Below are positions 1-64,000 of a DNA stretch of 64,000 nucleotides, one piece after another. Below the pieces are notes generated by a model. That model did not search any database and was not told the origin of the DNA. It saw only the letters and a program-made list of their open reading frames with translations. The translations under genes were made by a program, and so were the position numbers. Origin of the DNA: a virus; IMG/VR virus record IMGVR_UViG_3300042356_001708, positions 1 through 64,000 of that record. One strand, given 5' to 3'. Each line of letters starts with the position of its first letter. Within the stretch, counting starts at the first letter, position 1.

Positions 1-2
1 AT

Positions 3-959
3 GAATTTGACGAGTACAATGAGTCAGATAACATGGAAGTTGAAGGTATGGGAGAAACTATCTATGAAATTACTTTAGACGAAGAAATGGACGAGGAACT
101 TGACGAAGAAATGGACGAGGAACTTGACGAAGAATGGTCTGAAGAAATGGACGAAGAGGACTACAACGAAGAAGAAATGACAAATGAAAGCATTGGATTC
201 AAACCAAAGGGTGAAGGATTTGGAAAGGCAAAATTTGACTACAAGAAAACTACAGGAGGTTTCAAGGAAGACAAGAAACAAGGAACTCGTGGAGTTGGAA
301 TGGGAAAAGGTCCAAAATTTGAATTTAAAGAAGGTGAAACTAAGACAGCTCCGGCAAAACCAAAAGTTAAGCCTGGTACTGAAACTGAGAAAAGACCTGG
401 TAATCCTATGAGAAACCCTAATAAGGAGAATGAACCAGCACCCGCTAAGGCGAAGAAGGAAGAAACTAAAGAAGCTGCTAGAACATTAGGTAATGGTAAG
501 AAATGGGGTAGAAATGGTTTAGATAAACCAAGAACTGCGCCACGTCATTTAGCAATTGAATCAGTTAATTCTGAGTTAGAAATGTTAAAAACTAAAAATG
601 AAGAGTATCGTAAAGCTTTGAACGTGTTCAGAGACAAACTTAACGAAGTTGCGGTATTCAACTCAAACTTGGCTTACGCCACAAGATTGTTCACTGAACA
701 TTCAACTACTAAGCAAGAAAAAATTAACATTTTGAGACGTTTTGACGGAGCTGAAACTATCAAAGAATCCAAAACTTTGTATAAAGTAATAAAAGATGAA
801 CTTTCAAATAAAAACGAATCTCAAGTTGTGAAAGAATCTGTTGAAGTTAGAATCAATAGAACTCCAACTACAGGAGCGGTTAATTTGATTGAGTCAAAAA
901 CTTATGAGAATCCTCAATTCATGAGAATGAAGGATATCATGAACAAATTAATAAAATAA
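3..959 (+). CDS. Prohead core/scaffolding protein (T4 gp22-like), 5' truncated by window
   Basis: Frame is open from base 3 (EFDEYNESDNM...). Acidic N-part, coiled-coil C-part (LNEVAVFNSNLAYATRLF), ends immediately upstream of the major capsid gene. Confidence 0.75.
   Translation, partial: EFDEYNESDNMEVEGMGETIYEITLDEEMDEELDEEMDEELDEEWSEEMDEEDYNEEEMTNESIGFKPKGEGFGKAKFDYKKTTGGFKEDKKQGTRGVGMGKGPKFEFKEGETKTAPAKPKVKPGTETEKRPGNPMRNPNKENEPAPAKAKKEETKEAARTLGNGKKWGRNGLDKPRTAPRHLAIESVNSELEMLKTKNEEYRKALNVFRDKLNEVAVFNSNLAYATRLFTEHSTTKQEKINILRRFDGAETIKESKTLYKVIKDELSNKNESQVVKESVEVRINRTPTTGAVNLIESKTYENPQFMRMKDIMNKLIK
78..134 (+). repeat. 24-bp tandem repeat (gacgaagaaatggacgaggaactt x2 plus partial) encoding DEEMDEEL
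   Basis: Directly visible in-frame duplication inside the scaffold gene. Confidence 0.9.
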
Positions 960-986
960 ACAATAAAATAATAAAAACCAAAAAAA

Positions 987-2852
987 ATGGGAGCATTATT
1001 AGAATCAGGTCTTGTTGGTAACATCGGTCTTAAGCACCTTAAAGTTATCAAAGAAGATACTATTAACAAATGGGACAAATTAGGGTTCCTAGAAGGTCTT
1101 AAAGGCCACCTAAAAGAAAATGTTGCACAATTGTATGAAAACCAAGCGTCACATTTGATTAACGAAGCATCGTCTACAGATTCATCAGGTTCTTTTGAAA
1201 CTGTTGTATTCCCTATCGTAAGACGTGTATTCTCTAAATTGTTAGCTAACGATATCGTATCTGTACAAGCTATGAACTTACCAATTGGTAAATTGTTCTA
1301 CTTCGTACCACGTATCCAAGGTTACAGTGGAGCAACTGCAACTCGTTCAGGAGAGCATTGGGCTCCAGTAGGTTCTCCAGGTAACTATGAGAACCCACAA
1401 AATCCTGATAATGGATATCCTCAAGGTGGTGGAACAGCAGGTACTAATTACTACGCTAAGAACCTTTATGATTTGTTCTACGAAGGTAACGAACCTAGTT
1501 TAGACCCAGCTGGTTTATTTGACTATTCAAAAGGTCAGTGGTCAGCAGTTACTGCAAACGCTACCTTAGTTGCTTGGTCAAACGGAACATTAGCTACAGG
1601 GGCAACTGCAACTGCGGCATATAATGGTACAACAATCAGAAAGGCGTTAATTCAAGTTTGTGGGTTCACTAATGTTGGAGACGGTAAATTAATCGGTCCT
1701 GACGGTAACGAAATGGATACTGAAACTTTCTTATCTGACTTGAGAATTGTTCCAACATCTGACGTTACTGATGCTGAATCTTGGACGGCATCTTGTTTAA
1801 ATGGTTCATCAGTTGTTCCTTTCCGTGTTGTTACACAACAATATGGTAAAGGAATGGTTCAATACGGTTCTTGGAATTCAACTACGTTCCCAACAACAGG
1901 TTCAGGTGGTAAATTCTGGGATATTTGTTCAGGTAATGGATGTATTTATCTTGAAGTTGATTTACAATGTCCAGTATGTTTGACTTGTTCTGCGGATACA
2001 TTAGATGGATATCAAGGAATGGAAGTTGCTTGGGAGACATTAACAGGTGCGAACGAAGCATTTACAGCTGTTTACCGTAGATACGAAGAGTTAGAGTTTG
2101 AAGACAAAATTGGTGAAGTTTCTTTTGATTTGGAATCTGTAACAGTTTCTGTAACTGAAAGAAAATTAAGAGCACAATGGTCTCCAGAAATGGCTCAAGA
2201 CGTGGCAGCGTTCCACAACATTGACGCAGAAGCTGAATTGACAGCATTACTTTCTGAGCAAGTAGCTGCAGAGATTGACCGTGAAATCTTACGTGACTTA
2301 CGTAAAGGTGCCGCTTGGACATTACGTTGGGATTACAACGGATGGAAGAGACTGGGTAACAACGCAGTTCCATATACTCAAAAGGATTGGAACCAAACGT
2401 TGATTACTGCTATCAACCAAATTTCAGCTCAAATCCACAAGTCTACTTTAAGAGGTGGAGCTAACTGGATTGTTGTATCTTCTGAAATCAGTGCAATTTT
2501 TGATGACTTGGAATACTTCCACGTATCAAACGCAGCTCCTGAGCAAGACCAATACAACATGGGTATTGAAAGAGTTGGTACTTTAAGTGGTCGTTACCAA
2601 GTATACCGTGACCCATACTTCCCACCAAACACTGTGTTGATTGGTCACAAAGGAACATCTTTGTTGGATACTGGTTACATCTACGCTCCATACGTACCAC
2701 TTCAATTAACTCCAACTATGTATAACCCATTCAACTTTACACCTATCAAGGGTATCATGACACGTTACGCTAAGAAAATGGTTAACAACCGTTTCTACGG
2801 ACGTATCCAAGTTGACGGTGTTCGTACATTTGACTTGAGAGAATTAAGATAA
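987..2852 (+). CDS. gp23: Major capsid protein (T4 gp23 family) with a large central insertion
   Basis: FPIVRRVF..L.A.DIVSVQAM, RKLRAQWSPEMAQD..AFH.IDAEAEL...LS..V.AEIDREI, YAPYVPL, F.P.KGIMTRY are gp23-family motifs. LINE/A resembles a prohead-protease site. Confidence 0.97.
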   Translation: MGALLESGLVGNIGLKHLKVIKEDTINKWDKLGFLEGLKGHLKENVAQLYENQASHLINEASSTDSSGSFETVVFPIVRRVFSKLLANDIVSVQAMNLPIGKLFYFVPRIQGYSGATATRSGEHWAPVGSPGNYENPQNPDNGYPQGGGTAGTNYYAKNLYDLFYEGNEPSLDPAGLFDYSKGQWSAVTANATLVAWSNGTLATGATATAAYNGTTIRKALIQVCGFTNVGDGKLIGPDGNEMDTETFLSDLRIVPTSDVTDAESWTASCLNGSSVVPFRVVTQQYGKGMVQYGSWNSTTFPTTGSGGKFWDICSGNGCIYLEVDLQCPVCLTCSADTLDGYQGMEVAWETLTGANEAFTAVYRRYEELEFEDKIGEVSFDLESVTVSVTERKLRAQWSPEMAQDVAAFHNIDAEAELTALLSEQVAAEIDREILRDLRKGAAWTLRWDYNGWKRLGNNAVPYTQKDWNQTLITAINQISAQIHKSTLRGGANWIVVSSEISAIFDDLEYFHVSNAAPEQDQYNMGIERVGTLSGRYQVYRDPYFPPNTVLIGHKGTSLLDTGYIYAPYVPLQLTPTMYNPFNFTPIKGIMTRYAKKMVNNRFYGRIQVDGVRTFDLRELR

Positions 2853-2871
2853 TCTATCTTAAACCAAATAT

Positions 2872-2900
2872 AAAAAGGTCAGAGAAATCTGACCTTTTTT
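2872..2900. terminator. Bidirectional intrinsic terminator
   Basis: aaaaaggtcaga-gaaa-tctgacctttttt: perfect stem, GAAA loop, A/T tracts on both sides, between convergent genes. Confidence 0.9.
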
Positions 2901-2904
2901 ATTT

Positions 2905-3519
2905 TTAATCGGTAACAATAGTTACATTATAAAATTTCTTAGTATTAATATCGTAATAATTACAAAATCCATACTTTTTATATTTTGGGTCTTGTAAGAT
3001 TTCCCTATGATGAATGGAAGACCAATATAAATCAAATATTGTTCTTGTATATTCTAAATTAACTGAATTATAATTAGGGTATTCCATCATATATCGTTGG
3101 TCCATTAAACAAACTTCAGCAATCCAATAAAAATTGGTATGGCCTACAAATTTTGCTCTATCTAACGGAGCTACCCCAAAATCAGGATTATAATGAGTGA
3201 CATTTCCCGTTCTACTAATATGACATAATTGAACAAATGCGATTTTTGTTAAATTCTCATCATATATTAGACTTTTTAATCCATAATTTTTTCTAAACTC
3301 ATTAATACATTTGTTAAACTCCCTATCAATAGAGTCAAGATTAACTTTTGATATATTTCTTTGTCTTTGACTCCTATTTAAATCATTACTTGGGTATTTG
3401 GGTAATAATGAATTTGAAGAATTTGTATTATAAATGTTAGAATATAATACATCTAAATTTTTTTGTCCAAATGAGTATACGGACAATAAGATTAAAAATA
3501 AAACATTACTTATCTTCAT
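2905..3519 (-). CDS. Secreted CAP/SCP-domain protein
   Basis: N-terminal signal peptide (MKISNVLFLILLSVYSFG/Q); CAP motifs INEFRKNYGL..L..D..L...A, H, and W.S..HREIL. Confidence 0.75.
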   Translation of the reverse strand: MKISNVLFLILLSVYSFGQKNLDVLYSNIYNTNSSNSLLPKYPSNDLNRSQRQRNISKVNLDSIDREFNKCINEFRKNYGLKSLIYDENLTKIAFVQLCHISRTGNVTHYNPDFGVAPLDRAKFVGHTNFYWIAEVCLMDQRYMMEYPNYNSVNLEYTRTIFDLYWSSIHHREILQDPKYKKYGFCNYYDINTKKFYNVTIVTD

Positions 3520-3745
3520 TATTATTTGGTTTAGTTGTTAAAACTCTGATACTTTTTGATAACACTTCAATTTCCTGCATTGTAAAGATTCCTTTTTGAA
3601 ACCCTTTATGAACGGATTGTATTAGACAATACGTTGCTTGGTCATTATTAATATTAGATATGAATAGTTCTAAATCATTTAGATTGTAATAATCAATTGA
3701 ATCAAATAATGAACCTATAGGTTGTTTTGGGGGTGTGTTTTCCAT
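3506..3745 (-). CDS. Hypothetical protein
   Basis: 79-aa ORF with ATG, preceded by a Bacteroidota-type promoter. Confidence 0.7.
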   Translation of the reverse strand: MENTPPKQPIGSLFDSIDYYNLNDLELFISNINNDQATYCLIQSVHKGFQKGIFTMQEIEVLSKSIRVLTTKPNNNEDK

Positions 3746-3754
3746 ACTCTGAAA

Positions 3755-3762
3755 TATTTATA
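3755..3762 (+). promoter_or_regulatory. TATTTAT(A) putative late promoter for the ORF at 3782
   Basis: Motif 20 nt upstream of ATG 3782; recurs before many structural genes. Confidence 0.55.
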
Positions 3763-3793
3763 CAAATATAGGGTAAATTTTATGAATTACAAA
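3763..3793 (-). promoter_or_regulatory. Bacteroidota housekeeping-sigma promoter TTTG-N19-TATATTTG
   Basis: Exact match to the -33/-7 consensus TTTG-N19-21-TAnnTTTG, upstream of 3745(-). Confidence 0.7.
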
Positions 3794-4669
3794 AAAAATA
3801 AAATAAATGAGGCAACGTCAACAAATTCCTCAGTTGGGAAATATCAAATTCCCCTACAACCGGGAACAAGAATGTTTGACAATGACAATATTACCCCATT
3901 TACTGAACCTGTGTCTAAGTATAATAATGCTTTGTTGGCCTATGATAGTTACGACGGTGAAATGGACGAACCCAAAAAAATAGTTAACAAATTAGAAAAA
4001 AAGACAAGAAAAATATCTTTAAATAGTAAAAAACATCCTGAACAAAATGATGAGGATGGAGGTGTTTTAAATAATGATTATAGTTTAAAAGAAGACATGG
4101 ACTTACTAAAAAATAAAATTTTACAAGTTTTACGTGAAGCAACTAATTCGTTTGTGTCATCAGGACCGTACACTGGACCAATTGAACTTGGATTAAAAAA
4201 ATGGAGAAAACAAGAAAGAGGACCATTTACTGAATTTTCAAAAATACCTACAAATAAATTAAATTTACAAAAAACTTTAAAAGACAATATTAAAAGGAAA
4301 GTTGGAATGTGGGAAAAACACAAAGATTCGGGATACAATATTGAAACACATGATGTTCACACTATCAACGAAGACTTAGGAGTTTGGTTTGGAACAAAAA
4401 AGAAACCAAAGGGTAGTAGTCAACCAAAGGGTCCTTGGGTTAATATTTGTAAAAAAAAGGAAGGTGGGGGACACCCACCGTGTGGAAGACCTGAAGCTAG
4501 TGATAAGGCGTATCCAAAATGTAGAGCTGCGGGAGTCGCTTCAAAAATGACCGACGCTCAAAAAAAGTCTGCATGTGCTCAAAAAAGGAGAGCTGAAAAA
4601 ACAAATCCTAAAACAGGCACTGGAAATAAACCAAAAATGGTTTCATATAAACCAAAGAAGAAGAAGTAA
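3782..4669 (+). CDS. Hypothetical multi-module protein, possible internal head protein; start moved to ATG 3782
   Basis: Two repeated modules (INEATST..GKYQIPL..PFTE and LREATNS..GPYTGPI..PFTE) and a basic Cys-containing C-terminal module (WFG..WVNIC..CGR..YPKCR). Confidence 0.7.
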   Translation: MNYKKNKINEATSTNSSVGKYQIPLQPGTRMFDNDNITPFTEPVSKYNNALLAYDSYDGEMDEPKKIVNKLEKKTRKISLNSKKHPEQNDEDGGVLNNDYSLKEDMDLLKNKILQVLREATNSFVSSGPYTGPIELGLKKWRKQERGPFTEFSKIPTNKLNLQKTLKDNIKRKVGMWEKHKDSGYNIETHDVHTINEDLGVWFGTKKKPKGSSQPKGPWVNICKKKEGGGHPPCGRPEASDKAYPKCRAAGVASKMTDAQKKSACAQKRRAEKTNPKTGTGNKPKMVSYKPKKKK

Positions 4670-5077
4670 TTACATATCCCCTATCTTTGTATAGGCGTTG
4701 ATTAAAGAGTCTTTAATTTGATTTAGGATAAGTATGTCCATTTTATCGGCTCTAACCTCTAATTCCCTCTCAAACCGATTTGTCAACATCCTTTCACTTT
4801 TAGATGTAAGTTTGATTTCATAAGAGTACGAATGATTCGTTACTGATAATACACCATTATCTATCACCATAAAAATACTTAATTCATCATTATGAATATA
4901 ATATTTTTGAGTTATTGGCGTAAAAACTAATAGAGAATCTTCCTTACAGATTAATTTCTTGGCAATTGCGATACACATTCCTGCGTATTTTTTTTGTTCT
5001 ATCTCAACTTGTTTTGGGGATAGGAAATTTCTAAGTAAAATTCTTACTTTAAAATAAGTTCTTTTTATTGGGCTCAT
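4670..5077 (-). CDS. Hypothetical protein
   Basis: 135-aa ORF preceded by TTG-N20-TATCTTTG. Confidence 0.7.
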   Translation of the reverse strand: MSPIKRTYFKVRILLRNFLSPKQVEIEQKKYAGMCIAIAKKLICKEDSLLVFTPITQKYYIHNDELSIFMVIDNGVLSVTNHSYSYEIKLTSKSERMLTNRFERELEVRADKMDILILNQIKDSLINAYTKIGDM

Positions 5078-5096
5078 ATCATTGATGAATATTCAA

Positions 5097-5127
5097 CAAA
5101 GATATGGTAAAATTATTGAATTAACAA
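5097..5127 (-). promoter_or_regulatory. Bacteroidota-type promoter TTG-N20-TATCTTTG
   Basis: -7 box matches TAnnTTTG exactly, with correct spacing to TTG. Confidence 0.6.
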
Positions 5128-5591
5128 TATGGTGACGAACATTTTTTCTTTCCGTCAAGCCCTGGCATTCTACCTTTACACACTTGAACCGCATATCCAT
5201 TCGCATATGCTGAAGGGTATACTTTGAATTTTGACTTCGCTGCAGATTTACCACGAGCACATAACTTTGTTCCCGCTTTTTTACGACCTTCCATCATTGT
5301 CTCAGGTTCAGTTGGGTATCTAACCTCATCTTGCATCTTATGAGTGCTTTTTGTTTCATTCATTAAAAAATCAAACACTTGGTCCATATTGTTTTTCGCT
5401 TCAGCAATATGGTCTTGCGCCCAATCGTGACCGTTTTTAAGAATCTCCTCAACTTGGTTATGGTCTAAATCTAACAATAAATCACATTGTCTTCTCATTT
5501 GTTCTAAATTACTAAAGAACATATATCTTTCACCTTCAGACTCTTTTAGTAATTCTTTTCTTAATAGTTGTTTAATATTCATCTTGTTCAT
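5121..5591 (-). CDS. Hypothetical protein with C-terminal YPSAYANG motif
   Basis: N-terminal IKQLLRKELLKE; C-terminal LCARGKSAAKSKFKVYPSAYANGYAVQVCKG, a motif I recall from other large-phage hypothetical proteins. Confidence 0.7.
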   Translation of the reverse strand: MNKMNIKQLLRKELLKESEGERYMFFSNLEQMRRQCDLLLDLDHNQVEEILKNGHDWAQDHIAEAKNNMDQVFDFLMNETKSTHKMQDEVRYPTEPETMMEGRKKAGTKLCARGKSAAKSKFKVYPSAYANGYAVQVCKGRMPGLDGKKKCSSPYC

Positions 5592-6246
5592 TGTCTTGGT
5601 TTAATTGTTCAGATGCTAGTTTTAAGAAAACTTCTATAATATCTGATTCATAGTCCTCATCAGGTTTTGTTCCTGACTCACTTTTAAATCTATAACCTAA
5701 GTATTTCCCGTCTAAATCAGTGTATATCTTACCATAATATGTTGTATATTCAATCTCAAGAGGACCTTGAAATACTATGTATTTGTCGGTTGTATATATT
5801 TTCATCGCATCAAACGTCATTGTTGGTATTTCACCTTTCGGGTCTTCAAATGAAAATCTATTGTCTCTATCATCAGAAGGAGGAACCTCATCATCTCCAG
5901 CATCGTAAATAACACCTGGGTCTAATTGTCTTTCATAATCCGCAGTTCTACCATCCTCTTCAGGTTCCTCAGAATATTCATCATAGAACATTTGTTCAAT
6001 ATCAGTTAATGATTCTTGTTTTGCAATTTTTTTAGCTAACATTAACATTATTGGTTTTGTATCAAAATCCTCACTACTAACACTTTGTAAAATTCTTTTT
6101 TCAATATCTGATAATGATTCAATTCCTTCAGATGATATTTTATCTAAAATTGTATCCTCATAATTTTGGAACTCATGTGATGATTCTTTTATAATCTGAG
6201 TTATAAATTTAATCAATTCAGATTCCGTTAATCTTACCTTTCTCAT
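5572..6246 (-). CDS. Hypothetical acidic protein with N-terminal VRLTESELIKFITQIIKE leader
   Basis: 224-aa ORF overlapping its neighbours in an operon arrangement. Confidence 0.7.
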   Translation of the reverse strand: MRKVRLTESELIKFITQIIKESSHEFQNYEDTILDKISSEGIESLSDIEKRILQSVSSEDFDTKPIMLMLAKKIAKQESLTDIEQMFYDEYSEEPEEDGRTADYERQLDPGVIYDAGDDEVPPSDDRDNRFSFEDPKGEIPTMTFDAMKIYTTDKYIVFQGPLEIEYTTYYGKIYTDLDGKYLGYRFKSESGTKPDEDYESDIIEVFLKLASEQLNQDNEQDEY

Positions 6247-7787
6247 TTTTTACTAACTATTTGAAATTTAATTTGTCTTTTATAAGTATCTACCTGACCA
6301 CTTGTTTCCACTTTTAAATCAATAAAATATTCATTTGGTATTTTATCTCTAGTGTCAAATATGAAGTAATATTCATTGGGTGTCCTATTAATAGGGGTCC
6401 AATCTTGAACTTGTACTTCAATATTACCTTCTCTCACATATATTCTATATTCAGCGTTAACGTAAGGTAATAATGCATTTGATGTATATGCCTTTTTAAT
6501 TACGACACCAACCTTTCTAACGTCAGTATTTAGGATTTTCTCATCTTGTTTAATTCCGTAAAAATCAAACCCATATATTTGAGGGTCAAAACTCTGAGTA
6601 CCAATTTGAAATTTCTTTGAGAAAGGTTGTAAAATAAATTCATTCTCAACATTTGGTAAAGTTATTCCATTGAATTTTAGATTAGACCAAGTATCTGAAA
6701 AAGTACATGGAGTTATGAAACCTACAAATTCGGGTAAATCAACTTCATATACCCCTAAAGCTCTTTGACATGTGGTTAATCCTGTCATTCCTGATACGGC
6801 GTCTCCATTCGTATCATAAATTGACACACTTGGTGTTACATCTAAATTTTGAGGTTTACCTCCAATATTAACATACAAGAATAATTTATTATTTTGAAAT
6901 TCTACAAATAAATTTCTATCATCTAAAACTACATCATCATATGATGACATTAAAAATGGTTCATAAAATGTTTGAGTATATCGTGAGAAGAATGATACAG
7001 AATAATTTGATGTTAACCCAGTAATATTTTCAAAAGCGGGTACATATGCAATTCCCCAACCTGTAACACCTGTAATTGTACCATTAAGTATTCCATTAAT
7101 TTCTGAAGTCATGTCAAAGTTAATATCCTCATTACCAAAATCAAAATGTTGGGTATCAACAATATGTAGTTGGTTGTAGTTCGTAGTCCCTGAATTTTTA
7201 TTATCGTAAATTCCATGATTTGACCAAAAATCAATAGTTGTTGTTTGAAACCAATTTGAAGGTCTATCTGAAATTGCTTTATCTTCATATGATTGGAACA
7301 TTTCAGAATTTCCGTTGTCAGATATTAATGTCTTATTTGTATTGTAATAATCGTATCCAACACCTTCATCCCAATTTTGAGGATATCCTTCAGGGTCTAA
7401 AGGAATTCTAAATAATATTAAATCAAATGATGTCGCTCTTAATCTCTCATCAGAGTTATAAGTATTCAACAAAGATTCGTCAAATTTTATAGTGTTATAC
7501 ATCACTAAATTGTGTTTTATATTATTAACGCATATTGTAGTTGTTGTTGTAACAACTGAATTATTAGTTAATAAATTACAACAATTGTTACCTAACGACC
7601 CATTATTATATTTTTCTTTAAGTGAATCTAAATCCAAATCAAAGATAAATCTGGTAAATCCTGGTGTTGAAACTGTCCCATTTGAGGAACCGAAAAATAA
7701 ATCAACAACAGGGTTTCTACCTGTATTGATTAAAGAATCAGAAACAATTGTATTGTTTTTGGAAAAATATGACCTATGAATTGACAT
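6243..7787 (-). CDS. Putative virion structural protein; start moved to ATG 7787
   Basis: Beta-rich composition, short Thr run (SVVTTTTTIC), TATTTAT motif 13 nt upstream of the ATG. Confidence 0.6.
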   Translation of the reverse strand: MSIHRSYFSKNNTIVSDSLINTGRNPVVDLFFGSSNGTVSTPGFTRFIFDLDLDSLKEKYNNGSLGNNCCNLLTNNSVVTTTTTICVNNIKHNLVMYNTIKFDESLLNTYNSDERLRATSFDLILFRIPLDPEGYPQNWDEGVGYDYYNTNKTLISDNGNSEMFQSYEDKAISDRPSNWFQTTTIDFWSNHGIYDNKNSGTTNYNQLHIVDTQHFDFGNEDINFDMTSEINGILNGTITGVTGWGIAYVPAFENITGLTSNYSVSFFSRYTQTFYEPFLMSSYDDVVLDDRNLFVEFQNNKLFLYVNIGGKPQNLDVTPSVSIYDTNGDAVSGMTGLTTCQRALGVYEVDLPEFVGFITPCTFSDTWSNLKFNGITLPNVENEFILQPFSKKFQIGTQSFDPQIYGFDFYGIKQDEKILNTDVRKVGVVIKKAYTSNALLPYVNAEYRIYVREGNIEVQVQDWTPINRTPNEYYFIFDTRDKIPNEYFIDLKVETSGQVDTYKRQIKFQIVSKK

Positions 7788-7807
7788 TACCTTTTTTAAG
7801 ATAAATA

Positions 7808-9337
7808 TCAATTAATTCGGATATTTTGATTTAGAATATTAATTGGAGCGGATTGTAGTTCGGTTAGAATACTTGCAACTGAAGTTCCATCACTTGCAAC
7901 AGGAACTGGTTGTACTCCATGAAATGGATGAACATGGGAAATCATAAATTTCACAATTAAATCAATTAATTTCATAAGTTGTTCTCCTCTAACCATTGGT
8001 TCTGTTTTAGGATAGATGTCTGTCATTATTCTGTTTTGGTCTAACCCATAAATTGAGTTTGAAAAATCAATAACCCCCTTATCGTTAATTGATGTTTTGT
8101 GAGATAACAAAAATAGTGTGTCAGCAGCTTGAACATTATATGTGGTTCTTCCGGCTGATGGTAAACTTATTTCAGATGTCTGATTTGTAGATTTTGTTGG
8201 CTGTCCCTCTTCATTTGAATTTGGTATTACCCCAAAACCAACAAGAATACTTGCGGGTCTAACTTTAATTCTAAGATAAATTAAATTTAAATTTGCAAAT
8301 TCAGGTGTGGTTGGGTCACTAAACGCATTGAAAGTTAATGGGTTTGCTCTAAACGCAAAAGGGAATTGGTTTGTAATTGTCTCTCTTGGAAAGTCAGGTA
8401 AATCCCAATTACCTTTATTAAATCCTGATAATAATTTATTAGTTATTTTGACTATATCATTTTTACTTTTGTTATAGAAAGTGTAACTCTTAAATAACTT
8501 AGCGTCTGAACCTAGTTGAGTATTCTCATTAAATTGTTTTGTTGTAAAAATTGATTTTGGAGATAACTCATAAATAGTTAATGTGAAAATGAATTTATCA
8601 AATTGGTTCTCCAAGTTTAGAACGTTATACTCAATTAGATAACGAATTGATTGTTCATCTTCACTCAATGAAATGTATGAATATAAATCAGGGGCATTAA
8701 CCGTACTTGGGAAATCAGATAGTTGTATAAACGACCTTCCATCGTACGGAACAGGGACCTTATTTGACTCTAAAATTTCACATTTACCGCTTCTAATTAG
8801 TATATGTGATTCATTTTTCTCAATCCTATCTTTAATTATAATATCAGAAGAACCACGACCCAATAATGAAGTATCTTGAGGTTCAGGGAATATCCCTTCA
8901 CATTCAGGTTTTGTCTTACCATCAGGACTTTTTAAATCATCAGATGGTTTGTTATTATCCCCTTGACCTGTTTGACCAATCATGTCTTCATATTCCTCAA
9001 GTCCTATATGTTGTATTTGTGCGGGTGGAGGTTGTATATAATATTGGTCTTGGAAATTAACATCTTTATTCATGTAAATGATGTTAACGTATTCTTTTTC
9101 AGCAGGAGTTCTTCCCCCAATAGGTAAAAGAGATTGGAATAAAAATGGGTCAACCCCTTTTTTCCATTTATATTCTGGTTTTAAATCAGTTTTCTCAGCA
9201 TTTAAATACTGAGCGTCTACTAATTTTAATATTGCATCATAAGTTTTAGTTTTATCTTGTACCCTTAATCTATCTATTAATAATGGGTCTTGATTACTAA
9301 TAACCTTACCAGGAAATATTATTTTATTATTTTCCAT
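7808..9337 (-). CDS. Baseplate central spike/hub protein (gp5/gpV-like, no lysozyme domain)
   Basis: N-terminal GKVISNQDPLLIDRLRV (OB-fold-type start); C-terminal PMVRGEQL...SHVHPFHG with the HxH apex motif. Confidence 0.6.
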   Translation of the reverse strand: MENNKIIFPGKVISNQDPLLIDRLRVQDKTKTYDAILKLVDAQYLNAEKTDLKPEYKWKKGVDPFLFQSLLPIGGRTPAEKEYVNIIYMNKDVNFQDQYYIQPPPAQIQHIGLEEYEDMIGQTGQGDNNKPSDDLKSPDGKTKPECEGIFPEPQDTSLLGRGSSDIIIKDRIEKNESHILIRSGKCEILESNKVPVPYDGRSFIQLSDFPSTVNAPDLYSYISLSEDEQSIRYLIEYNVLNLENQFDKFIFTLTIYELSPKSIFTTKQFNENTQLGSDAKLFKSYTFYNKSKNDIVKITNKLLSGFNKGNWDLPDFPRETITNQFPFAFRANPLTFNAFSDPTTPEFANLNLIYLRIKVRPASILVGFGVIPNSNEEGQPTKSTNQTSEISLPSAGRTTYNVQAADTLFLLSHKTSINDKGVIDFSNSIYGLDQNRIMTDIYPKTEPMVRGEQLMKLIDLIVKFMISHVHPFHGVQPVPVASDGTSVASILTELQSAPINILNQNIRIN

Positions 9338-9539
9338 TTATGCGACTTTCGTATTCTTTTAAAATTTTATTATAAACAAATTCTACACCTTCCAAATGTT
9401 TTGTCAAGTGAATGATGTTACTTTTTGTTTGTTCAAAATCTTGCTTCAACAACTCCATACATCCTATCAAATCTTTATTTGTACTTTCTGATAGATTTTG
9501 AGAAACCTCTAATATTTTTTGTCTTAATTCTGTTGCCAT
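9327..9539 (-). CDS. Small coiled-coil hypothetical protein (real start MATELRQ)
   Basis: ATG at 9539 follows the stop of the upstream gene; the longer track start overlaps that gene. Confidence 0.65.
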   Translation of the reverse strand: MATELRQKILEVSQNLSESTNKDLIGCMELLKQDFEQTKSNIIHLTKHLEGVEFVYNKILKEYESRINGK

Positions 9540-9543
9540 AATT

Positions 9544-11445
9544 TTATTCAGATACTCCAAAAGATTGTCCAGGTATTGTTTGACCCGAAGGTAAAACAAC
9601 TGCCGGCTTAACCCCAACAGATAGTTTAGAATTTTGCGCAGATTCTTTTTCCGCACCCTTTAATTGTTGTAACATTGATATCATCCCCATATTCGGAGAG
9701 CCGTCAGGCATAGCCCCTGTTGGTATTCCTAATTGTTGAAGATTCTCAATCGTATTTGTAAATGACCTAATTGCCGATGTTCCACTTCTTAATTCTGCAC
9801 CAAACACTAATGGGAATGGTAATTGATTTGCGGTTAAATTACCGGCAATTTTTAATAGAGTGAATATCTCATCAATTATAGATTTACAACTTCTATAATC
9901 TCTAATTAAACTAATCACCGCCTGTAAAATCTCAATCAATGAGGTTATAACTAAATACGCTTTATTGACTCTCTCATCGTTTATGTCAGAGATTATAGAC
10001 GCAATAAGCTTCCTCAACTCCTTTTTCAATACCTTCATTAATTCTTCAACAAATAACGCTCCTAATTTTGACATGAAGTTAATGATAAACTTTTTGAATT
10101 TTTTTGCAAAGTCCTCTAAATCAACCGCCTCTAATTCTTCCTGAAGAGCTTTAAGCATTATCATAATTGGTAAAAGAACTTTTGGAGATAAAATTGCCAT
10201 ACAAACCGCTTTCGGTAATGTCTTAATAAAATCTAAATTTAAACTAATATTAAATGCTTCTAGTGTCGGAACATTTAATGCAAATTTCCAAGAATCAATG
10301 AGGTCATCAGTTAATGAATTGGCAATTTCTAATTGTTCGTTTATATCATCTGTCTGACTCATTGTATTTAGTTGATTAAAAATCATCTCAGTGTCAACCG
10401 GTAACTTAACTCCTTCACAAGATTCAAATTCAACTATACCTTCAATCACATTACTAATTCTTTGGTCTATTTGTCTTAAATCAACTTCATTAAATGAAAA
10501 AAATGAATCATCTATTGCGTCACTCGGAGAAACCTTGGAGGTCCCCCCAACATCAATTTCATTGGTGTTGTCAAAACATAGTCCAAGAATTCTTTGTAAT
10601 ATTAACATGAATTTTGAATTAGTACCAATTTGAGCTGAACCTAATTTTAAATCAATTGATAAACAGTTGGTTAACTGTTCCATAACTTGCATATAAACAT
10701 TTGAAATTTCAAATATCTTAATTGATTTATAATAGTCAATTAAGAAATCCCCGACTCTGTTTGGTCCCTGAGCTCCATTAAACAATCTATTTTTTAATGT
10801 TACTTTGTAAAAATCTCCAAAATTACCATTGTTATCAGTTGTGACATATTCAATATCAAATAAATCTTGACCTGAAAATCCTAAATATGATTCAAGTGGG
10901 ACTCCCTCATTTTGTAAAAGATTATATAATTCTCTATTCATTGAGAATGGATAAACTCCTACCTCAGTATTTTCTCTCTCATACGCACTTATACCCACAG
11001 TTTCTTCAGGGTCAATTAGTAACATTTTTTGTAAATCAATACTCTGAACTCTAATGTATAATGTTTGAGTTTGATATTCTTGTTGTTGAGAACAACCGAC
11101 AGCATTAATAGCTTCCTCAAACAAAATTTCAGGAATTCTTCTATATGTTGCAATTACAACTTTATTGAATATGTCTTTTAAAGCGTTGGTAGTTGACGAA
11201 CTTTGACCGGTATTAATAGTTATAAGTTGAAGAATTTGTTCTAATTGAGATTGTGCCTGTTGCTGAAATTGTTTTATAGAGTCTTTAGCCGCTGAACTGG
11301 CCCCCTTAACCTTATCTTTAGCATCACTCTGAAAAGAACTACCCTTTTTCTTCAGGTCATTAATACCTGATTTAACCTCCTTATAACCTTTTAAAGAAGA
11401 TATTTTACCATTAACATTATCAATTTGTTCTTGGGGTAAAGGCAT
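9544..11445 (-). CDS. Hypothetical, largely helical protein in the spike operon
   Basis: 633-aa ORF co-oriented with and adjacent to the spike gene. Confidence 0.7.
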   Translation of the reverse strand: MPLPQEQIDNVNGKISSLKGYKEVKSGINDLKKKGSSFQSDAKDKVKGASSAAKDSIKQFQQQAQSQLEQILQLITINTGQSSSTTNALKDIFNKVVIATYRRIPEILFEEAINAVGCSQQQEYQTQTLYIRVQSIDLQKMLLIDPEETVGISAYERENTEVGVYPFSMNRELYNLLQNEGVPLESYLGFSGQDLFDIEYVTTDNNGNFGDFYKVTLKNRLFNGAQGPNRVGDFLIDYYKSIKIFEISNVYMQVMEQLTNCLSIDLKLGSAQIGTNSKFMLILQRILGLCFDNTNEIDVGGTSKVSPSDAIDDSFFSFNEVDLRQIDQRISNVIEGIVEFESCEGVKLPVDTEMIFNQLNTMSQTDDINEQLEIANSLTDDLIDSWKFALNVPTLEAFNISLNLDFIKTLPKAVCMAILSPKVLLPIMIMLKALQEELEAVDLEDFAKKFKKFIINFMSKLGALFVEELMKVLKKELRKLIASIISDINDERVNKAYLVITSLIEILQAVISLIRDYRSCKSIIDEIFTLLKIAGNLTANQLPFPLVFGAELRSGTSAIRSFTNTIENLQQLGIPTGAMPDGSPNMGMISMLQQLKGAEKESAQNSKLSVGVKPAVVLPSGQTIPGQSFGVSE

Positions 11446-11810
11446 TACTTGTTAAGTTTGTAATTTTTATTTTCTTCAATTTCCCTATCTATCAGAGAGT
11501 TAATTAATGTGTCATCTAAATCATTTAAAGTTAATTCAACATCAGAGTTTTGAGTTTTTTCCCACATAGTTGATTGTAGTTTTGAAAGTTGTAGTTTTTT
11601 TTCAACACAATCATTTATAATTTTTTGTTGTTCTTTAATTACAGGTCCTAATACTGTCATGTCTTCAGACTCTTTCATCATTGAAAGCATTTTATTCTGA
11701 ATTCTAATTGCGGTATTTCTTTGTTCTACAAGTTCGTTGTAGATTTCCTGCATCAAGGAGAGCATGGAATCTTTAGTTAAATTAATCTCTTTTTTTTTCG
11801 GTCTACTCAT
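11445..11810 (-). CDS. Hypothetical coiled-coil protein
   Basis: 121-aa ORF; TATTTAT motif 5 nt upstream of ATG. Confidence 0.7.
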   Translation of the reverse strand: MSRPKKKEINLTKDSMLSLMQEIYNELVEQRNTAIRIQNKMLSMMKESEDMTVLGPVIKEQQKIINDCVEKKLQLSKLQSTMWEKTQNSDVELTLNDLDDTLINSLIDREIEENKNYKLNK

Positions 11811-11831
11811 AATCTATAAATACCTATTAAC

Positions 11832-12587
11832 TTATTTATGAATTTCACTAAGAATACTCAAATAAAGTTTTTTGTATTTTTTTAAAGAAATCCTTATCTC
11901 TTTTGTAGATAAATTTGTCATCTCCCTTAGAGATAATAAAATGATATTCTTATTGAATTTATTATTATCCGCCGATGAAAAAATTTCGTCATGATTTTCA
12001 AATAGTTCAAGAAGAGACATACCCAGTTTTAATTCAGTATCGTTTAAATTTTCTTCCTCAATATATTCTCTCAATCTTGAGATAAATTTATTTATAATAT
12101 AATCCGTTTCAACAATATCCTCATCAATTCTATAAGAGAATGAATAACTTTCTTCTAAATCTGAAGAGATATCTTCATAGGATATTTTACGATTTGTCTC
12201 TTTTTGGTCCTTAATTATTTGACCCATCAAATAATTTTTACAAATTGTCCCAAAATAAGAATAAGCCTTCTTATTTTCAGAAGGCCTAAACTTATCAATT
12301 TTTGTCATCAGAAAAGAATGGGTGTCAGCATGGATTTCAATAAAGTCCATATCTTTTCTATATAATTTATATCTTCTAATTATTGAAGATATCATCTTAT
12401 CTAATGGACCCCGTAAAAACTCATTGTAAATTTTGTTTTTTTCATATTCACAATCAGTCACAAGATACATTCTTACCGCATTTTCTTCCCTAACATCAAA
12501 GTAGTTTTCAGTTTTTGATTTTCTACTTTTTTTGTTTTGAGCGGTCGTTTCATTAATATTTGAAGTATCGGTTGGATTGACAACCAT
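11832..12587 (-). CDS. Phage RNA polymerase sigma factor (gp55-like, sigma region 2)
   Basis: ENYF..EENAV..Y, IYN.FL..PL.KM..SIIRRY, FLMTKIDKF.P...KKAYSYFGTICKNYL resemble sigma region 2 of phage late sigma factors. Confidence 0.65.
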   Translation of the reverse strand: MVVNPTDTSNINETTAQNKKSRKSKTENYFDVREENAVRMYLVTDCEYEKNKIYNEFLRGPLDKMISSIIRRYKLYRKDMDFIEIHADTHSFLMTKIDKFRPSENKKAYSYFGTICKNYLMGQIIKDQKETNRKISYEDISSDLEESYSFSYRIDEDIVETDYIINKFISRLREYIEEENLNDTELKLGMSLLELFENHDEIFSSADNNKFNKNIILLSLREMTNLSTKEIRISLKKYKKLYLSILSEIHK

Positions 12588-13405
12588 TATCCATTGATTT
12601 CTTCATTTATCACTCTTTCTTCTTTAAAGAAATATTCTTGTTTTGCGGTTTGAATCCAAAACTTAACTTCATTTTCAGACAATCTATCAGTTCCGAATTT
12701 ATGGTGCCAAAAAATTGACCCCTCTCTCATGTTCAAATGTTTATACCCAATTTTTGGAATTGTCATAATACGAACAGAGTTGTATGTTAATCTTAATAAA
12801 AGTTCATAAACAAAAGTTAATTTCAACGTACTTTTAAAACCTCCAAATTTTTCAAATAATGATTTTTTGAAAACCATTCCTGATGTTTGGAAATTTTGAT
12901 ACTCATGAAGAGTCTCGTTTGAAAGAATTCCAATTTCTTGTGAAAAGTTAGCCGCAAAAGTTGCTTCATTAGTGAATCCGGCAAATACTCCCTTATCATC
13001 AACATCTACAACTATTGATAAAAATGCATCAACATCTTTATAGGATTCAGAATATTTTTTAGCGTTTTTAAACCAAATTTTAGAATATTCATCATCAAAT
13101 TCTAAAATTGACACCCATTTTGTTTTGGTGTTTTCAACACCAAAGTTAACTTGACTACCAAAATTAGGTTCATTCTTCCAAACTAAACGAGTTACATTTA
13201 TCCCTGAAAAATCATAAGAATCTAAAAATTCAGTTAATTGTGTCTCATCAGTTTGAACAATAATCAATTCTCCAAACGAAACTGTTTGAGTGTGTAATGA
13301 GGTAATTGCTGCGTGGAATAATTCATCAAAACGCTTAGCACTTGAGGATTTAATTGGTAAAATTACGGTTAAATCCATTTTATCTTTAATTTCAGTTGTT
13401 TCCAT
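12587..13405 (-). CDS. Glycosyltransferase family 2-like
   Basis: LTVILPI, NFGVEN..TKWVSILEFDD (DxD position), GMVFKK.LF...GGF. Confidence 0.8.
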   Translation of the reverse strand: METTEIKDKMDLTVILPIKSSSAKRFDELFHAAITSLHTQTVSFGELIIVQTDETQLTEFLDSYDFSGINVTRLVWKNEPNFGSQVNFGVENTKTKWVSILEFDDEYSKIWFKNAKKYSESYKDVDAFLSIVVDVDDKGVFAGFTNEATFAANFSQEIGILSNETLHEYQNFQTSGMVFKKSLFEKFGGFKSTLKLTFVYELLLRLTYNSVRIMTIPKIGYKHLNMREGSIFWHHKFGTDRLSENEVKFWIQTAKQEYFFKEERVINEEING

Positions 13406-14475
13406 TATTGTTGATTTTCTTCTTCAGTTTGTAGTTTATTTAATTGTGATTTAAAGCTTGTTATTCTACTTTCAAAATAACCATCAAATAGTTTAGTTAC
13501 GTTGTCATTGAACATCTCTTCAGTTGGTAATGTATTAACAGTTTGTTCCATTTCAGTATAGATTTGTTCACTAATGTTATCTTCCAACCAATTCTGTAGT
13601 AAATCTGCAGTAAAATCTAACACCAAATTTTCATTATCAATCCAAATACCGTTAGATTCATTCATCCATGTTGGAACAAGATTTGGCTTCATACCCAAAC
13701 ACAAAACTCCTGATTTCATTGATTCTAATGGGAATGTTCCATACCCGCTTGTCTCATCAATCCATACTGATAAAAATGATTCGGAAAGTTGCTCTGCAAA
13801 TATTTTTTCAGACACACCTCTCAAGTCTCTAAAAGTTACCCATCTGTATTGTGGGAATTTTAAATAGAATCCTTTAATAAAATTAACCGCCTTTCTTTGG
13901 TCTCTTGAAACCACAGATACAATTGGTTTTTGAGGGACATTAGGATTTTTAAAGGTATCTGAAATGAATGGTTCAATAATATCAAATGATAAACCTCTCA
14001 TAACTTGCCCGATATAATTTTTTTGAGACTCGGAGGTTGTAATACATTTAATAAATCCGTATTGTGGCCAAGAAGAACCTGGCTTAAGTGTCTCAAGCAT
14101 ATGGTCATAAGCTTGACACATTACAATCTTGGCACAAGGAAGGTTAATAATTTGTTCCATTACAAATGAATAGATTTCAGGAATGATAATAAAATCTTCG
14201 GGAGAGACCTCCAAATTTTTTGATTCAATTGATTTGTGAGGGATTTCCATATATTTCTCACCTAACCATTCTCCGACTCCAATATAGTCATTCTTTTCGT
14301 GTAGAATAATTGCGTTATACCCTGAATTATTTAGAGCCAATGCGAATTGATACATGTATCTTACTGAGGCTTTAGGGTTTCCCTTAGTGTCTTGAACCAT
14401 AACATAAATTCTTGCAGTTTTACTTTCAAGATGTGAAATTGATTCTTCTAATTTTTTAATTTGTTGTTCTTCCAT
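13405..14475 (-). CDS. GT-B fold glycosyltransferase-like protein (GT4-like)
   Basis: DFIIIPEI, GYGTFPLESMKSG (E.FG.P.LEAM..G-type motif). Confidence 0.7.
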   Translation of the reverse strand: MEEQQIKKLEESISHLESKTARIYVMVQDTKGNPKASVRYMYQFALALNNSGYNAIILHEKNDYIGVGEWLGEKYMEIPHKSIESKNLEVSPEDFIIIPEIYSFVMEQIINLPCAKIVMCQAYDHMLETLKPGSSWPQYGFIKCITTSESQKNYIGQVMRGLSFDIIEPFISDTFKNPNVPQKPIVSVVSRDQRKAVNFIKGFYLKFPQYRWVTFRDLRGVSEKIFAEQLSESFLSVWIDETSGYGTFPLESMKSGVLCLGMKPNLVPTWMNESNGIWIDNENLVLDFTADLLQNWLEDNISEQIYTEMEQTVNTLPTEEMFNDNVTKLFDGYFESRITSFKSQLNKLQTEEENQQ

Positions 14476-14476
14476 A

Positions 14477-14740
14477 TTAGTATTTGTTAATTATGCTTTT
14501 ATTTAATAGTGTGTTAAATGCTAGTTTAAAAGGTATAGACATTCCATCTGCTCTTGGACCTAATTTCTCATCAACTTCTTCCTGAGAGTCCATCACAACC
14601 TCAACCATCAATTTAATCATTTCGTATTTTACAATGTTGATATGATTTTCACCAGTGTCCGCACTAACTTTGGGCATTTGAACATAAGCATCCAATGCGT
14701 CCAAATCAAAGTAATAGTTTTCGTTTAAAATTTTAATCAT
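14477..14740 (-). CDS. Hypothetical protein
   Basis: 87-aa ORF tightly packed in the operon. Confidence 0.7.
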   Translation of the reverse strand: MIKILNENYYFDLDALDAYVQMPKVSADTGENHINIVKYEMIKLMVEVVMDSQEEVDEKLGPRADGMSIPFKLAFNTLLNKSIINKY

Positions 14741-15335
14741 TTAATTCTTTAATTTTAAGTTTATCTGAAAATTCTTTTAAGGAATTGATGGACTCAACAT
14801 ATTCAATATTTTCATTGTACTTTGTGTTGAATTTAATCACCCTTACATTTTCAGGATGATTTAATAATAAGTCAGGATTTGCCGTAAGTAAAACGTCTAT
14901 TCTATCCCACATTGAATTTATTGTAGAATTTGAATAAAATTTTACTTCTTCAGTTAAACATCCGAATTTTGAAAGGAAAAATAACGTTGCTGGTTTTGAT
15001 TTACCAATTTCATCAGAAACAATGATAATGTCATTATTGTTCCTCAAATCCAAATAAAGATTATTGAAATCATTAAATGTAAATGTTTCTGTAGAACCGG
15101 CATGACCAAATATCTCCATTGCGTTTTCTTCATATAAAAATGAAAAAAATTCTTCGTCATCTTTGAATGTAAAATGCTCTCGTAAATTCAAGCTTGTAAC
15201 AGGTAAGGTCATTTCATATTTAAATTCGTGTTCCTCAAACCCTTCCCATTTATCAATAAAATATTTTTGATAAACTTGTTCTAATTTACCAATGGTGTCC
15301 CGAAGAACACCATTAATTTCAATACCAATCCTCAT
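14733..15335 (-). CDS. HAD-fold 5'(3')-deoxyribonucleotidase-like protein with degenerate catalytic motifs
   Basis: MRIGIEINGVLRD aligns with NT5C-type IGIDIDGVL.D; C-terminal YNENI typical of the family. Confidence 0.6.
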   Translation of the reverse strand: MRIGIEINGVLRDTIGKLEQVYQKYFIDKWEGFEEHEFKYEMTLPVTSLNLREHFTFKDDEEFFSFLYEENAMEIFGHAGSTETFTFNDFNNLYLDLRNNNDIIIVSDEIGKSKPATLFFLSKFGCLTEEVKFYSNSTINSMWDRIDVLLTANPDLLLNHPENVRVIKFNTKYNENIEYVESINSLKEFSDKLKIKELND

Positions 15336-16069
15336 GCGTCGTATTTTCTTAATATTTTAGAAATTAAAGGATTCCTAACAACGTCTTCATCTCCAAATTT
15401 GTGAACTCCAATATCAGGAACATCACTAAATTTTTCAATTGCGTCAAATAATCCTGAATGTCTTTTATCTTTATATCTGTCAGTTTGTTCAATATCTCCA
15501 GATATAAAAAATTTACTATTAAACCCAATTCTTGTCAATAGAAGTTTCATTTGACTTGGAGATGAGTTTTGCGCTTCCTCAAATATTAAGATTGAATTAT
15601 CAATGTTCATACCTCTCATATAAGCTAATGCAAAAACTTCAATAACTTCAATTTGTTTTAGTTTTTCTCTTGCCTCTTTCCCAATAATCTTATTTAAGAG
15701 ATAATATGATGGAAAAATATATGGGTCTAATTTTTCCTCTAAATTACCAGGTAATGAACCTAATTTCTCTTCAGCTTCAACCGCTGGTCTAACAATAATA
15801 ATCTTTTCAAATGAATTATCGTTGTCGTGAATTAAATCAACCGCAGCTTTCATTGCGATATAACTTTTACCAACACCCGCAGGTCCTGAACAAATTGTGA
15901 TTTGGTTATTATATAATTTATCATAATATTCTTTCTGACTTTCAGTTAGAAATTTATTCTTAGTTCTCTTAACTATTGACCGTATTTGGTCTTTTTTAGA
16001 GATTTTTGGATTAGTCTCAGAAGTCGCAAAAGACGACTCTTTACTTGGTGTAGTTTTTTTTCTTGTCAT
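15332..16069 (-). CDS. phoH: PhoH-family ATPase
   Basis: GPAGVGKS, RPAVEAEEKLGSLPG, LAYMRG, EEAQN, LLTRIG, GDIEQTD, VVRNPLI. Confidence 0.95.
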   Translation of the reverse strand: MTRKKTTPSKESSFATSETNPKISKKDQIRSIVKRTKNKFLTESQKEYYDKLYNNQITICSGPAGVGKSYIAMKAAVDLIHDNDNSFEKIIIVRPAVEAEEKLGSLPGNLEEKLDPYIFPSYYLLNKIIGKEAREKLKQIEVIEVFALAYMRGMNIDNSILIFEEAQNSSPSQMKLLLTRIGFNSKFFISGDIEQTDRYKDKRHSGLFDAIEKFSDVPDIGVHKFGDEDVVRNPLISKILRKYDA

Positions 16070-17582
16070 TAATTATAGTGTATGTAATATTATCCGATAA
16101 GAAAATAATATTCTCATTTATTTTTTTTTCAAGAGTTAACCAGTCTGAGTATTCGTTGGCCATCTTGTCTTTATTTTTATTTCTTGTTTTGGATTCATAG
16201 TGATATGCCACCGATGTACCGTCAAAAACATTCTTCAACCCAATTGATTCACAAACAATATTAAGCTCAACGTCTTCAAAACATTCATTATAATTTTCAT
16301 TAAAACCTGATATTTTTTCAAATATTTTTTTTCTAATCATTAATAATGCTCCCGTACTTCCAACACATTTTTTAACACCTGTTGTAGATTTATAATAACT
16401 TCCTAAATTATCATGAGATACTCTTAATTTATTATCGGGTTGAGATACCATTACTACTATACCATTATGTTGCAATGTGTTATCACCATAATACAATCTA
16501 GCCCCAACTGTTCCGGTGTTATGGTTTGAATTAAAAATATTAACCATTTTATAAATGACATCATTTAATATTTTAACATCATTGTTACAAAATAATAAAT
16601 AATTGAACTCATCAGTTACATAATTTTTTACAACATCATTATTAATTTTTGCAAAATTGTAATAATTGTACTCAATTAATTTAACATTATCTTTAAGTGA
16701 CAAAAATTTCTTTAATTCTTCTTTTTCCTCATCTGTTGAGCCGGTGTCGGCAACAAATATTGTAAAATTAGATGAGTCACATTCAGAATAAAATGAATTA
16801 ATACAATCAAATAATAGTTGTAAATTACCTTTTGTTGGAATAATTATTGCAACTTTATCCTTACCTTTTAATTTCTTAGGACTCGTTTTTTCAAACGGAA
16901 CTGACTCAGGTTTTAAATCTAAAGGTAACTTATCTCCCCATTTCTGTAAAAATTTATCCTTACTCTCATAAAACTCTTGGTTTGGTTGACCAACAGACTC
17001 GTGTGTAATTTCAAATGAAGTTGTCACCCCAATTTTAATACCCTCTAAGTGATTGGGGATACAGAATAAATGGTCGTAAAAGTGGAATCTACCAATTGAT
17101 TCATCAAAAGTGTGTTTGATTTTTGTTTTATCAAATGAAATAAATAAACCGTCAATCGTTACTACAGGTATTAAAAATGGGAATTTGTTTGAGTATTTAT
17201 TTAACCATTTTTTCTGTCCTTTTGGTTCATGATAAACCTGGCCAACCATTGTTTGGTTCATTCTTTCCCAGTAGATACCTGATGACGGAAAATAACAAGA
17301 ACCCGCTTTTCCAATTATGCCAAATTCAGGATTTTTGGTAAAATCCTTTATTAGTTTTTTACCCCATCCAGTTTCCAATCTAATATCATTATGACAACAA
17401 ACTATTATATTATATTTTGATTTATGAATTCCTTTATTATAAAGTTCGGATAAAGAATATTGATTGTGATTGGTATATTCTAAGATTTCATATTCTTTTA
17501 CCCCAATTGTCTTTTTTAAATGCGATTTAAAATTATTGTTATAATTCTCATCTTTATGTGTTGAATATATTATTGTTATCAT
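16041..17582 (-). CDS. Two-domain glycosyltransferase (GT2-like plus GT2)
   Basis: CCHNDI, TIDGLF, FHFYD in the N-domain; IIIPT, NFAKINN, LFCNNDV, GARLYY, EDVEL, HYESKTR in the C-domain. Confidence 0.85.
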   Translation of the reverse strand: MITIIYSTHKDENYNNNFKSHLKKTIGVKEYEILEYTNHNQYSLSELYNKGIHKSKYNIIVCCHNDIRLETGWGKKLIKDFTKNPEFGIIGKAGSCYFPSSGIYWERMNQTMVGQVYHEPKGQKKWLNKYSNKFPFLIPVVTIDGLFISFDKTKIKHTFDESIGRFHFYDHLFCIPNHLEGIKIGVTTSFEITHESVGQPNQEFYESKDKFLQKWGDKLPLDLKPESVPFEKTSPKKLKGKDKVAIIIPTKGNLQLLFDCINSFYSECDSSNFTIFVADTGSTDEEKEELKKFLSLKDNVKLIEYNYYNFAKINNDVVKNYVTDEFNYLLFCNNDVKILNDVIYKMVNIFNSNHNTGTVGARLYYGDNTLQHNGIVVMVSQPDNKLRVSHDNLGSYYKSTTGVKKCVGSTGALLMIRKKIFEKISGFNENYNECFEDVELNIVCESIGLKNVFDGTSVAYHYESKTRNKNKDKMANEYSDWLTLEKKINENIIFLSDNITYTIINDKKKNYTK

Positions 17583-17590
17583 AATTTAAA

Positions 17591-18316
17591 TTATTTATTA
17601 TCGTACATAAAGTCACGAGCGGTAAAATCCTCAACATCATTAAAATTATGGTCATCAAATTCTGATAATTTTCTAATCATTGCGTGATGGTCCGCCCTAC
17701 CCCTATCAACTTTTTCACGAAACTCTTCAATCGTTTTACAAAAATAATGATTTAATTGGGCAACATCAATAGGACCTTCATGGTTATATGGACCTGAAAA
17801 TTCTTTATGATTAGTGTCCGATACTGATGAATTTGGAGTATGTACATCAATGTGATTATGGGCGTATGATGTATTTACTATAGATTTAACATGAGGATTG
17901 ACTGAATTTTGTCTACGAGTAAATCTTTCTATTAGTCCATAGTCAGAATCATTTACCTCATTTAGATTATTATCCCCAAATAATAACCAATTAATTCCAA
18001 CCGCAGGATGATGATTATATTCAGATAAAAAATCACCAATTGTTTCATGTTTATGTAAAACTAAGAATTCATCAATATCAAAAAACGCAACCCAATCATA
18101 CACCCATTTAATTTTTTGGTAACAATCATTATATGCAAATCTTTGTATTCCTTTACCTTTAATTGGAGTTAAATGAACATTAGGATGTTCATATTCAAAT
18201 TCCCAATCATTGTGATAAATGTAAATGTCATTAAATCCTAATTTAAAATTATATTTAATCCATTCATCTATATACCTATCTTCATTTTTTGCAACACATA
18301 CTAACGCAATTCTCAT
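17591..18316 (-). CDS. Glycosyltransferase (GT2_4/GT92-like)
   Basis: CVAKNEDRYIDEWIKY, Q..AYNDC, WVAFFDIDEF, INWLLFG, LNHYFCKT.EEF..K..RG. Confidence 0.8.
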   Translation of the reverse strand: MRIALVCVAKNEDRYIDEWIKYNFKLGFNDIYIYHNDWEFEYEHPNVHLTPIKGKGIQRFAYNDCYQKIKWVYDWVAFFDIDEFLVLHKHETIGDFLSEYNHHPAVGINWLLFGDNNLNEVNDSDYGLIERFTRRQNSVNPHVKSIVNTSYAHNHIDVHTPNSSVSDTNHKEFSGPYNHEGPIDVAQLNHYFCKTIEEFREKVDRGRADHHAMIRKLSEFDDHNFNDVEDFTARDFMYDNK

Positions 18317-18320
18317 AATA

Positions 18321-18866
18321 TTATATTTTTACCCACCATTGTTGATGTCCAACTTTATTCACTTCATTATTAAAAATTTCATTTACTGCTTTAACAACTC
18401 CTGGCCACCCTGGCGTGTAGTCATCACCACAGATAATTCCACCTTTTTTAACTTTTGGTAACCAATTTAAAACATCTTCTTTAACACTTTCATAGTCGTG
18501 AGATGCGTCGATGTAAACAACATCAAAATACTCATTATCGTATTTTGTACATTCATTTAATGAATCATTTTTAATTACTTTAATTTTATCAATAATCGGT
18601 TTTAAATTCTCTAAAGTAATAGTATGGTAATCAATAGTATTATCATGTTCAGTAGAACCGGTAAAATGGTCAATCGCCAAATATTCATAATCAATTCCAT
18701 GATTAATTAGCTCAACATTCCAAATTGATGTCCCTCTACCCATATATACTCCAATTTCCGCAATATTTAAAAAGGGTTTATCAATCTCTTTAATAATTAA
18801 TTTAATAAGATTTCCTTGGTCATTCATGGATGACCATCCATTAATAGATTCAAAAAAATGTTCCAT
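18321..18866 (-). CDS. Class I SAM-dependent methyltransferase (Methyltransf_24-like)
   Basis: EIGVYMGRGT, IDHF, YIDASHDYESVKED, KKGGIICGDDY. Confidence 0.85.
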   Translation of the reverse strand: MEHFFESINGWSSMNDQGNLIKLIIKEIDKPFLNIAEIGVYMGRGTSIWNVELINHGIDYEYLAIDHFTGSTEHDNTIDYHTITLENLKPIIDKIKVIKNDSLNECTKYDNEYFDVVYIDASHDYESVKEDVLNWLPKVKKGGIICGDDYTPGWPGVVKAVNEIFNNEVNKVGHQQWWVKI

Positions 18867-18893
18867 TGTTTTATTTATTTTATTTTATTTTTT

Positions 18894-19478
18894 TTATATT
18901 CCGGTACTTCCGAATCCGTTTTCGTTTCTGTCTTTATTTTCAATCTCATCAATTTCCTCAAGTTCAACCCATTTTCCATTCATACAATGGGCATAAACCG
19001 CTTGAGCGATTCTCATTCCACGCTCAACTTGGAATGGTTCTTGAGATGAGTTAAATAGGACAATTTTAACTTCACCTGTGTATCCACAATCTATCGTGCC
19101 GGGTGAATTTAAAACCATAATTCCGTATTTTGCGGCTAATCCACTACGACTTCTAATTTGAAGTTCCGTTCCATCGGGTAAATTAAATGATAATCCCGTC
19201 CCGATTATTGCCCTTGAAAGAGGAGGTATTGATACTGATTCGGTTGAACATAAATCAAAACCAGAATCTGTTTGATAATTATATTTTGGGGTTGTTGCCA
19301 ATGGACTAAGAATTTTATATTCTAACCTTTTCTTAGGTGCGTAATTTGACATGTCAAAATTTTCTTGAATTTCTTTAATTTGACCAGCAAGAGACTTCAT
19401 TGCATTTTTATAATTTTCTTTAGGGTCATCATTAAAATATTTTTGATAATCTTTTAAATTGTAATGTTTCTCACTCAT
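18894..19478 (-). CDS. dut: Trimeric dUTPase
   Basis: DSGFDL, RSRSGLA, NSPGTIDCGYTGE, RIAQ, RNENGFGSTG. Confidence 0.95.
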   Translation of the reverse strand: MSEKHYNLKDYQKYFNDDPKENYKNAMKSLAGQIKEIQENFDMSNYAPKKRLEYKILSPLATTPKYNYQTDSGFDLCSTESVSIPPLSRAIIGTGLSFNLPDGTELQIRSRSGLAAKYGIMVLNSPGTIDCGYTGEVKIVLFNSSQEPFQVERGMRIAQAVYAHCMNGKWVELEEIDEIENKDRNENGFGSTGI

Positions 19479-19479
19479 A

Positions 19480-20178
19480 TTATAAACTTTTAATTTTTTT
19501 TATTACTTCAACCAAACACTCAACATCTTTTTCACAATACTCTTTAATTTGGTCATACTTCTCATCAAACCAATATGATTTGTGAACTGAATCTCCAGTT
19601 ACTTCCATAGTCTTTGATGAAGGAACTCCTAAACTAACACACATTAATTCCAAAGATGAAATTGCTCCGAACTGTCCATACTGCCAAAACTCTTTGGTAT
19701 CAACGGCTTTAATTTCCCAAGGCTTAGTATCATGAGATGGTAACATCTGAGACGGACGAATTCCATTGATAATCATTCGTTTTGCTAACATAGGGATATC
19801 AAAATTCTTTAAGTTATGTCCACAAAGAATAAAATTTAATTTGTTAACCTTATCCAACAAACTATTAACTTCTTTTAGAAGAATTTTTTCATCAGAATTG
19901 AAGAAAGTTTGTTTTCTTAACTCCCCTTTTGGGTCAACAAAGGCAACTGATACGCAAATTATTTTTGCAAACTCAGGGACCAATGCGGAACGTTTATTAA
20001 ACATTTCTCCCAAATCTAAATGAGCGTCTTCTGCAAATCTTTTCTGAAACCAATCGTAATAGTTCTTATACTGAAAACAAAGTTCAGAGTAATCAATACA
20101 AAATTGGTCATATGTACTTGAAACTCCCACCGTTTCAATGTCAATAAATAAAATATGGTCTAATGCGGTTGTTATCAT
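19480..20178 (-). CDS. DnaQ/PolB-like 3'-5' exonuclease
   Basis: FIDIETV, GHNLKNFDIP, YCEKDV (ExoI/II/III motifs). Confidence 0.85.
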   Translation of the reverse strand: MITTALDHILFIDIETVGVSSTYDQFCIDYSELCFQYKNYYDWFQKRFAEDAHLDLGEMFNKRSALVPEFAKIICVSVAFVDPKGELRKQTFFNSDEKILLKEVNSLLDKVNKLNFILCGHNLKNFDIPMLAKRMIINGIRPSQMLPSHDTKPWEIKAVDTKEFWQYGQFGAISSLELMCVSLGVPSSKTMEVTGDSVHKSYWFDEKYDQIKEYCEKDVECLVEVIKKIKSL

Positions 20179-21395
20179 TTTACTAAAGATTTGTAGAATT
20201 CACTTCTGAATTTTGTTGTTGTATTAATATGGTATTTGTCTTTAACTGTTTCGTAAAGTGATTCACCTAAATCAGTAACCAAGTTAGGATTGTCAATTAA
20301 TTTTTTTATGTACTTTGACCAATCCGAATGGTTTTTGTTTTCATCAACTAAAAACGCATTTCCTCCTGACACAAAATTACCCTTATCCAAACAATGTTTT
20401 AAATCAATAGTGTAAGGACCTATGTTTGATGCGATTAATGCTTTTTTATGGAACCCCGCTTCAATAACTTTCAATTGTGATTTAACACGATTAAAAATGT
20501 GATTTTTGATTGGTGCTAATGACACATCAAATCTTTTATAATTCGCTGCGTACGTATTAACAGGTCTTGTCCAAACTCTAACGTATTGTTGATTATCCAT
20601 ATTTGGGTATGGTTCTTCTTTAAACTTCATCAAAAAGTCAACATAATTTTGGTCAAGTCCGTAATAGTTATCAGTCATAATTTTTTCATATTGATACCAT
20701 ACAGTTTCGTGAGGTTTAATTGCTCTTTGTGTCTGTTCTCCAGTATCACGATTAATTTCTGTAACCGCACCACGAGTATCAAATCCCGCCAAATATGTTT
20801 GGAACTTATGTCTATCACCACGTAATTTGTTGAAAGAACCTTCTAATAACATTAAATCGTGCAAATGTGACGAACCTCCTAACCAACCAATTCTTAATAA
20901 ATCACTTTCAGTTTTTTCATACTGAAACTGAGGTTCACTAGGGTCAATTGAATTGGGAACTACGACAACGTTTTTGTTAATTTTGCGAATCTCATTTGCA
21001 AACATTTCGGTTGTTGTCATCACGTAGTCGGCAACTTTTAGATTGTTAACAATTTTTTCATTAATTTTATTCTGAACAATTAATGAGTGAATCGGATGTT
21101 CTTTGGTTGGTAACCAATAATCATCCAAGTCCATAATTGTAACTATACCTAAACTTTTAAGTCCTTTAATTAAATTGACTGCCTGCTCATAATTTTGACC
21201 AATACTACGATGGAAATGAACTATCTGATATTTTTTCCAAAAGTTAATATCATTTGCATTAAAATCATAAAGAATATCTACGTGAAAATCGTCAGGGTAT
21301 AATCTTTGTAGAACTATGTGAGGGTCAACTGACCTGAATTTACCAACACCTGTTTTGTCACTTGGTAATACTAAAACATTAATTTTGTCTGCCAT
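20175..21395 (-). CDS. GT-B glycosyltransferase (GT4-like)
   Basis: MDLDDYW, IGWLGGSSHLHDL, DVSLAPI...FN..KSQLKVIEAG. Confidence 0.85.
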   Translation of the reverse strand: MADKINVLVLPSDKTGVGKFRSVDPHIVLQRLYPDDFHVDILYDFNANDINFWKKYQIVHFHRSIGQNYEQAVNLIKGLKSLGIVTIMDLDDYWLPTKEHPIHSLIVQNKINEKIVNNLKVADYVMTTTEMFANEIRKINKNVVVVPNSIDPSEPQFQYEKTESDLLRIGWLGGSSHLHDLMLLEGSFNKLRGDRHKFQTYLAGFDTRGAVTEINRDTGEQTQRAIKPHETVWYQYEKIMTDNYYGLDQNYVDFLMKFKEEPYPNMDNQQYVRVWTRPVNTYAANYKRFDVSLAPIKNHIFNRVKSQLKVIEAGFHKKALIASNIGPYTIDLKHCLDKGNFVSGGNAFLVDENKNHSDWSKYIKKLIDNPNLVTDLGESLYETVKDKYHINTTTKFRSEFYKSLVK

Positions 21396-21409
21396 TATAT
21401 ATTTTTTTC

Positions 21410-21440
21410 AAAATATAATAACAGAAATGGATACTATCAA
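21410..21440 (-). promoter_or_regulatory. Near-consensus Bacteroidota-type promoter TTG-N20-TATATTTT heading the GT/PhoH/dUTPase/sigma operon
   Basis: One mismatch to TAnnTTTG, correct spacing, intergenic. Confidence 0.45.
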
Positions 21441-21446
21441 TACCGA

Positions 21447-22025
21447 TTATTGTTTTCTAACTTTTTTGATTTTTGTAATCTTACCTTCAAAAATATGTTC
21501 ACCAACTTTAAAGGTCATTGTTTCATTTGCCTTTTGGCTTGACTCAGCAATAACTCCGTTTTCTCTTAAAACCTCTTCAACAACTTCTCTTAACATTTGT
21601 TTTAAATCCCCATTTGATGTTGACTCAGAAACAACTCTTCTTTGTTCTTGTTTAGGTCTTTCAGTTCCCATTAATTTTGCAGCTCTCTCAACCATTTCCT
21701 CACTTATTACTGAAGAACCATACATAGATGTCGGTTGTTCTATTGGATTTTCAATCATTAATCTTTTAATTTCATCAGGTAATTTTGAGTTAACAATTCT
21801 GTCTTGAGTGGCAACCTGTGGAGCCTTAGTTACTTGAGATTCTTGTATAAATTCTTGAGGAATATTGTAGTTACCCGCAACAGGTTGAAATGTTTCTAGC
21901 TGTGGTGCGTTTATTGCTCTTGGAGTATCATAAGACGACTCTGATACATTTCCTCTTTTTATCGTGTCTGACTTCTGCATAATTGCTTTAGAAATCATTA
22001 ATTTTTCCATTAAACTGTTACTCAT
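21447..22025 (-). CDS. Hypothetical protein
   Basis: 192-aa ORF with several VSES/IQES/IAES motifs. Confidence 0.7.
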   Translation of the reverse strand: MSNSLMEKLMISKAIMQKSDTIKRGNVSESSYDTPRAINAPQLETFQPVAGNYNIPQEFIQESQVTKAPQVATQDRIVNSKLPDEIKRLMIENPIEQPTSMYGSSVISEEMVERAAKLMGTERPKQEQRRVVSESTSNGDLKQMLREVVEEVLRENGVIAESSQKANETMTFKVGEHIFEGKITKIKKVRKQ

Positions 22026-22026
22026 A

Positions 22027-22440
22027 TTAAGCTAAATTTTGTTCTTCGGGATTATTGTCAAATTGAGCAATAATAATAATATCATCTAAACTTTTGTCAC
22101 CATTAAAATTAAAATTAGGTCTTGGTTGGTCAAAGTTTTCTCCCGTCTCTTTAAATGTTAAGATTTTATCTAATCTAAATAATCTCCAACCTGGCATAGG
22201 TCTTGTACCTAAAAATCCTCTATGAGACGCCCCTTCAGAATCCCAAGCTCTAACTACCAAGTTTTTTCTTTTTTTAGTTCTACCAATACAAACGGGTTCA
22301 ATCTCTCTTAATCCTTTACCACCTGGTTCGTCCCCATCGTAATATATGATGATTTTTTTTCTTTTTTTAACAGCATCAACAACTTGGTCCAAAGCGGCAG
22401 CTTCAGTTATTAAACTTTTAAGTGTTGATGTGAGTTTCAT
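22027..22440 (-). CDS. Stand-alone WYL-domain protein
   Basis: IIIYY...G.REIEP..IG......VRAW......GWRLFRLDKI. Confidence 0.75.
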   Translation of the reverse strand: MKLTSTLKSLITEAAALDQVVDAVKKRKKIIIYYDGDEPGGKGLREIEPVCIGRTKKRKNLVVRAWDSEGASHRGFLGTRPMPGWRLFRLDKILTFKETGENFDQPRPNFNFNGDKSLDDIIIIAQFDNNPEEQNLA

Positions 22441-22739
22441 TATACGGTTGGTGTTGTGTATGGGTTGTTAGGTTTAAATTCATTCACCGCTGTTTCAATT
22501 TGTCTTTCTTTGATGTCAGTAAATGTTCCTGCTCCCAAATTATATACGTCCAAAAATCCGCCCGTCCCTCTTCCCATTTCATCACCATCGGCCAATGCGT
22601 CAGGGTTTGTACTGGAATATTCGTTAGCGTCCTTTTTTAACGTATTAACTACTGTTAATTGTTTTCTTTGCTCAACACCAATTTGACCTAAGTCATTTAA
22701 TGGTTGAGAATAATCTTGAGGAATTATTGGTTGTGGCAT
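22440..22739 (-). CDS. Hypothetical protein
   Basis: 99-aa ORF in operon. Confidence 0.65.
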   Translation of the reverse strand: MPQPIIPQDYSQPLNDLGQIGVEQRKQLTVVNTLKKDANEYSSTNPDALADGDEMGRGTGGFLDVYNLGAGTFTDIKERQIETAVNEFKPNNPYTTPTV

Positions 22740-22743
22740 AATT

Positions 22744-23214
22744 TTAAATTTTTGATATTATGTCGTTTATTCTTTGTATATCTTCGGTTAAATCTATTCC
22801 ATATTTACCCAAACCTGTTTTATGTGATTGGGATGGTCTATTATCGTTTGATATATTGGTTTTAAAATCTTTAGTTGTCTCTTTATCTGTTAAATATTCT
22901 TTTCTGAATTCTTTGCTAGTTCTATCTCCACTTCTCATTCTTTCTAAAGTATCATTTACCCAATCTTTCATTTTGTCCCCACCATTTAATTCGTACTCTT
23001 TGGTTGTTTTGGGACCTGAGTAAGTGTCAAACCAATTTTTAATTCTTCCTAATTGTTGATAAGTTGCGGTTCCCTTATCAATTAACCCTTCGTTTCTAGT
23101 CAAACCTTCTTGGTTATTGTTTGATGAGGATTTGTGTTTTTCATATGCGGATTTCAATGACTTCACAATGTCAAACGGTAAAGATATTGTATTTCCGTAT
23201 AATGTGTTATTCAC
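22744..23214 (-). CDS. Hypothetical protein
   Basis: 156-aa ORF; C-terminal LTEDIQRINDII. Confidence 0.65.
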   Translation of the reverse strand: MNNTLYGNTISLPFDIVKSLKSAYEKHKSSSNNNQEGLTRNEGLIDKGTATYQQLGRIKNWFDTYSGPKTTKEYELNGGDKMKDWVNDTLERMRSGDRTSKEFRKEYLTDKETTKDFKTNISNDNRPSQSHKTGLGKYGIDLTEDIQRINDIISKI

Positions 23215-24070
23215 TTTTAAACATTTTTAATAACTCCGCAACAGAAATTCCATTCTTTTCTGCCATATTTTTTAATGACTGAATGTTCTTCTGTAACAAT
23301 TTTTTTATTGGGTCTCCCTTCTCAACAATCTCACCATCACTATTTTTCTTATTAGATATCATATCTTCAATCATCTTAATGGCGTTTTCTTTTTCCATTT
23401 CCGCTAAAGTCATCCTATCAATAAAACCTTTTTGTTTTCTAATCTTCTTTGGTGCTTTTTTTGTTTTTTTACCTGTCGGGTCCTTACCAAATTGTTTTGT
23501 TCTTTCAATTGCTTCTATTGGGTCCATTTCAAGTTTGTCCACAAAATAATTGAATGTTTTTTTACCATCCATATTTTTTGTCTCCTCATACCCAAATGCG
23601 TCTGAAAAATCAGTTTCATTTAAGGGAACATCACTATCAACACTTTCACCATAATATCTTCTATAACCTCTGGTTACAGGGTTATTAGTCATTCTATTAA
23701 GAATGATTTGGTCCATAGTCCTTGATTGAGTTAAAGTATGGTTAATAGGTGGTATTCTTGACGATTTTAATGCTCCTGATGCGTCAACTAGCTCAGATAT
23801 CTCACCATCTTCTTTTTCACTTTTTTGACCTAAAGTTATTCCTAATATTTTTTTAAGTTGAGACAAATTTTTAAGTGACTTATCTTTTAAAATTTTTGAA
23901 ATAACTTTTTTGGCGACCTCTAAATCACTTTTATCTACTTTAATTTTTTCTTTTTTTACTCTAGATTCAACAATTGTTTCTGACATAGAATAATACAAAG
24001 TCCCCCCATCCTTATCCTCCTTCAAGAAAAAGTAATATGGTGATTGGAAGTATTCTTTATTTAATTTCAT
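23207..24070 (-). CDS. Hypothetical protein
   Basis: 287-aa ORF; TATTTAT motif 19 nt upstream. Confidence 0.7.
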   Translation of the reverse strand: MKLNKEYFQSPYYFFLKEDKDGGTLYYSMSETIVESRVKKEKIKVDKSDLEVAKKVISKILKDKSLKNLSQLKKILGITLGQKSEKEDGEISELVDASGALKSSRIPPINHTLTQSRTMDQIILNRMTNNPVTRGYRRYYGESVDSDVPLNETDFSDAFGYEETKNMDGKKTFNYFVDKLEMDPIEAIERTKQFGKDPTGKKTKKAPKKIRKQKGFIDRMTLAEMEKENAIKMIEDMISNKKNSDGEIVEKGDPIKKLLQKNIQSLKNMAEKNGISVAELLKMFKSE

Positions 24071-24089
24071 TTTGATAAATGGTTTGTCA

Positions 24090-24116
24090 ATAAATACTTC
24101 ATTTTAATGTATTTAT
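24090..24116. promoter_or_regulatory. Back-to-back pair of TATTTAT motifs (24096-24090 minus; 24110-24116 plus)
   Basis: One motif on each coding strand of a divergent gene pair. Confidence 0.6.
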
Positions 24117-24126
24117 CATAAGAAAT

Positions 24127-27100
24127 ATGGCTTACCAAAATATTAATCAATATAACTTTCCAAAATGGTATATGTTGAACAGGTCTGATATAATGGATTT
24201 CTGTTTGGCATCAGATGAACGGGATTATAAAGAAGAAGTGATTTTTTCACCTTATATCATTGGAAACACTGATGGTAACGTTTTGCCCGTCAAAATTGAT
24301 TTAAACAACCCTGATAATAGTGAGTTATTTGTACTTGAGTATGATAACTACAACCCATTCAATATTATAGTTTCATCAAATTATTATAACCCTGATAATT
24401 TAGATTTATCTTGTTTTTCAGGTTTTAGTGCTCTTTGTGATGTTGGATTAACAGGTATTGACAATGGACTTGTTAAGAATATGACAGGTGAAACTGCATA
24501 TATTACAAAGGGTATTAATGACTTTACAAAATTTGATAGGTTATCTTTTGACCGAAGAATGAAATTCTTTCAGGTTACAGGATATACACAACCACCTAAT
24601 ATAAGATTTTCGGGGATACCAAAAAACGATAACTATTCTATTGTTTCATATCAAAAAGATGTTGGGGTTTATCACGAATTATACGGAGGGTTTTATCAAG
24701 GGTTTTATAAACTATATGGGTATGATTATGAAATACTTCCTGATAGACCTCATCACGGGTGGTCTGCAGAATTTTTATTAAGACCGAGGATATGGGATGA
24801 TTATTTTCCATCCTCAGGTGATACAACACTTAATGAAGTATATCCCGATAATGCGGGGATTTTCTTTTATATGGGAGCTAGAGCTGAGAATAAATTTTAT
24901 CATTATGCGTCAGGCTCACCATCAGGATTTACTGCATATACAAGAGTTACCGAAAGTTTAGTATCTACGGGAACAACAGGGACCACAAGTGGCTCAACTG
25001 GAGAAACAACTTGTCTTTTAACTTGCGGTTGTTCAAATAGTGGTAACACACTGTCAAATTGTTTACCTGTTTATCCACCTCAAAATTATATAACTGAAAC
25101 TACACCATGTGGTACCACGCAAATAACTGCTCCTGAATTAAATCCGAGTGGAGATTCATGTTCTAATAATTTCGCAGTTAAATTTAGTGGTGACCCAGGT
25201 AACCCAAGAATATGTGTTAGAGTTTTAAGATTAACCGATGAATGTACTATTGACCAATGTACAAGTGCAAAGACTTATACATCGGGATGTACTGTTCAAG
25301 AATATTGTACACCAAAGGGGATACATTATTTTTGTGAAAATACTGATTACGTTAAATTTGAACATTGGGTTCAGGTTGACGTTGTATTTGAAAGATATAG
25401 AGACATGGATGAGTGTCATCTTTGGTGGTATGGTGGATTAGGAGTCATTACTAACTTTGAATTAACGGCATCAACATATAATCAATCAGTCACATTAATT
25501 CAACCCCCATTTACTCATTTTAATGTTGTAACTTATACGTCAACAACTACAACATATACCGCAACAACAATTGACACCCCATATGGAAGAGAAGTTGTTG
25601 AATTAAATAATAAATGGTTACAACAAAAAGATTATCGTTTAGGTAGATTAAAAATATATGTGAATGGTAGAAGGTTTCATACTTTTGAAAACTTTGAAGA
25701 AGTTATCCCAAGAGCATTAAATACGGAAAGAGAAAAACAAATTGGAGTTCCGTTTAACTTGTCATGGGGTGGAGGTACACAAGGGTTAAGAGAAAACTTA
25801 ACATTTAAAGATTGTCCTGTTAGTTCGGTCACAACCACAACCACTACTTTATTTACTAATTCGGTTGTAACAACAACTACCACAACATTTTACGGTAACA
25901 TTTACCAACAAGACCCTGAGTTGTTTCCTGATAGTGTTTTAAGTGGAACAAGTTTATCGGGATTAAATACAAATATAGTTTTAGAGAAATATTTTGCAGG
26001 AACTTTTGACGGTGGTATATCTCAGTTTAATTATTACATTAAACCAATGACTGCAGATGAGGTTAAACACAATTATCTATTAAATAAAACAAGATATAAT
26101 TTATTTGATTGGGATTGTCCAAATTGTGATGTATTTGTCCCTGAATGTGATTTAAGTGCAATCGTATATGAATACACCACAACTACTACAACAATACCCA
26201 CAACCACAACAACAACTACAAGTATTCCTTGTGATATTAATTATGACTTATTTAATGTTCCATCTGGTACCGAATTAACATTAATTGTTAATATGTATCC
26301 TGGGTCAATTGAGGCGGCCTATAACTTACAATTAAATAATGTTTTAGATTTTGATTTATCAATTTCATTTACTCAAGTTTTAGGTACGATTAGTGGTGAT
26401 AGTATTAATATTGATAACACTATCATAATACCAAGAGGTTCATTTAGTGCGGAAACTACGACAATAATTGATGGGGATTATAACATATTAGATGATACAT
26501 CTGAGATTATTAACTTAGTATGGACACCATATTGGGTAGATTTAGTCATTGGATTTTCATCTGAAACAATATTCAATCTTAATCCTTGTAATCAATACCT
26601 TACAACTGAAGGAGACGATTTCATTGTCGCTGAAGATGGAAGATATATAGTTACAGAAATTGATTTATGTGACCCTTGTGTTGTATTAATTCAAACTGAA
26701 TTTGATGATTATTTAACCACAGAAGAAAATTATATATTAACATCGGAACGTAATCCTTGTTTACCTATCCCAAGTCCGACAATTACTCCAACATCAACAG
26801 TAACACCGACCCCAACTCCGACAATTACTCCAACAATTACTCCAACATCATCAGTAACACCAACACCAACCCCATCAATTACACCGACAATTACCCCAAG
26901 TGCATCTGAAATGCCAATGTATCCTTTAACGTTGTATATACAACCTTTAAGTGGTGGTCAGGCAATTATATTTGATGGGATAACTTACACTGCTGAAACA
27001 ACTGTTAATGTTTATCTTAACACTTTTTATAATATAGAATCAGTTCCAATTCCTGGATATATGTTTGTAGGATGGAACATTTATGGAGGTTCATTCTCAT

Positions 27101-28086
27101 CAACAGGTCAAAGTACAACTGTTGCCATCTCATTAACATCGGGGGCCAATTTAGCCCCATCATACGATGTTGACCCAAATTATGACGCTTTAGAGGGACA
27201 ACTAACAACAAGTTTAGTGAGTTATCAAAATGCCACAGATAATGATTGGGTTATTATTACACAACAAGAATATAATAATATTTTTGGTAATGTCGATGGT
27301 GTAGTTAAAATTGGTAATACTGATGAACAAGTAAACACGAGAGCTGTTGCAACTGGATATGATACTACAACTTTTGGAACAATTGATGCTAGCACCCCTC
27401 TTACGATACCTACAGGTTATTATGTTGTAGGATTTGTTGCGGAGTCTTGGAATCAAAATGGACAGGTTCAACTTGGTTATACAACGAGTTATCATACCGG
27501 TACCCCAACTTATATGGGAAATTCACCAAATGTTATTGGTGGTATGACTATGTTCTACGTTAGAAAAAGACCTAGTGGTGTTGAAGCCGCTCCAGCGTCA
27601 ACTAACTTATATCCAGTTTTAAATTTCTTATCACCCGCTTACCCAAATGCGGTTCCTGACACCTTTGGGTGGACAACAACAAACAATGGAGTTTCTTGGT
27701 TTGAAACGGTATCATCATCGCAGACCGCAAAAATACAAGTTCTACTAACAAACGTAAAATCTTGGCCATCAGCACCACCAAGTTCACCAACTCCAACACC
27801 ATCCCCCACACCAACACTAACTTTAACACCAAATTGTCAACGTAATATTGTGATTCCAACCTTATGGAATGGCGGTACAACTATTAATACAAATCAACTT
27901 ATACTAACACAAACTTCAGAAACTTTACAAATACAAGTAAATGATATTATAACAGATAATAATGGGTCAACTAGTTTTGTAGGAATTGTTTCATCGGATG
28001 GTACATATACTTATGTATTTACAGGTGCAGGTGGTGGGGTTGCGTTTGATTGTCAATTCCCATTAACATTCACAGGACCTTGTTAA
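24127..28086 (+). CDS. Large putative virion protein with Thr/Pro-rich mucin-like linkers and a possible LamG/ConA-like domain
   Basis: LKIYVNG...WGGG..F.GGISQF..Y..P.T..EV..NY pattern is LamG-like; several Tn and (TP)n tracts; Cys-rich segments. Confidence 0.65.
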   Translation: MAYQNINQYNFPKWYMLNRSDIMDFCLASDERDYKEEVIFSPYIIGNTDGNVLPVKIDLNNPDNSELFVLEYDNYNPFNIIVSSNYYNPDNLDLSCFSGFSALCDVGLTGIDNGLVKNMTGETAYITKGINDFTKFDRLSFDRRMKFFQVTGYTQPPNIRFSGIPKNDNYSIVSYQKDVGVYHELYGGFYQGFYKLYGYDYEILPDRPHHGWSAEFLLRPRIWDDYFPSSGDTTLNEVYPDNAGIFFYMGARAENKFYHYASGSPSGFTAYTRVTESLVSTGTTGTTSGSTGETTCLLTCGCSNSGNTLSNCLPVYPPQNYITETTPCGTTQITAPELNPSGDSCSNNFAVKFSGDPGNPRICVRVLRLTDECTIDQCTSAKTYTSGCTVQEYCTPKGIHYFCENTDYVKFEHWVQVDVVFERYRDMDECHLWWYGGLGVITNFELTASTYNQSVTLIQPPFTHFNVVTYTSTTTTYTATTIDTPYGREVVELNNKWLQQKDYRLGRLKIYVNGRRFHTFENFEEVIPRALNTEREKQIGVPFNLSWGGGTQGLRENLTFKDCPVSSVTTTTTTLFTNSVVTTTTTTFYGNIYQQDPELFPDSVLSGTSLSGLNTNIVLEKYFAGTFDGGISQFNYYIKPMTADEVKHNYLLNKTRYNLFDWDCPNCDVFVPECDLSAIVYEYTTTTTTIPTTTTTTTSIPCDINYDLFNVPSGTELTLIVNMYPGSIEAAYNLQLNNVLDFDLSISFTQVLGTISGDSINIDNTIIIPRGSFSAETTTIIDGDYNILDDTSEIINLVWTPYWVDLVIGFSSETIFNLNPCNQYLTTEGDDFIVAEDGRYIVTEIDLCDPCVVLIQTEFDDYLTTEENYILTSERNPCLPIPSPTITPTSTVTPTPTPTITPTITPTSSVTPTPTPSITPTITPSASEMPMYPLTLYIQPLSGGQAIIFDGITYTAETTVNVYLNTFYNIESVPIPGYMFVGWNIYGGSFSSTGQSTTVAISLTSGANLAPSYDVDPNYDALEGQLTTSLVSYQNATDNDWVIITQQEYNNIFGNVDGVVKIGNTDEQVNTRAVATGYDTTTFGTIDASTPLTIPTGYYVVGFVAESWNQNGQVQLGYTTSYHTGTPTYMGNSPNVIGGMTMFYVRKRPSGVEAAPASTNLYPVLNFLSPAYPNAVPDTFGWTTTNNGVSWFETVSSSQTAKIQVLLTNVKSWPSAPPSSPTPTPSPTPTLTLTPNCQRNIVIPTLWNGGTTINTNQLILTQTSETLQIQVNDIITDNNGSTSFVGIVSSDGTYTYVFTGAGGGVAFDCQFPLTFTGPC

Positions 28087-28122
28087 ATTAAAAAATAAAA
28101 GTATTTATATAAAAACTAAAAA

Positions 28123-30318
28123 ATGGCAAACATTAAAATATCTCAACTTCCTGAATTCACAGGGTCAACGGATAATTCTTGGCTAATATTGAATAATTCA
28201 GGGCAAACTGAAACTTTTAAAATAACAAGAGAAAATTTCTTATCAGGTATTACAACTTATACTGAAATCACTTATAGTGAATTATATTCATTGTTTACAG
28301 GTGAAACTTTAACACCTGGTCAATTTTATTTAATGACCGATTTCCAAACTTGTTATGACCAACCTGATTTTAACCAAAGTGGTACTGCAATAATAGGTGA
28401 TAACTATAAAACAGGTAGTACAGAACCAATAGTTGTTTTAGCCACAAGTATTAACTCTCTATCACCTAAAGCGTATTCATTAGAATATCCATTTGATGAT
28501 ATTTCATATGATATAACATTCACTCAAACTGAAATGACGAGTAATCCTGCAAAGGGTAGAATCACTGAAAGAATTGATGACTTTAATAATAGAACCGATT
28601 ATGACCACAGAAATATATTATTTAAAAGGTATAATGGGTATTCATATAATGAAAGTCAACCATTAAGTGGACTTGTTGGTATAAGTGGTATAACAGGAAC
28701 TACGGCTGTTTTATATGGTAATACAGGTACAACGTTTAATTCAAATTTTTCAACAGGGTCACTTGTTGCAGTGACAAATATATTCCCATCAATTTTTGAG
28801 GTTATTTCTGTTGAGAGTAATTCTATAGCAATTATATCAGGTGTCTCAATAAGTAACACTAGTAACTCACCTTACTATTTAGTAATTGATGATGGTATAA
28901 TCAGCTATCGTAAACCTAATGTAAGAGTTAATGAAGTTTTTGAATATACAACATTTGGTGATGCTACATCAATTAACAACTATGTTGGTAACTATGCAAA
29001 TTTATATTCTTGGAATGAAAACCCATTTATCTTAGCAAACAATGTTTTTATTAGTGGTTCATTTATAAATAATACAATTGGTAATGATTCATATAATAAC
29101 ACATTTAATGATGATTGCGATAGTAATCAAATAGGTGATAGTTTTTATAACAACTCAACAAATGATGATTTTGATGGGAATATAATTGGGGATTATTTTA
29201 ATAACAATTATATCACATCCAATTTTAATAATAACAGAATCGGTAGTAATTTTAATAGTAATATTCTAATTGGTGGTTCTTTCTATAGAAATAATATTGG
29301 AAATGAGTTTAATAGTAATGTTTGGACTAATGGTGATTTCCAAAATAATGAAATAGGTAACCAATTTAATAATAATAAAATCTACAACGAGTTTTATAAT
29401 AATGATATTGGTAATGGGTATAATAATAACGAAAGTTATTCAACTTATAATCGTAATTTAATTGGTAATGGTTATAATAATAATACTATATATTCTCAGT
29501 TTTACGAAAATGAAATCGGTCAAATTTTCAATAATAATACTATCTCAACCTTATTAGATTCCGGGAATTATGATTTTACAGGAAATAGAATTGGTAATGA
29601 TTTTTATAATAACACAATTAAAAATGATTTTGTAAGTAACGACATTTTAAATGATTTTTATAATAATAGTCTGTATTCGGTCTTCAGGAAAAATAGTGTC
29701 TTAAATGGGTTTGAAGGAAATACAATCGGAGATTCTGGTAACACTATAACCTTTGAAAACAATCAAATTATGAATACCTTCAAAGGTAATAATGTACAGG
29801 GAGACTTTTGGAGTAATTACATTAAAACAAATTTTAAAGCAAACCAAACATTTGCCGAATTTGGTTATAACAATGTCGGTTATAGTTTTTTTGCAAATAA
29901 TATGAGTGGACAAACAATCAGTAACAATATCGGAGATTATTTTGAATCTAATAATTGTTACGGTTCATTTTCATATAACACAATAGGGACTAGTTTTTCT
30001 AGTAATGATGTCCAAGATGGTTTTGGTTTCGGTGGAGGTACATACAGAGGAAATGTGATTGGTAATAATTTCAATAGTAATGACATCGGAGAATATTTTT
30101 ACGATAATACTATTGGAGATAATTTTACTAATAATACTATTGTAGATTATTTCCAAATGAACAGAATATGTAATAGTGTTATCTCTATTGATTTTTCAGA
30201 ATCAACTCACGTATACGGATTTTATAATTGCGAAATCTTTACAGGGTCAGGTGGTGGACAAAGACTATCATATTACGACTCAAGTGACGTACTAAACATA
30301 ACAAACATAACAGCATAA
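28123..30318 (+). CDS. Tail fibre/spike-like protein with Asn-rich parallel beta-helix repeats
   Basis: N-terminal MANIKISQLP; many N.IG..F..N repeats over the C-terminal ~430 aa. Confidence 0.7.
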   Translation: MANIKISQLPEFTGSTDNSWLILNNSGQTETFKITRENFLSGITTYTEITYSELYSLFTGETLTPGQFYLMTDFQTCYDQPDFNQSGTAIIGDNYKTGSTEPIVVLATSINSLSPKAYSLEYPFDDISYDITFTQTEMTSNPAKGRITERIDDFNNRTDYDHRNILFKRYNGYSYNESQPLSGLVGISGITGTTAVLYGNTGTTFNSNFSTGSLVAVTNIFPSIFEVISVESNSIAIISGVSISNTSNSPYYLVIDDGIISYRKPNVRVNEVFEYTTFGDATSINNYVGNYANLYSWNENPFILANNVFISGSFINNTIGNDSYNNTFNDDCDSNQIGDSFYNNSTNDDFDGNIIGDYFNNNYITSNFNNNRIGSNFNSNILIGGSFYRNNIGNEFNSNVWTNGDFQNNEIGNQFNNNKIYNEFYNNDIGNGYNNNESYSTYNRNLIGNGYNNNTIYSQFYENEIGQIFNNNTISTLLDSGNYDFTGNRIGNDFYNNTIKNDFVSNDILNDFYNNSLYSVFRKNSVLNGFEGNTIGDSGNTITFENNQIMNTFKGNNVQGDFWSNYIKTNFKANQTFAEFGYNNVGYSFFANNMSGQTISNNIGDYFESNNCYGSFSYNTIGTSFSSNDVQDGFGFGGGTYRGNVIGNNFNSNDIGEYFYDNTIGDNFTNNTIVDYFQMNRICNSVISIDFSESTHVYGFYNCEIFTGSGGGQRLSYYDSSDVLNITNITA

Positions 30319-30320
30319 AA

Positions 30321-30971
30321 ATGGCAACAAAATACATAATAGATAATTTATCAGGTCAAACTATAGTTGGTAACCTTACAATTAATGGTAATATGACCGT
30401 AACAGGGATTACAAATAATAGAACTTATAAAGCATTATTAACTCAAACACCTATCATAGTTACAAATACCATAAATAATTTATATGGAAAATTTATTATA
30501 GGTGAAACTTATACAATTACAGACTATGTTTCAAATGATGATTTTAGTAATATTGCCGACGTACAAAGTGGTGTAATAAATCAAACTGGATGTGTGTTTA
30601 TTGCCACGGGGGAGACCCCAAGTTATTGGGAAGATTTCTCAGAAATTACTTCGTCAGGTAATCTTTGTGTTTCAGTTCAGGAAAATACTTTGGGGTTTGA
30701 AATTAATTGGGGGAAGGTTTCTCCTGGAGATTACTATACTGGGGGAACTAACCCAATATCTGTAGACACATTCCCAAGAAATAATACAATTGTAAATACA
30801 CAATCAAAATATATAGAACCTATTGACGAATTTATAATTCCTTTTGTTTCATTAGCAAATATTAATAATCCTGATAGTTTTATTGTATTATATAATAAAG
30901 GAGTGACTGATTTTACTAATGTTTTAGATTCATTATTTTATACACCAATAGAAATAGTCATTAAGGACTAA
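30321..30971 (+). CDS. Putative tail fibre-associated protein
   Basis: GNLTINGNMTVTG beta-strand motif, TYKALLTQ, FYTPIEI; follows the fibre gene. Confidence 0.55.
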   Translation: MATKYIIDNLSGQTIVGNLTINGNMTVTGITNNRTYKALLTQTPIIVTNTINNLYGKFIIGETYTITDYVSNDDFSNIADVQSGVINQTGCVFIATGETPSYWEDFSEITSSGNLCVSVQENTLGFEINWGKVSPGDYYTGGTNPISVDTFPRNNTIVNTQSKYIEPIDEFIIPFVSLANINNPDSFIVLYNKGVTDFTNVLDSLFYTPIEIVIKD

Positions 30972-31000
30972 TAATTAATTTAAAACAATTAAATAATATT

Positions 31001-31249
31001 ATGAGAATAAATATTTTAACAGAGAATGATAAGGTAGAACAAGTTAGAGAAGCTTGGATAAATAAAAATGTAATGAAAATACCCTGCTCCCCAACAGGAG
31101 ATAAACCAGCAACACATTGGTTTTGTACAATGGCAGGGTCTGAGGAACAAATGATGAAGATTTACAATAAAAAAAATTTATCTATAATGGAGTTAGAAAT
31201 TGGACCAAAAGAATTTCTTAACAAATGGGGATTGAAAATCATAAGGTGA
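31001..31249 (+). CDS. Hypothetical protein
   Basis: 82-aa ORF. Confidence 0.65.
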   Translation: MRINILTENDKVEQVREAWINKNVMKIPCSPTGDKPATHWFCTMAGSEEQMMKIYNKKNLSIMELEIGPKEFLNKWGLKIIR

Positions 31250-31854
31250 TACGAAATTTTATAACTAAAGAAGAAGTTATAAAAATTTTAGATTGGGTAA
31301 ATCTACTAGTATCAAATAAAGGAAAACCAAATCATCATTTATCTGAAATTACAAAAGATTTAAATGGTAAATCTACTATTATAGATATTTCAAACAATAG
31401 TCTCACAAACTATATTACAAATTTTCAATCAGTTAGTCAGGTTCTAAAAATAGAAGTTCCTGACTTTATTAATAGGATAATTGACAGAATATCACATACT
31501 ATTAATATTCCGAAGGACAATATATTTTTACAAGTTGTTGATATGAACTCGGGGGGTAAGATAACACCCCATTATGACGCATCAATAGACGGATATATTA
31601 ATTATAAATGTAACATTAGTGTTTTGTCGGAAGATTATCAAATTTTTATAGGTGAAGACACACTTAATATTTCTGAGACTGATTTATATTGTTTTGAAGC
31701 CTCATTATATAAACACTGGACAAATGAATTTAAATCACGACGAGTATTTTTAAGTTTTGGGTTTATTTTACCTTATGAGAATTTAGGTAGAGATGAAAAC
31801 GACCCAAGAGTTAGATTAAGTCAAAGAATATATAAGTATTTCCAAAAGGTATAA
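31225..31854 (+). CDS. 2OG-Fe(II) oxygenase (prolyl-hydroxylase-like fold)
   Basis: IRNFIT.EE start, HxD (PHYD), distal His (YKHW) and Arg (SRRVFLSFGF). Confidence 0.75.
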   Translation: MGIENHKVIRNFITKEEVIKILDWVNLLVSNKGKPNHHLSEITKDLNGKSTIIDISNNSLTNYITNFQSVSQVLKIEVPDFINRIIDRISHTINIPKDNIFLQVVDMNSGGKITPHYDASIDGYINYKCNISVLSEDYQIFIGEDTLNISETDLYCFEASLYKHWTNEFKSRRVFLSFGFILPYENLGRDENDPRVRLSQRIYKYFQKV

Positions 31855-31881
31855 ATCATTTGTTTGGATATTTATTTTTAA

Positions 31882-33669
31882 ATGCCGTCAGTAGTAATTT
31901 TAAAAAGTGATAATTTTTCAGGTGATGTTGCTAATATCACATTCTACCCATTAACGGGTGGTAGTATTGACATTGGTACACAAACAATCCCTTATGTTTA
32001 TATTACAGATTATTATACAGGTACATATATTTTAAATTTCACAGAACAAAATCAAACTTGTGAATTAGTCATATCTGACACAACTACTACTACAACAACA
32101 ATAGAACCTCCTCAAGAGTTAATTAGGGGATTATATTTAAATGATTTAAACACTATTGTTGGTAATTCTATTGAAGAAAATTTATTGTTTAATTGGGTAT
32201 CAGGATGGGGAATAAATGAGGTTTATTGTTATGACCTATCATCAATACTATCCACAAACCAAGGTAAGACCAACATGAAGTTATTTAATACTACAATTAG
32301 AACTTATGGTGTTGATAAGATTGCGGGTATTGGTGGAAGTAGTAACAGATTAATCGGTAATGTGAGTAATTCAAGAGTTACTTATAATAATGAGTGTGAT
32401 AATGACTTACAAAAATTTGATATATTAAATTTTGAAAATGAGTTTTGGAATTATAATGGTGATGCACCATACATTAACCCAGGTCCTAATTTACAAATAA
32501 GATGGGATAACGGAACATCAGATGATTGGAAATCTGAGAATGAATTAATTTATTCATACGGACAAACAAACAACATCCCAACTGATTTTTATATGGGGCT
32601 ATTAAGAGATGGTAAAAATTTACCCCCAACCCCTCCATTAAATCAAAAGGTATCACCAATTGAAATTGTTGAGAACTTGGTGATGAATACTACAAGGATT
32701 TTAATTGATTGTTACTTAACTACAGATGATTTCACAGGAACAACAGACGCTGGATTTTTAGATTTGGTTGATAGATTGTCAATGATTGGAACCGCATCAA
32801 CTGCAAATTCCAAAGTTATGGATATTGTGGTTTTATTTAATGGTAAGGATGAATTTATGAAATCATATTTCGTAAATAACACATTTGATTCTGCATACTA
32901 CAATGTTCTATCTTCTTTTGAATCTTCATCATTTATAGGTAAAGAAGGTATTAATCTAACAGGATATATGATATATGGTTACCAACAAGTTAAGGATATC
33001 CAACCAATTGTTAGTACCTTATTGTTAGGTAGACAAGTATCAGTAGATATTAGAGATAGAAATTTTTTAATAAAAGATAAGATAATAGTATCCCCAAAAA
33101 AAATAACATCAAAATATTGGGCAGATAATGAATGGTGGGGAAACCAAGGAAACACACCACAATGTGTGGGTTACGCTTGGGCTCATTGGATTGAGGATGG
33201 TCCTGTAACTCATGGAGGTATTGCTCCAATAATACACCCAACTTTAATATATAAAGAGGCTCAGAAACTTGATGAGTGGATTGGTGAAAACTATGATGGG
33301 ACATCTGTTAGAGGGGCTGCAAAATATTTACAAAAAAATAAAAAAATTGGTAACTACTATTGGGCGTATGATGTTAATACTTTGATTAATACGGTACTAA
33401 ATGTAGGACCTGTTGTTGTTGGGACTTATTGGTATTTAAGAATGTTTTATCCTGATAGAAATGGTTTGATTAGAATTGGAGGTCCGATAGTTGGGGGTCA
33501 CGCATATGTTATTAATGGCGTAGATGTAAATAAGAAACTATTTAGAATTAAGAACAGTTGGGGAAGAAGATGGGGGGCTAATGGTTCAGCATACATATCT
33601 TTTAACGATATGAACACTTTAATAAAAATGGGTGGTGAAATTTGTTTGGCCACGGAAAATAGATTTTAA
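31882..33669 (+). CDS. Modular protein: N-terminal shared module, Thr linker, GH-like barrel, papain-like (C1) cysteine peptidase
   Basis: NQG.TPQCVGYA, GGHAYVING, IKNSWG..WG.NG give the Q/C/H/N catalytic set. Middle domain RGLYL...FDILNFENEFW is tentatively TIM-barrel/GH-like. Confidence 0.75.
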   Translation: MPSVVILKSDNFSGDVANITFYPLTGGSIDIGTQTIPYVYITDYYTGTYILNFTEQNQTCELVISDTTTTTTTIEPPQELIRGLYLNDLNTIVGNSIEENLLFNWVSGWGINEVYCYDLSSILSTNQGKTNMKLFNTTIRTYGVDKIAGIGGSSNRLIGNVSNSRVTYNNECDNDLQKFDILNFENEFWNYNGDAPYINPGPNLQIRWDNGTSDDWKSENELIYSYGQTNNIPTDFYMGLLRDGKNLPPTPPLNQKVSPIEIVENLVMNTTRILIDCYLTTDDFTGTTDAGFLDLVDRLSMIGTASTANSKVMDIVVLFNGKDEFMKSYFVNNTFDSAYYNVLSSFESSSFIGKEGINLTGYMIYGYQQVKDIQPIVSTLLLGRQVSVDIRDRNFLIKDKIIVSPKKITSKYWADNEWWGNQGNTPQCVGYAWAHWIEDGPVTHGGIAPIIHPTLIYKEAQKLDEWIGENYDGTSVRGAAKYLQKNKKIGNYYWAYDVNTLINTVLNVGPVVVGTYWYLRMFYPDRNGLIRIGGPIVGGHAYVINGVDVNKKLFRIKNSWGRRWGANGSAYISFNDMNTLIKMGGEICLATENRF

Positions 33670-33672
33670 TAA

Positions 33673-35058
33673 ATGTCACAATACGTAGAAATATCCGATA
33701 GTAACTATAGTGGTCAGACTGCATTAGTGACATTTAATGCCTTAGAGGGGGGAGTTTATGATTTAGGAGAACAGGTTGTTCCTTTTACATTCTATGGAGA
33801 TTCAATATCACCTGGATTTTCGGTGTATGGTGAGTATGTTTTATATTATGTCAGATTCTATAAAACATGTTCCATAAGTGTTTTACCAACCACAACTACA
33901 ACCACTATTCCAATCACAACTACTACAACAATACCTGTAACAACCACTACGACATTAGAACCGATTGTTTGTGATATTGATTATGAATTAAATTTTGTCC
34001 CACAAAATACTGAAGTTGAGTTAACCTCAGTGGTTAGTCCAGGTTCTGTTATCGTTGAATACAATTTAACTTCAAATAATGAATTAGAGTATGATTTAGA
34101 AGTTTCATTCACCCAAAGATTGGGGGTGTTAATTGGGGATGATATTATAATAAATTCATCTGTCACAATTTATAAAGGAAACCTTACAGGAACTACGTTA
34201 ATAAATCTTGATTATGATTATAACAATTTAAACGATACGTCAGAATTTACTAATTTATTGTTTAATCCATTAGATATTAATATTGGGTTTATATTTTCTT
34301 CAGATACCGTTTTTACTCCCCAAGTAACCTTAACTCCTACACCATCAGTTACTGAAACTAGCACTCCTACTCCTACACCATCAGTTACTGAAACTAGCAC
34401 TCCTACTCCTACACCATCAGTTACTGAAACTAGTACACCCACACCTACTCCATCAGTTACTGAAACTAGTACTCCTACACCTACTCCATCAGTTACTGAA
34501 ACTAGTACACCTACACCTACCCCATCAGTTACTGAAACTAGTACACCTACACCTACCCCATCAGTTACTGAAACTAGTACGCCCACTCCTACACCTACCC
34601 CATCAGTTACTGAAACTAGTACGCCCACTCCTACACCTACCCCATCAGTTACTGAAACTAGTACGCCCACTCCTACACCTACCCCATCAGTTACTGAAAC
34701 TAGTACACCTACACCTACCCCATCAGCAAGTGAAATACCTATAAGTGATAACTTTACTTGGTCATTTGACGACCAAACAGGTTCTGAATTAAATACATAT
34801 GTAATCTTGCTGAATGGTTCTACAGTCGTTAATACAAACCGTAGTGGTGCAGGTTCATTTAAAGTTTCGGATAAAAATGGCATTAGAATTATTTTAACAA
34901 TTAATGATGGGGTTTCAGCAACATCCCAACTTGATGAAGACGGTAGTTTAATATATGATGAAACTTCTGGAAGAATCCCTGAAACTTTAGATAGTGGGGT
35001 TATAAGTATAGTTGGTGGGTCAATTTATGTTGCTACCGGAATTATAACTACCAAATAA
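33673..35058 (+). CDS. Mucin-like putative virion protein with Thr runs and PSVTETSTPT repeats
   Basis: Shared N-terminal module, three Thr runs, a domain duplicated in 24127..28086, ten repeat units. Confidence 0.7.
   Translation: MSQYVEISDSNYSGQTALVTFNALEGGVYDLGEQVVPFTFYGDSISPGFSVYGEYVLYYVRFYKTCSISVLPTTTTTTIPITTTTTIPVTTTTTLEPIVCDIDYELNFVPQNTEVELTSVVSPGSVIVEYNLTSNNELEYDLEVSFTQRLGVLIGDDIIINSSVTIYKGNLTGTTLINLDYDYNNLNDTSEFTNLLFNPLDINIGFIFSSDTVFTPQVTLTPTPSVTETSTPTPTPSVTETSTPTPTPSVTETSTPTPTPSVTETSTPTPTPSVTETSTPTPTPSVTETSTPTPTPSVTETSTPTPTPTPSVTETSTPTPTPTPSVTETSTPTPTPTPSVTETSTPTPTPSASEIPISDNFTWSFDDQTGSELNTYVILLNGSTVVNTNRSGAGSFKVSDKNGIRIILTINDGVSATSQLDEDGSLIYDETSGRIPETLDSGVISIVGGSIYVATGIITTK
34333..34728 (+). 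repeat. Coding tandem repeat: 10 units of 36 bp (then 42 bp) encoding SVTETS(TP)3-4
   Basis: Core catcagttactgaaactag recurs at 36-nt then 42-nt spacing. Confidence 0.95.
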
Positions 35059-35071
35059 AATATATAATAAT

Positions 35072-35578
35072 ATGGGAACGATAATTACATTAAAGAGTCA
35101 AAATTTTTCAGGTGATGTTGCAAATATTACTTTCCATCCTTTAAGCGGGGGAACTTCTGTTAACTTAGGAAATCATTTAATACCATATAGTTTTGAATCG
35201 GACTATTATTTAGGGACTTATGACCTTTTTTTCTTGGATAAAAACCAAAATTGTGAACTCATAATTGAGCCCACAACAACAACTACGACAGAACCACCAA
35301 CCTTCACTTATTTCACCAGTGCTAGAAGTTGTGAGGTCTGCACTCCAACAGAATGTAGTCAATTTTTATCTCAAAGCACGGGTGGTTATATGTTTAATTT
35401 TATAACAACAGAACCTATTACATTACCTATCTTGTTAACAATTGACGGATGTTGTATGTTTATTGACGTAACAATGGAAATTATAGTTCCTGGATACTCA
35501 ACATTTAATGTTGACCAAACTCAAATACAATCAGTTAATGGGACAATTTCTGAAGCATGTCCCCAATGTAATAATTAA
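35072..35578 (+). CDS. Small protein: shared N-terminal module, Thr linker, Cys-rich C-terminus
   Basis: LKSQNFSGDVANITF is nearly identical to the start of 31882; EPTTTTTTEPP linker; CEVC and CPQC. Confidence 0.7.
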   Translation: MGTIITLKSQNFSGDVANITFHPLSGGTSVNLGNHLIPYSFESDYYLGTYDLFFLDKNQNCELIIEPTTTTTTEPPTFTYFTSARSCEVCTPTECSQFLSQSTGGYMFNFITTEPITLPILLTIDGCCMFIDVTMEIIVPGYSTFNVDQTQIQSVNGTISEACPQCNN

Positions 35579-35632
35579 AAAATAATATTTATATTTTACT
35601 ACTTTAGTTTAAGTTTTTAAAAAACTATAGTT

Positions 35633-36883
35633 ATGAAAATTTTTATACAGATTGCGTCATATCGTGACCCGCAACTTATTCCAACAATTAAATCTGCTAT
35701 TGAAAACGCCAAAAACCCAAAGAATCTAAGATTCGGTATTGCTAGACAATTTCATCCCGACGATAAGTTTGATGATTTGTCAGAATATAAAAAAGATAGA
35801 CGATTCAGAATTTTAGACATACCCCACAATGAATCTCAAGGAGCTTGTTGGGCGAGAAACTTAATCCAACAACTTTATAAAAAAGAAGAATATACACTTC
35901 AAATTGATTCTCATATGAGATTTGAAAAGAATTGGGATGAGATGTGTATTAATATGATTACCGACTTACAGGCTAAAGGTCATGAAAAACCTTTATTAAC
36001 GGGATATGTTCCATCATTTGACCCTGATAACGACCCATCATCTCGTGTTAAAGAACCTTGGAGAATGGTGTTTGATAGGTTTATTCCTGAAGGAGCAATC
36101 TTCTTTTTACCTGAGGTAATACCTGGTCATAGAAATGTAAAAAGACCTGTTAATGCAAGATTTTATTCCGCACATTTTTGTTTCACGTTAGGTGAGTTCG
36201 CAAAAGAAGTCCAACATGACCCATTATACTATTTTCACGGGGAAGAGATTTCAATTGCGGTTAGAGCGTATACTCACGGATATGATTTATTCCACCCTCA
36301 TAAAATTGTTTGTTGGCACGAATACACAAGAAAGGGTAGAACAAAACAATGGGATGATGATAAAGCATGGGTAGAAAAAAATACCAAGTCACATAAAAGA
36401 AATAGACAATTATTCTCAATGGATGGTGAAATTTATAATCCTGAAGAATTTGGAACTTTTGGTTTTGGAACTGAAAGAACCTTAAAGGACTATGAAAAAT
36501 ATGCAGGTATTAGTTTCGGTAAGAGAGCAATTCAACAATACACAATCAATAAACAAGACCCACCAAATCCGTATAATTATGAAACTGAAGAAGAGTGGGA
36601 AAACAGTTTTAGTAGAGTGTTTAAACATTGTATTGATGTTGGATTTTCACAAGTACCTGAAACTGATTATGACTTTTGGGTGGTTGCATTCCATAATGAA
36701 AATAATGAAACCATTTTCCGTAAAGATGCCGACATCAATGAAATTAACAGAATGAAAATGGACCCAGATGGGTATTGTAAAGTATGGAGAGAATTCCAAA
36801 CTGCTGACCAACCAAAGTATTGGGTTGTTTGGCCATACTCAAAATCTAAAGGGTGGTGTGATAGGATAACTGGAAATTTATAA
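35633..36883 (+). CDS. GT60-family polypeptide/hydroxyproline alpha-GlcNAc transferase (Gnt1-like, Pfam GlcNAc type)
   Basis: IFIQIASYRDP, GACWAR, LQIDSHMRF...WD, LLTGY, FYSAHFCF, EV.HDP..YF.GEE....R.YT.GYDLF.P, HEY.R are the hallmark motifs of Dictyostelium Skp1 Gnt1-type enzymes. Confidence 0.85.
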   Translation: MKIFIQIASYRDPQLIPTIKSAIENAKNPKNLRFGIARQFHPDDKFDDLSEYKKDRRFRILDIPHNESQGACWARNLIQQLYKKEEYTLQIDSHMRFEKNWDEMCINMITDLQAKGHEKPLLTGYVPSFDPDNDPSSRVKEPWRMVFDRFIPEGAIFFLPEVIPGHRNVKRPVNARFYSAHFCFTLGEFAKEVQHDPLYYFHGEEISIAVRAYTHGYDLFHPHKIVCWHEYTRKGRTKQWDDDKAWVEKNTKSHKRNRQLFSMDGEIYNPEEFGTFGFGTERTLKDYEKYAGISFGKRAIQQYTINKQDPPNPYNYETEEEWENSFSRVFKHCIDVGFSQVPETDYDFWVVAFHNENNETIFRKDADINEINRMKMDPDGYCKVWREFQTADQPKYWVVWPYSKSKGWCDRITGNL

Positions 36884-36886
36884 AAA

Positions 36887-38935
36887 ATGGAATACATTTC
36901 ACAATTAGGTCAAGATAAGTTTATTGATGAATTTTTTGAAAAAAAACAAAACGGTTTTTTTATTGATATTGGTGCAAATGAAGGTGTTGAAATTTCAAAC
37001 ACTTATTTTTTGGAAAAAAATAGAAATTGGAAAGGAATATGTATTGAACCATTACCTATTGAATTTGAAAAACTTACTAAAAATCGGACATCAATTAATT
37101 TGAATTTATGTGTATCAGATTTTAATGGGGAAACTGATTTTACATACATTGAAGGATTTTCAAACATGCTTTCAGGAATTTCAGATAAGTACAATCAAAA
37201 TCATAAAGAGAGGATATTACGTGAAGTAGACCACTATGGGGGTAAAATACATAATATTAATGTACCAGTTAGAACTTTAGAAAGTATATTAGATGAATAT
37301 AATGTAACAGAAGTTGATTTTTGTTCAATAGATACTGAAGGTTCTGAGCTTAGTATTGTTAAGTCAATAAACTTTGATAAAACATTTATCAAAGTTTTTA
37401 TAATTGAAAACAATTACCAAGAAAGTACAATTGAAGATTTTTTAAAAACTAAAGGATTCTTTTTATATAAAAAAATTGAGTGGGATGATGTTTTTGTAAA
37501 TGAAAAATTAATAAAGAAAAAATATATGAAACATTTTTATAATACAATAGATAGTGAAGTTTGGTTTGACTATCAAAATGTATATAGTTACATGGTTAAA
37601 AAATTTCCATCAGGTAGTCATTTTGTAGAAGTTGGTTCTTGGAAGGGAATGAGCTCTTGTTACATGGCGGTGGAAATAATTAACTCTGAAAAAGAAATTA
37701 AATTTGATTGTGTTGATTTTTGGGAATACACACCAACCCAAAAGGATATCCATAGAAGTAGTTTTAATAATTTATATGAAATTTTTAAAAAGAATACTAG
37801 TCCGGTTTCTCACGTTATAAATGACATAAAGATGTTATCGCATGAGGCGTCAAAATTGTACTCTGATGGGACATTAGATTTTATTTATATTGATGGCGCT
37901 CACGATTATGACAATGTTAAATTAGATATTGAATCATGGTTTCCAAAATTAAAAATTGGGGGAATTATTGCAGGTCATAGTTATACTCACCCTCCCGTAA
38001 AAACAGCGGTTGATGAATTTTTTGGAATAAAAAATATTAAATTTATACATAATTCTTGGTCATTTGAGAAAACAAAATCTGAAATTGATAATAGAGAAGA
38101 AATTATTGAAGAAATAATTATTCCATTTGATTATGAAGAAGAATTAAAAAAAGTTAAAAATAACATATTAGTATCTGCGATATCTTTTGTTAACACAGTT
38201 AAGAAAGGGTCTGAAATATACACAACCTTTGCAAAAAGGTTAATTAAAGATGTTTTAACTAAAACCCCATACGACATAATGGTATCAACAAACGCCCCTG
38301 AATATTTTGAAGAGTACAGTGGTATTGATAGGGTTTTTATTAAACACGAACCATTATATTATCATAAAACTCATGTTGGGGCATTCAATCAATTATTAAA
38401 ATTTTACGCAATAAAGGAAATCAATAAAAAATATGATTGGGTGTTGTATTTGGATTGTGACGCCGGACTTACTGAAAAAGTTAATGTTACAGACATTGAC
38501 AATTATCTATCTTATTTGGACTCAATAAATTTTGATATGTCCGCATTAAGAACACAGGCAACCTATGAAGAATCGGAACGAGAGTATATTGCAACAAAAG
38601 ATAAAAAGTCATTTCCAGTCCCACTGTTTAATAAAAAATTTATGTTTTACGGATTTAATGACAAATGGAGAGGTGCTAAATTACCCAGTGAACATATTTT
38701 ACTAATAAAAAATAATGAAAAATTACCAGTTATGGCACACCATTTTGAAAATTTTTGTTCATGGTTTGAAACCCAAGAGCCAAATAATATTATAACCTTT
38801 GATATGGAAGCCTTTGAGATTGGTGTGTCGGCACATTTGGCGGGATTTAATATGGATGAAATGACATGGGGAAGACAATGTGAAATATTCAAAGTTGGGT
38901 TTAACTATAACAATTGGGAAAAAATTAAAGTCTAA
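36887..38935 (+). CDS. Fusion: FkbM methyltransferase, Methyltransf_24, GT-A glycosyltransferase
   Basis: SQLGQD, FIDIGANEG..SNT, SIDTEGSE; EVGSWKG.S, YIDGAHDY; C-terminal YDWVLYLDCD (DxD). Confidence 0.8.
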   Translation: MEYISQLGQDKFIDEFFEKKQNGFFIDIGANEGVEISNTYFLEKNRNWKGICIEPLPIEFEKLTKNRTSINLNLCVSDFNGETDFTYIEGFSNMLSGISDKYNQNHKERILREVDHYGGKIHNINVPVRTLESILDEYNVTEVDFCSIDTEGSELSIVKSINFDKTFIKVFIIENNYQESTIEDFLKTKGFFLYKKIEWDDVFVNEKLIKKKYMKHFYNTIDSEVWFDYQNVYSYMVKKFPSGSHFVEVGSWKGMSSCYMAVEIINSEKEIKFDCVDFWEYTPTQKDIHRSSFNNLYEIFKKNTSPVSHVINDIKMLSHEASKLYSDGTLDFIYIDGAHDYDNVKLDIESWFPKLKIGGIIAGHSYTHPPVKTAVDEFFGIKNIKFIHNSWSFEKTKSEIDNREEIIEEIIIPFDYEEELKKVKNNILVSAISFVNTVKKGSEIYTTFAKRLIKDVLTKTPYDIMVSTNAPEYFEEYSGIDRVFIKHEPLYYHKTHVGAFNQLLKFYAIKEINKKYDWVLYLDCDAGLTEKVNVTDIDNYLSYLDSINFDMSALRTQATYEESEREYIATKDKKSFPVPLFNKKFMFYGFNDKWRGAKLPSEHILLIKNNEKLPVMAHHFENFCSWFETQEPNNIITFDMEAFEIGVSAHLAGFNMDEMTWGRQCEIFKVGFNYNNWEKIKV

Positions 38936-39852
38936 TGAAAAAAATTAAAATTTGTTCTAATTGGGATACTCCCCAAAATATGACTAAAAGACTCTTGGAC
39001 CAATTCAAAACCTCAGATGAGGATATTTCTAATATTGAATTTGTTTATGATAATTCTTATGACTTAATAATATTCAGTAATTATATAACTGAAGATGTTA
39101 TTGAAAATAAAGATGCTGTAATATTTTTTCATGAACCAACATGGACTGGAAATCACCAAAAAAATTTTTTAGGGTTTAAAAATTTAAAAATTTTTGGACA
39201 TGATAAAAATAAATATAATTCAGAAAGCGAAGTTATTGAAACCCCATCACTCATGTTTTATGGAGGTAGAGGACCTCAATCAGAAGGATGGGAATTTTGG
39301 AATTTTAAAAATTTAACAAGTAAGGAGTTTAAAAAAAATAAAAAAATATCATCAATTGTTTCTAAATTGGGTAAAAATAATCACGGATATCCAAATGAAT
39401 GCTTGTATATTGATAGATATAATTTAATTTATAGATTAAGTGAAAATTGTAATTTCATTGATTTTTTTGGATGGGAAGGGGATAAACCAAATTTAAAAGG
39501 GTTTATAAACGAAAAAAAAGAAGGAATTGTTGATTATAAATTTTCAATATGTATTGAAAACTCTAATGAAAAAAATTATATATCTGAAAAATTTTACGAT
39601 TGTATTTTAACGGATACCATCCCAATCTATTTTGGTTGTAAAAATATTAAAGAAATATGGTCATACAACGGGTACATTTTATTAGATAGTATTACCGATT
39701 ATCAAAAAATTGAAGATATACTTAATTACATTCATACAAATTGCGATTACCTTTATGATGTTATGTTACCTGAATTAAAAAAAATCAAAGAAGAGTATTT
39801 TAATAAAAATAATTTACTAAAGAAAATAAATGATATTGCCGGTAACATATGA
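38935..39852 (+). CDS. GT10-like (alpha-1,3-fucosyltransferase-type) glycosyltransferase
   Basis: YKFSICIENS...YISEKFYDC....TIPIYFG matches the GT10 fucosyltransferase motif. Confidence 0.8.
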   Translation: MKKIKICSNWDTPQNMTKRLLDQFKTSDEDISNIEFVYDNSYDLIIFSNYITEDVIENKDAVIFFHEPTWTGNHQKNFLGFKNLKIFGHDKNKYNSESEVIETPSLMFYGGRGPQSEGWEFWNFKNLTSKEFKKNKKISSIVSKLGKNNHGYPNECLYIDRYNLIYRLSENCNFIDFFGWEGDKPNLKGFINEKKEGIVDYKFSICIENSNEKNYISEKFYDCILTDTIPIYFGCKNIKEIWSYNGYILLDSITDYQKIEDILNYIHTNCDYLYDVMLPELKKIKEEYFNKNNLLKKINDIAGNI

Positions 39853-40652
39853 GATTTAAAAGACCTATAACTCAAATAAGAATACATCATAGGAACTGTG
39901 GTTTTTTTTCAGATTTTTTAGTTATGTTATCCAACATTTATTATGTTAGGAATGAGTTATTTAATGATTTTCATATTGATTGGAGAACCTCACTATACTC
40001 ATCAAATAATGAGAACATATATGATAAATATTTTTATCAACACAATGATGAAAACTGTAATTACAATAATGTTATAACTAATTTAACAGGGTATAATGCA
40101 ATATTTGCAAATCATGTATTACATGAAGATGTGAGTGAAATTGAAATATATCGGTCATTATCATATGGTAATTTTTTAATGTATAATTACGGTCTACTTG
40201 AAGGTGAATTTTTTAAAAATTTTGATAGAAATTACTTCGGTGACCAAAAAATTTTAGGTATTCACAGACGGGGTACCGACCACGGACATCATGGTCAATT
40301 AATGTCTGACATAACATACTTAAATGAAATTAATAGAGAATTCAAAACAAATAATTACGATAAAATTTTTTTAATTACAGACCAATTAAGTTCGTTTGAA
40401 TTCTTTAAAAAAGAACTTGGTAACTCATTAATTACCACCGACTCAACCATGTCGGATAGCTCATGTGGTGTTCATTACAGACACGATGTAAGTCCTGAAA
40501 AAATCGCCTACGATGCATTAAGAGATTCTTATTTGTTGTCATTAACTGATTATAAATTAGTGACAAGAAGTAACCTATCAACATTTGCTTTATTATGTAA
40601 TTTACAAAAAGATAATTTTAGACTAATTGATAAACATATTTTTTACCGATAA
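39849..40652 (+). CDS. NodZ/GT23-like fucosyltransferase-fold protein
   Basis: CGFFS, LGIHRRGTD, KIFLITD, D.YLLS..D......SN.S. Confidence 0.7.
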   Translation: MRFKRPITQIRIHHRNCGFFSDFLVMLSNIYYVRNELFNDFHIDWRTSLYSSNNENIYDKYFYQHNDENCNYNNVITNLTGYNAIFANHVLHEDVSEIEIYRSLSYGNFLMYNYGLLEGEFFKNFDRNYFGDQKILGIHRRGTDHGHHGQLMSDITYLNEINREFKTNNYDKIFLITDQLSSFEFFKKELGNSLITTDSTMSDSSCGVHYRHDVSPEKIAYDALRDSYLLSLTDYKLVTRSNLSTFALLCNLQKDNFRLIDKHIFYR

Positions 40653-40663
40653 AAAATAATAAG

Positions 40664-43009
40664 ATGAAAAATTATAAAAATATATTTGACACAATATATA
40701 AAACTTGGGGATTTGGGGGCGGAGAGAGCCGTTCAGGGCCCGGAAGTACTTTACAGGAAACTGAAGTAATACGAGAAAAAATTAAAAATTTAGTTAAGTA
40801 TAAACGAATTAAATCTGTCGTTGATTTACCTTGCGGCGATTTTAATTGGATGAAAGAAATTGTTGATTCTTTTGACTCGTACCACGGAGGGGACATTGTG
40901 GGCGAATTAATTGTTTCAAATATTGAGAAATATAAAACTAATAAAGTCCAATTTTCAGTAATTGATGTTCTTAATGATGAAATACCTAAAGCCGATTTAT
41001 TAATAGTAAGGGATATTATTGGGCATTACCCAATTGAGGATGGTAAAAAGATAGTTGAAAAAATCATTAATTCAGGGTGTAAATACCTATTATCAACCAC
41101 TTGGTATAATGTTTTAGACAGTAAATATTATTTAAAACACGAAAATAGTGATGTAGAATACGGTAGATTTTATCCCGTAAATTTAATGAGTGAGCCGTTT
41201 AATTTACCTGAACCTGAATTAATTATTGAGGAAGATGTTGTAGTTGATGGGTATAATTTAGGTAATCGTAAAACACTTGGGTTTTGGAATTTAGAAGATT
41301 TAAAAAATAGTAAGTCAAAGAACGAGATTCTTACATTAGTTACAGGTCTGTGGGATTTAAATCGGGATTCTTTATCTGAAGGATGGGCTAGACCATTTGA
41401 GGAACATTACATTAGAAAATTCAGAGAGTTACTTAAAACTCCACATAATTTAATAATTTATGGGGATAGAAATCTTGAGAAAATTGTTAAAGAGTTAAGG
41501 AAAGATTATAATACACAATTTATTTACCGAGATTTGGAATGGTTTAAAACCAACGACTATTTTGATAAAATACAAAAAATAAGAACTGATAAAAATTGGA
41601 CTGGTTTATCAGGATGGCTCGGGGACTCAACTCAAGCTAAACTTGAAATGTACAACCCGTTGGTCATGTCAAAAATGTTTTTATTAAATGATGCTAAATT
41701 ATTAAGTAAATTTAATACTAAAAACATTTATTGGGTTGATGCGGGAATAACTAATACTGTCAGTATTGATTATTTTACAGATGAATCAATACTAAATAAA
41801 CTACCTGAAAAATTCTCAAAATTTTCATTTGTTTGTTTTCCTTACGATGCGGTTAATGAGATACACGGGTTCAAATACGACGCGATAAATAGATATTCTC
41901 AAAATAAAGTTAATAAAGTTGCGAGAGGGGGATTTTTTGGAGGAAATGTTGACACTATTAATGAAGTTAATTCAATCTATTATAGATTATTAATTGAAAC
42001 GTTAAACGAGGGTTTAATGGGAACTGAAGAATCAATCTTCACTATTATGATATATCGTTATAATAAACTGATTGAGTACTCCGAAATTGATTCAAACGGA
42101 TTGATTTATAAGTTTTTTGAAGATTTGAAGAATGACTCAATTGAAGTTAAAACTGAAACTACTACTACATTTTCACCCATACAAAAAATGTCTAAAGATT
42201 TGAAAGTCGGTTTATACGTCCTTACTTTTAATAGTCCGAAACAATTCAAAACTTTAATTGACTCAATGATACAATATGATAGTGACTTTATTAACAAATC
42301 TGAAAAGTATCTATTGGATAATTCTACGGACAAAACTACCAAAGTTGTGTATGATAAATTATGTGAGGAATATAATTTTACTTACATATCTAAAGGGGAG
42401 AATTTAGGTATTTGTGGTGGTAGACAGTACATTGCCGAACATTTTGATAAGACAAAATTAGATGCCTATTATTTCTTTGAGGACGATATGTTTTTTTACC
42501 CAAAAGAAAATGAGAAATGTAAAAACGGATTTGGTAGAATGGTAAAAAATTTATTTATAAAATCCAATGATATCTTGTCAATGAATTCTTTTGATTTCCT
42601 TAAATTAAATTTTTCAGAGTTTTATGGAGATAATACAACGCAATGGGCGTGGTATAATGTTCCACAATCTGTAAGGGAAAAATTTTGGCCAAATTATTCG
42701 CAGTTACCAAAAATGGGATTAGACCCAAACGCTCCTAAAACAAAATTTAATAATATTATGTGTTATCAGGATGTACCATATGCTGATGGTGAGATATATT
42801 ATTGTAATTGGCCTCAATTGGTTAGTCGTGAAGGTAATAAAAAAATGTTTTTGGATACTACTTGGGCATACCCACACGAACAGACGTGGATGTCACATAT
42901 GTACCAACTAACTAAAGAAGGTAAATTAAATCCTGGAATACTTTTATTAACACCTACGGAACATAATAGATTTGACCACTATGAAAGAGAATTAAGAAAA
43001 GAATCTTAA
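40664..43009 (+). CDS. Fusion: SAM methyltransferase, HtrL/YibB-like domain, GT-A domain
   Basis: ESRSGPGS, DLPCGDFNWM; TLVTGLWDL, SKMFLL.DA, WVDAG, GGFFGG, GTEE; NLGICGGR, YFFEDDM. Confidence 0.7.
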   Translation: MKNYKNIFDTIYKTWGFGGGESRSGPGSTLQETEVIREKIKNLVKYKRIKSVVDLPCGDFNWMKEIVDSFDSYHGGDIVGELIVSNIEKYKTNKVQFSVIDVLNDEIPKADLLIVRDIIGHYPIEDGKKIVEKIINSGCKYLLSTTWYNVLDSKYYLKHENSDVEYGRFYPVNLMSEPFNLPEPELIIEEDVVVDGYNLGNRKTLGFWNLEDLKNSKSKNEILTLVTGLWDLNRDSLSEGWARPFEEHYIRKFRELLKTPHNLIIYGDRNLEKIVKELRKDYNTQFIYRDLEWFKTNDYFDKIQKIRTDKNWTGLSGWLGDSTQAKLEMYNPLVMSKMFLLNDAKLLSKFNTKNIYWVDAGITNTVSIDYFTDESILNKLPEKFSKFSFVCFPYDAVNEIHGFKYDAINRYSQNKVNKVARGGFFGGNVDTINEVNSIYYRLLIETLNEGLMGTEESIFTIMIYRYNKLIEYSEIDSNGLIYKFFEDLKNDSIEVKTETTTTFSPIQKMSKDLKVGLYVLTFNSPKQFKTLIDSMIQYDSDFINKSEKYLLDNSTDKTTKVVYDKLCEEYNFTYISKGENLGICGGRQYIAEHFDKTKLDAYYFFEDDMFFYPKENEKCKNGFGRMVKNLFIKSNDILSMNSFDFLKLNFSEFYGDNTTQWAWYNVPQSVREKFWPNYSQLPKMGLDPNAPKTKFNNIMCYQDVPYADGEIYYCNWPQLVSREGNKKMFLDTTWAYPHEQTWMSHMYQLTKEGKLNPGILLLTPTEHNRFDHYERELRKES

Positions 43010-43033
43010 TTGAATTTCGTAGTATTTATTGGT

Positions 43034-43414
43034 ATGGAATTTTACATTAAAAAAGGAGCTACCCTACCATTATTAAAAATGCAAATTGTTAAAGATGGTA
43101 GAAGTGACTATCATAAATTTATGGATTTGATAGAAACTTCAACCATATTATTTTCAATGATTGATGCCGATACGGGAATACCAAAATTCCTATCTAAACC
43201 TGCAGGTTTTGTTTCTAAAAATTTTTTAAATGAGGCTGCTTCAACTGAATACTATGTTTATTATCAGTTTACGGCTAAAGACACAAATAAACCTGGTAGA
43301 TATGAAGGTGAATTCCTCTTTAAAAATGAACAGGGAAATCTAATAGTTCCATTAAGAGAAAAACTTTACATTACAATTCAGGATAGTTTTATATCAGATA
43401 AGGCTTGTTGTTGA
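43034..43414 (+). CDS. BppU-N-like/Ig-like virion protein; start moved to ATG 43034
   Basis: FYIKKGATLP, YYQF...DT...GRYEGEF; TATTTAT 4 nt upstream of ATG. Confidence 0.55.
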   Translation: MEFYIKKGATLPLLKMQIVKDGRSDYHKFMDLIETSTILFSMIDADTGIPKFLSKPAGFVSKNFLNEAASTEYYVYYQFTAKDTNKPGRYEGEFLFKNEQGNLIVPLREKLYITIQDSFISDKACC

Positions 43415-43446
43415 TTTGACATTCTTTATTTAATATCTTAAATTTG
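43415..43446 (+). promoter_or_regulatory. Bacteroidota housekeeping promoter TTTG-N20-TAAATTTG for DNA polymerase
   Basis: Exact consensus match in the intergenic region (also reads as TTGACA-N17-TAAATT). Confidence 0.7.
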
Positions 43447-43500
43447 CTTAAACGGTAAACTCCAAGATAGTTTGGAAGCCAATATACCAATTTAAAATTT

Positions 43501-46296
43501 ATGATATCAAACGAAGAAATTGAGAATTTCCTGCAAGGAAATGATGATGAAAAATACATCATCGGGGTAGAATACGATTACGTCAAAGATTGTGTTTGGA
43601 AAATTATTGAAGACCCAATTCACGGTAAACAAATTAAAAAAGATACATTCATCCCATTTGCTTGGGTTGGTGACTTACGTGGATTAAACTTTTATCAATC
43701 ATCAAAGGCATTACAAAAAGAAGCAATGACAAAACATAAAATTGTTATTGAAAAATTGCGCACTGACGGTAATGAAAGATTAGAAAAAGGATTGACGTTC
43801 ATGGTTAAATCATTGAATGGATATCGTTCTCTTATTCAATTTTTTAGAGATGGGGGTGTTGACCCCTGGGGAGAAAAAACAAAAGGGTTAATCCTAATCC
43901 TCCCTCCTGTTGAACAATTCTTAGTTACAAAAGAGAAACGATTGTTCAAGGGGTTTGACGATTACAATAGTATCACGAGGTTTGTATTTGACTTAGAGAC
44001 GACCGCATTAGAACCAAAGGATGGTCGTATTTTTATGATAGGGATGAAAACCAATAAAGGTTTTAGTCAGGTAATTGAGTGTTCAACTGAAGAACAAGAA
44101 AGAGAAGGTATCATCAAATTTTTTAACACAATAGATGAACTCAAACCAAGTATTATTGCATCTTACAACGGGTTTAACTTTGACTGGTTTTGGATATTTG
44201 AAAGAGCGAAAGCGTTAAAATTGGACATTAAAAAGGTTGCTAAAACCTTAAATGCTATGAATCCAATCAAACAATCTGAATCAATGTTAAAACTCGCAAA
44301 CGAGGTTGAGAGGTTTAACCAAACCTCAATGTGGGGTTATAATGTTGTTGACACATTACATGCTGTTAGACGAGCTCAAGCAATCAATTCGTCTATTAAA
44401 TCAGCGGGTTTGAAGTATATTACTCAATATATTAAAGCTGAAGCCCCTGACCGTGTATATATTGACCATACAGACATTGGTCCGTTTTATGCAAAAAAAG
44501 AAGAATATTGGTTGAACATCCAAAATGGTAAATATAAGAAAGTGGGGATTGACCCCACAATTGACGAAGCGTGTTCAAAACACACAAACGTATATATTAA
44601 GACAACGGGTGATGATTTGGTTGAGAGATATCTTGACGATGACTTGGAGGAAACTCTAACAGTTGACGAAGAATTTAATCAAGGTTCATTCCTACTTGCG
44701 TCTTTGGTTCCGACAACATATGAAAGAGTTTCCACTATGGGAACTGCGACATTATGGGAAATCCAAATGAGAGCTTGGTCATACAAACATAAATTAGCAA
44801 TTCCTGCTAAAAATGAAAAGACAGAGTTTGTCGGGGGTTTATCACGATTACTAAAAGTAGGGTATTCAACAGATGTATTAAAACTTGACTTCTCGTCACT
44901 TTATCCGTCAATTCAGTTGGTTCACGATGTATTCCCAACCTGCGATATCACAGGGGCGATGAAAGGAATGTTAAATTACTTCCGTAACACTCGTATCAAG
45001 TATAAAAACTTGGCTAAGGAATATCAGGATATTGACAAAAAACAAGCAACATCTTATGACCGTAAGCAATTACCAATTAAGATTTTCATTAACTCAATGT
45101 TCGGTGCGTTGTCCGCTCCACAAGTATATCACTGGGGTGATATGTATATGGGTGAACAGATTACTTGTACAGGGAGACAATACTTACGTCAGATGTTACG
45201 TTTCTTTATGAAACGAGGATATACTCCTCTTGTATGTGATACGGATGGTATGAACTTCTCATTACCTGAAGGTGGTGTGGATGGTAGAACTTATATCGGT
45301 AAGGGTAACAATTGGTTGGTTAAAGAAGGTAAGGAATATAAAGGTTATGATGCTGATGTTGCTGAGTTTAACGATATGTTTATGAAAGGTGCTATGGGAC
45401 TTGACTGTGATGGTACTTGGAAATCCTGTATGAACATTGCTCGTAAGAACTACGCAACAATGGAACACAACGGAAAGATTAAACTTACAGGTAACTCTAT
45501 TAAAAGTAAGAAACTACCTTTATATATTGAGGATTTCTTGGATAAAGGAATTAAGATGTTGTTAGAAGGTAATGGCCAAGATTTTGTTGAGTGGTATTAT
45601 GAATACTTAGAAAAGATTTATAACAAACAAATTCCACTTATGAAGATTGCCCAAAGAGCAAAGGTTAAATTATCTATTGACGATTATAACAAACGTTCAA
45701 AAGAAAAGACCAAAGCAGGTAATGAAATGTCACGTATGGCACATATGGAACTTGCAATTAGAGATGGTATTGCGGTTAGTTTGGGTGATGTAATATTCTA
45801 TGTTAATAATGGTGTTAAAGCATCACACGGGGATGTCCAAAAAGTTAACCAACCTAAGAAGGGATGGTCGCAATCTGATTTGGATAATATGATGGAAGGG
45901 TATGGTAAAATACCTAATGAAATGGTTGAATCGTATGTAAAACTTAATTGTTATAGATTAAATCCTGCTGAATTAGAATCAAATCCTGATATGACAGGTG
46001 AATATAACGTAGCAAGAGCCGTAGTAACATTTAATAAACGCATTGAACCATTGTTAATTGTGTTTGGTGAAGAAGTAAGAAATAACCTTATTGTTACTGA
46101 CCCTAAAGATAGAGGATTGTTTACTAAAGACCAATGTAAATTAATCAATGGTATCCCGTTTGAACCTGCAGACCAAGATAGTATTGAAGATTTGTTAACA
46201 ATAACTGACCAAGAAAAGATATATTGGGAAAAACGAGGAATTAACCCTGAGTATATTTACGAATTAGCTGAGGAAGGGTGGGAAGAGATGGTCTAA
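43501..46296 (+). CDS. polB: Family B DNA polymerase
   Basis: FDLET, YNGFNFDW (exonuclease); DFSSLYPS, KIFINSMFG, CDTDG (polymerase A/B/C). Confidence 0.95.
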   Translation: MISNEEIENFLQGNDDEKYIIGVEYDYVKDCVWKIIEDPIHGKQIKKDTFIPFAWVGDLRGLNFYQSSKALQKEAMTKHKIVIEKLRTDGNERLEKGLTFMVKSLNGYRSLIQFFRDGGVDPWGEKTKGLILILPPVEQFLVTKEKRLFKGFDDYNSITRFVFDLETTALEPKDGRIFMIGMKTNKGFSQVIECSTEEQEREGIIKFFNTIDELKPSIIASYNGFNFDWFWIFERAKALKLDIKKVAKTLNAMNPIKQSESMLKLANEVERFNQTSMWGYNVVDTLHAVRRAQAINSSIKSAGLKYITQYIKAEAPDRVYIDHTDIGPFYAKKEEYWLNIQNGKYKKVGIDPTIDEACSKHTNVYIKTTGDDLVERYLDDDLEETLTVDEEFNQGSFLLASLVPTTYERVSTMGTATLWEIQMRAWSYKHKLAIPAKNEKTEFVGGLSRLLKVGYSTDVLKLDFSSLYPSIQLVHDVFPTCDITGAMKGMLNYFRNTRIKYKNLAKEYQDIDKKQATSYDRKQLPIKIFINSMFGALSAPQVYHWGDMYMGEQITCTGRQYLRQMLRFFMKRGYTPLVCDTDGMNFSLPEGGVDGRTYIGKGNNWLVKEGKEYKGYDADVAEFNDMFMKGAMGLDCDGTWKSCMNIARKNYATMEHNGKIKLTGNSIKSKKLPLYIEDFLDKGIKMLLEGNGQDFVEWYYEYLEKIYNKQIPLMKIAQRAKVKLSIDDYNKRSKEKTKAGNEMSRMAHMELAIRDGIAVSLGDVIFYVNNGVKASHGDVQKVNQPKKGWSQSDLDNMMEGYGKIPNEMVESYVKLNCYRLNPAELESNPDMTGEYNVARAVVTFNKRIEPLLIVFGEEVRNNLIVTDPKDRGLFTKDQCKLINGIPFEPADQDSIEDLLTITDQEKIYWEKRGINPEYIYELAEEGWEEMV

Positions 46297-46628
46297 GACT
46301 GTTTCAACCCATCTGACGACAAGATATACCAATTACCTACAGCAAATACTAGCTCAACGCTTGCCCCATTCTCAAGTTCCATTTCGTCAAATTGTTCATC
46401 AATTTTACCAAAATCAGGTAATAAAAGTACTCGTGTGAGTGCTTTTATTGTTATACGGTCATTCCTTGTTGAATTCAACTTGATTTTTGAAAAATTAATA
46501 TTTTTAACAATAATTACACTTTCACCTGAACAATCATAATATGGTTCAGATACTAATGATACTTCAGAACTTGTGATAATTTGACCATTAATTATTCGGT
46601 CAATCGGTCTTGTTTTAATAATTGGCAT
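46293..46628 (-). CDS. Hypothetical beta-rich protein downstream of the neck gene
   Basis: 111-aa ORF; ASVELVF..GNWYI tail. Confidence 0.65.
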   Translation of the reverse strand: MPIIKTRPIDRIINGQIITSSEVSLVSEPYYDCSGESVIIVKNINFSKIKLNSTRNDRITIKALTRVLLLPDFGKIDEQFDEMELENGASVELVFAVGNWYILSSDGLKQS

Positions 46629-46631
46629 AAA

Positions 46632-47753
46632 TTAAATTACATAAATCTGACGAGGTGCTGCTCTGAATTTAAGAGACTTATTAAGATTTTCAGCAATTTG
46701 TGCTTCTCTTTCCATTACCTTCTCAGGTTTTAATCTTGTAAGTCTACCATCAGCCCCAATCAACTCATCAATTAGTTTAGTTTTTTCATCTTTTGCTTCA
46801 GTTGCTAAAGATGTATAATCTAAAGTTAATTCAGAATCTGGAGTTTTCAAGTTTCCACTGTATTTTCCTCGTACTCTTGCTAAAGTTTCTTTACAATATG
46901 CGACAAACCATCTTCTAACCCATTGTTTTGAAGGGTTATTTAAATCATCCCATGTAAGTTCTTCATAAGGAACATCATTAGGCGTTCTAATAATGTCAGG
47001 GTTTGCCTTTAAACAAGAATTTTTATCTTCAGGACCTACATCATAGTACCAATACCAAACTCTACCACCGGCAAACGTTGAACTACCAAAGTCAAATTTA
47101 CCTCCAGGCGTATTCATTAAATGAACTGCTTTTTTACCATCGGGTAACGCTGTAACACGATATGTAAGTTCAGAAGCAATTATTCTCCTTTGGATGTTAA
47201 TTTGTTGCATTCTTAACATCATATCAAATGCCGGCATTAAGAAATAAGACCCACTATAACCCAATTGTGCATATCCTCCAGGTCCTCCTATACCAGGTCC
47301 TCCCATACTACCAAAAGACCAAGGGTCAAATAAAAGATTTGTAAGTGTTGACGGAGTAAACCAAAGTAACTCATTGAGTTCTCTTCCCGCAGGTATTTCA
47401 TAAATTTGTTGACCTTTAACTAATTCAATATAATCTTTCTTTAATACCCAATCACCTCCAGTTTGTAAACCAACAATTTTAGAATATGCGTAAGTATATC
47501 TTGTTTCGTAATCTAAGGTCCTGGTAACAAATGCTCTAGATAAAGATTGTTCATCTAAATTTAAATTATATAATGACGACCATTGAGATTCAGTTAGCCA
47601 ATCTTGGATGTATTGGGAATAGTCATCAATAGAAAACTCTAAAAGAGAGTCCATTTGTTCATCTTCCAATTCAATACCTCTTAAAGGTGCACCAAGTAAA
47701 TGTTTTACTTTTGTGAATAACTTATTTCTTTCAGGTTGTGATATTTTAGACAT
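46632..47753 (-). CDS. gp13: Neck/head-tail adaptor protein (T4 gp13-like)
   Basis: LLGAPLRGIELEDEQMD; WVRRW..A..KE.L..VRGKYSG. Confidence 0.8.
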   Translation of the reverse strand: MSKISQPERNKLFTKVKHLLGAPLRGIELEDEQMDSLLEFSIDDYSQYIQDWLTESQWSSLYNLNLDEQSLSRAFVTRTLDYETRYTYAYSKIVGLQTGGDWVLKKDYIELVKGQQIYEIPAGRELNELLWFTPSTLTNLLFDPWSFGSMGGPGIGGPGGYAQLGYSGSYFLMPAFDMMLRMQQINIQRRIIASELTYRVTALPDGKKAVHLMNTPGGKFDFGSSTFAGGRVWYWYYDVGPEDKNSCLKANPDIIRTPNDVPYEELTWDDLNNPSKQWVRRWFVAYCKETLARVRGKYSGNLKTPDSELTLDYTSLATEAKDEKTKLIDELIGADGRLTRLKPEKVMEREAQIAENLNKSLKFRAAPRQIYVI

Positions 47754-47789
47754 TGTTTTTTATTTTATAAATATCAATATCTAATTGAA

Positions 47790-49421
47790 TTATTTATATT
47801 TTGAACAATCTTCTAAATCAAGAGATTCATTGGTTGAAAAACTATGTATTAGGGAACCTGATGGAAATACGTATGTCCCACTTGACACATCTAGTCCTGT
47901 ATTTTTAAAAATTAAAACAACCTTATCAACAACGTTTACAAATACAAATAACGGAACTTTATATAGTTGAACTGATGAACTTCCTAAAATTTTTATTTTG
48001 CCTTCCTCTTCAATAATTCTTGTAAATGGTTTTACTTGAGCTTCTTTCGTTCCATCTTCTAAATCAATTGTACAATCTGTTCCGAATGCATCTTTTTTAA
48101 GACCCAATCCTGAAGTTAATTTACAGACATTTTCACCAAGATTTCTATCAATAATTTGTTTAGCTGCGGTCTCATTTCGTTTTCCAATACAGTCTGAATA
48201 AGTTAATATTTTCCCAATTTTTTTATTTATTTCAGTGTTAGGATTGAATACTGTTTGTCTTAAAGAATCTAAAGCCGTGAAAAAGGTCTCCAAATTCAGT
48301 AGATTTTCCTCGTAGGTTCCCCCAAACTTAATATTCTCTTTACCAACCGAAGTTAGATATGTGTTAACATATTTGACTAATAAACAAAGTGCGGTATATG
48401 ATGACGTTAAGTTATTCAGTAAAGACCTGACAGTTTCTCCTTTAGATTTACGATACACACCACTCATATGAGTTCTGGTCTCATTGTGCCAATTGTTCGG
48501 AAATTGTTTTTTAAGTAGATTACTAATGTTTGAAACAACAATTGATTTAAGAGTTTTTTTACCACCCTTAATTTCTTGTGGGGTTAACTTATGTTGGAAA
48601 ATTGTTGATTTAATTACCCCTAATTCTGAAGAACTACATCCTTCAGTAACAGGAATATCTAATAATGAAGAGTCATCTTGTTCTAATAACATTTCACTAA
48701 CAAGTGACTCATTTATCTTGGTCTCAACTTTCATTTTGTATAATTGCTCAACAAAATCCCAATTAATTACATTCCAAAAGTTTTTAACATATTCATCTCT
48801 TTTATTTTTGTATTTCAAATAATAGGCATGTTCCCATAAATCCAATCCTAAAATAGGATACCCACCTCCTTTGAAGTCGTTCATTAATGGATTGTCTTGA
48901 TTTGGACTTGATACAATTTTTAATTTATTTTGACTTGTTACAACTAACCAAACCCATCCTGAACCAAATCTTTCTTTAGCTACCTCATTAAATTTTTTCT
49001 TAAACAATGAAAAGTCACCAAAATCTTTATCAATTCTTGCGGAAACTAATCTTTTTGGTTTTTGTGGTTTTGGGGATAACATTTTCCAAAACAATGCGTG
49101 ATTGTAGGCACCACCTGCGTTGTTTCTAACATCTTTACTAAACTTAGTTATTGATTGGACAATTTGTTCTAAATCTAAATCACCAAATTTTTTCTTACTT
49201 AACGCCGCGTTTAATTTGTCAACATACCCCTTATAATGTTTGTTATAATGAACATTCATTGTTTCGGGGTCAATAAAGGACTTTAAAGATGAATAAGAAT
49301 ATGGTAATTTTTCAATTCCAATTTTCTTCATTTCGGTCATTAAGAAATTCTCACTTATATTTTGAGTCTCCTCTTTAATTTGAGATTCTATTAACTGAAT
49401 CTTATTTTCAATAGATTTCAT
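47790..49421 (-). CDS. sodA: Mn-type superoxide dismutase fused to a ~290-aa C-terminal domain
   Basis: LPYSY..L...ID.ETM..HY.KH, NNAGG..NH, FGSGW.WL, NQDNP, DLWEHAYY. Confidence 0.85.
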   Translation of the reverse strand: MKSIENKIQLIESQIKEETQNISENFLMTEMKKIGIEKLPYSYSSLKSFIDPETMNVHYNKHYKGYVDKLNAALSKKKFGDLDLEQIVQSITKFSKDVRNNAGGAYNHALFWKMLSPKPQKPKRLVSARIDKDFGDFSLFKKKFNEVAKERFGSGWVWLVVTSQNKLKIVSSPNQDNPLMNDFKGGGYPILGLDLWEHAYYLKYKNKRDEYVKNFWNVINWDFVEQLYKMKVETKINESLVSEMLLEQDDSSLLDIPVTEGCSSSELGVIKSTIFQHKLTPQEIKGGKKTLKSIVVSNISNLLKKQFPNNWHNETRTHMSGVYRKSKGETVRSLLNNLTSSYTALCLLVKYVNTYLTSVGKENIKFGGTYEENLLNLETFFTALDSLRQTVFNPNTEINKKIGKILTYSDCIGKRNETAAKQIIDRNLGENVCKLTSGLGLKKDAFGTDCTIDLEDGTKEAQVKPFTRIIEEEGKIKILGSSSVQLYKVPLFVFVNVVDKVVLIFKNTGLDVSSGTYVFPSGSLIHSFSTNESLDLEDCSKYK

Positions 49422-49458
49422 ACAGGACTAATTTATACTATATAAATAATCCTTTTTT

Positions 49459-51216
49459 TTAATTTTTCAATGTATTAATTGAATTCATTATTTCATACGC
49501 CATATCGGTTTTGTCCATATTATCCCCCATGACTGTTTCAAAGATATTTTTCTTACGAATTAAAATGTCATAAATTATCCCTTCAATTGTATTTTCAAAA
49601 ATTGGGTAATACACTGATACACAATTTTTTTGACCATATCTGTAAGCCCTATCTTCAGCCTGTGAATGGTCTGAAGGTAAAAATGACAAGTCATTCATAA
49701 TTACAGCTTCTCCTGCAGTTAAAGTTAACCCGACACCTGCTGCTTTTATATTACCACAAAAAACCATAACTTTTTCATCTTCTTGGAAATCGTCAACTGC
49801 TTTTTGTCTTGCTGGTTTGGTTGTTGTACCATCTAAATAAACTGCTTTTTTACCAAAATGTTCGTAAATTTTTCTTAATGGTTCAGTGAAATTACTGAAT
49901 ATTATAACTTTTTTACCCTGTTCAATAATGTTTTCGACAATCTCAATTGTGTGAGGAACTTTCTCTTCAGCAATTACTTGTCTAACTTTAGTTAATTTGG
50001 TAAACTGAACAGATACTGAATTTGATTCATTTTGTTTATTATACCAATCATAATATTCTCCCATTAATTCTTCATAAAATCGGGAGTATAGTCTTAAATA
50101 AATTGGAGTAATAATTTTATCGGGTAAATCTAACACGTCAGTTTTCAGTCTTCGTAAAACTTGTTTTGAAATCCTATCTCTCAATTCTTCTAAGTTTGAC
50201 GCTCCTTGAACATTCCAAATCTTTCTTCCTTTACCAACACTAAATTGATATCCTTCACAATAACGGATAACATAGGCCATCCAATTTTGGGCGACGGGAC
50301 TATCAATAATTCTTAAAAGGTTATAGTAATTAATTGGTCGGGAAGTAATTGGTGTCCCCGTTAACAACCATATTTTTTTAACTTTATCAGTTATGTCATT
50401 TATTAATTTAGTTCTTTGTGCCTGAACATTACTTATATAATGTGCTTCGTCAATAATCACCAAATCAAATTTAGATTTAAGAATTTGTGAATTTTCTTTA
50501 TCCTTTGTGTCGTGAAAATTTTTAATGATATCATAATTTGAAATAACAAAATCTGACTCTTCATATTTCTTACCTTCACAAATATAGATTGACCTATCTG
50601 AATAATTTCTAATTTCTCTCTCCCAATTAAGTTTTAAAGATGCGGGACAAATAATCAATATTCTTTTAGCACCACTCTCTAACGCTGCAATAATTGTAGA
50701 TGTGGTTTTACCTAATCCCATATCATCGGCTAAAATAAACTTGTCATAAGCGAGTAGTTTTTCTATTGCCTCTTTTTGGTGAGATAAAGGAGGTCGGTTT
50801 GAATACTTAGAGTAATCAACATTAACCTCATTAACTTTCTGTTCCTTTATGATTGCCACTTTTGGGACCCAAAAATCGTGAGATGTTTCACCACTGAATA
50901 TTTTACCCCAAATATGATAGGATTTATCTTTTTCTACCAATAATTTTTCAACATAAATTTTATCAGGTTCGGAAATAAACGGGTTACTCTCAACTAATTT
51001 TTTGGCAAAATAGTTATCAATTTCAACCCACTTTTTGGCAACTTTAGGTTCTTTATTGTGGAAACTTAGAATATATTCAGCTTGAGCTCTTGTAGGGTAA
51101 AACTTTTTATTAACAGACTGTTGTTGTTTTAACCTAAGAATATAGTTATTCGCTCCTGAATAATTCTGAAGAATTTCAAGCGCTTCAACCTCTTTTATTT
51201 TAATTGAATTTTCTAT
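49459..51216 (-). CDS. SNF2-family (SMARCAL1/HARP-like) helicase; start uncertain
   Basis: LADDMGLGKT, DEAH, LTGTP, GVGLTL, QAEDRAYRYGQ. No in-frame ATG near the start; the ATA at 51216 is proposed. Confidence 0.85.
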   Translation of the reverse strand: MENSIKIKEVEALEILQNYSGANNYILRLKQQQSVNKKFYPTRAQAEYILSFHNKEPKVAKKWVEIDNYFAKKLVESNPFISEPDKIYVEKLLVEKDKSYHIWGKIFSGETSHDFWVPKVAIIKEQKVNEVNVDYSKYSNRPPLSHQKEAIEKLLAYDKFILADDMGLGKTTSTIIAALESGAKRILIICPASLKLNWEREIRNYSDRSIYICEGKKYEESDFVISNYDIIKNFHDTKDKENSQILKSKFDLVIIDEAHYISNVQAQRTKLINDITDKVKKIWLLTGTPITSRPINYYNLLRIIDSPVAQNWMAYVIRYCEGYQFSVGKGRKIWNVQGASNLEELRDRISKQVLRRLKTDVLDLPDKIITPIYLRLYSRFYEELMGEYYDWYNKQNESNSVSVQFTKLTKVRQVIAEEKVPHTIEIVENIIEQGKKVIIFSNFTEPLRKIYEHFGKKAVYLDGTTTKPARQKAVDDFQEDEKVMVFCGNIKAAGVGLTLTAGEAVIMNDLSFLPSDHSQAEDRAYRYGQKNCVSVYYPIFENTIEGIIYDILIRKKNIFETVMGDNMDKTDMAYEIMNSINTLKN

Positions 51217-51276
51217 CTTAAATAGTTTTGATAAAAGATAATACAAAATTGGATATTTATCAATAAGTGTATTACT

Positions 51277-51792
51277 ATGGCTAATAATAAAGTTCCAATA
51301 ACGAGATTAGGTAAATTTTTTGGGGAGTCCGATTTTGATTTAGAATTGGAAATGGGTAAAGAATGGCTTCACGGGGATATGAATTTTACTTGTGTTTTGT
51401 ATAAAGTTGATAGATATAGAACTAATACCGATGATGTTTATGGAGAGACTGTTCAAGATGGAATTAAGTTTCATCCTCCAATTGAATTTAAGGCGTATGT
51501 TAAAATTTTGGGAACTGAGAACAAGTATTTAGGTAACTCTAAGATTGAACAACTTGAGCCAGGAACAATGCAATTAAGTGTATATATTAAAGATTTAGAA
51601 GAAATCGGTGTTGATATTGAATACGGAGATTACATTGGTTATTACGAAAAAGAAAATCGTATTAGATATTACACAGTTTCAAATGATGGAAGGGTTACTT
51701 CAGATAACAAACATAATTATGGAGGTTACAAACCGTATTATAGAACAATAGTATGTGCACCTGTAACTAATAACGAATTTAGAGGACTATAA
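51277..51792 (+). CDS. Head closure/neck protein (gp14-like)
   Basis: DDVYGE motif, size, and position heading the tail operon. Confidence 0.55.
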   Translation: MANNKVPITRLGKFFGESDFDLELEMGKEWLHGDMNFTCVLYKVDRYRTNTDDVYGETVQDGIKFHPPIEFKAYVKILGTENKYLGNSKIEQLEPGTMQLSVYIKDLEEIGVDIEYGDYIGYYEKENRIRYYTVSNDGRVTSDNKHNYGGYKPYYRTIVCAPVTNNEFRGL

Positions 51793-51793
51793 T

Positions 51794-52834
51794 ATGCCAT
51801 TCCCAAAACAAATTAAAAAAAATATTGATTTAATACCAAATAAAGTTGGTTTGGCGAGAAGAAAAGAAATGCTTCAAGAAATTGAACAGGATGGTACATT
51901 CTTACCAAAATCAGTATTACATGCCGATTTAGATAGAGGATTTTTAGATTTCGTTAAAGAAAATTTAGGGTTTAGTGTTGAAGGAAAACAAGTCCCTGTT
52001 GTTGATATAATTGTTACTACACAGAATTGGGCTCAGTTTACACAAACTTGGAAATTCCAAGATTTGGATAAAAATGCCTCACCTCCATTTGTAACTGCAA
52101 TTCGTTCAAATGATATGAAGTATGGCTCAAATCCTTCATTACAATATACGATACCTGTTCGTAGAGAATTTTTTTACGCATATGTCCCAAGTTTTGACGG
52201 GCAAAGAACTACAGTTGACGTTTATCAAATTCCTCAACCAATTCCTGTAGATATCAAATATACTTTAAAATTTATTTGTAATAGGGTTAGGGAAATTAAT
52301 CAATTAAATAAAACTGTACTACAAAATTTTTCTTCAAGACAAGCATATACTCGTGTTAAAGGACACTATATTCCAATTATTTGGGATAATGTTTCCGATG
52401 AGTCAGTTATGGAAATTGAAAAAAGAAAATACTATATAGTTTCTTATGATTTCACTATGTTAGGATTTTTAATTGATGAAGAAGAATTCGTAATTAAACC
52501 AGGTATAACAAGAAATCTACAATTGTTAGAGGCTTCAGGAGGTAGGGCTAGAAGACAACCAAGAAAACCTCCATTTAATACTGATAAATTTTACGAAAAT
52601 ATTTTATTCAATCCAGGAATTACAATATTATCTGATAAATTCAATGAAAAGGTAAATTTAAAATTAATTTCAAGTTACAACATTGCAAACTATGAAATTT
52701 GGATTAATAACCTATACTATGGTTCAAATAGCAATTACATCCAAGTAAATTCGGGAGATTCAGTTAGATTTGAAATTACGAAAAAAGATGATAACTTGGA
52801 ATCTAAATTAGGTTTCCAAAATATCTTAGTTTAA
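51794..52834 (+). CDS. Tail terminator/sheath stabiliser (gp15-like)
   Basis: P.PVDIKY.L, position between the neck and sheath genes. Confidence 0.5.
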   Translation: MPFPKQIKKNIDLIPNKVGLARRKEMLQEIEQDGTFLPKSVLHADLDRGFLDFVKENLGFSVEGKQVPVVDIIVTTQNWAQFTQTWKFQDLDKNASPPFVTAIRSNDMKYGSNPSLQYTIPVRREFFYAYVPSFDGQRTTVDVYQIPQPIPVDIKYTLKFICNRVREINQLNKTVLQNFSSRQAYTRVKGHYIPIIWDNVSDESVMEIEKRKYYIVSYDFTMLGFLIDEEEFVIKPGITRNLQLLEASGGRARRQPRKPPFNTDKFYENILFNPGITILSDKFNEKVNLKLISSYNIANYEIWINNLYYGSNSNYIQVNSGDSVRFEITKKDDNLESKLGFQNILV

Positions 52835-52986
52835 TTTTCTCCGTAAACATCTTTCACTTCTTTACACTCTTTCATAATCAACTCTTCTAAAAATCGGTAT
52901 ACTTTATATCCTTTCTTATCACAATATTTTCTTAGCAGTGAGTGAGATTCCTCAGATATTTTAATGTTCTTGATATTCTTAGACAT
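52831..52986 (-). CDS. 51-aa ribbon-helix-helix-like DNA-binding protein (not in ORF track)
   Basis: MSKNIKNIKISEESHSLLRKYCDKKGYKVYRFLEELIMKECKEVKDVYGEN: alternating beta strand, helix, G turn, helix. Confidence 0.65.
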   Translation of the reverse strand: MSKNIKNIKISEESHSLLRKYCDKKGYKVYRFLEELIMKECKEVKDVYGEN

Positions 52987-52992
52987 AGGTAG

Positions 52993-53016
52993 AAAAAAGG
53001 CAGAATAAAGTCTGCC
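52993..53016 (-). promoter_or_regulatory. Inverted repeat GGCAGA-N6-TCTGCC followed by T6 on the minus strand (operator or terminator)
   Basis: Lies between the RHH gene and its TATTTAT motif. Confidence 0.5.
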
Positions 53017-53104
53017 AATTTATAAATATGTTTAACAAAGTAAAGTTTTTTGAGGAAATTACAAATATTTATATAAAAATAAATTTAAGAAAGAAAAAAA
53101 AGTA

Positions 53105-56100
53105 ATGGCAACAGCAAACAAAGTATTCGTTTCACCTGGTGTTTATACATCAGAAAGGGACTTGAGCTTTGTAACATCAAGCGTGGGTGTTACAACTTTG
53201 GGGTTAGTTGGGGAAGCTACCAAAGGTCCGGCTTTTGAACCAATTTTCATCACAAACTATGATGAATTCCAAACTTATTTTGGTGGAACTACTCCTGAAA
53301 AATTTGTTAATACACAAATTCCAAAGTATGAAATGGCATATATTGCCAAAGCGTATCTACAACAATCAAATCAATTATTCGTAACAAGAGTATTAGGTTT
53401 GTCAGGTTATGATGCGGGACCATCATGGTCAATTAAAACCGTAGCCAATGTTGATTCATCAACTGTTGGTTACACCTATAGTTGCTCAACAACACCAAAT
53501 TTCTCAGTTGACCCAGCAATCTGTGAAACTAATTGTGTGATAACAGGAACGAGTGAAATCTCAGTCGCATTTACAGGATGTAGTAACTTTATTTCACAAT
53601 TATCATTTTTAGACAATTTCCCATCAGATATTGAAGCAAAGTATACAAATACCTACACACAATTTGATGGTGGAACTTCTACTTTACAAGATGATTTAAA
53701 ATCATTTGTCCAAGGAATTTTATCTGATACAACTATGAGCGGTGATTCAATCGCGATTTGGGGTATTATACCTGGAGATGTTTACAACACTTACACAGGT
53801 GCAGGATTTACAAATGTAACTAACGTTATGGGGACTAGTGGAAACTCTTCGTATAACTGTAGTTTTACTTCACCGATTAATGACACATGGTATTATGGAT
53901 TATTTGACCCAACGAGTGGTGAAAATTATTCAGGTTATTCTTTTGTTGTGGTTATTGAGAATTTGGAATTACTTCCAGTTACAACAACAACTACACCATC
54001 ACCAACAGTTACTGTAACGTCAACTTACAATCCTTGTGATGTAACACCGACACCTACACCAACTGTTACTACTACACCAACAACACCTAATGTATGTTAC
54101 TCAGGAACTATTCATGGTTATGTATTTAACATGTCAGGTTTAACTTATTCTGATTATCATGAATTAGTTGTTACAACAATGCGTTCAAGAGGTTTAACAT
54201 TCTACACTGCAGATTCTAACGGACCATCTTATCAAGTAACAGGTTTAACTTCTGTTGGATTAGATTTTAGTGGTAGTTATGCGGCAGTTGAGCAAAACCC
54301 ATTTGCGCCATTTGCAATTACAGGAACAACTATTGATAATACAAACTTTAATTTAAAAGTTAGTTTATCTGAAACTGATGCAACCGCAATTAATAAAGTA
54401 TTAGGTTACGGAAACTTTACAAAACCAAGAACTGAAGTTCCTTTAATGTTAGAAGAAAATTATTCAACATTATTGACTTGGGCGTGGAGAAAAGGTTATA
54501 TCCGTGGTTTAAGTTCTGAATTAGTTGCATTACCTGGATACAGACAAGATTATAACTCAGGAATATCAATCGCTTGGTATCTTGATAGATACCAAAGTCC
54601 ATCATCTCCTTGGGTTGTATCTGAATTACGTGGTAATAATGTTTACAAATTGTTTAGATTTGTATCTATTGCTGATGGTAATTCTGCAAACTTCCAAGTT
54701 AAAATGTCAATTGCGAATATTTCATTTGCAAATGGAACATTTGATGTTATTGTAAGAAATTACTATGATACTGATGAATCACCTGTGGTTTTAGAGAAAT
54801 TTACAAATTGTTCTATGGACCCATCATTAAACAACTATATCGCTAAAAAGATTGGTTCTTCTGATGGTGAGTTTGTATTAAACTCTAAGTACGTAATGGT
54901 TGAGGTTGATATTGACGCTCCTGTAGATGCACTTCCTTGTGGATTTGAAGGTTTCAAATCAAGAGAGTATGCAGGTGCTAAGACAGGTTTCCCAATCTAT
55001 AAAACTAAATATGATTTCCCTGGTGAAGTATTATACAATCCTCCATTCGGTATAACAGATGGTAGTGATGTAGTAATCAGAAGTGGTGGAGATAATGTTA
55101 GAAGAACATACTTGGGTATTTCAGATACAATCGGATATGACGGTGACTATTTCCAATATAAAGGTAAACAAGGACCTCTTGACCCATGTGAAGATACAAC
55201 TGGAGATGAATGGTCATTCGTATCTAAAGGTTTCCACATGGATAGTGGGGCAACCGTAGTTTTAATACCTTCAGGTTATACAACTTCAGGTGAATCAGCA
55301 TTCCAAGTTGGGGCAGGTTCATTTAATTCTGAACCTACCAATAGTTCAAATCCATATTTCAGATTGTTCTCTCGTAAATTCAGTTTATTAGTTCAAGGTG
55401 GTTTTGACGGATGGGATATCTATCGTGAATCAAGAACTAACGGTGACTTATTCCAAGTAGGACAAAGAGGTTTCCTATATGGAGCTTGTGCGACCGCTCG
55501 TTATCCAAACGCATCAGGTGCGGGTATGTTTAAATTAATAACTGTAGGTGATAACACTCAAGATTGGGCGAATACTGACTACTACGCATACTTGTTAGGT
55601 ATTAAGACATTTGCAAATCCTGAAGCTAACAACATTAATGTTTTCGCAACACCTGGTATTGATTGGTTAAACAACTCAAACTTAGTTGAAGAAGCGATTG
55701 AAATGATTGAATTTGACAGAGCTGACTCAATTTACGTATTGACAACCCCTGATATCAACTTGTTTGTCCCAACATTTACAGCGGATGATTTAATCTACCC
55801 TCAAGATGTTGTTGACTCATTAGAAGAGACAGGAATTGACTCTAACTATACAGCGACTTACTACCCTTGGGTATTGACTCGTGATACAGTTAACAATACA
55901 CAAATCTACATCCCACCAACTGCGGAAGTTTGTAGAAACTTAGCGTTAACCGATAACATTGCGTTCCCTTGGTTCGCATCAGCGGGTTACACACGTGGTA
56001 TTGTAAATGCTGTTAAAGCACGTAAGAAGTTAACTCAAGAAGATAGAGATACTCTATACAAAGGAAGAATTAACCCAATCGCAACTTTCTCAGACGTAGG

Positions 56101-56461
56101 AACTGTAATTTGGGGTAACAAAACTCTTCAAGTTAGAGAATCGGCTCTTGACAGATTGAACGTAAGAAGATTATTATTACAAGCTCGTAAGTTGATTTCG
56201 GCAGTCGCAGTTAGATTGTTGTTTGAACAAAACGACGCTAAGGTAAGACAAGATTTCTTAGACGCTGTTAATCCTATCTTAGACTCAATCAGAAGAGACA
56301 GAGGTTTATATGATTTCCGTGTAACTGTTTCATCTTCAGCTGAAGACTTGGACAGAAACCAATTAGTAGGTAAAATCTATGTTAAACCAACTAAATCTTT
56401 AGAGTTCATTGATATTGAATTCTTAATAACTCCAACAGGGGCATCATTTGACAATATCTAA
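53105..56461 (+). CDS. gp18: Contractile tail sheath protein with large insertions
   Basis: FVSPGVYTSERDLS, PWFASAG..RG, LY..RINPI, IWGNKTLQ, LDRLNVRRLL, IYVKPTKSLEFI. Confidence 0.95.
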   Translation: MATANKVFVSPGVYTSERDLSFVTSSVGVTTLGLVGEATKGPAFEPIFITNYDEFQTYFGGTTPEKFVNTQIPKYEMAYIAKAYLQQSNQLFVTRVLGLSGYDAGPSWSIKTVANVDSSTVGYTYSCSTTPNFSVDPAICETNCVITGTSEISVAFTGCSNFISQLSFLDNFPSDIEAKYTNTYTQFDGGTSTLQDDLKSFVQGILSDTTMSGDSIAIWGIIPGDVYNTYTGAGFTNVTNVMGTSGNSSYNCSFTSPINDTWYYGLFDPTSGENYSGYSFVVVIENLELLPVTTTTTPSPTVTVTSTYNPCDVTPTPTPTVTTTPTTPNVCYSGTIHGYVFNMSGLTYSDYHELVVTTMRSRGLTFYTADSNGPSYQVTGLTSVGLDFSGSYAAVEQNPFAPFAITGTTIDNTNFNLKVSLSETDATAINKVLGYGNFTKPRTEVPLMLEENYSTLLTWAWRKGYIRGLSSELVALPGYRQDYNSGISIAWYLDRYQSPSSPWVVSELRGNNVYKLFRFVSIADGNSANFQVKMSIANISFANGTFDVIVRNYYDTDESPVVLEKFTNCSMDPSLNNYIAKKIGSSDGEFVLNSKYVMVEVDIDAPVDALPCGFEGFKSREYAGAKTGFPIYKTKYDFPGEVLYNPPFGITDGSDVVIRSGGDNVRRTYLGISDTIGYDGDYFQYKGKQGPLDPCEDTTGDEWSFVSKGFHMDSGATVVLIPSGYTTSGESAFQVGAGSFNSEPTNSSNPYFRLFSRKFSLLVQGGFDGWDIYRESRTNGDLFQVGQRGFLYGACATARYPNASGAGMFKLITVGDNTQDWANTDYYAYLLGIKTFANPEANNINVFATPGIDWLNNSNLVEEAIEMIEFDRADSIYVLTTPDINLFVPTFTADDLIYPQDVVDSLEETGIDSNYTATYYPWVLTRDTVNNTQIYIPPTAEVCRNLALTDNIAFPWFASAGYTRGIVNAVKARKKLTQEDRDTLYKGRINPIATFSDVGTVIWGNKTLQVRESALDRLNVRRLLLQARKLISAVAVRLLFEQNDAKVRQDFLDAVNPILDSIRRDRGLYDFRVTVSSSAEDLDRNQLVGKIYVKPTKSLEFIDIEFLITPTGASFDNI

Positions 56462-56462
56462 T

Positions 56463-57314
56463 ATGAGATTGAATGATAAAAAATTGAACACCTTAATCCT
56501 CCGATTGCTGAGAGAATCAGCGTCGGAGGACGGTGTCCATAAGTTAAAATATTATGCATTTGATTGGGACGATAACCTTATGTATATGCCAACCGTAATT
56601 TATTTATTGGATGATAAAGGTAATGAAATAGGAATGTCAACCAAAGATTTTGCAAAGTATAGAAGTAAAATTGGTGAAGAACCTTTCCAATACGAGGGTA
56701 AAAAAATTGTTGGATATGCTGAAGACAAATATCGTGATTTTGGAACCGAAGGAGATTCAAAATTTTTAATTGATTCTTTGATTGCACCAGTAGGTCCTGC
56801 TTGGGATGATTTTGTAGAATGTATTAACGGAGGTTCAATTTTTTCAATTATTACCGCTCGTGGACACAATCCTGAAACTCTAAAAGAGGCGTGTTATGAT
56901 TTAATATTGTCTGGTAGAGACGGATTGAATATGAAATCATTAGTAGATAGTTTAAGAAAATATCGTGACCTTTTTGATATGGAGGATATGGAGGATATTG
57001 AATTAATATGGGAGTATTTAGGACTATGTAAATTTCACCCAGTTACTTTCGGACAAGGTTCCGCGGCCAATCCCGAACATCTTAAAAAGATTGCATTTAG
57101 AGATTTTTTAAATTATTGTAGAGAACTGGCTAAAGAATTACATTTAAGAGCCATAATTAAAGACAAAATATCTAATAATTTTATACTAGATTTTCAGTTA
57201 GGAGTATCTGACGATGACCCAAAGAATGTTGAAATGTTTGATACTGAATTTGGAGATGAACCAGGAGTAAAAGTTTATTCTACTCAATCAGGAAATAAAA
57301 GAAAAATTAATTAA
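56463..57314 (+). CDS. HAD-superfamily hydrolase-like protein; start moved to ATG 56463
   Basis: FDWDDNL (motif I), ITARGH (II), K, SDDD.KN (IV); N-terminal leader LILRLLRES. Confidence 0.7.
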   Translation: MRLNDKKLNTLILRLLRESASEDGVHKLKYYAFDWDDNLMYMPTVIYLLDDKGNEIGMSTKDFAKYRSKIGEEPFQYEGKKIVGYAEDKYRDFGTEGDSKFLIDSLIAPVGPAWDDFVECINGGSIFSIITARGHNPETLKEACYDLILSGRDGLNMKSLVDSLRKYRDLFDMEDMEDIELIWEYLGLCKFHPVTFGQGSAANPEHLKKIAFRDFLNYCRELAKELHLRAIIKDKISNNFILDFQLGVSDDDPKNVEMFDTEFGDEPGVKVYSTQSGNKRKIN

Positions 57315-57440
57315 TAAATTATTATTTAATACTGGAACTGGAACTAGTAGAAGTTTAGATTAAAAAAAACAAAAGTAAATAGAAAAAAATGCTAACCGCA
57401 CTATTTATAAGTAATAAAACAAAATTAAAAATATAAAACA

Positions 57441-57929
57441 ATGGCTGATTTACTGATGAAAATGCCGGTTCCTTACGAACCCAAAAGACAAAACAGATTC
57501 ATTTTGAGATTCCCTTCATCTTTAGGGATTAATGAGTGGTTCGTGGAATCAACATCAAGACCAAATATAAAAATTAATTCAACTGAAATTCAATTTTTAA
57601 ATACTTCAACATATGTTGCGGGTAGATTTACTTGGAATGAAATTAATGTTAAGTTCCGTGACCCAATCGGACCTTCTGCGGCTCAAGCTTTAATGGAATG
57701 GGTTCGTTTACATGCTGAATCTGTTACAGGACGTATGGGATACGCAGCTGGATATAAGAAAGATATTGATTTGGAATTGTTAGACCCAACAGGAGTTGTT
57801 GTTGAGAAATGGATTCTACAAGGAACTTTCTTAACAAATGTGAACTTTGATAGTTTGAATTACTCTCAAGACGCTTTGGCAACAATTTCGGCAAGTCTAA
57901 GACCTGACCGTTGTATCTTAGTATACTAA
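57441..57929 (+). CDS. gp19: Tail tube protein (T4 gp19-like)
   Basis: YEPKRQNRF, YVAGR..W..I.V.F.D, YKKDI.LE.LDP.G.VVEKW.L.G.F. Confidence 0.9.
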   Translation: MADLLMKMPVPYEPKRQNRFILRFPSSLGINEWFVESTSRPNIKINSTEIQFLNTSTYVAGRFTWNEINVKFRDPIGPSAAQALMEWVRLHAESVTGRMGYAAGYKKDIDLELLDPTGVVVEKWILQGTFLTNVNFDSLNYSQDALATISASLRPDRCILVY

Positions 57930-57955
57930 AATTTATTATTTATTAATAAAAATTT

Positions 57956-57990
57956 GTTCCATATACTTATGTGTATGGAACTTTTTTTTT
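57956..57990 (+). terminator. Intrinsic terminator after the tail tube gene
   Basis: gttccatatac-ttat-gtgtatggaac (11-bp stem, one G:U) followed by T9. Confidence 0.8.
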
Positions 57991-58088
57991 CAGGTAATAC
58001 CGAATTTGTATGTCCAACTTGTGGTAAAAAATTTGAAACACAAGAAGAATTTGATAATAGACATAACAAAAAAGAGAATAAGGATTGA
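57975..58088 (+). CDS. 37-aa C2H2-zinc-finger-like micro-protein (not in ORF track)
   Basis: MELFFSGNTEFVCPTCGKKFETQEEFDNRHNKKENKD: F.CxxCGKxF...H. Confidence 0.5.
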   Translation: MELFFSGNTEFVCPTCGKKFETQEEFDNRHNKKENKD

Positions 58089-58128
58089 TTTATTTCCTTA
58101 ACTATTTATTTTTTTAAAAAAAAATACT

Positions 58129-58878
58129 ATGGACCAAACATCTCAATATGGACAAATGAATTTTAGTCTACCACATGATGTAGTACCACTACCATCAAAG
58201 GGTAAATTTTATGCAAATAAAAAGAAAAGTTTAAAGATTGGGTATTTAACCGCAGCCGACGAAAACATTTTAATGGGAGGGAGCACCAAAGAAGGATTAA
58301 TGATGACTTTACTAAGAAATAAAATTTATGAACCAGACATCAGACCTGAAGAACTATTAAATGGTGATGTTGAGGCGATTATGGTCTTTCTAAGAAACAC
58401 ATCATTTGGTCCTCAATATAATATTAAAGCGACTGACCCTGAAACAGGAAAACAATTTAGTACTGAATTAATTTTGACTGAGTTATACACTAAAGATACT
58501 CAGGTTGAACCAAATGACGAAGGTTTTTTTGAAACGGTTTTACCAAAATCAGGTTCAAAAGTTCTATTAAGACCTCTTACTGCTGGTGATAGTGCTGAAA
58601 TTGACAGGATTATTGATTCGTACCCAGCTGGTAGAGTTGCTCCAAGACAAACTTTAAGATTGTCAAAAATGATTGTTGAGATTGACGGAATTAGAAATAA
58701 GGAAGAACTTTCAAAATACATTGATAATATGCCAATTATGGATTCAAAACACATAAAGAATTTTATGCTTGAAAATGAACCAAGATTGGATTTAAGACAA
58801 ACAGTTATAGCCCCGTCAGGAAAAGAGGTCGTCGTAGATATTCTCTTTGGGGTTGAGTTTTTTCGTCCTTTCTTCTGA
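58129..58878 (+). CDS. Tail assembly chaperone / T4 gp26-like baseplate hub assembly protein
   Basis: LPSKGKFY, YLTAADENIL, duplicated LP.S module, ends EFFRPFF; lies between tube and tape-measure genes. Confidence 0.65.
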   Translation: MDQTSQYGQMNFSLPHDVVPLPSKGKFYANKKKSLKIGYLTAADENILMGGSTKEGLMMTLLRNKIYEPDIRPEELLNGDVEAIMVFLRNTSFGPQYNIKATDPETGKQFSTELILTELYTKDTQVEPNDEGFFETVLPKSGSKVLLRPLTAGDSAEIDRIIDSYPAGRVAPRQTLRLSKMIVEIDGIRNKEELSKYIDNMPIMDSKHIKNFMLENEPRLDLRQTVIAPSGKEVVVDILFGVEFFRPFF

Positions 58879-59017
58879 TTACTCACAGGGTAGAAACCTT
58901 GAATTTTATTATTTAGCAAAATTTCTTCATATATCGTATAGTGATTTTATGATAATGCCTATAAGCACTAGAAGATTTCTTTTGGATAAACTAGTAAGTG
59001 ATAGCCGACAAGAGTAA
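58859..59017 (+). CDS. Probable frameshift extension (gpT-like/gp51-like) of the chaperone, in the +1 frame
   Basis: FFVLSSDYSQGRNLEFYYLAKFLHISYSDFMIMPISTRRFLLDKL...; frame is closed at 58835 and has no ATG before the MIMP core. Confidence 0.55.
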   Translation, partial: FFVLSSDYSQGRNLEFYYLAKFLHISYSDFMIMPISTRRFLLDKLVSDSRQE

Positions 59018-59052
59018 ATTTAGTTATTAAGGTATTTATTTAAAAAAAACTT

Positions 59053-61017
59053 ATGTTACAAACAGGAGAATCAGGTGAAGCTGGTAAAACAGAAAAACTG
59101 CAAACAAAAGATTTAGCCGACCCGTTAACGGAAGCCGGTGAAAGTATGGCAACGTATTTTAAAAATGCGTTTAATCCTGCTGAAATTTTAAAGTCGTTTG
59201 CATCAATTTTTAGTCAATTAGAAGGACTTGCATCGTCGTTTAATAAAACGATGGGTGGAGGTGATATATACTCTCAAAAAATTAAACAAAATCTTATTGC
59301 GGGTAAAGAAGCGGCTGAAGAATATGGTTTTACATTCGCAGATATTGCGTCTTTACAACAAAAAATTACTGAACAGGAACAAACTAATTTTACATTACAG
59401 GGGGACCAATATGAAAGATTTTTAGTTCAAGCTGAGTTAACAAAGGGTATATCACAAACTGCAGTTCAGGCTGCGTCTAGTAATTACGAAACTTTTAAAA
59501 ATTTAGGATTAACCGTTCAAGGAACACTAAAAAGTTCTGAAGATATTATACAATCGGCATCAAGATATGGTGTAAGTGCCAGTGCGGTATTTAAACAAAT
59601 TAACGCAAATGCTTCTGAGTTAAATCTATTTAATTTTGATAATGGAGTTCAAGGAATGGCTAAAATGGCGACTGAATCAATTTTGTTTAAAGCTAATATG
59701 AAGACCACTTTGGATTTGGCAAACAATTTATTTGACCCTCAGAAGGCTCTTGATATGGCTGCGGGTCTACAAAGAATGGGGGTCCAAGTAACAGGAATGT
59801 TAGACCCAATATCTTTAATGAACATGGCTGAAAATGACCCTGCGGAGTTACAAAGAAATATTGTTGAGATATCAAAATCATTTATGGAATTTGATGAAAA
59901 ACAACAAAGATTTGTTGTTATGCCAGGGGCTCAAAGACAGATTAGAGAAGTTGCAGCAACATTAGGTATACCGGCTAAAGAGTTGGAAAAAATGGGTAGA
60001 AATGCTTTTGAATTGGAAGCTAAAATGGGACAAATTAAATTTCCAAGTATTGATGAATTTGCAAGTGAGGAAGCTAGAACGATGGTTGCGAATATGGCTC
60101 AACTTAATGAGACAACTGGAAAATATGAAATTGAAGTTTATGATAAAGACCTAGGTTATAATGTTATTAAAGCTGTTGATGACCTTAAAAAAGATGATTT
60201 AAAGGGTGTTGAAAAAGCTCAACAAAACGCAAATAAAAGTACTGAGGAATTATTAAGAGATGCGAATGGACATTTAGCGAATATTTCAAACGCATTTAAA
60301 GCGGGAACAAGTAGAGTTCCGACCGCTTTGGCAGCATCAAAAGTTGCTCAGGATAAAGTGTCGTTTGCAGGGGGGTCTGTTGAACCTGTTGTTCAGACAT
60401 TAATGGATGTTTTATATGGAGAAGAAGGGACAAAAGGTATTACAACTAAAATTAACTTGGCGAGTAAACAAATTGACCAAATGTTAGAGTCCCTCATCAA
60501 GGGTGAAACAACTTTGGCAGATGCTGGAAAAAAACTGACAGAGGTTATTAAAGAGATTGGGGCAAAAAAAATAGAAGATTTTAAAGAATTTTCAGATGTT
60601 TATGGGAAAAACCAACAGGAAGCATTCCAAAGCAATCCCGAATACGACACCCCGTTTCAAATTACTCCTGATATGATTAATGCCTTACAAAATTTTGTAA
60701 AATCTTTAATGAATGGTAGACAAGTTTCCGATGGTGTAATTAGTCCAGATGGTGGCTTAGTTGTAATGGGTGAAAAAGGAAGTTTTTTTGCTGATAAAGA
60801 CGACTCAGTTTTATTATCTCCAAATATACCAACGGGTAGTTCTGATAATAAATCAGGGGGTCAAACCAATTCAACGGTTACTGCATCGGGTAAGGTTGAA
60901 ATTGAACATAAGTTTAGTGGAGTTGAAGCGTGGTTTAAAGATTATATGTTATCCCAAGGGTTCTTGGCGGATTTCGTTCCAACTTTAGAAAAGTTTTTAA
61001 CAAAAACGGAAGGTTAA
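59053..61017 (+). CDS. Putative tape measure protein
   Basis: Ala/Gln/Lys-rich helical composition; canonical position after tube and chaperone; C-terminal DGVISP.G. Confidence 0.6.
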   Translation: MLQTGESGEAGKTEKLQTKDLADPLTEAGESMATYFKNAFNPAEILKSFASIFSQLEGLASSFNKTMGGGDIYSQKIKQNLIAGKEAAEEYGFTFADIASLQQKITEQEQTNFTLQGDQYERFLVQAELTKGISQTAVQAASSNYETFKNLGLTVQGTLKSSEDIIQSASRYGVSASAVFKQINANASELNLFNFDNGVQGMAKMATESILFKANMKTTLDLANNLFDPQKALDMAAGLQRMGVQVTGMLDPISLMNMAENDPAELQRNIVEISKSFMEFDEKQQRFVVMPGAQRQIREVAATLGIPAKELEKMGRNAFELEAKMGQIKFPSIDEFASEEARTMVANMAQLNETTGKYEIEVYDKDLGYNVIKAVDDLKKDDLKGVEKAQQNANKSTEELLRDANGHLANISNAFKAGTSRVPTALAASKVAQDKVSFAGGSVEPVVQTLMDVLYGEEGTKGITTKINLASKQIDQMLESLIKGETTLADAGKKLTEVIKEIGAKKIEDFKEFSDVYGKNQQEAFQSNPEYDTPFQITPDMINALQNFVKSLMNGRQVSDGVISPDGGLVVMGEKGSFFADKDDSVLLSPNIPTGSSDNKSGGQTNSTVTASGKVEIEHKFSGVEAWFKDYMLSQGFLADFVPTLEKFLTKTEG

Positions 61018-61055
61018 AAATCATATAAAACTATATGAATAGTATTTATTAATGT

Positions 61056-64000
61056 ATGCCGATAGATAGTCCATTATCATTTTTTAATACTGAAAATTTC
61101 AGGAATGGTTTAGTCGTAAGAAACTTACAACCATATACGATTGCGGGTTCTTATACTCCACCTGTTGCTCAACAAAATTTTGAATATGTTCAGAGTAATT
61201 TTTCAGTTATTGATTCACCTGATAGTTTAATTGCTGACCCACCCTCTAATTTAGTCCCACCCCAATATCATGGATTATATGTTTTAAATGAATATGGACC
61301 TGAAGGTGGATATGGTGTGACAATAACACAATCTTTACCTTTAGTTCAAAACGCTAATGCTGGCGAGTATGATGTTATGGACGCTTCACTTCCACAACAA
61401 AGTTTAGTGGGACAAGGGTGGCCAAATTATGCTCAAGTTACGGCAGAACAAAATATTCCTGCGTTAAATAAGTATTCATTTGACCAAGTGTTCTTGGAGG
61501 AGATAAATAACTTACAATTTGTCCCAACGTATTCATTTTACGCCAACCCAACACCTGTTAATTTTTTACCATCTTCATATTCTCCATATTCAATTCTTTT
61601 TGATAATACACCACAAGGAGATAATGGGTCACTTTCACAGGATAGTCAGTTGGCCCAACTTGGGGCGACCTTTTTAAGGGATGCGTTACAATATAGAGTA
61701 GATAGAGAAATTGAAAGAGCGACATTTGGTCGTGAGAATCTTTCAGAAGCTTTGAGTGACCCTGTCGCATTGGCACAAGTTGCAAGTGGTAGAATTCCTT
61801 TAATTGAAAAGAATTACTCAATTACAGTTCCTGAAAATCCTATTGATTTTGCAGCTAATTTCTTATTGAAGTTATCAGGAACATATTTTCCAGCATCTCC
61901 TATTCCTGGTGATTACTTTGATGAAGATATGGCTCAGTGGAGACCTACTGCTGCCAATCAAATTGTTTCCGCATTTGCGGGAGGTAGAGACCCAAGAACA
62001 ATATTTGGAAGTTTAGATACTAATACAGATTATTCACAAGTATTTTTAAGTAATACAGGGCAAGGACAAAGGTCTGCGTTATTTAATAACATTGATTATA
62101 ACAAATATAAGCCAAGATATAATAGAGGTTTAGCAAGAAATCTTGGTAGAGGTCTTTTAGAAATTATTGAAAGATTAACTGATGGGGAAGAAGCTCCACC
62201 GTCAGATTTTTATATTGGACAGAATAACTCAGACCCATCATCAATTTTCTCACCTCCAGGTCAATTACCTACAAATTCAGTTGGACAACAGGTTAAATCA
62301 CCTGTTATTGGACCTGATGCGATGGGTAAGTTGTATGAGGGGGAAGACCAAGATTTTAAATTTGGTTTAAAAGGTAACCCAACAATTAATGCTGGAGGTA
62401 TTGCTGGTGGTTTTGTTTGGACATCCCAAGGGTATAATAATCCTGGATTCGGAGCAAAAGTCGGAGGAGATTTTTCCTCAAGTCAAGACCCTGAATTTAA
62501 TCAGATTAGTAGTCAATTTGATGGTAATTATAGTTCATCAAATGTTAATTTCAAAAATGGTAGTATATTAGATAATACTCAGAGATTATTAGACTCAACA
62601 CCTGCAGGTACTGCTAGATTGGGACATGTCGGTAACGCAATTAATCAATTATCTAAAGTTTTCCATGACGGATATAGAGAGTTGACAAAAGGTTCAAGAG
62701 TTGTTAGTTATACGTATGATTCCGCGACAAACCAACATGGAGGGGGAGTAGAATATTGTAGAGTGTTTGCTAAAGATACTCCATACTATACTTATAATGA
62801 TTTACAAAAGACAGACGGTATTACTACCTCTGGAAGAAAGTTCACATATTCAATAATTGATAATACATACAATTTAAATATTGCTCCGTTAAAAAATCCA
62901 GGGTCAACAAATATTGTTGATAATAAAGTTAAAAAGTATATGTTCTCAATTGAGAATTTAGCTTGGAGAACTTCAAACAGACCTGGATTTACGTATGATG
63001 ATTTACCTGTTTGTGAGAGAGGACCTAATGGAGGTAGAGTTATGTGGTTTCCACCGTATGATTTATCATTTAATGAGACAATATCACCAAGGTTTGATAG
63101 TGTTGAAATTTTGGGAAGACCTGAGCCTGTTTATACTTATAGAAACACAACCCGTTCTGGTTCATTGAGTTGGAAAATGATTGTTGACCATCCTTCGGTA
63201 TTGAATACAATCACTAATAAGATATTACAAAACGAGTCAAATGTTGAAAGAGTTAACTCAATTGTTGATTCATTTTTTGCAGGATGTTTAAAATATGACC
63301 TGTATGAATTAGCGAGAAGATTTACAACTATCCCAACAAGAGATTTATTTACTTATCAACAAATTATCACAAACCCATCTGTTAATGCTGACCAATTGGC
63401 TCAAGTTGGTGCTGAAGCGGGTATAAATACAACTAGTACTGATGAAGGGGTTATTGAAGGTGATGAGGGTATTAATGGTGGTGGAGGAGGAAACGGAACT
63501 GGAGGTTCTGAGACTAAACCTGAAACTAATAAAACGGACCCTGGTTCTGATTTAAACAATAAATATTTGAATTTAGGATGGTATTTTCATAACGATGTTC
63601 CACCACCACAACAAAAGGGTGTTGCTACGGCTAGTTATAGTTGGAAAACAGCATATAACAGCTATATTGGAATGAAATCAAAGTATAATACTAACGCACC
63701 TGCTGCAAATAGACAACAAGTTGCAAATACTTTTACGAATGTTGTTGAACATAATGCCACTATTGAAAAAGATTTTAGAAAAGATGTCGTATCAGTTTTA
63801 AATAATAATACAAATATTAAAACAATTACAATAACTTTAGTTGGAAGTGCGTCAAGACCTGCGACTATTCAATATAACGAGTGGTTATCTAAAAGAAGGA
63901 TTGATTCTGTTTTACAATGGTTTAAAGAAGATACTACGGATTACGGTAAGGCCTTTCAAAAATTTATTGAAGATAAAAAAATTGTAATAAATCAAGAACC
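61056..64000 (+). CDS. Large baseplate/tail-associated protein with an OmpA-like domain, 3' truncated (absent from track because it has no stop)
   Basis: ATG 61056 (MPIDSPLSFF...). The segments I translated (start, ~62930-63200, 63540-end) are stop-free and share one frame: KYMFSIENLAW, GGRVMWFPPYDL, GRPEPVYTY.NT.RSG, ITLVGSAS...YNEWLSKRRIDSV. Confidence 0.75.
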   Translation, partial: MPIDSPLSFFNTENFRNGLVVRNLQPYTIAGSYTPPVAQQNFEYVQSNFSVIDSPDSLIADPPSNLVPPQYHGLYVLNEYGPEGGYGVTITQSLPLVQNANAGEYDVMDASLPQQSLVGQGWPNYAQVTAEQNIPALNKYSFDQVFLEEINNLQFVPTYSFYANPTPVNFLPSSYSPYSILFDNTPQGDNGSLSQDSQLAQLGATFLRDALQYRVDREIERATFGRENLSEALSDPVALAQVASGRIPLIEKNYSITVPENPIDFAANFLLKLSGTYFPASPIPGDYFDEDMAQWRPTAANQIVSAFAGGRDPRTIFGSLDTNTDYSQVFLSNTGQGQRSALFNNIDYNKYKPRYNRGLARNLGRGLLEIIERLTDGEEAPPSDFYIGQNNSDPSSIFSPPGQLPTNSVGQQVKSPVIGPDAMGKLYEGEDQDFKFGLKGNPTINAGGIAGGFVWTSQGYNNPGFGAKVGGDFSSSQDPEFNQISSQFDGNYSSSNVNFKNGSILDNTQRLLDSTPAGTARLGHVGNAINQLSKVFHDGYRELTKGSRVVSYTYDSATNQHGGGVEYCRVFAKDTPYYTYNDLQKTDGITTSGRKFTYSIIDNTYNLNIAPLKNPGSTNIVDNKVKKYMFSIENLAWRTSNRPGFTYDDLPVCERGPNGGRVMWFPPYDLSFNETISPRFDSVEILGRPEPVYTYRNTTRSGSLSWKMIVDHPSVLNTITNKILQNESNVERVNSIVDSFFAGCLKYDLYELARRFTTIPTRDLFTYQQIITNPSVNADQLAQVGAEAGINTTSTDEGVIEGDEGINGGGGGNGTGGSETKPETNKTDPGSDLNNKYLNLGWYFHNDVPPPQQKGVATASYSWKTAYNSYIGMKSKYNTNAPAANRQQVANTFTNVVEHNATIEKDFRKDVVSVLNNNTNIKTITITLVGSASRPATIQYNEWLSKRRIDSVLQWFKEDTTDYGKAFQKFIEDKKIVINQE

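Follow-up and report, generated by a model that had tools for sequence, protein, structure and literature searches.

A GT60 glycosyltransferase operon directly behind Thr/Pro-tract proteins in an uncultured T4-like jumbo phage: a candidate for mucin-type O-glycosylation

Why does a phage encode a putative polypeptide glycosyltransferase and a set of sugar-building enzymes behind proteins rich in Thr runs and Thr-Pro repeats? The question is raised by an uncultured T4-like jumbo phage known from a 103-kb record (IMG/VR IMGVR_UViG_3300042356_001708), of which positions 1 to 64,000 form the window analysed here. All the genes of the block concerned (24127-43414 of the window, genes being designated by their first position) lie on the plus strand. 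They encode, in order, four proteins with Thr runs and/or (TP)n tracts (24127, 31882, 33673 and 35072) together with an oxygenase of 2OG-Fe(II) fold, a GT60 enzyme, FkbM/SAM methyltransferases, a GT10-like protein, a FUT8/NodZ-like protein and an HtrL+GT2 fusion; the coordinates, orientation and tracts given in a preliminary description of the locus were all confirmed. As GT60 and swappable sugar-building genes lie directly behind tract proteins, the phage probably sugar-coats its own particle proteins, and we give a probability of roughly 0.6 to a cytoplasmic, GT60-initiated mucin-type O-glycosylation of its own Thr/Pro linkers. The gene arrangement that characterizes a mucin-type system, in which the gene of an initiating polypeptide transferase accompanies dense Thr/Ser/Pro candidate acceptor tracts, is found here.

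The candidate initiating enzyme, 35633 (35633-36883), is a true GT60, apparently with intact catalytic residues. As anticipated from its motifs, it matches PF11397 in a profile search (246.1 bits, E 9.2e-73; cut-off 21 bits), the alignment spanning positions 2-43 and 96-350 of the 352 in the profile. It carries DxH in place of DxD (D92-S93-H94, aa 92-94, nt 35906-35914), and both D92-x-H94 and the C-terminal His, H229, are invariant in 47 homologues displaying 36-97% identity. DxH is a signature of GT27 and GT60, two families that carry out polypeptide Ser/Thr O-glycosylation (PMC7185993). The structure model of 35633 (pLDDT 95.8) has a GT-A fold closest to GT27. Indeed, each of the 29 best-matching PDB entries is a ppGalNAc-transferase of this family from an animal or a protist (Z 19.3-22.6 over 262-315 residues, rmsd 3.3-3.8 Å for 28 of the 29 and 6.0 Å for 6h0b), whereas the next non-GT27 GT-A fold reaches at most Z 18.0; Foldseek matches the model to ppGalNAc-transferases with an E of 8e-11. 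The GT27 enzymes, which act on Thr/Ser/Pro-rich tracts and initiate mucin-type O-glycosylation, are thus the best structural match over the whole catalytic domain and share its DxH metal site. However, they are only 10-17% identical to 35633, and they reside in the Golgi as type II membrane proteins and carry a ricin-type lectin domain, whereas 35633 is soluble and ends with an extra beta domain of ~85 aa that was assigned to no family. The data support the view that 35633 opens an operon of soluble glycan-building enzymes that immediately follows the genes of the Thr/Pro-tract proteins; neither a transmembrane segment nor a signal peptide was found in any enzyme or tract protein of the block.

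The first candidate acceptor, 24127 (24127-28086, 1319 aa), carries five T4-T7 runs and (TP)n stretches at aa 876-930 and 1211-1240. Conservation across 28 related loci covers its N-terminal ~670 aa, and it has no match in Pfam, PHROG or cultured phages. Two tract-less genes to which no function was assigned (28123-30971; 731 and 216 aa) lie amid the tract proteins. The other three tract proteins begin with a 65-aa module B. It is followed in 31882 (31882-33669; phrog_16701, E 4e-57) by a T7 run (aa 67) and a middle domain that precedes a peptidase of the papain family (C1), in 33673 (33673-35058) by three T5-T6 runs and ~140 aa of repeats of the TSTPTPTPSVTE type ahead of a C-terminal domain, and in 35072 (35072-35578) by a T6 run (aa 68) and a Cys-rich domain of 100 aa. 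The 12-aa repeat unit of 33673 corresponds to a DNA array of 36 bp x 10.4 copies (34336-34726), and this protein is the most mucin-like candidate acceptor in the block. Furthermore, 43034 (43034-43414) encodes a module A, a 126-aa domain with CC at its end, which in relatives is the N-terminal anchor of proteins made of a Thr/Pro linker and a payload.

The Thr runs exceed chance: the 103-kb record contains 12 runs of at least five Thr where shuffling the residues within each protein predicts 0.42 (at most 2 in any of 200 shuffles), whereas the equally common residues S, N, I and L form 0-1 runs each. PT linkers are also frequent in unglycosylated proteins. The Thr/Pro-rich proteins had been presented as virion substrates in the preliminary description; location in the virion is certain for the tail sheath, the sole tract-bearing protein of this kind, but none of the four tract-bearing block proteins carries a structural-protein annotation. 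The Thr/Pro insertion of the sheath (53975-54100, aa 291-332, in the plus-strand gene 53105-56461) lies in a conserved NPC...CY frame and is retained in 55 of 80 homologues.

The pairing of GT60 with tract proteins recurs in related phages far above background. Relatives were dereplicated to 50 clusters of phage loci, a tract being defined by at least 65% T+P. The ORF at position -1 of GT60 has a tract in 27 of 45 cases (60%) against 27 of 652 (4%) elsewhere, as the co-occurrence proposed at the outset would have it; the 80 loci are mutually related and such counts are therefore not independent events. The -1 tract proteins belong to nine unrelated families, with lectin, propeller, LRR and CBM domains. 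The pairing is also found in Xanthomonas and Stenotrophomonas jumbo phages and, more weakly, in bacteria, where a tract is present at -1 in 5/62 cases against ~1% at distant positions, outside a +3 signal of Burkholderiaceae.

Behind GT60, the genes vary from one relative to another. The interval between GT60 and HtrL-GT2 comprises 0-10 genes, that is 154 ORFs of 60 families, nearly all of them GT10 (the commonest), GT25, GT2, GT7, GT11, GT34, PLOD-GT, CmcI/FkbM methyltransferases, sulfotransferases, GLF or carbamoyltransferase. In the present phage, 36887 (36887-38935), previously described as an FkbM-methyltransferase-glycosyltransferase fusion, does carry an FkbM methyltransferase followed by Methyltransf_24, but its C-terminal domain of 313 aa, the supposed glycosyltransferase, has no family match in the profile search. 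The next protein, 38935 (38935-39852), is GT10-like as proposed (alpha-1,3-fucosyltransferase family), matching the GT10 C-terminal catalytic domain with 49.1 bits (cut-off 23.9). The GT-B protein 39849 (39849-40652) has no HMM match in Pfam and no PDB sequence match. NodZ, FUT8_N_cat or O-FucT is found in 10-18% of the members of its ESM Atlas neighbours, one cluster being 96% FUT8_N_cat, and its TM-score with NodZ/FUT8-type proteins is 0.81-0.84, predicted model against predicted models; its placement among proteins of the NodZ/FUT8/O-FucT/GT11 kind is a lead. The last enzyme, 40664 (40664-43009), had been considered as a methyltransferase-HtrL-glycosyltransferase fusion. HtrL_YibB is above cut-off, but the weak O-methyltransferase-like N-terminus and the GT2-like domain match below theirs. 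Residues 223-781 of this protein accompany GT60 as its conserved partner in 67 of 82 loci and are 41% identical to ORF330 of the cultured Xanthomonas jumbo phage XacN1. Judging from family names only, the glycan may be fucosylated and methyl-capped; no nucleotide-sugar gene (e.g. for GDP-fucose) was found in the 103-kb record.

The site is clearly a hot spot where genes are swapped, which agrees with an alternative that we consider improbable, namely that the cassette makes or alters a non-protein glycan during infection (host envelope polysaccharide, LPS core or soluble glycoconjugate) and that the Thr/Pro genes merely share the hot spot. However, tract enrichment peaks at -1 of GT60 and does not extend across the whole hot spot. 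The HtrL_YibB, GT25 and GT2 families owe their names to LPS or polysaccharide synthesis, but the lead enzyme, GT60, is polypeptide-directed by family and fold. The minus strand of the record bears a second glycosyltransferase cluster, whose version in the relative G005 has a match to Polysacc_synt_C (flippase-type) and full nucleotide-sugar pathways; the enzymes of the present block are in contrast all soluble, and no lipid-carrier transferase, flippase or polymerase is found among them. G005, a syntenic relative whose PolB is 96% identical, also keeps a PT tract in its 24127 homologue with no GT60 cassette between this gene and PolB, while the relative G004 carries GT60 and a sheath without insertion. 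The coupling of tracts and cassette is therefore not strict, and the situation that the preliminary description took as an argument against glycosylation of the tracts, a relative keeping them without the cluster, is partly found in G005, at this site.

A promoter-like motif also counts for protein glycosylation. TATTTAT lies upstream of GT60 (35586-35592, plus strand), 24127 (24110-24116), 28123 (28102-28108) and 43034 (43023-43029), as well as upstream of 31882 and of the sheath, tail tube and baseplate hub genes; GT60 shares it with structural genes. It precedes 22 of 79 genes, against 0-7 for control heptamers.

If the phage glycosylates its own linkers, the soluble 35633 would use a UDP-sugar as donor and place a first sugar, presumably alpha-GlcNAc by family precedent, on Thr residues (Ser or hydroxy-Pro being possible too) of phage proteins, within their Thr runs and (TP)n linkers. 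Extension of this sugar would fall to 40664, the conserved double enzyme HtrL+GT2, and strain-variable transferases and methyltransferases, here the FkbM/SAM methyltransferases, the GT10-like and the FUT8/NodZ-like proteins, would complete the glycan. The acceptors would be modular, a Thr/Pro linker joining an anchor module to a payload such as a peptidase or a lectin-like or Cys-rich domain, and the tail sheath insertion would be a further acceptor. Glycosylated linkers could be stiffer, protected from proteases and of varied surface chemistry. The interpretation proposed from the start is partly supported, by the GT60 operon, the recurrence of the pairing and the ppGalNAc-transferase-like fold; the virion location of the block proteins and the hydroxylase link did not find support.

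The supposed hydroxylase was 31225 (31225-31854, 209 aa), which has no significant Pfam match and no PDB sequence match. Its AlphaFold model (pLDDT 82.5) is indeed a double-stranded beta-helix 2OG oxygenase with an invariant HxD...H...R pattern (H116-x-D118, H164 and R172/R173, that is the iron triad and a basic 2OG-binding residue). However, the Foldseek matches (E ~1e-7 to AlkB homologues and PHD2; probability 1.00 to ALKBH5, ABH2 and PHD2) show that it is at least as close to the AlkB nucleic-acid demethylases as to prolyl hydroxylases (PHD2). Furthermore, a single locus among 80 has it close to GT60, and no homologue was found in G001, a 98%-complete GT60-positive relative; a role as a GT60-coupled hydroxylase is not supported on these grounds. 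These data also bear on a second alternative, which seems unlikely: GT60 would act on another protein (a regulator of the host or of the phage, or one with a Skp1-like hydroxyproline site), the tracts being plain flexible linkers. The presence of an oxygenase in the block, two PF13640 genes ~200 kb from GT60 in G001, the fusion of 3-4 GT60 domains to P4H-type 2OG-FeII_Oxy_3 and AhpC domains in some metagenomic relatives and the cassette-less tracts of G005 are in its favour, but a hypervariable multi-enzyme cassette is needless for a single regulatory site, and the pairing with nine families of tract proteins favours the tracts as targets.

Sugar hypermodification of the phage DNA to escape restriction is very improbable. 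In its favour, hydroxymethyl-cytosine is glycosylated in T4-like phages and DNA is a target of diverse phage GT-A enzymes (bioRxiv 10.1101/2023.12.21.572611), the block adjoins the DNA polymerase gene and 31225 resembles nucleic-acid dioxygenases. Against it, no ThyA-family hydroxymethylase gene was found in the record and neither ThyA-family nor Tet/JBP genes in G001 (the Tet/JBP search having no positive control), hence no evident route to glycosylated bases in this relative; the GT60 fold is 4 Z units nearer to ppGalNAc-transferases than to TarS/TarP-like enzymes; and methyl-, sulfo- and carbamoyltransferases, together with as many as 10 transferases, point to a long glycan, in contrast to the sugars known on DNA.

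With protist GT60 enzymes, 35633 shares the Pfam/CAZy family, DxH and the C-terminal His. Gnt1 of Dictyostelium and Toxoplasma transfers alpha-GlcNAc onto a hydroxyproline of Skp1, and the Golgi pp-alphaGlcNAc-transferases of Dictyostelium and Trypanosoma cruzi act on Thr of mucin-like domains. The solubility of 35633 recalls the cytoplasmic Gnt1, and the Thr/Pro-rich candidate acceptors adjoining its gene invite comparison with the Golgi enzymes. Unlike the protist enzymes, 35633, known from sequence and model, is of a type encoded by a phage and by many bacteria, has no known Skp1 partner and no apparent coupling to a prolyl hydroxylase, and displays the C-terminal beta domain and, downstream, the hypervariable tailoring cassette. 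Bacteria and phages are not known to possess Skp1.

Cytoplasmic glycosylation by viral enzymes has precedents. Mycobacteriophage transferases glycosylate their own virion proteins in the host cytoplasm (Freeman et al. 2023, via PMC12619734); these glycans are carried by the C-termini of capsid and tail-tube subunits, and neither GT60 nor mucin-like tracts are reported for them. The chlorovirus PBCV-1 encodes a cytoplasmic capsid glycosylation, similarly independent of ER and Golgi, with multidomain transferase/methyltransferase enzymes and methylated sugars, but it is a eukaryotic giant virus with atypical N-linked glycans on its major capsid protein and another initiating enzyme (reviewed in PMC9614988).

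A parallel in phage XacN1 qualifies the initial statement that no GT60/mucin-type phage pathway was known. Virions of XacN1 are reported to contain two glycoprotein bands stained by periodate-Schiff, for which two XacN1 glycosyltransferases were proposed as the source, their family, acceptors and sites not being named (PMC5852040); one of the two is the GT60 homologue. In XacN1, Xoo-sp13 and the Stenotrophomonas phages CM1 and RAS14, this homologue is 45-49% identical to 35633. The XacN1 group differs from the present phage by the host phylum and by a carbamoyltransferase in the cassette. XacN1 and Xoo-sp13 carry the GT60...HtrL-GT2 bracket of the present block, there round a small cassette, and encode nearby a giant PT-tract protein which, at 3313 aa, adjoins baseplate genes.

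The co-oriented genes at 24127-43414 are at present best read as a system for cytoplasmic, GT60-initiated, mucin-type glycosylation of the phage's own Thr/Pro tracts, a reading to which we assign a probability of about 0.6. The hydroxylase step, the glycan composition and the virion location of the four tract-bearing proteins, all part of the preliminary description, are candidate features only and not established ones. The glycosylation by a phage of its own particle proteins is an already known kind of system, although to our knowledge it is documented in few groups only, chiefly mycobacteriophages. Mucin-type initiation is considered a eukaryotic trait. In the literature searched, no relevant paper pairs GT60 with a phage, and none describes a GT60/mucin-type version in which a swappable cassette accompanies modular linker proteins.

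The gene positions and common plus-strand orientation proposed for the block hold, as do the Thr/Pro tracts claimed in four of its proteins. In the 1319-aa product of 24127, Thr forms five runs of T4-T7, and (TP)n occurs in two places. The products of 31882 and 35072 have one run each, T7 and T6 respectively. That of 33673 combines three T5-T6 runs with a repeat region of about 140 aa, whose 12-residue unit is of the TSTPTPTPSVTE type and which corresponds to a 36-bp DNA array of 10.4 copies. The whole record contains 12 runs of at least five Thr against 0.42 expected, the equally frequent Ser, Asn, Ile and Leu forming 0-1 such runs; composition does not explain these homopolymers. Pure Thr runs are the commonest tract type in this clade. 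No signal peptide or membrane segment was found among the block enzymes and tract proteins. Of nine block proteins compared with PHROGs, seven had no match, 31882 matched a peptidase family and 33673 weakly matched a family without an assigned function; the conserved half of 24127 had no tblastn match among cultured phages.

The assignment of 35633 to GT60 is firm (PF11397, 246 bits for a cut-off of 21). Aligning 47 homologues, with identities down to 36%, shows no variation at D92-x-H94 or H229, and the conserved sites read IDSHMRF and WHEY in the enzyme of the window. According to a survey of GT-A enzymes, DxH in place of DxD is specific to GT27 and GT60, which cluster together and are both associated with polypeptide Ser/Thr O-glycosylation, GT60 being restricted to prokaryotes and protists (PMC7185993). 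A PDB sequence search with 35633 found no match. The top Foldseek matches of its AlphaFold model (pLDDT 95.8) are all polypeptide GalNAc-transferases (E 8e-11 to 6e-9), and the top 29 VIA-align entries are all GT27 (Z 19.3-22.6), against Z of at most 18.0 for GT-A enzymes outside GT27. These GT27 matches span 262-315 residues within model positions 1 to about 330, with an rmsd of 3.3-3.8 A in 28 of the 29 entries and 6.0 A for 6h0b. A confidently modelled C-terminal beta-rich domain (aa 331-416; 36626-36883) lies outside the Pfam model and nearly all structural alignments; its position parallels that of the lectin domain of ppGalNAc-transferases, and by analogy it may serve to bind substrate or glycan.

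The enzymes that follow are more unevenly assigned. The protein encoded by 36887 has FkbM and Methyltransf_24 domains and 313 final residues without a family, 38935 matches the GT10 C-terminal domain in keeping with its proposed GT10-like nature, and 40664 exceeds the cut-off for HtrL_YibB, its GT2 and O-methyltransferase matches staying under theirs. The proposed NodZ/GT23-like identity of 39849 found no HMM match and no match in a PDB sequence search, but ESM Atlas features and predicted-structure TM values of 0.81-0.84 offer a lead, not proof, to a NodZ/FUT8/O-FucT/GT11-type protein. The cassette variant of the window comprises two methyltransferase proteins, a GT10-like enzyme and a FUT8/NodZ-like one, and a fucosylated, methyl-capped glycan is a reasonable guess that goes no further than the family names.

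The IMG/VR scan gave 107 GT60 loci, 80 of which were fetched (64-78% identity) and fell into 50 clusters at 95% identity; tracts were scored in ORFs of at least 100 aa as 20-residue windows with at least 65% Thr+Pro. A tract is present in 27 of 45 ORFs at position -1 of GT60, in 25% at -2, in 22% at -3 and in 27 of 652 (4%) at the remaining positions pooled. Relatedness among the loci means that these counts do not represent independent events. The co-occurrence of GT60 and tracts anticipated for relatives is thus visible as an enrichment at -1 (27/45 vs 4%), but one relative, G005, keeps a tract without the cassette. Once their tracts are masked, the upstream proteins span nine unrelated families, so that the conserved property is the tract rather than the protein. 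Concanavalin-like lectin, beta-propeller, BspA-type repeat and CBM5/12 domains occur in them; these are binding domains, as expected for a particle surface.

Residues 223-781 of 40664 (HtrL and GT2) have homologues in 67 of 82 loci. The interval between GT60 and this HtrL-GT2 gene holds 0 to 10 genes and, overall, 154 ORFs in 60 families. The Pfam tally is headed by GT10 (10), CmcI-type (9), Methyltransf_24 (9), GT25 (8) and GT2-like (7) proteins, rarer ones being FkbM (5), GT7 (5), GT34 (4) and PLOD-type GT (4); GT11, sulfotransferases, UDP-galactopyranose mutase and a carbamoyltransferase also occur. Judged from gene content, this layout appears to be that of a locus whose product has a conserved core and an outer glycan that differs between strains. 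The family B DNA polymerase gene beyond the block (PolB, 43501-46296; 53634-56429 in G005) is 96% identical among the window's own record, G004 and G005, flanking genes showing 30-75% identity, and the interval between the 24127 homologue and PolB varies from 0 to about 15 kb; it is presumably a recombination hot spot beside a recently exchanged polymerase gene.

A 65-residue N-terminal module (module B) that ends in Cys, with a Thr run right after, is common to 31882, 33673 and 35072 (31882-32080, 33673-33890 and 35072-35275). The last gene of the block, kept in 57 loci, encodes module A (43034-43414; 126 aa, ending in CC), which in relatives leads into a stretch of Thr runs or PT repeats, with variable domains beyond it. 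As modules B lie upstream and module A downstream, the glycan operon is bordered on both sides by genes of modular tract-linker proteins. Both anchor modules bear Thr/Pro linkers and interchangeable payloads in relatives; in one locus, the papain-type peptidase of 31882 is fused directly to module A without an intervening tract. Neither module matched Pfam, PHROGs or the PDB, module A being searched as a profile against the latter.

The only certain, multi-copy virion protein with a tract is the tail sheath (53105-56461, 1118 aa). Its Thr/Pro insertion (aa 291-332; 53975-54100), framed by NPC and CY, consists of a Thr run, N/D-P-C, TPxP, a second Thr run and x-C-Y, and the two Cys could close the loop by a disulfide after release. 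Among 80 homologues (59-66% identity), 55 share an insertion with a window of at least 65% Thr+Pro, at the same site and in the same Cys frame, and about 13 shorter ones (around 1060 aa) lack it entirely. GT60 is present on all three informative contigs with a sheath tract; on those with a tract-less sheath it is present once and missing once, in the latter case from the syntenic site and from the rest of the 89-kb contig. On such few and fragmentary contigs, this co-occurrence is no more than suggestive. Of 79 genes, 22 have a co-oriented TATTTAT heptamer 8-50 nt ahead of them, such windows making up 1.6% of strand positions, and seven control A/T heptamers at this spacing precede 0-7 genes. 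Structural genes make up most of the 22, those for sheath, tube and hub and large downstream ones among them, and 24127, 28123, 31882, GT60 and 43034 also belong to the set; copies of the motif lie, for example, at 24110-24116, 28102-28108, 35586-35592, 53066-53072, 57402-57408 and 59033-59039. It is probably a late-type promoter element of this phage, unlike TATAAATA of T4. Since these genes share it, acceptor, enzyme and structural genes may be co-transcribed, with a timing that is itself deduced.

The 2OG-Fe(II) oxygenase predicted at 31225 does display a double-stranded beta-helix fold with invariant HxD, H and R, despite no sequence-level family match, PDB sequence search included; AlkB-type nucleic-acid dioxygenases match this fold at least as well as PHD2. 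Its proposed coupling to GT60 fails, a homologue lying within 10 kb in only one of 80 loci. None is found in the 98%-complete relative G001, whose two PF13640 genes are about 200 kb from its GT60. A Skp1-like, hydroxylase-first route as the general design is therefore unlikely. Because the link fails in this clade and pure Thr runs are the commonest tracts, direct Thr modification is favoured, perhaps two to one, over hydroxyproline. Some relatives of GT60 (e.g. the metagenomic P0242, P0243, P0245 and P0252) repeat the GT60 domain three or four times in tandem and are 1300-2460 aa long. A scan of five such multi-GT60 proteins showed fusion to P4H-type 2OG-FeII_Oxy_3 domains in three, and in two of these to AhpC (peroxiredoxin) as well. 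Such fusions might be single-chain hydroxylate-then-glycosylate machines and would keep the hydroxyproline route alive in some relatives.

The main counter-evidence comes from G005, an 89-kb syntenic contig (30% of a genome) in which the 24127 homologue adjoins PolB directly. This contig lacks the other tract genes, GT60, the cassette, HtrL-GT2 and module A as well as the sheath insertion, yet the 24127 homologue retains a PT tract, the sole one present. Tracts kept without the glycosyltransferase cluster, which the preliminary description regarded as contrary evidence, thus do occur in part, as far as 30% of a genome can tell. In G004, which encodes GT60 and a tract protein with module A, the sheath lacks the insertion. 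Tracts and cassette are therefore only loosely coupled, and the tracts must have a linker function of their own.

It is possible that the enzymes make an envelope or other non-protein glycan. A second sugar cluster lies on the minus strand at 11832-18866 (GT2, GT2_5+GT2, GT92 and Methyltransf_24, among PhoH and dUTPase). In G005 (31859-43948) it has 16 more genes, including GDP-mannose 4,6-dehydratase, epimerases, UDP-GlcNAc 2-epimerase, a DegT aminotransferase, GT4, GT2 and a flippase-type match, and G004 has a 12-gene insertion at this site (16207-25117). These sugar-pathway genes suggest that such phages may handle non-protein glycans too, but the block itself has no membrane or lipid-carrier component. 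Another protein might also be the acceptor, which would leave the cassette and the enrichment at -1 unexplained. Glycosylation of phage DNA is unlikely given the GT60 fold, the lack of any ThyA-family gene in the record and of any ThyA-family or Tet/JBP gene in G001, the Tet/JBP search having had no positive control.

Among cultured phages, only four carry GT60 (Xanthomonas XacN1 and Xoo-sp13, Stenotrophomonas CM1 and RAS14; 45-49% identity). In XacN1 and Xoo-sp13, GT60 is followed by a carbamoyltransferase, two small genes and a 546-aa homologue of 40664 residues 223-781 (41% identity); a few genes away, a 3313-aa protein with PSPTPTPTTTP-type tracts adjoins baseplate wedge genes. XacN1 virions are reported to show two bands stained by periodate-Schiff, proposed to be the work of its two glycosyltransferases, and to contain packaged hydrolytic enzymes (PMC5852040), which by analogy may be a precedent for enzyme payloads. 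One of these two glycosyltransferases is the GT60 homologue, the paper naming no family, acceptors or sites. As XacN1 is cultured, the idea is directly testable.

Exhaustive search (E <= 1e-3) yielded 4688 GT60 clusters at 50% identity. The family occurs on thousands of jumbo-phage contigs and on at least 568 bacterial genome contigs (Bacteroidota, Gemmatimonadota, Verrucomicrobiota, Acidobacteriota, Burkholderiaceae). In bacterial loci, a tract is found at -1 in 5 of 62, at +3 in 7 of 54 (a Burkholderiaceae lineage with (PT)n proteins) and at other distant positions in about 1%, a link that seems visible but weaker than in phages. It is an even bet that a widespread, so far uncharacterised system of cytoplasmic mucin-type O-glycosylation exists in prokaryotes and phages, with GT60 and HtrL-GT2 at its core. 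Such a system would decorate the Thr/Pro linkers of anchor-linker-payload virion proteins and the tail sheath, its hypervariable cassette diversifying like an O-antigen locus to give a strain-specific glycocalyx. If so, a large and abundant freshwater and soil jumbo phage group would bear a variable sugar coat influencing adsorption, protease resistance, aggregation, grazing and antibody recognition, and the GT27/GT60 mode of Thr/Pro-tract glycosylation would go far back in prokaryotic evolution. The exchangeable cassettes would then offer a ready set of soluble enzymes with which defined O-glycans could be built on linker peptides in the cytoplasm of bacteria.

The phage itself is a T4-like jumbo myovirus. 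Its gp23-type major capsid protein (987-2852, E 6e-72), tail sheath, tail tube and baseplate hub genes led to rejection of a giant eukaryotic virus; a PHROGs search of the large downstream structural genes gave no match. The source record, an IMG/VR entry of 103,560 bp whose first 64 kb form the window, has a CheckV completeness of 35%, the window a G+C content of about 30%, and close relatives reach 295-320 kb. The closest GT60 genes of bacterial assemblies belong to Saprospiraceae, Lewinellaceae and Chitinophagaceae bins and the closest capsid proteins to Flavobacterium and Microcystis phages, which makes a Bacteroidota host likely. The gp23-type matches are in two pieces and cover just 53-61% of the 621-aa capsid protein, which thus seems to hold a large insertion or extension. 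On the minus strand, 47790-49421 encodes an Fe/Mn superoxide dismutase domain (aa 37-226) fused to an extension of about 300 aa without an assigned family.
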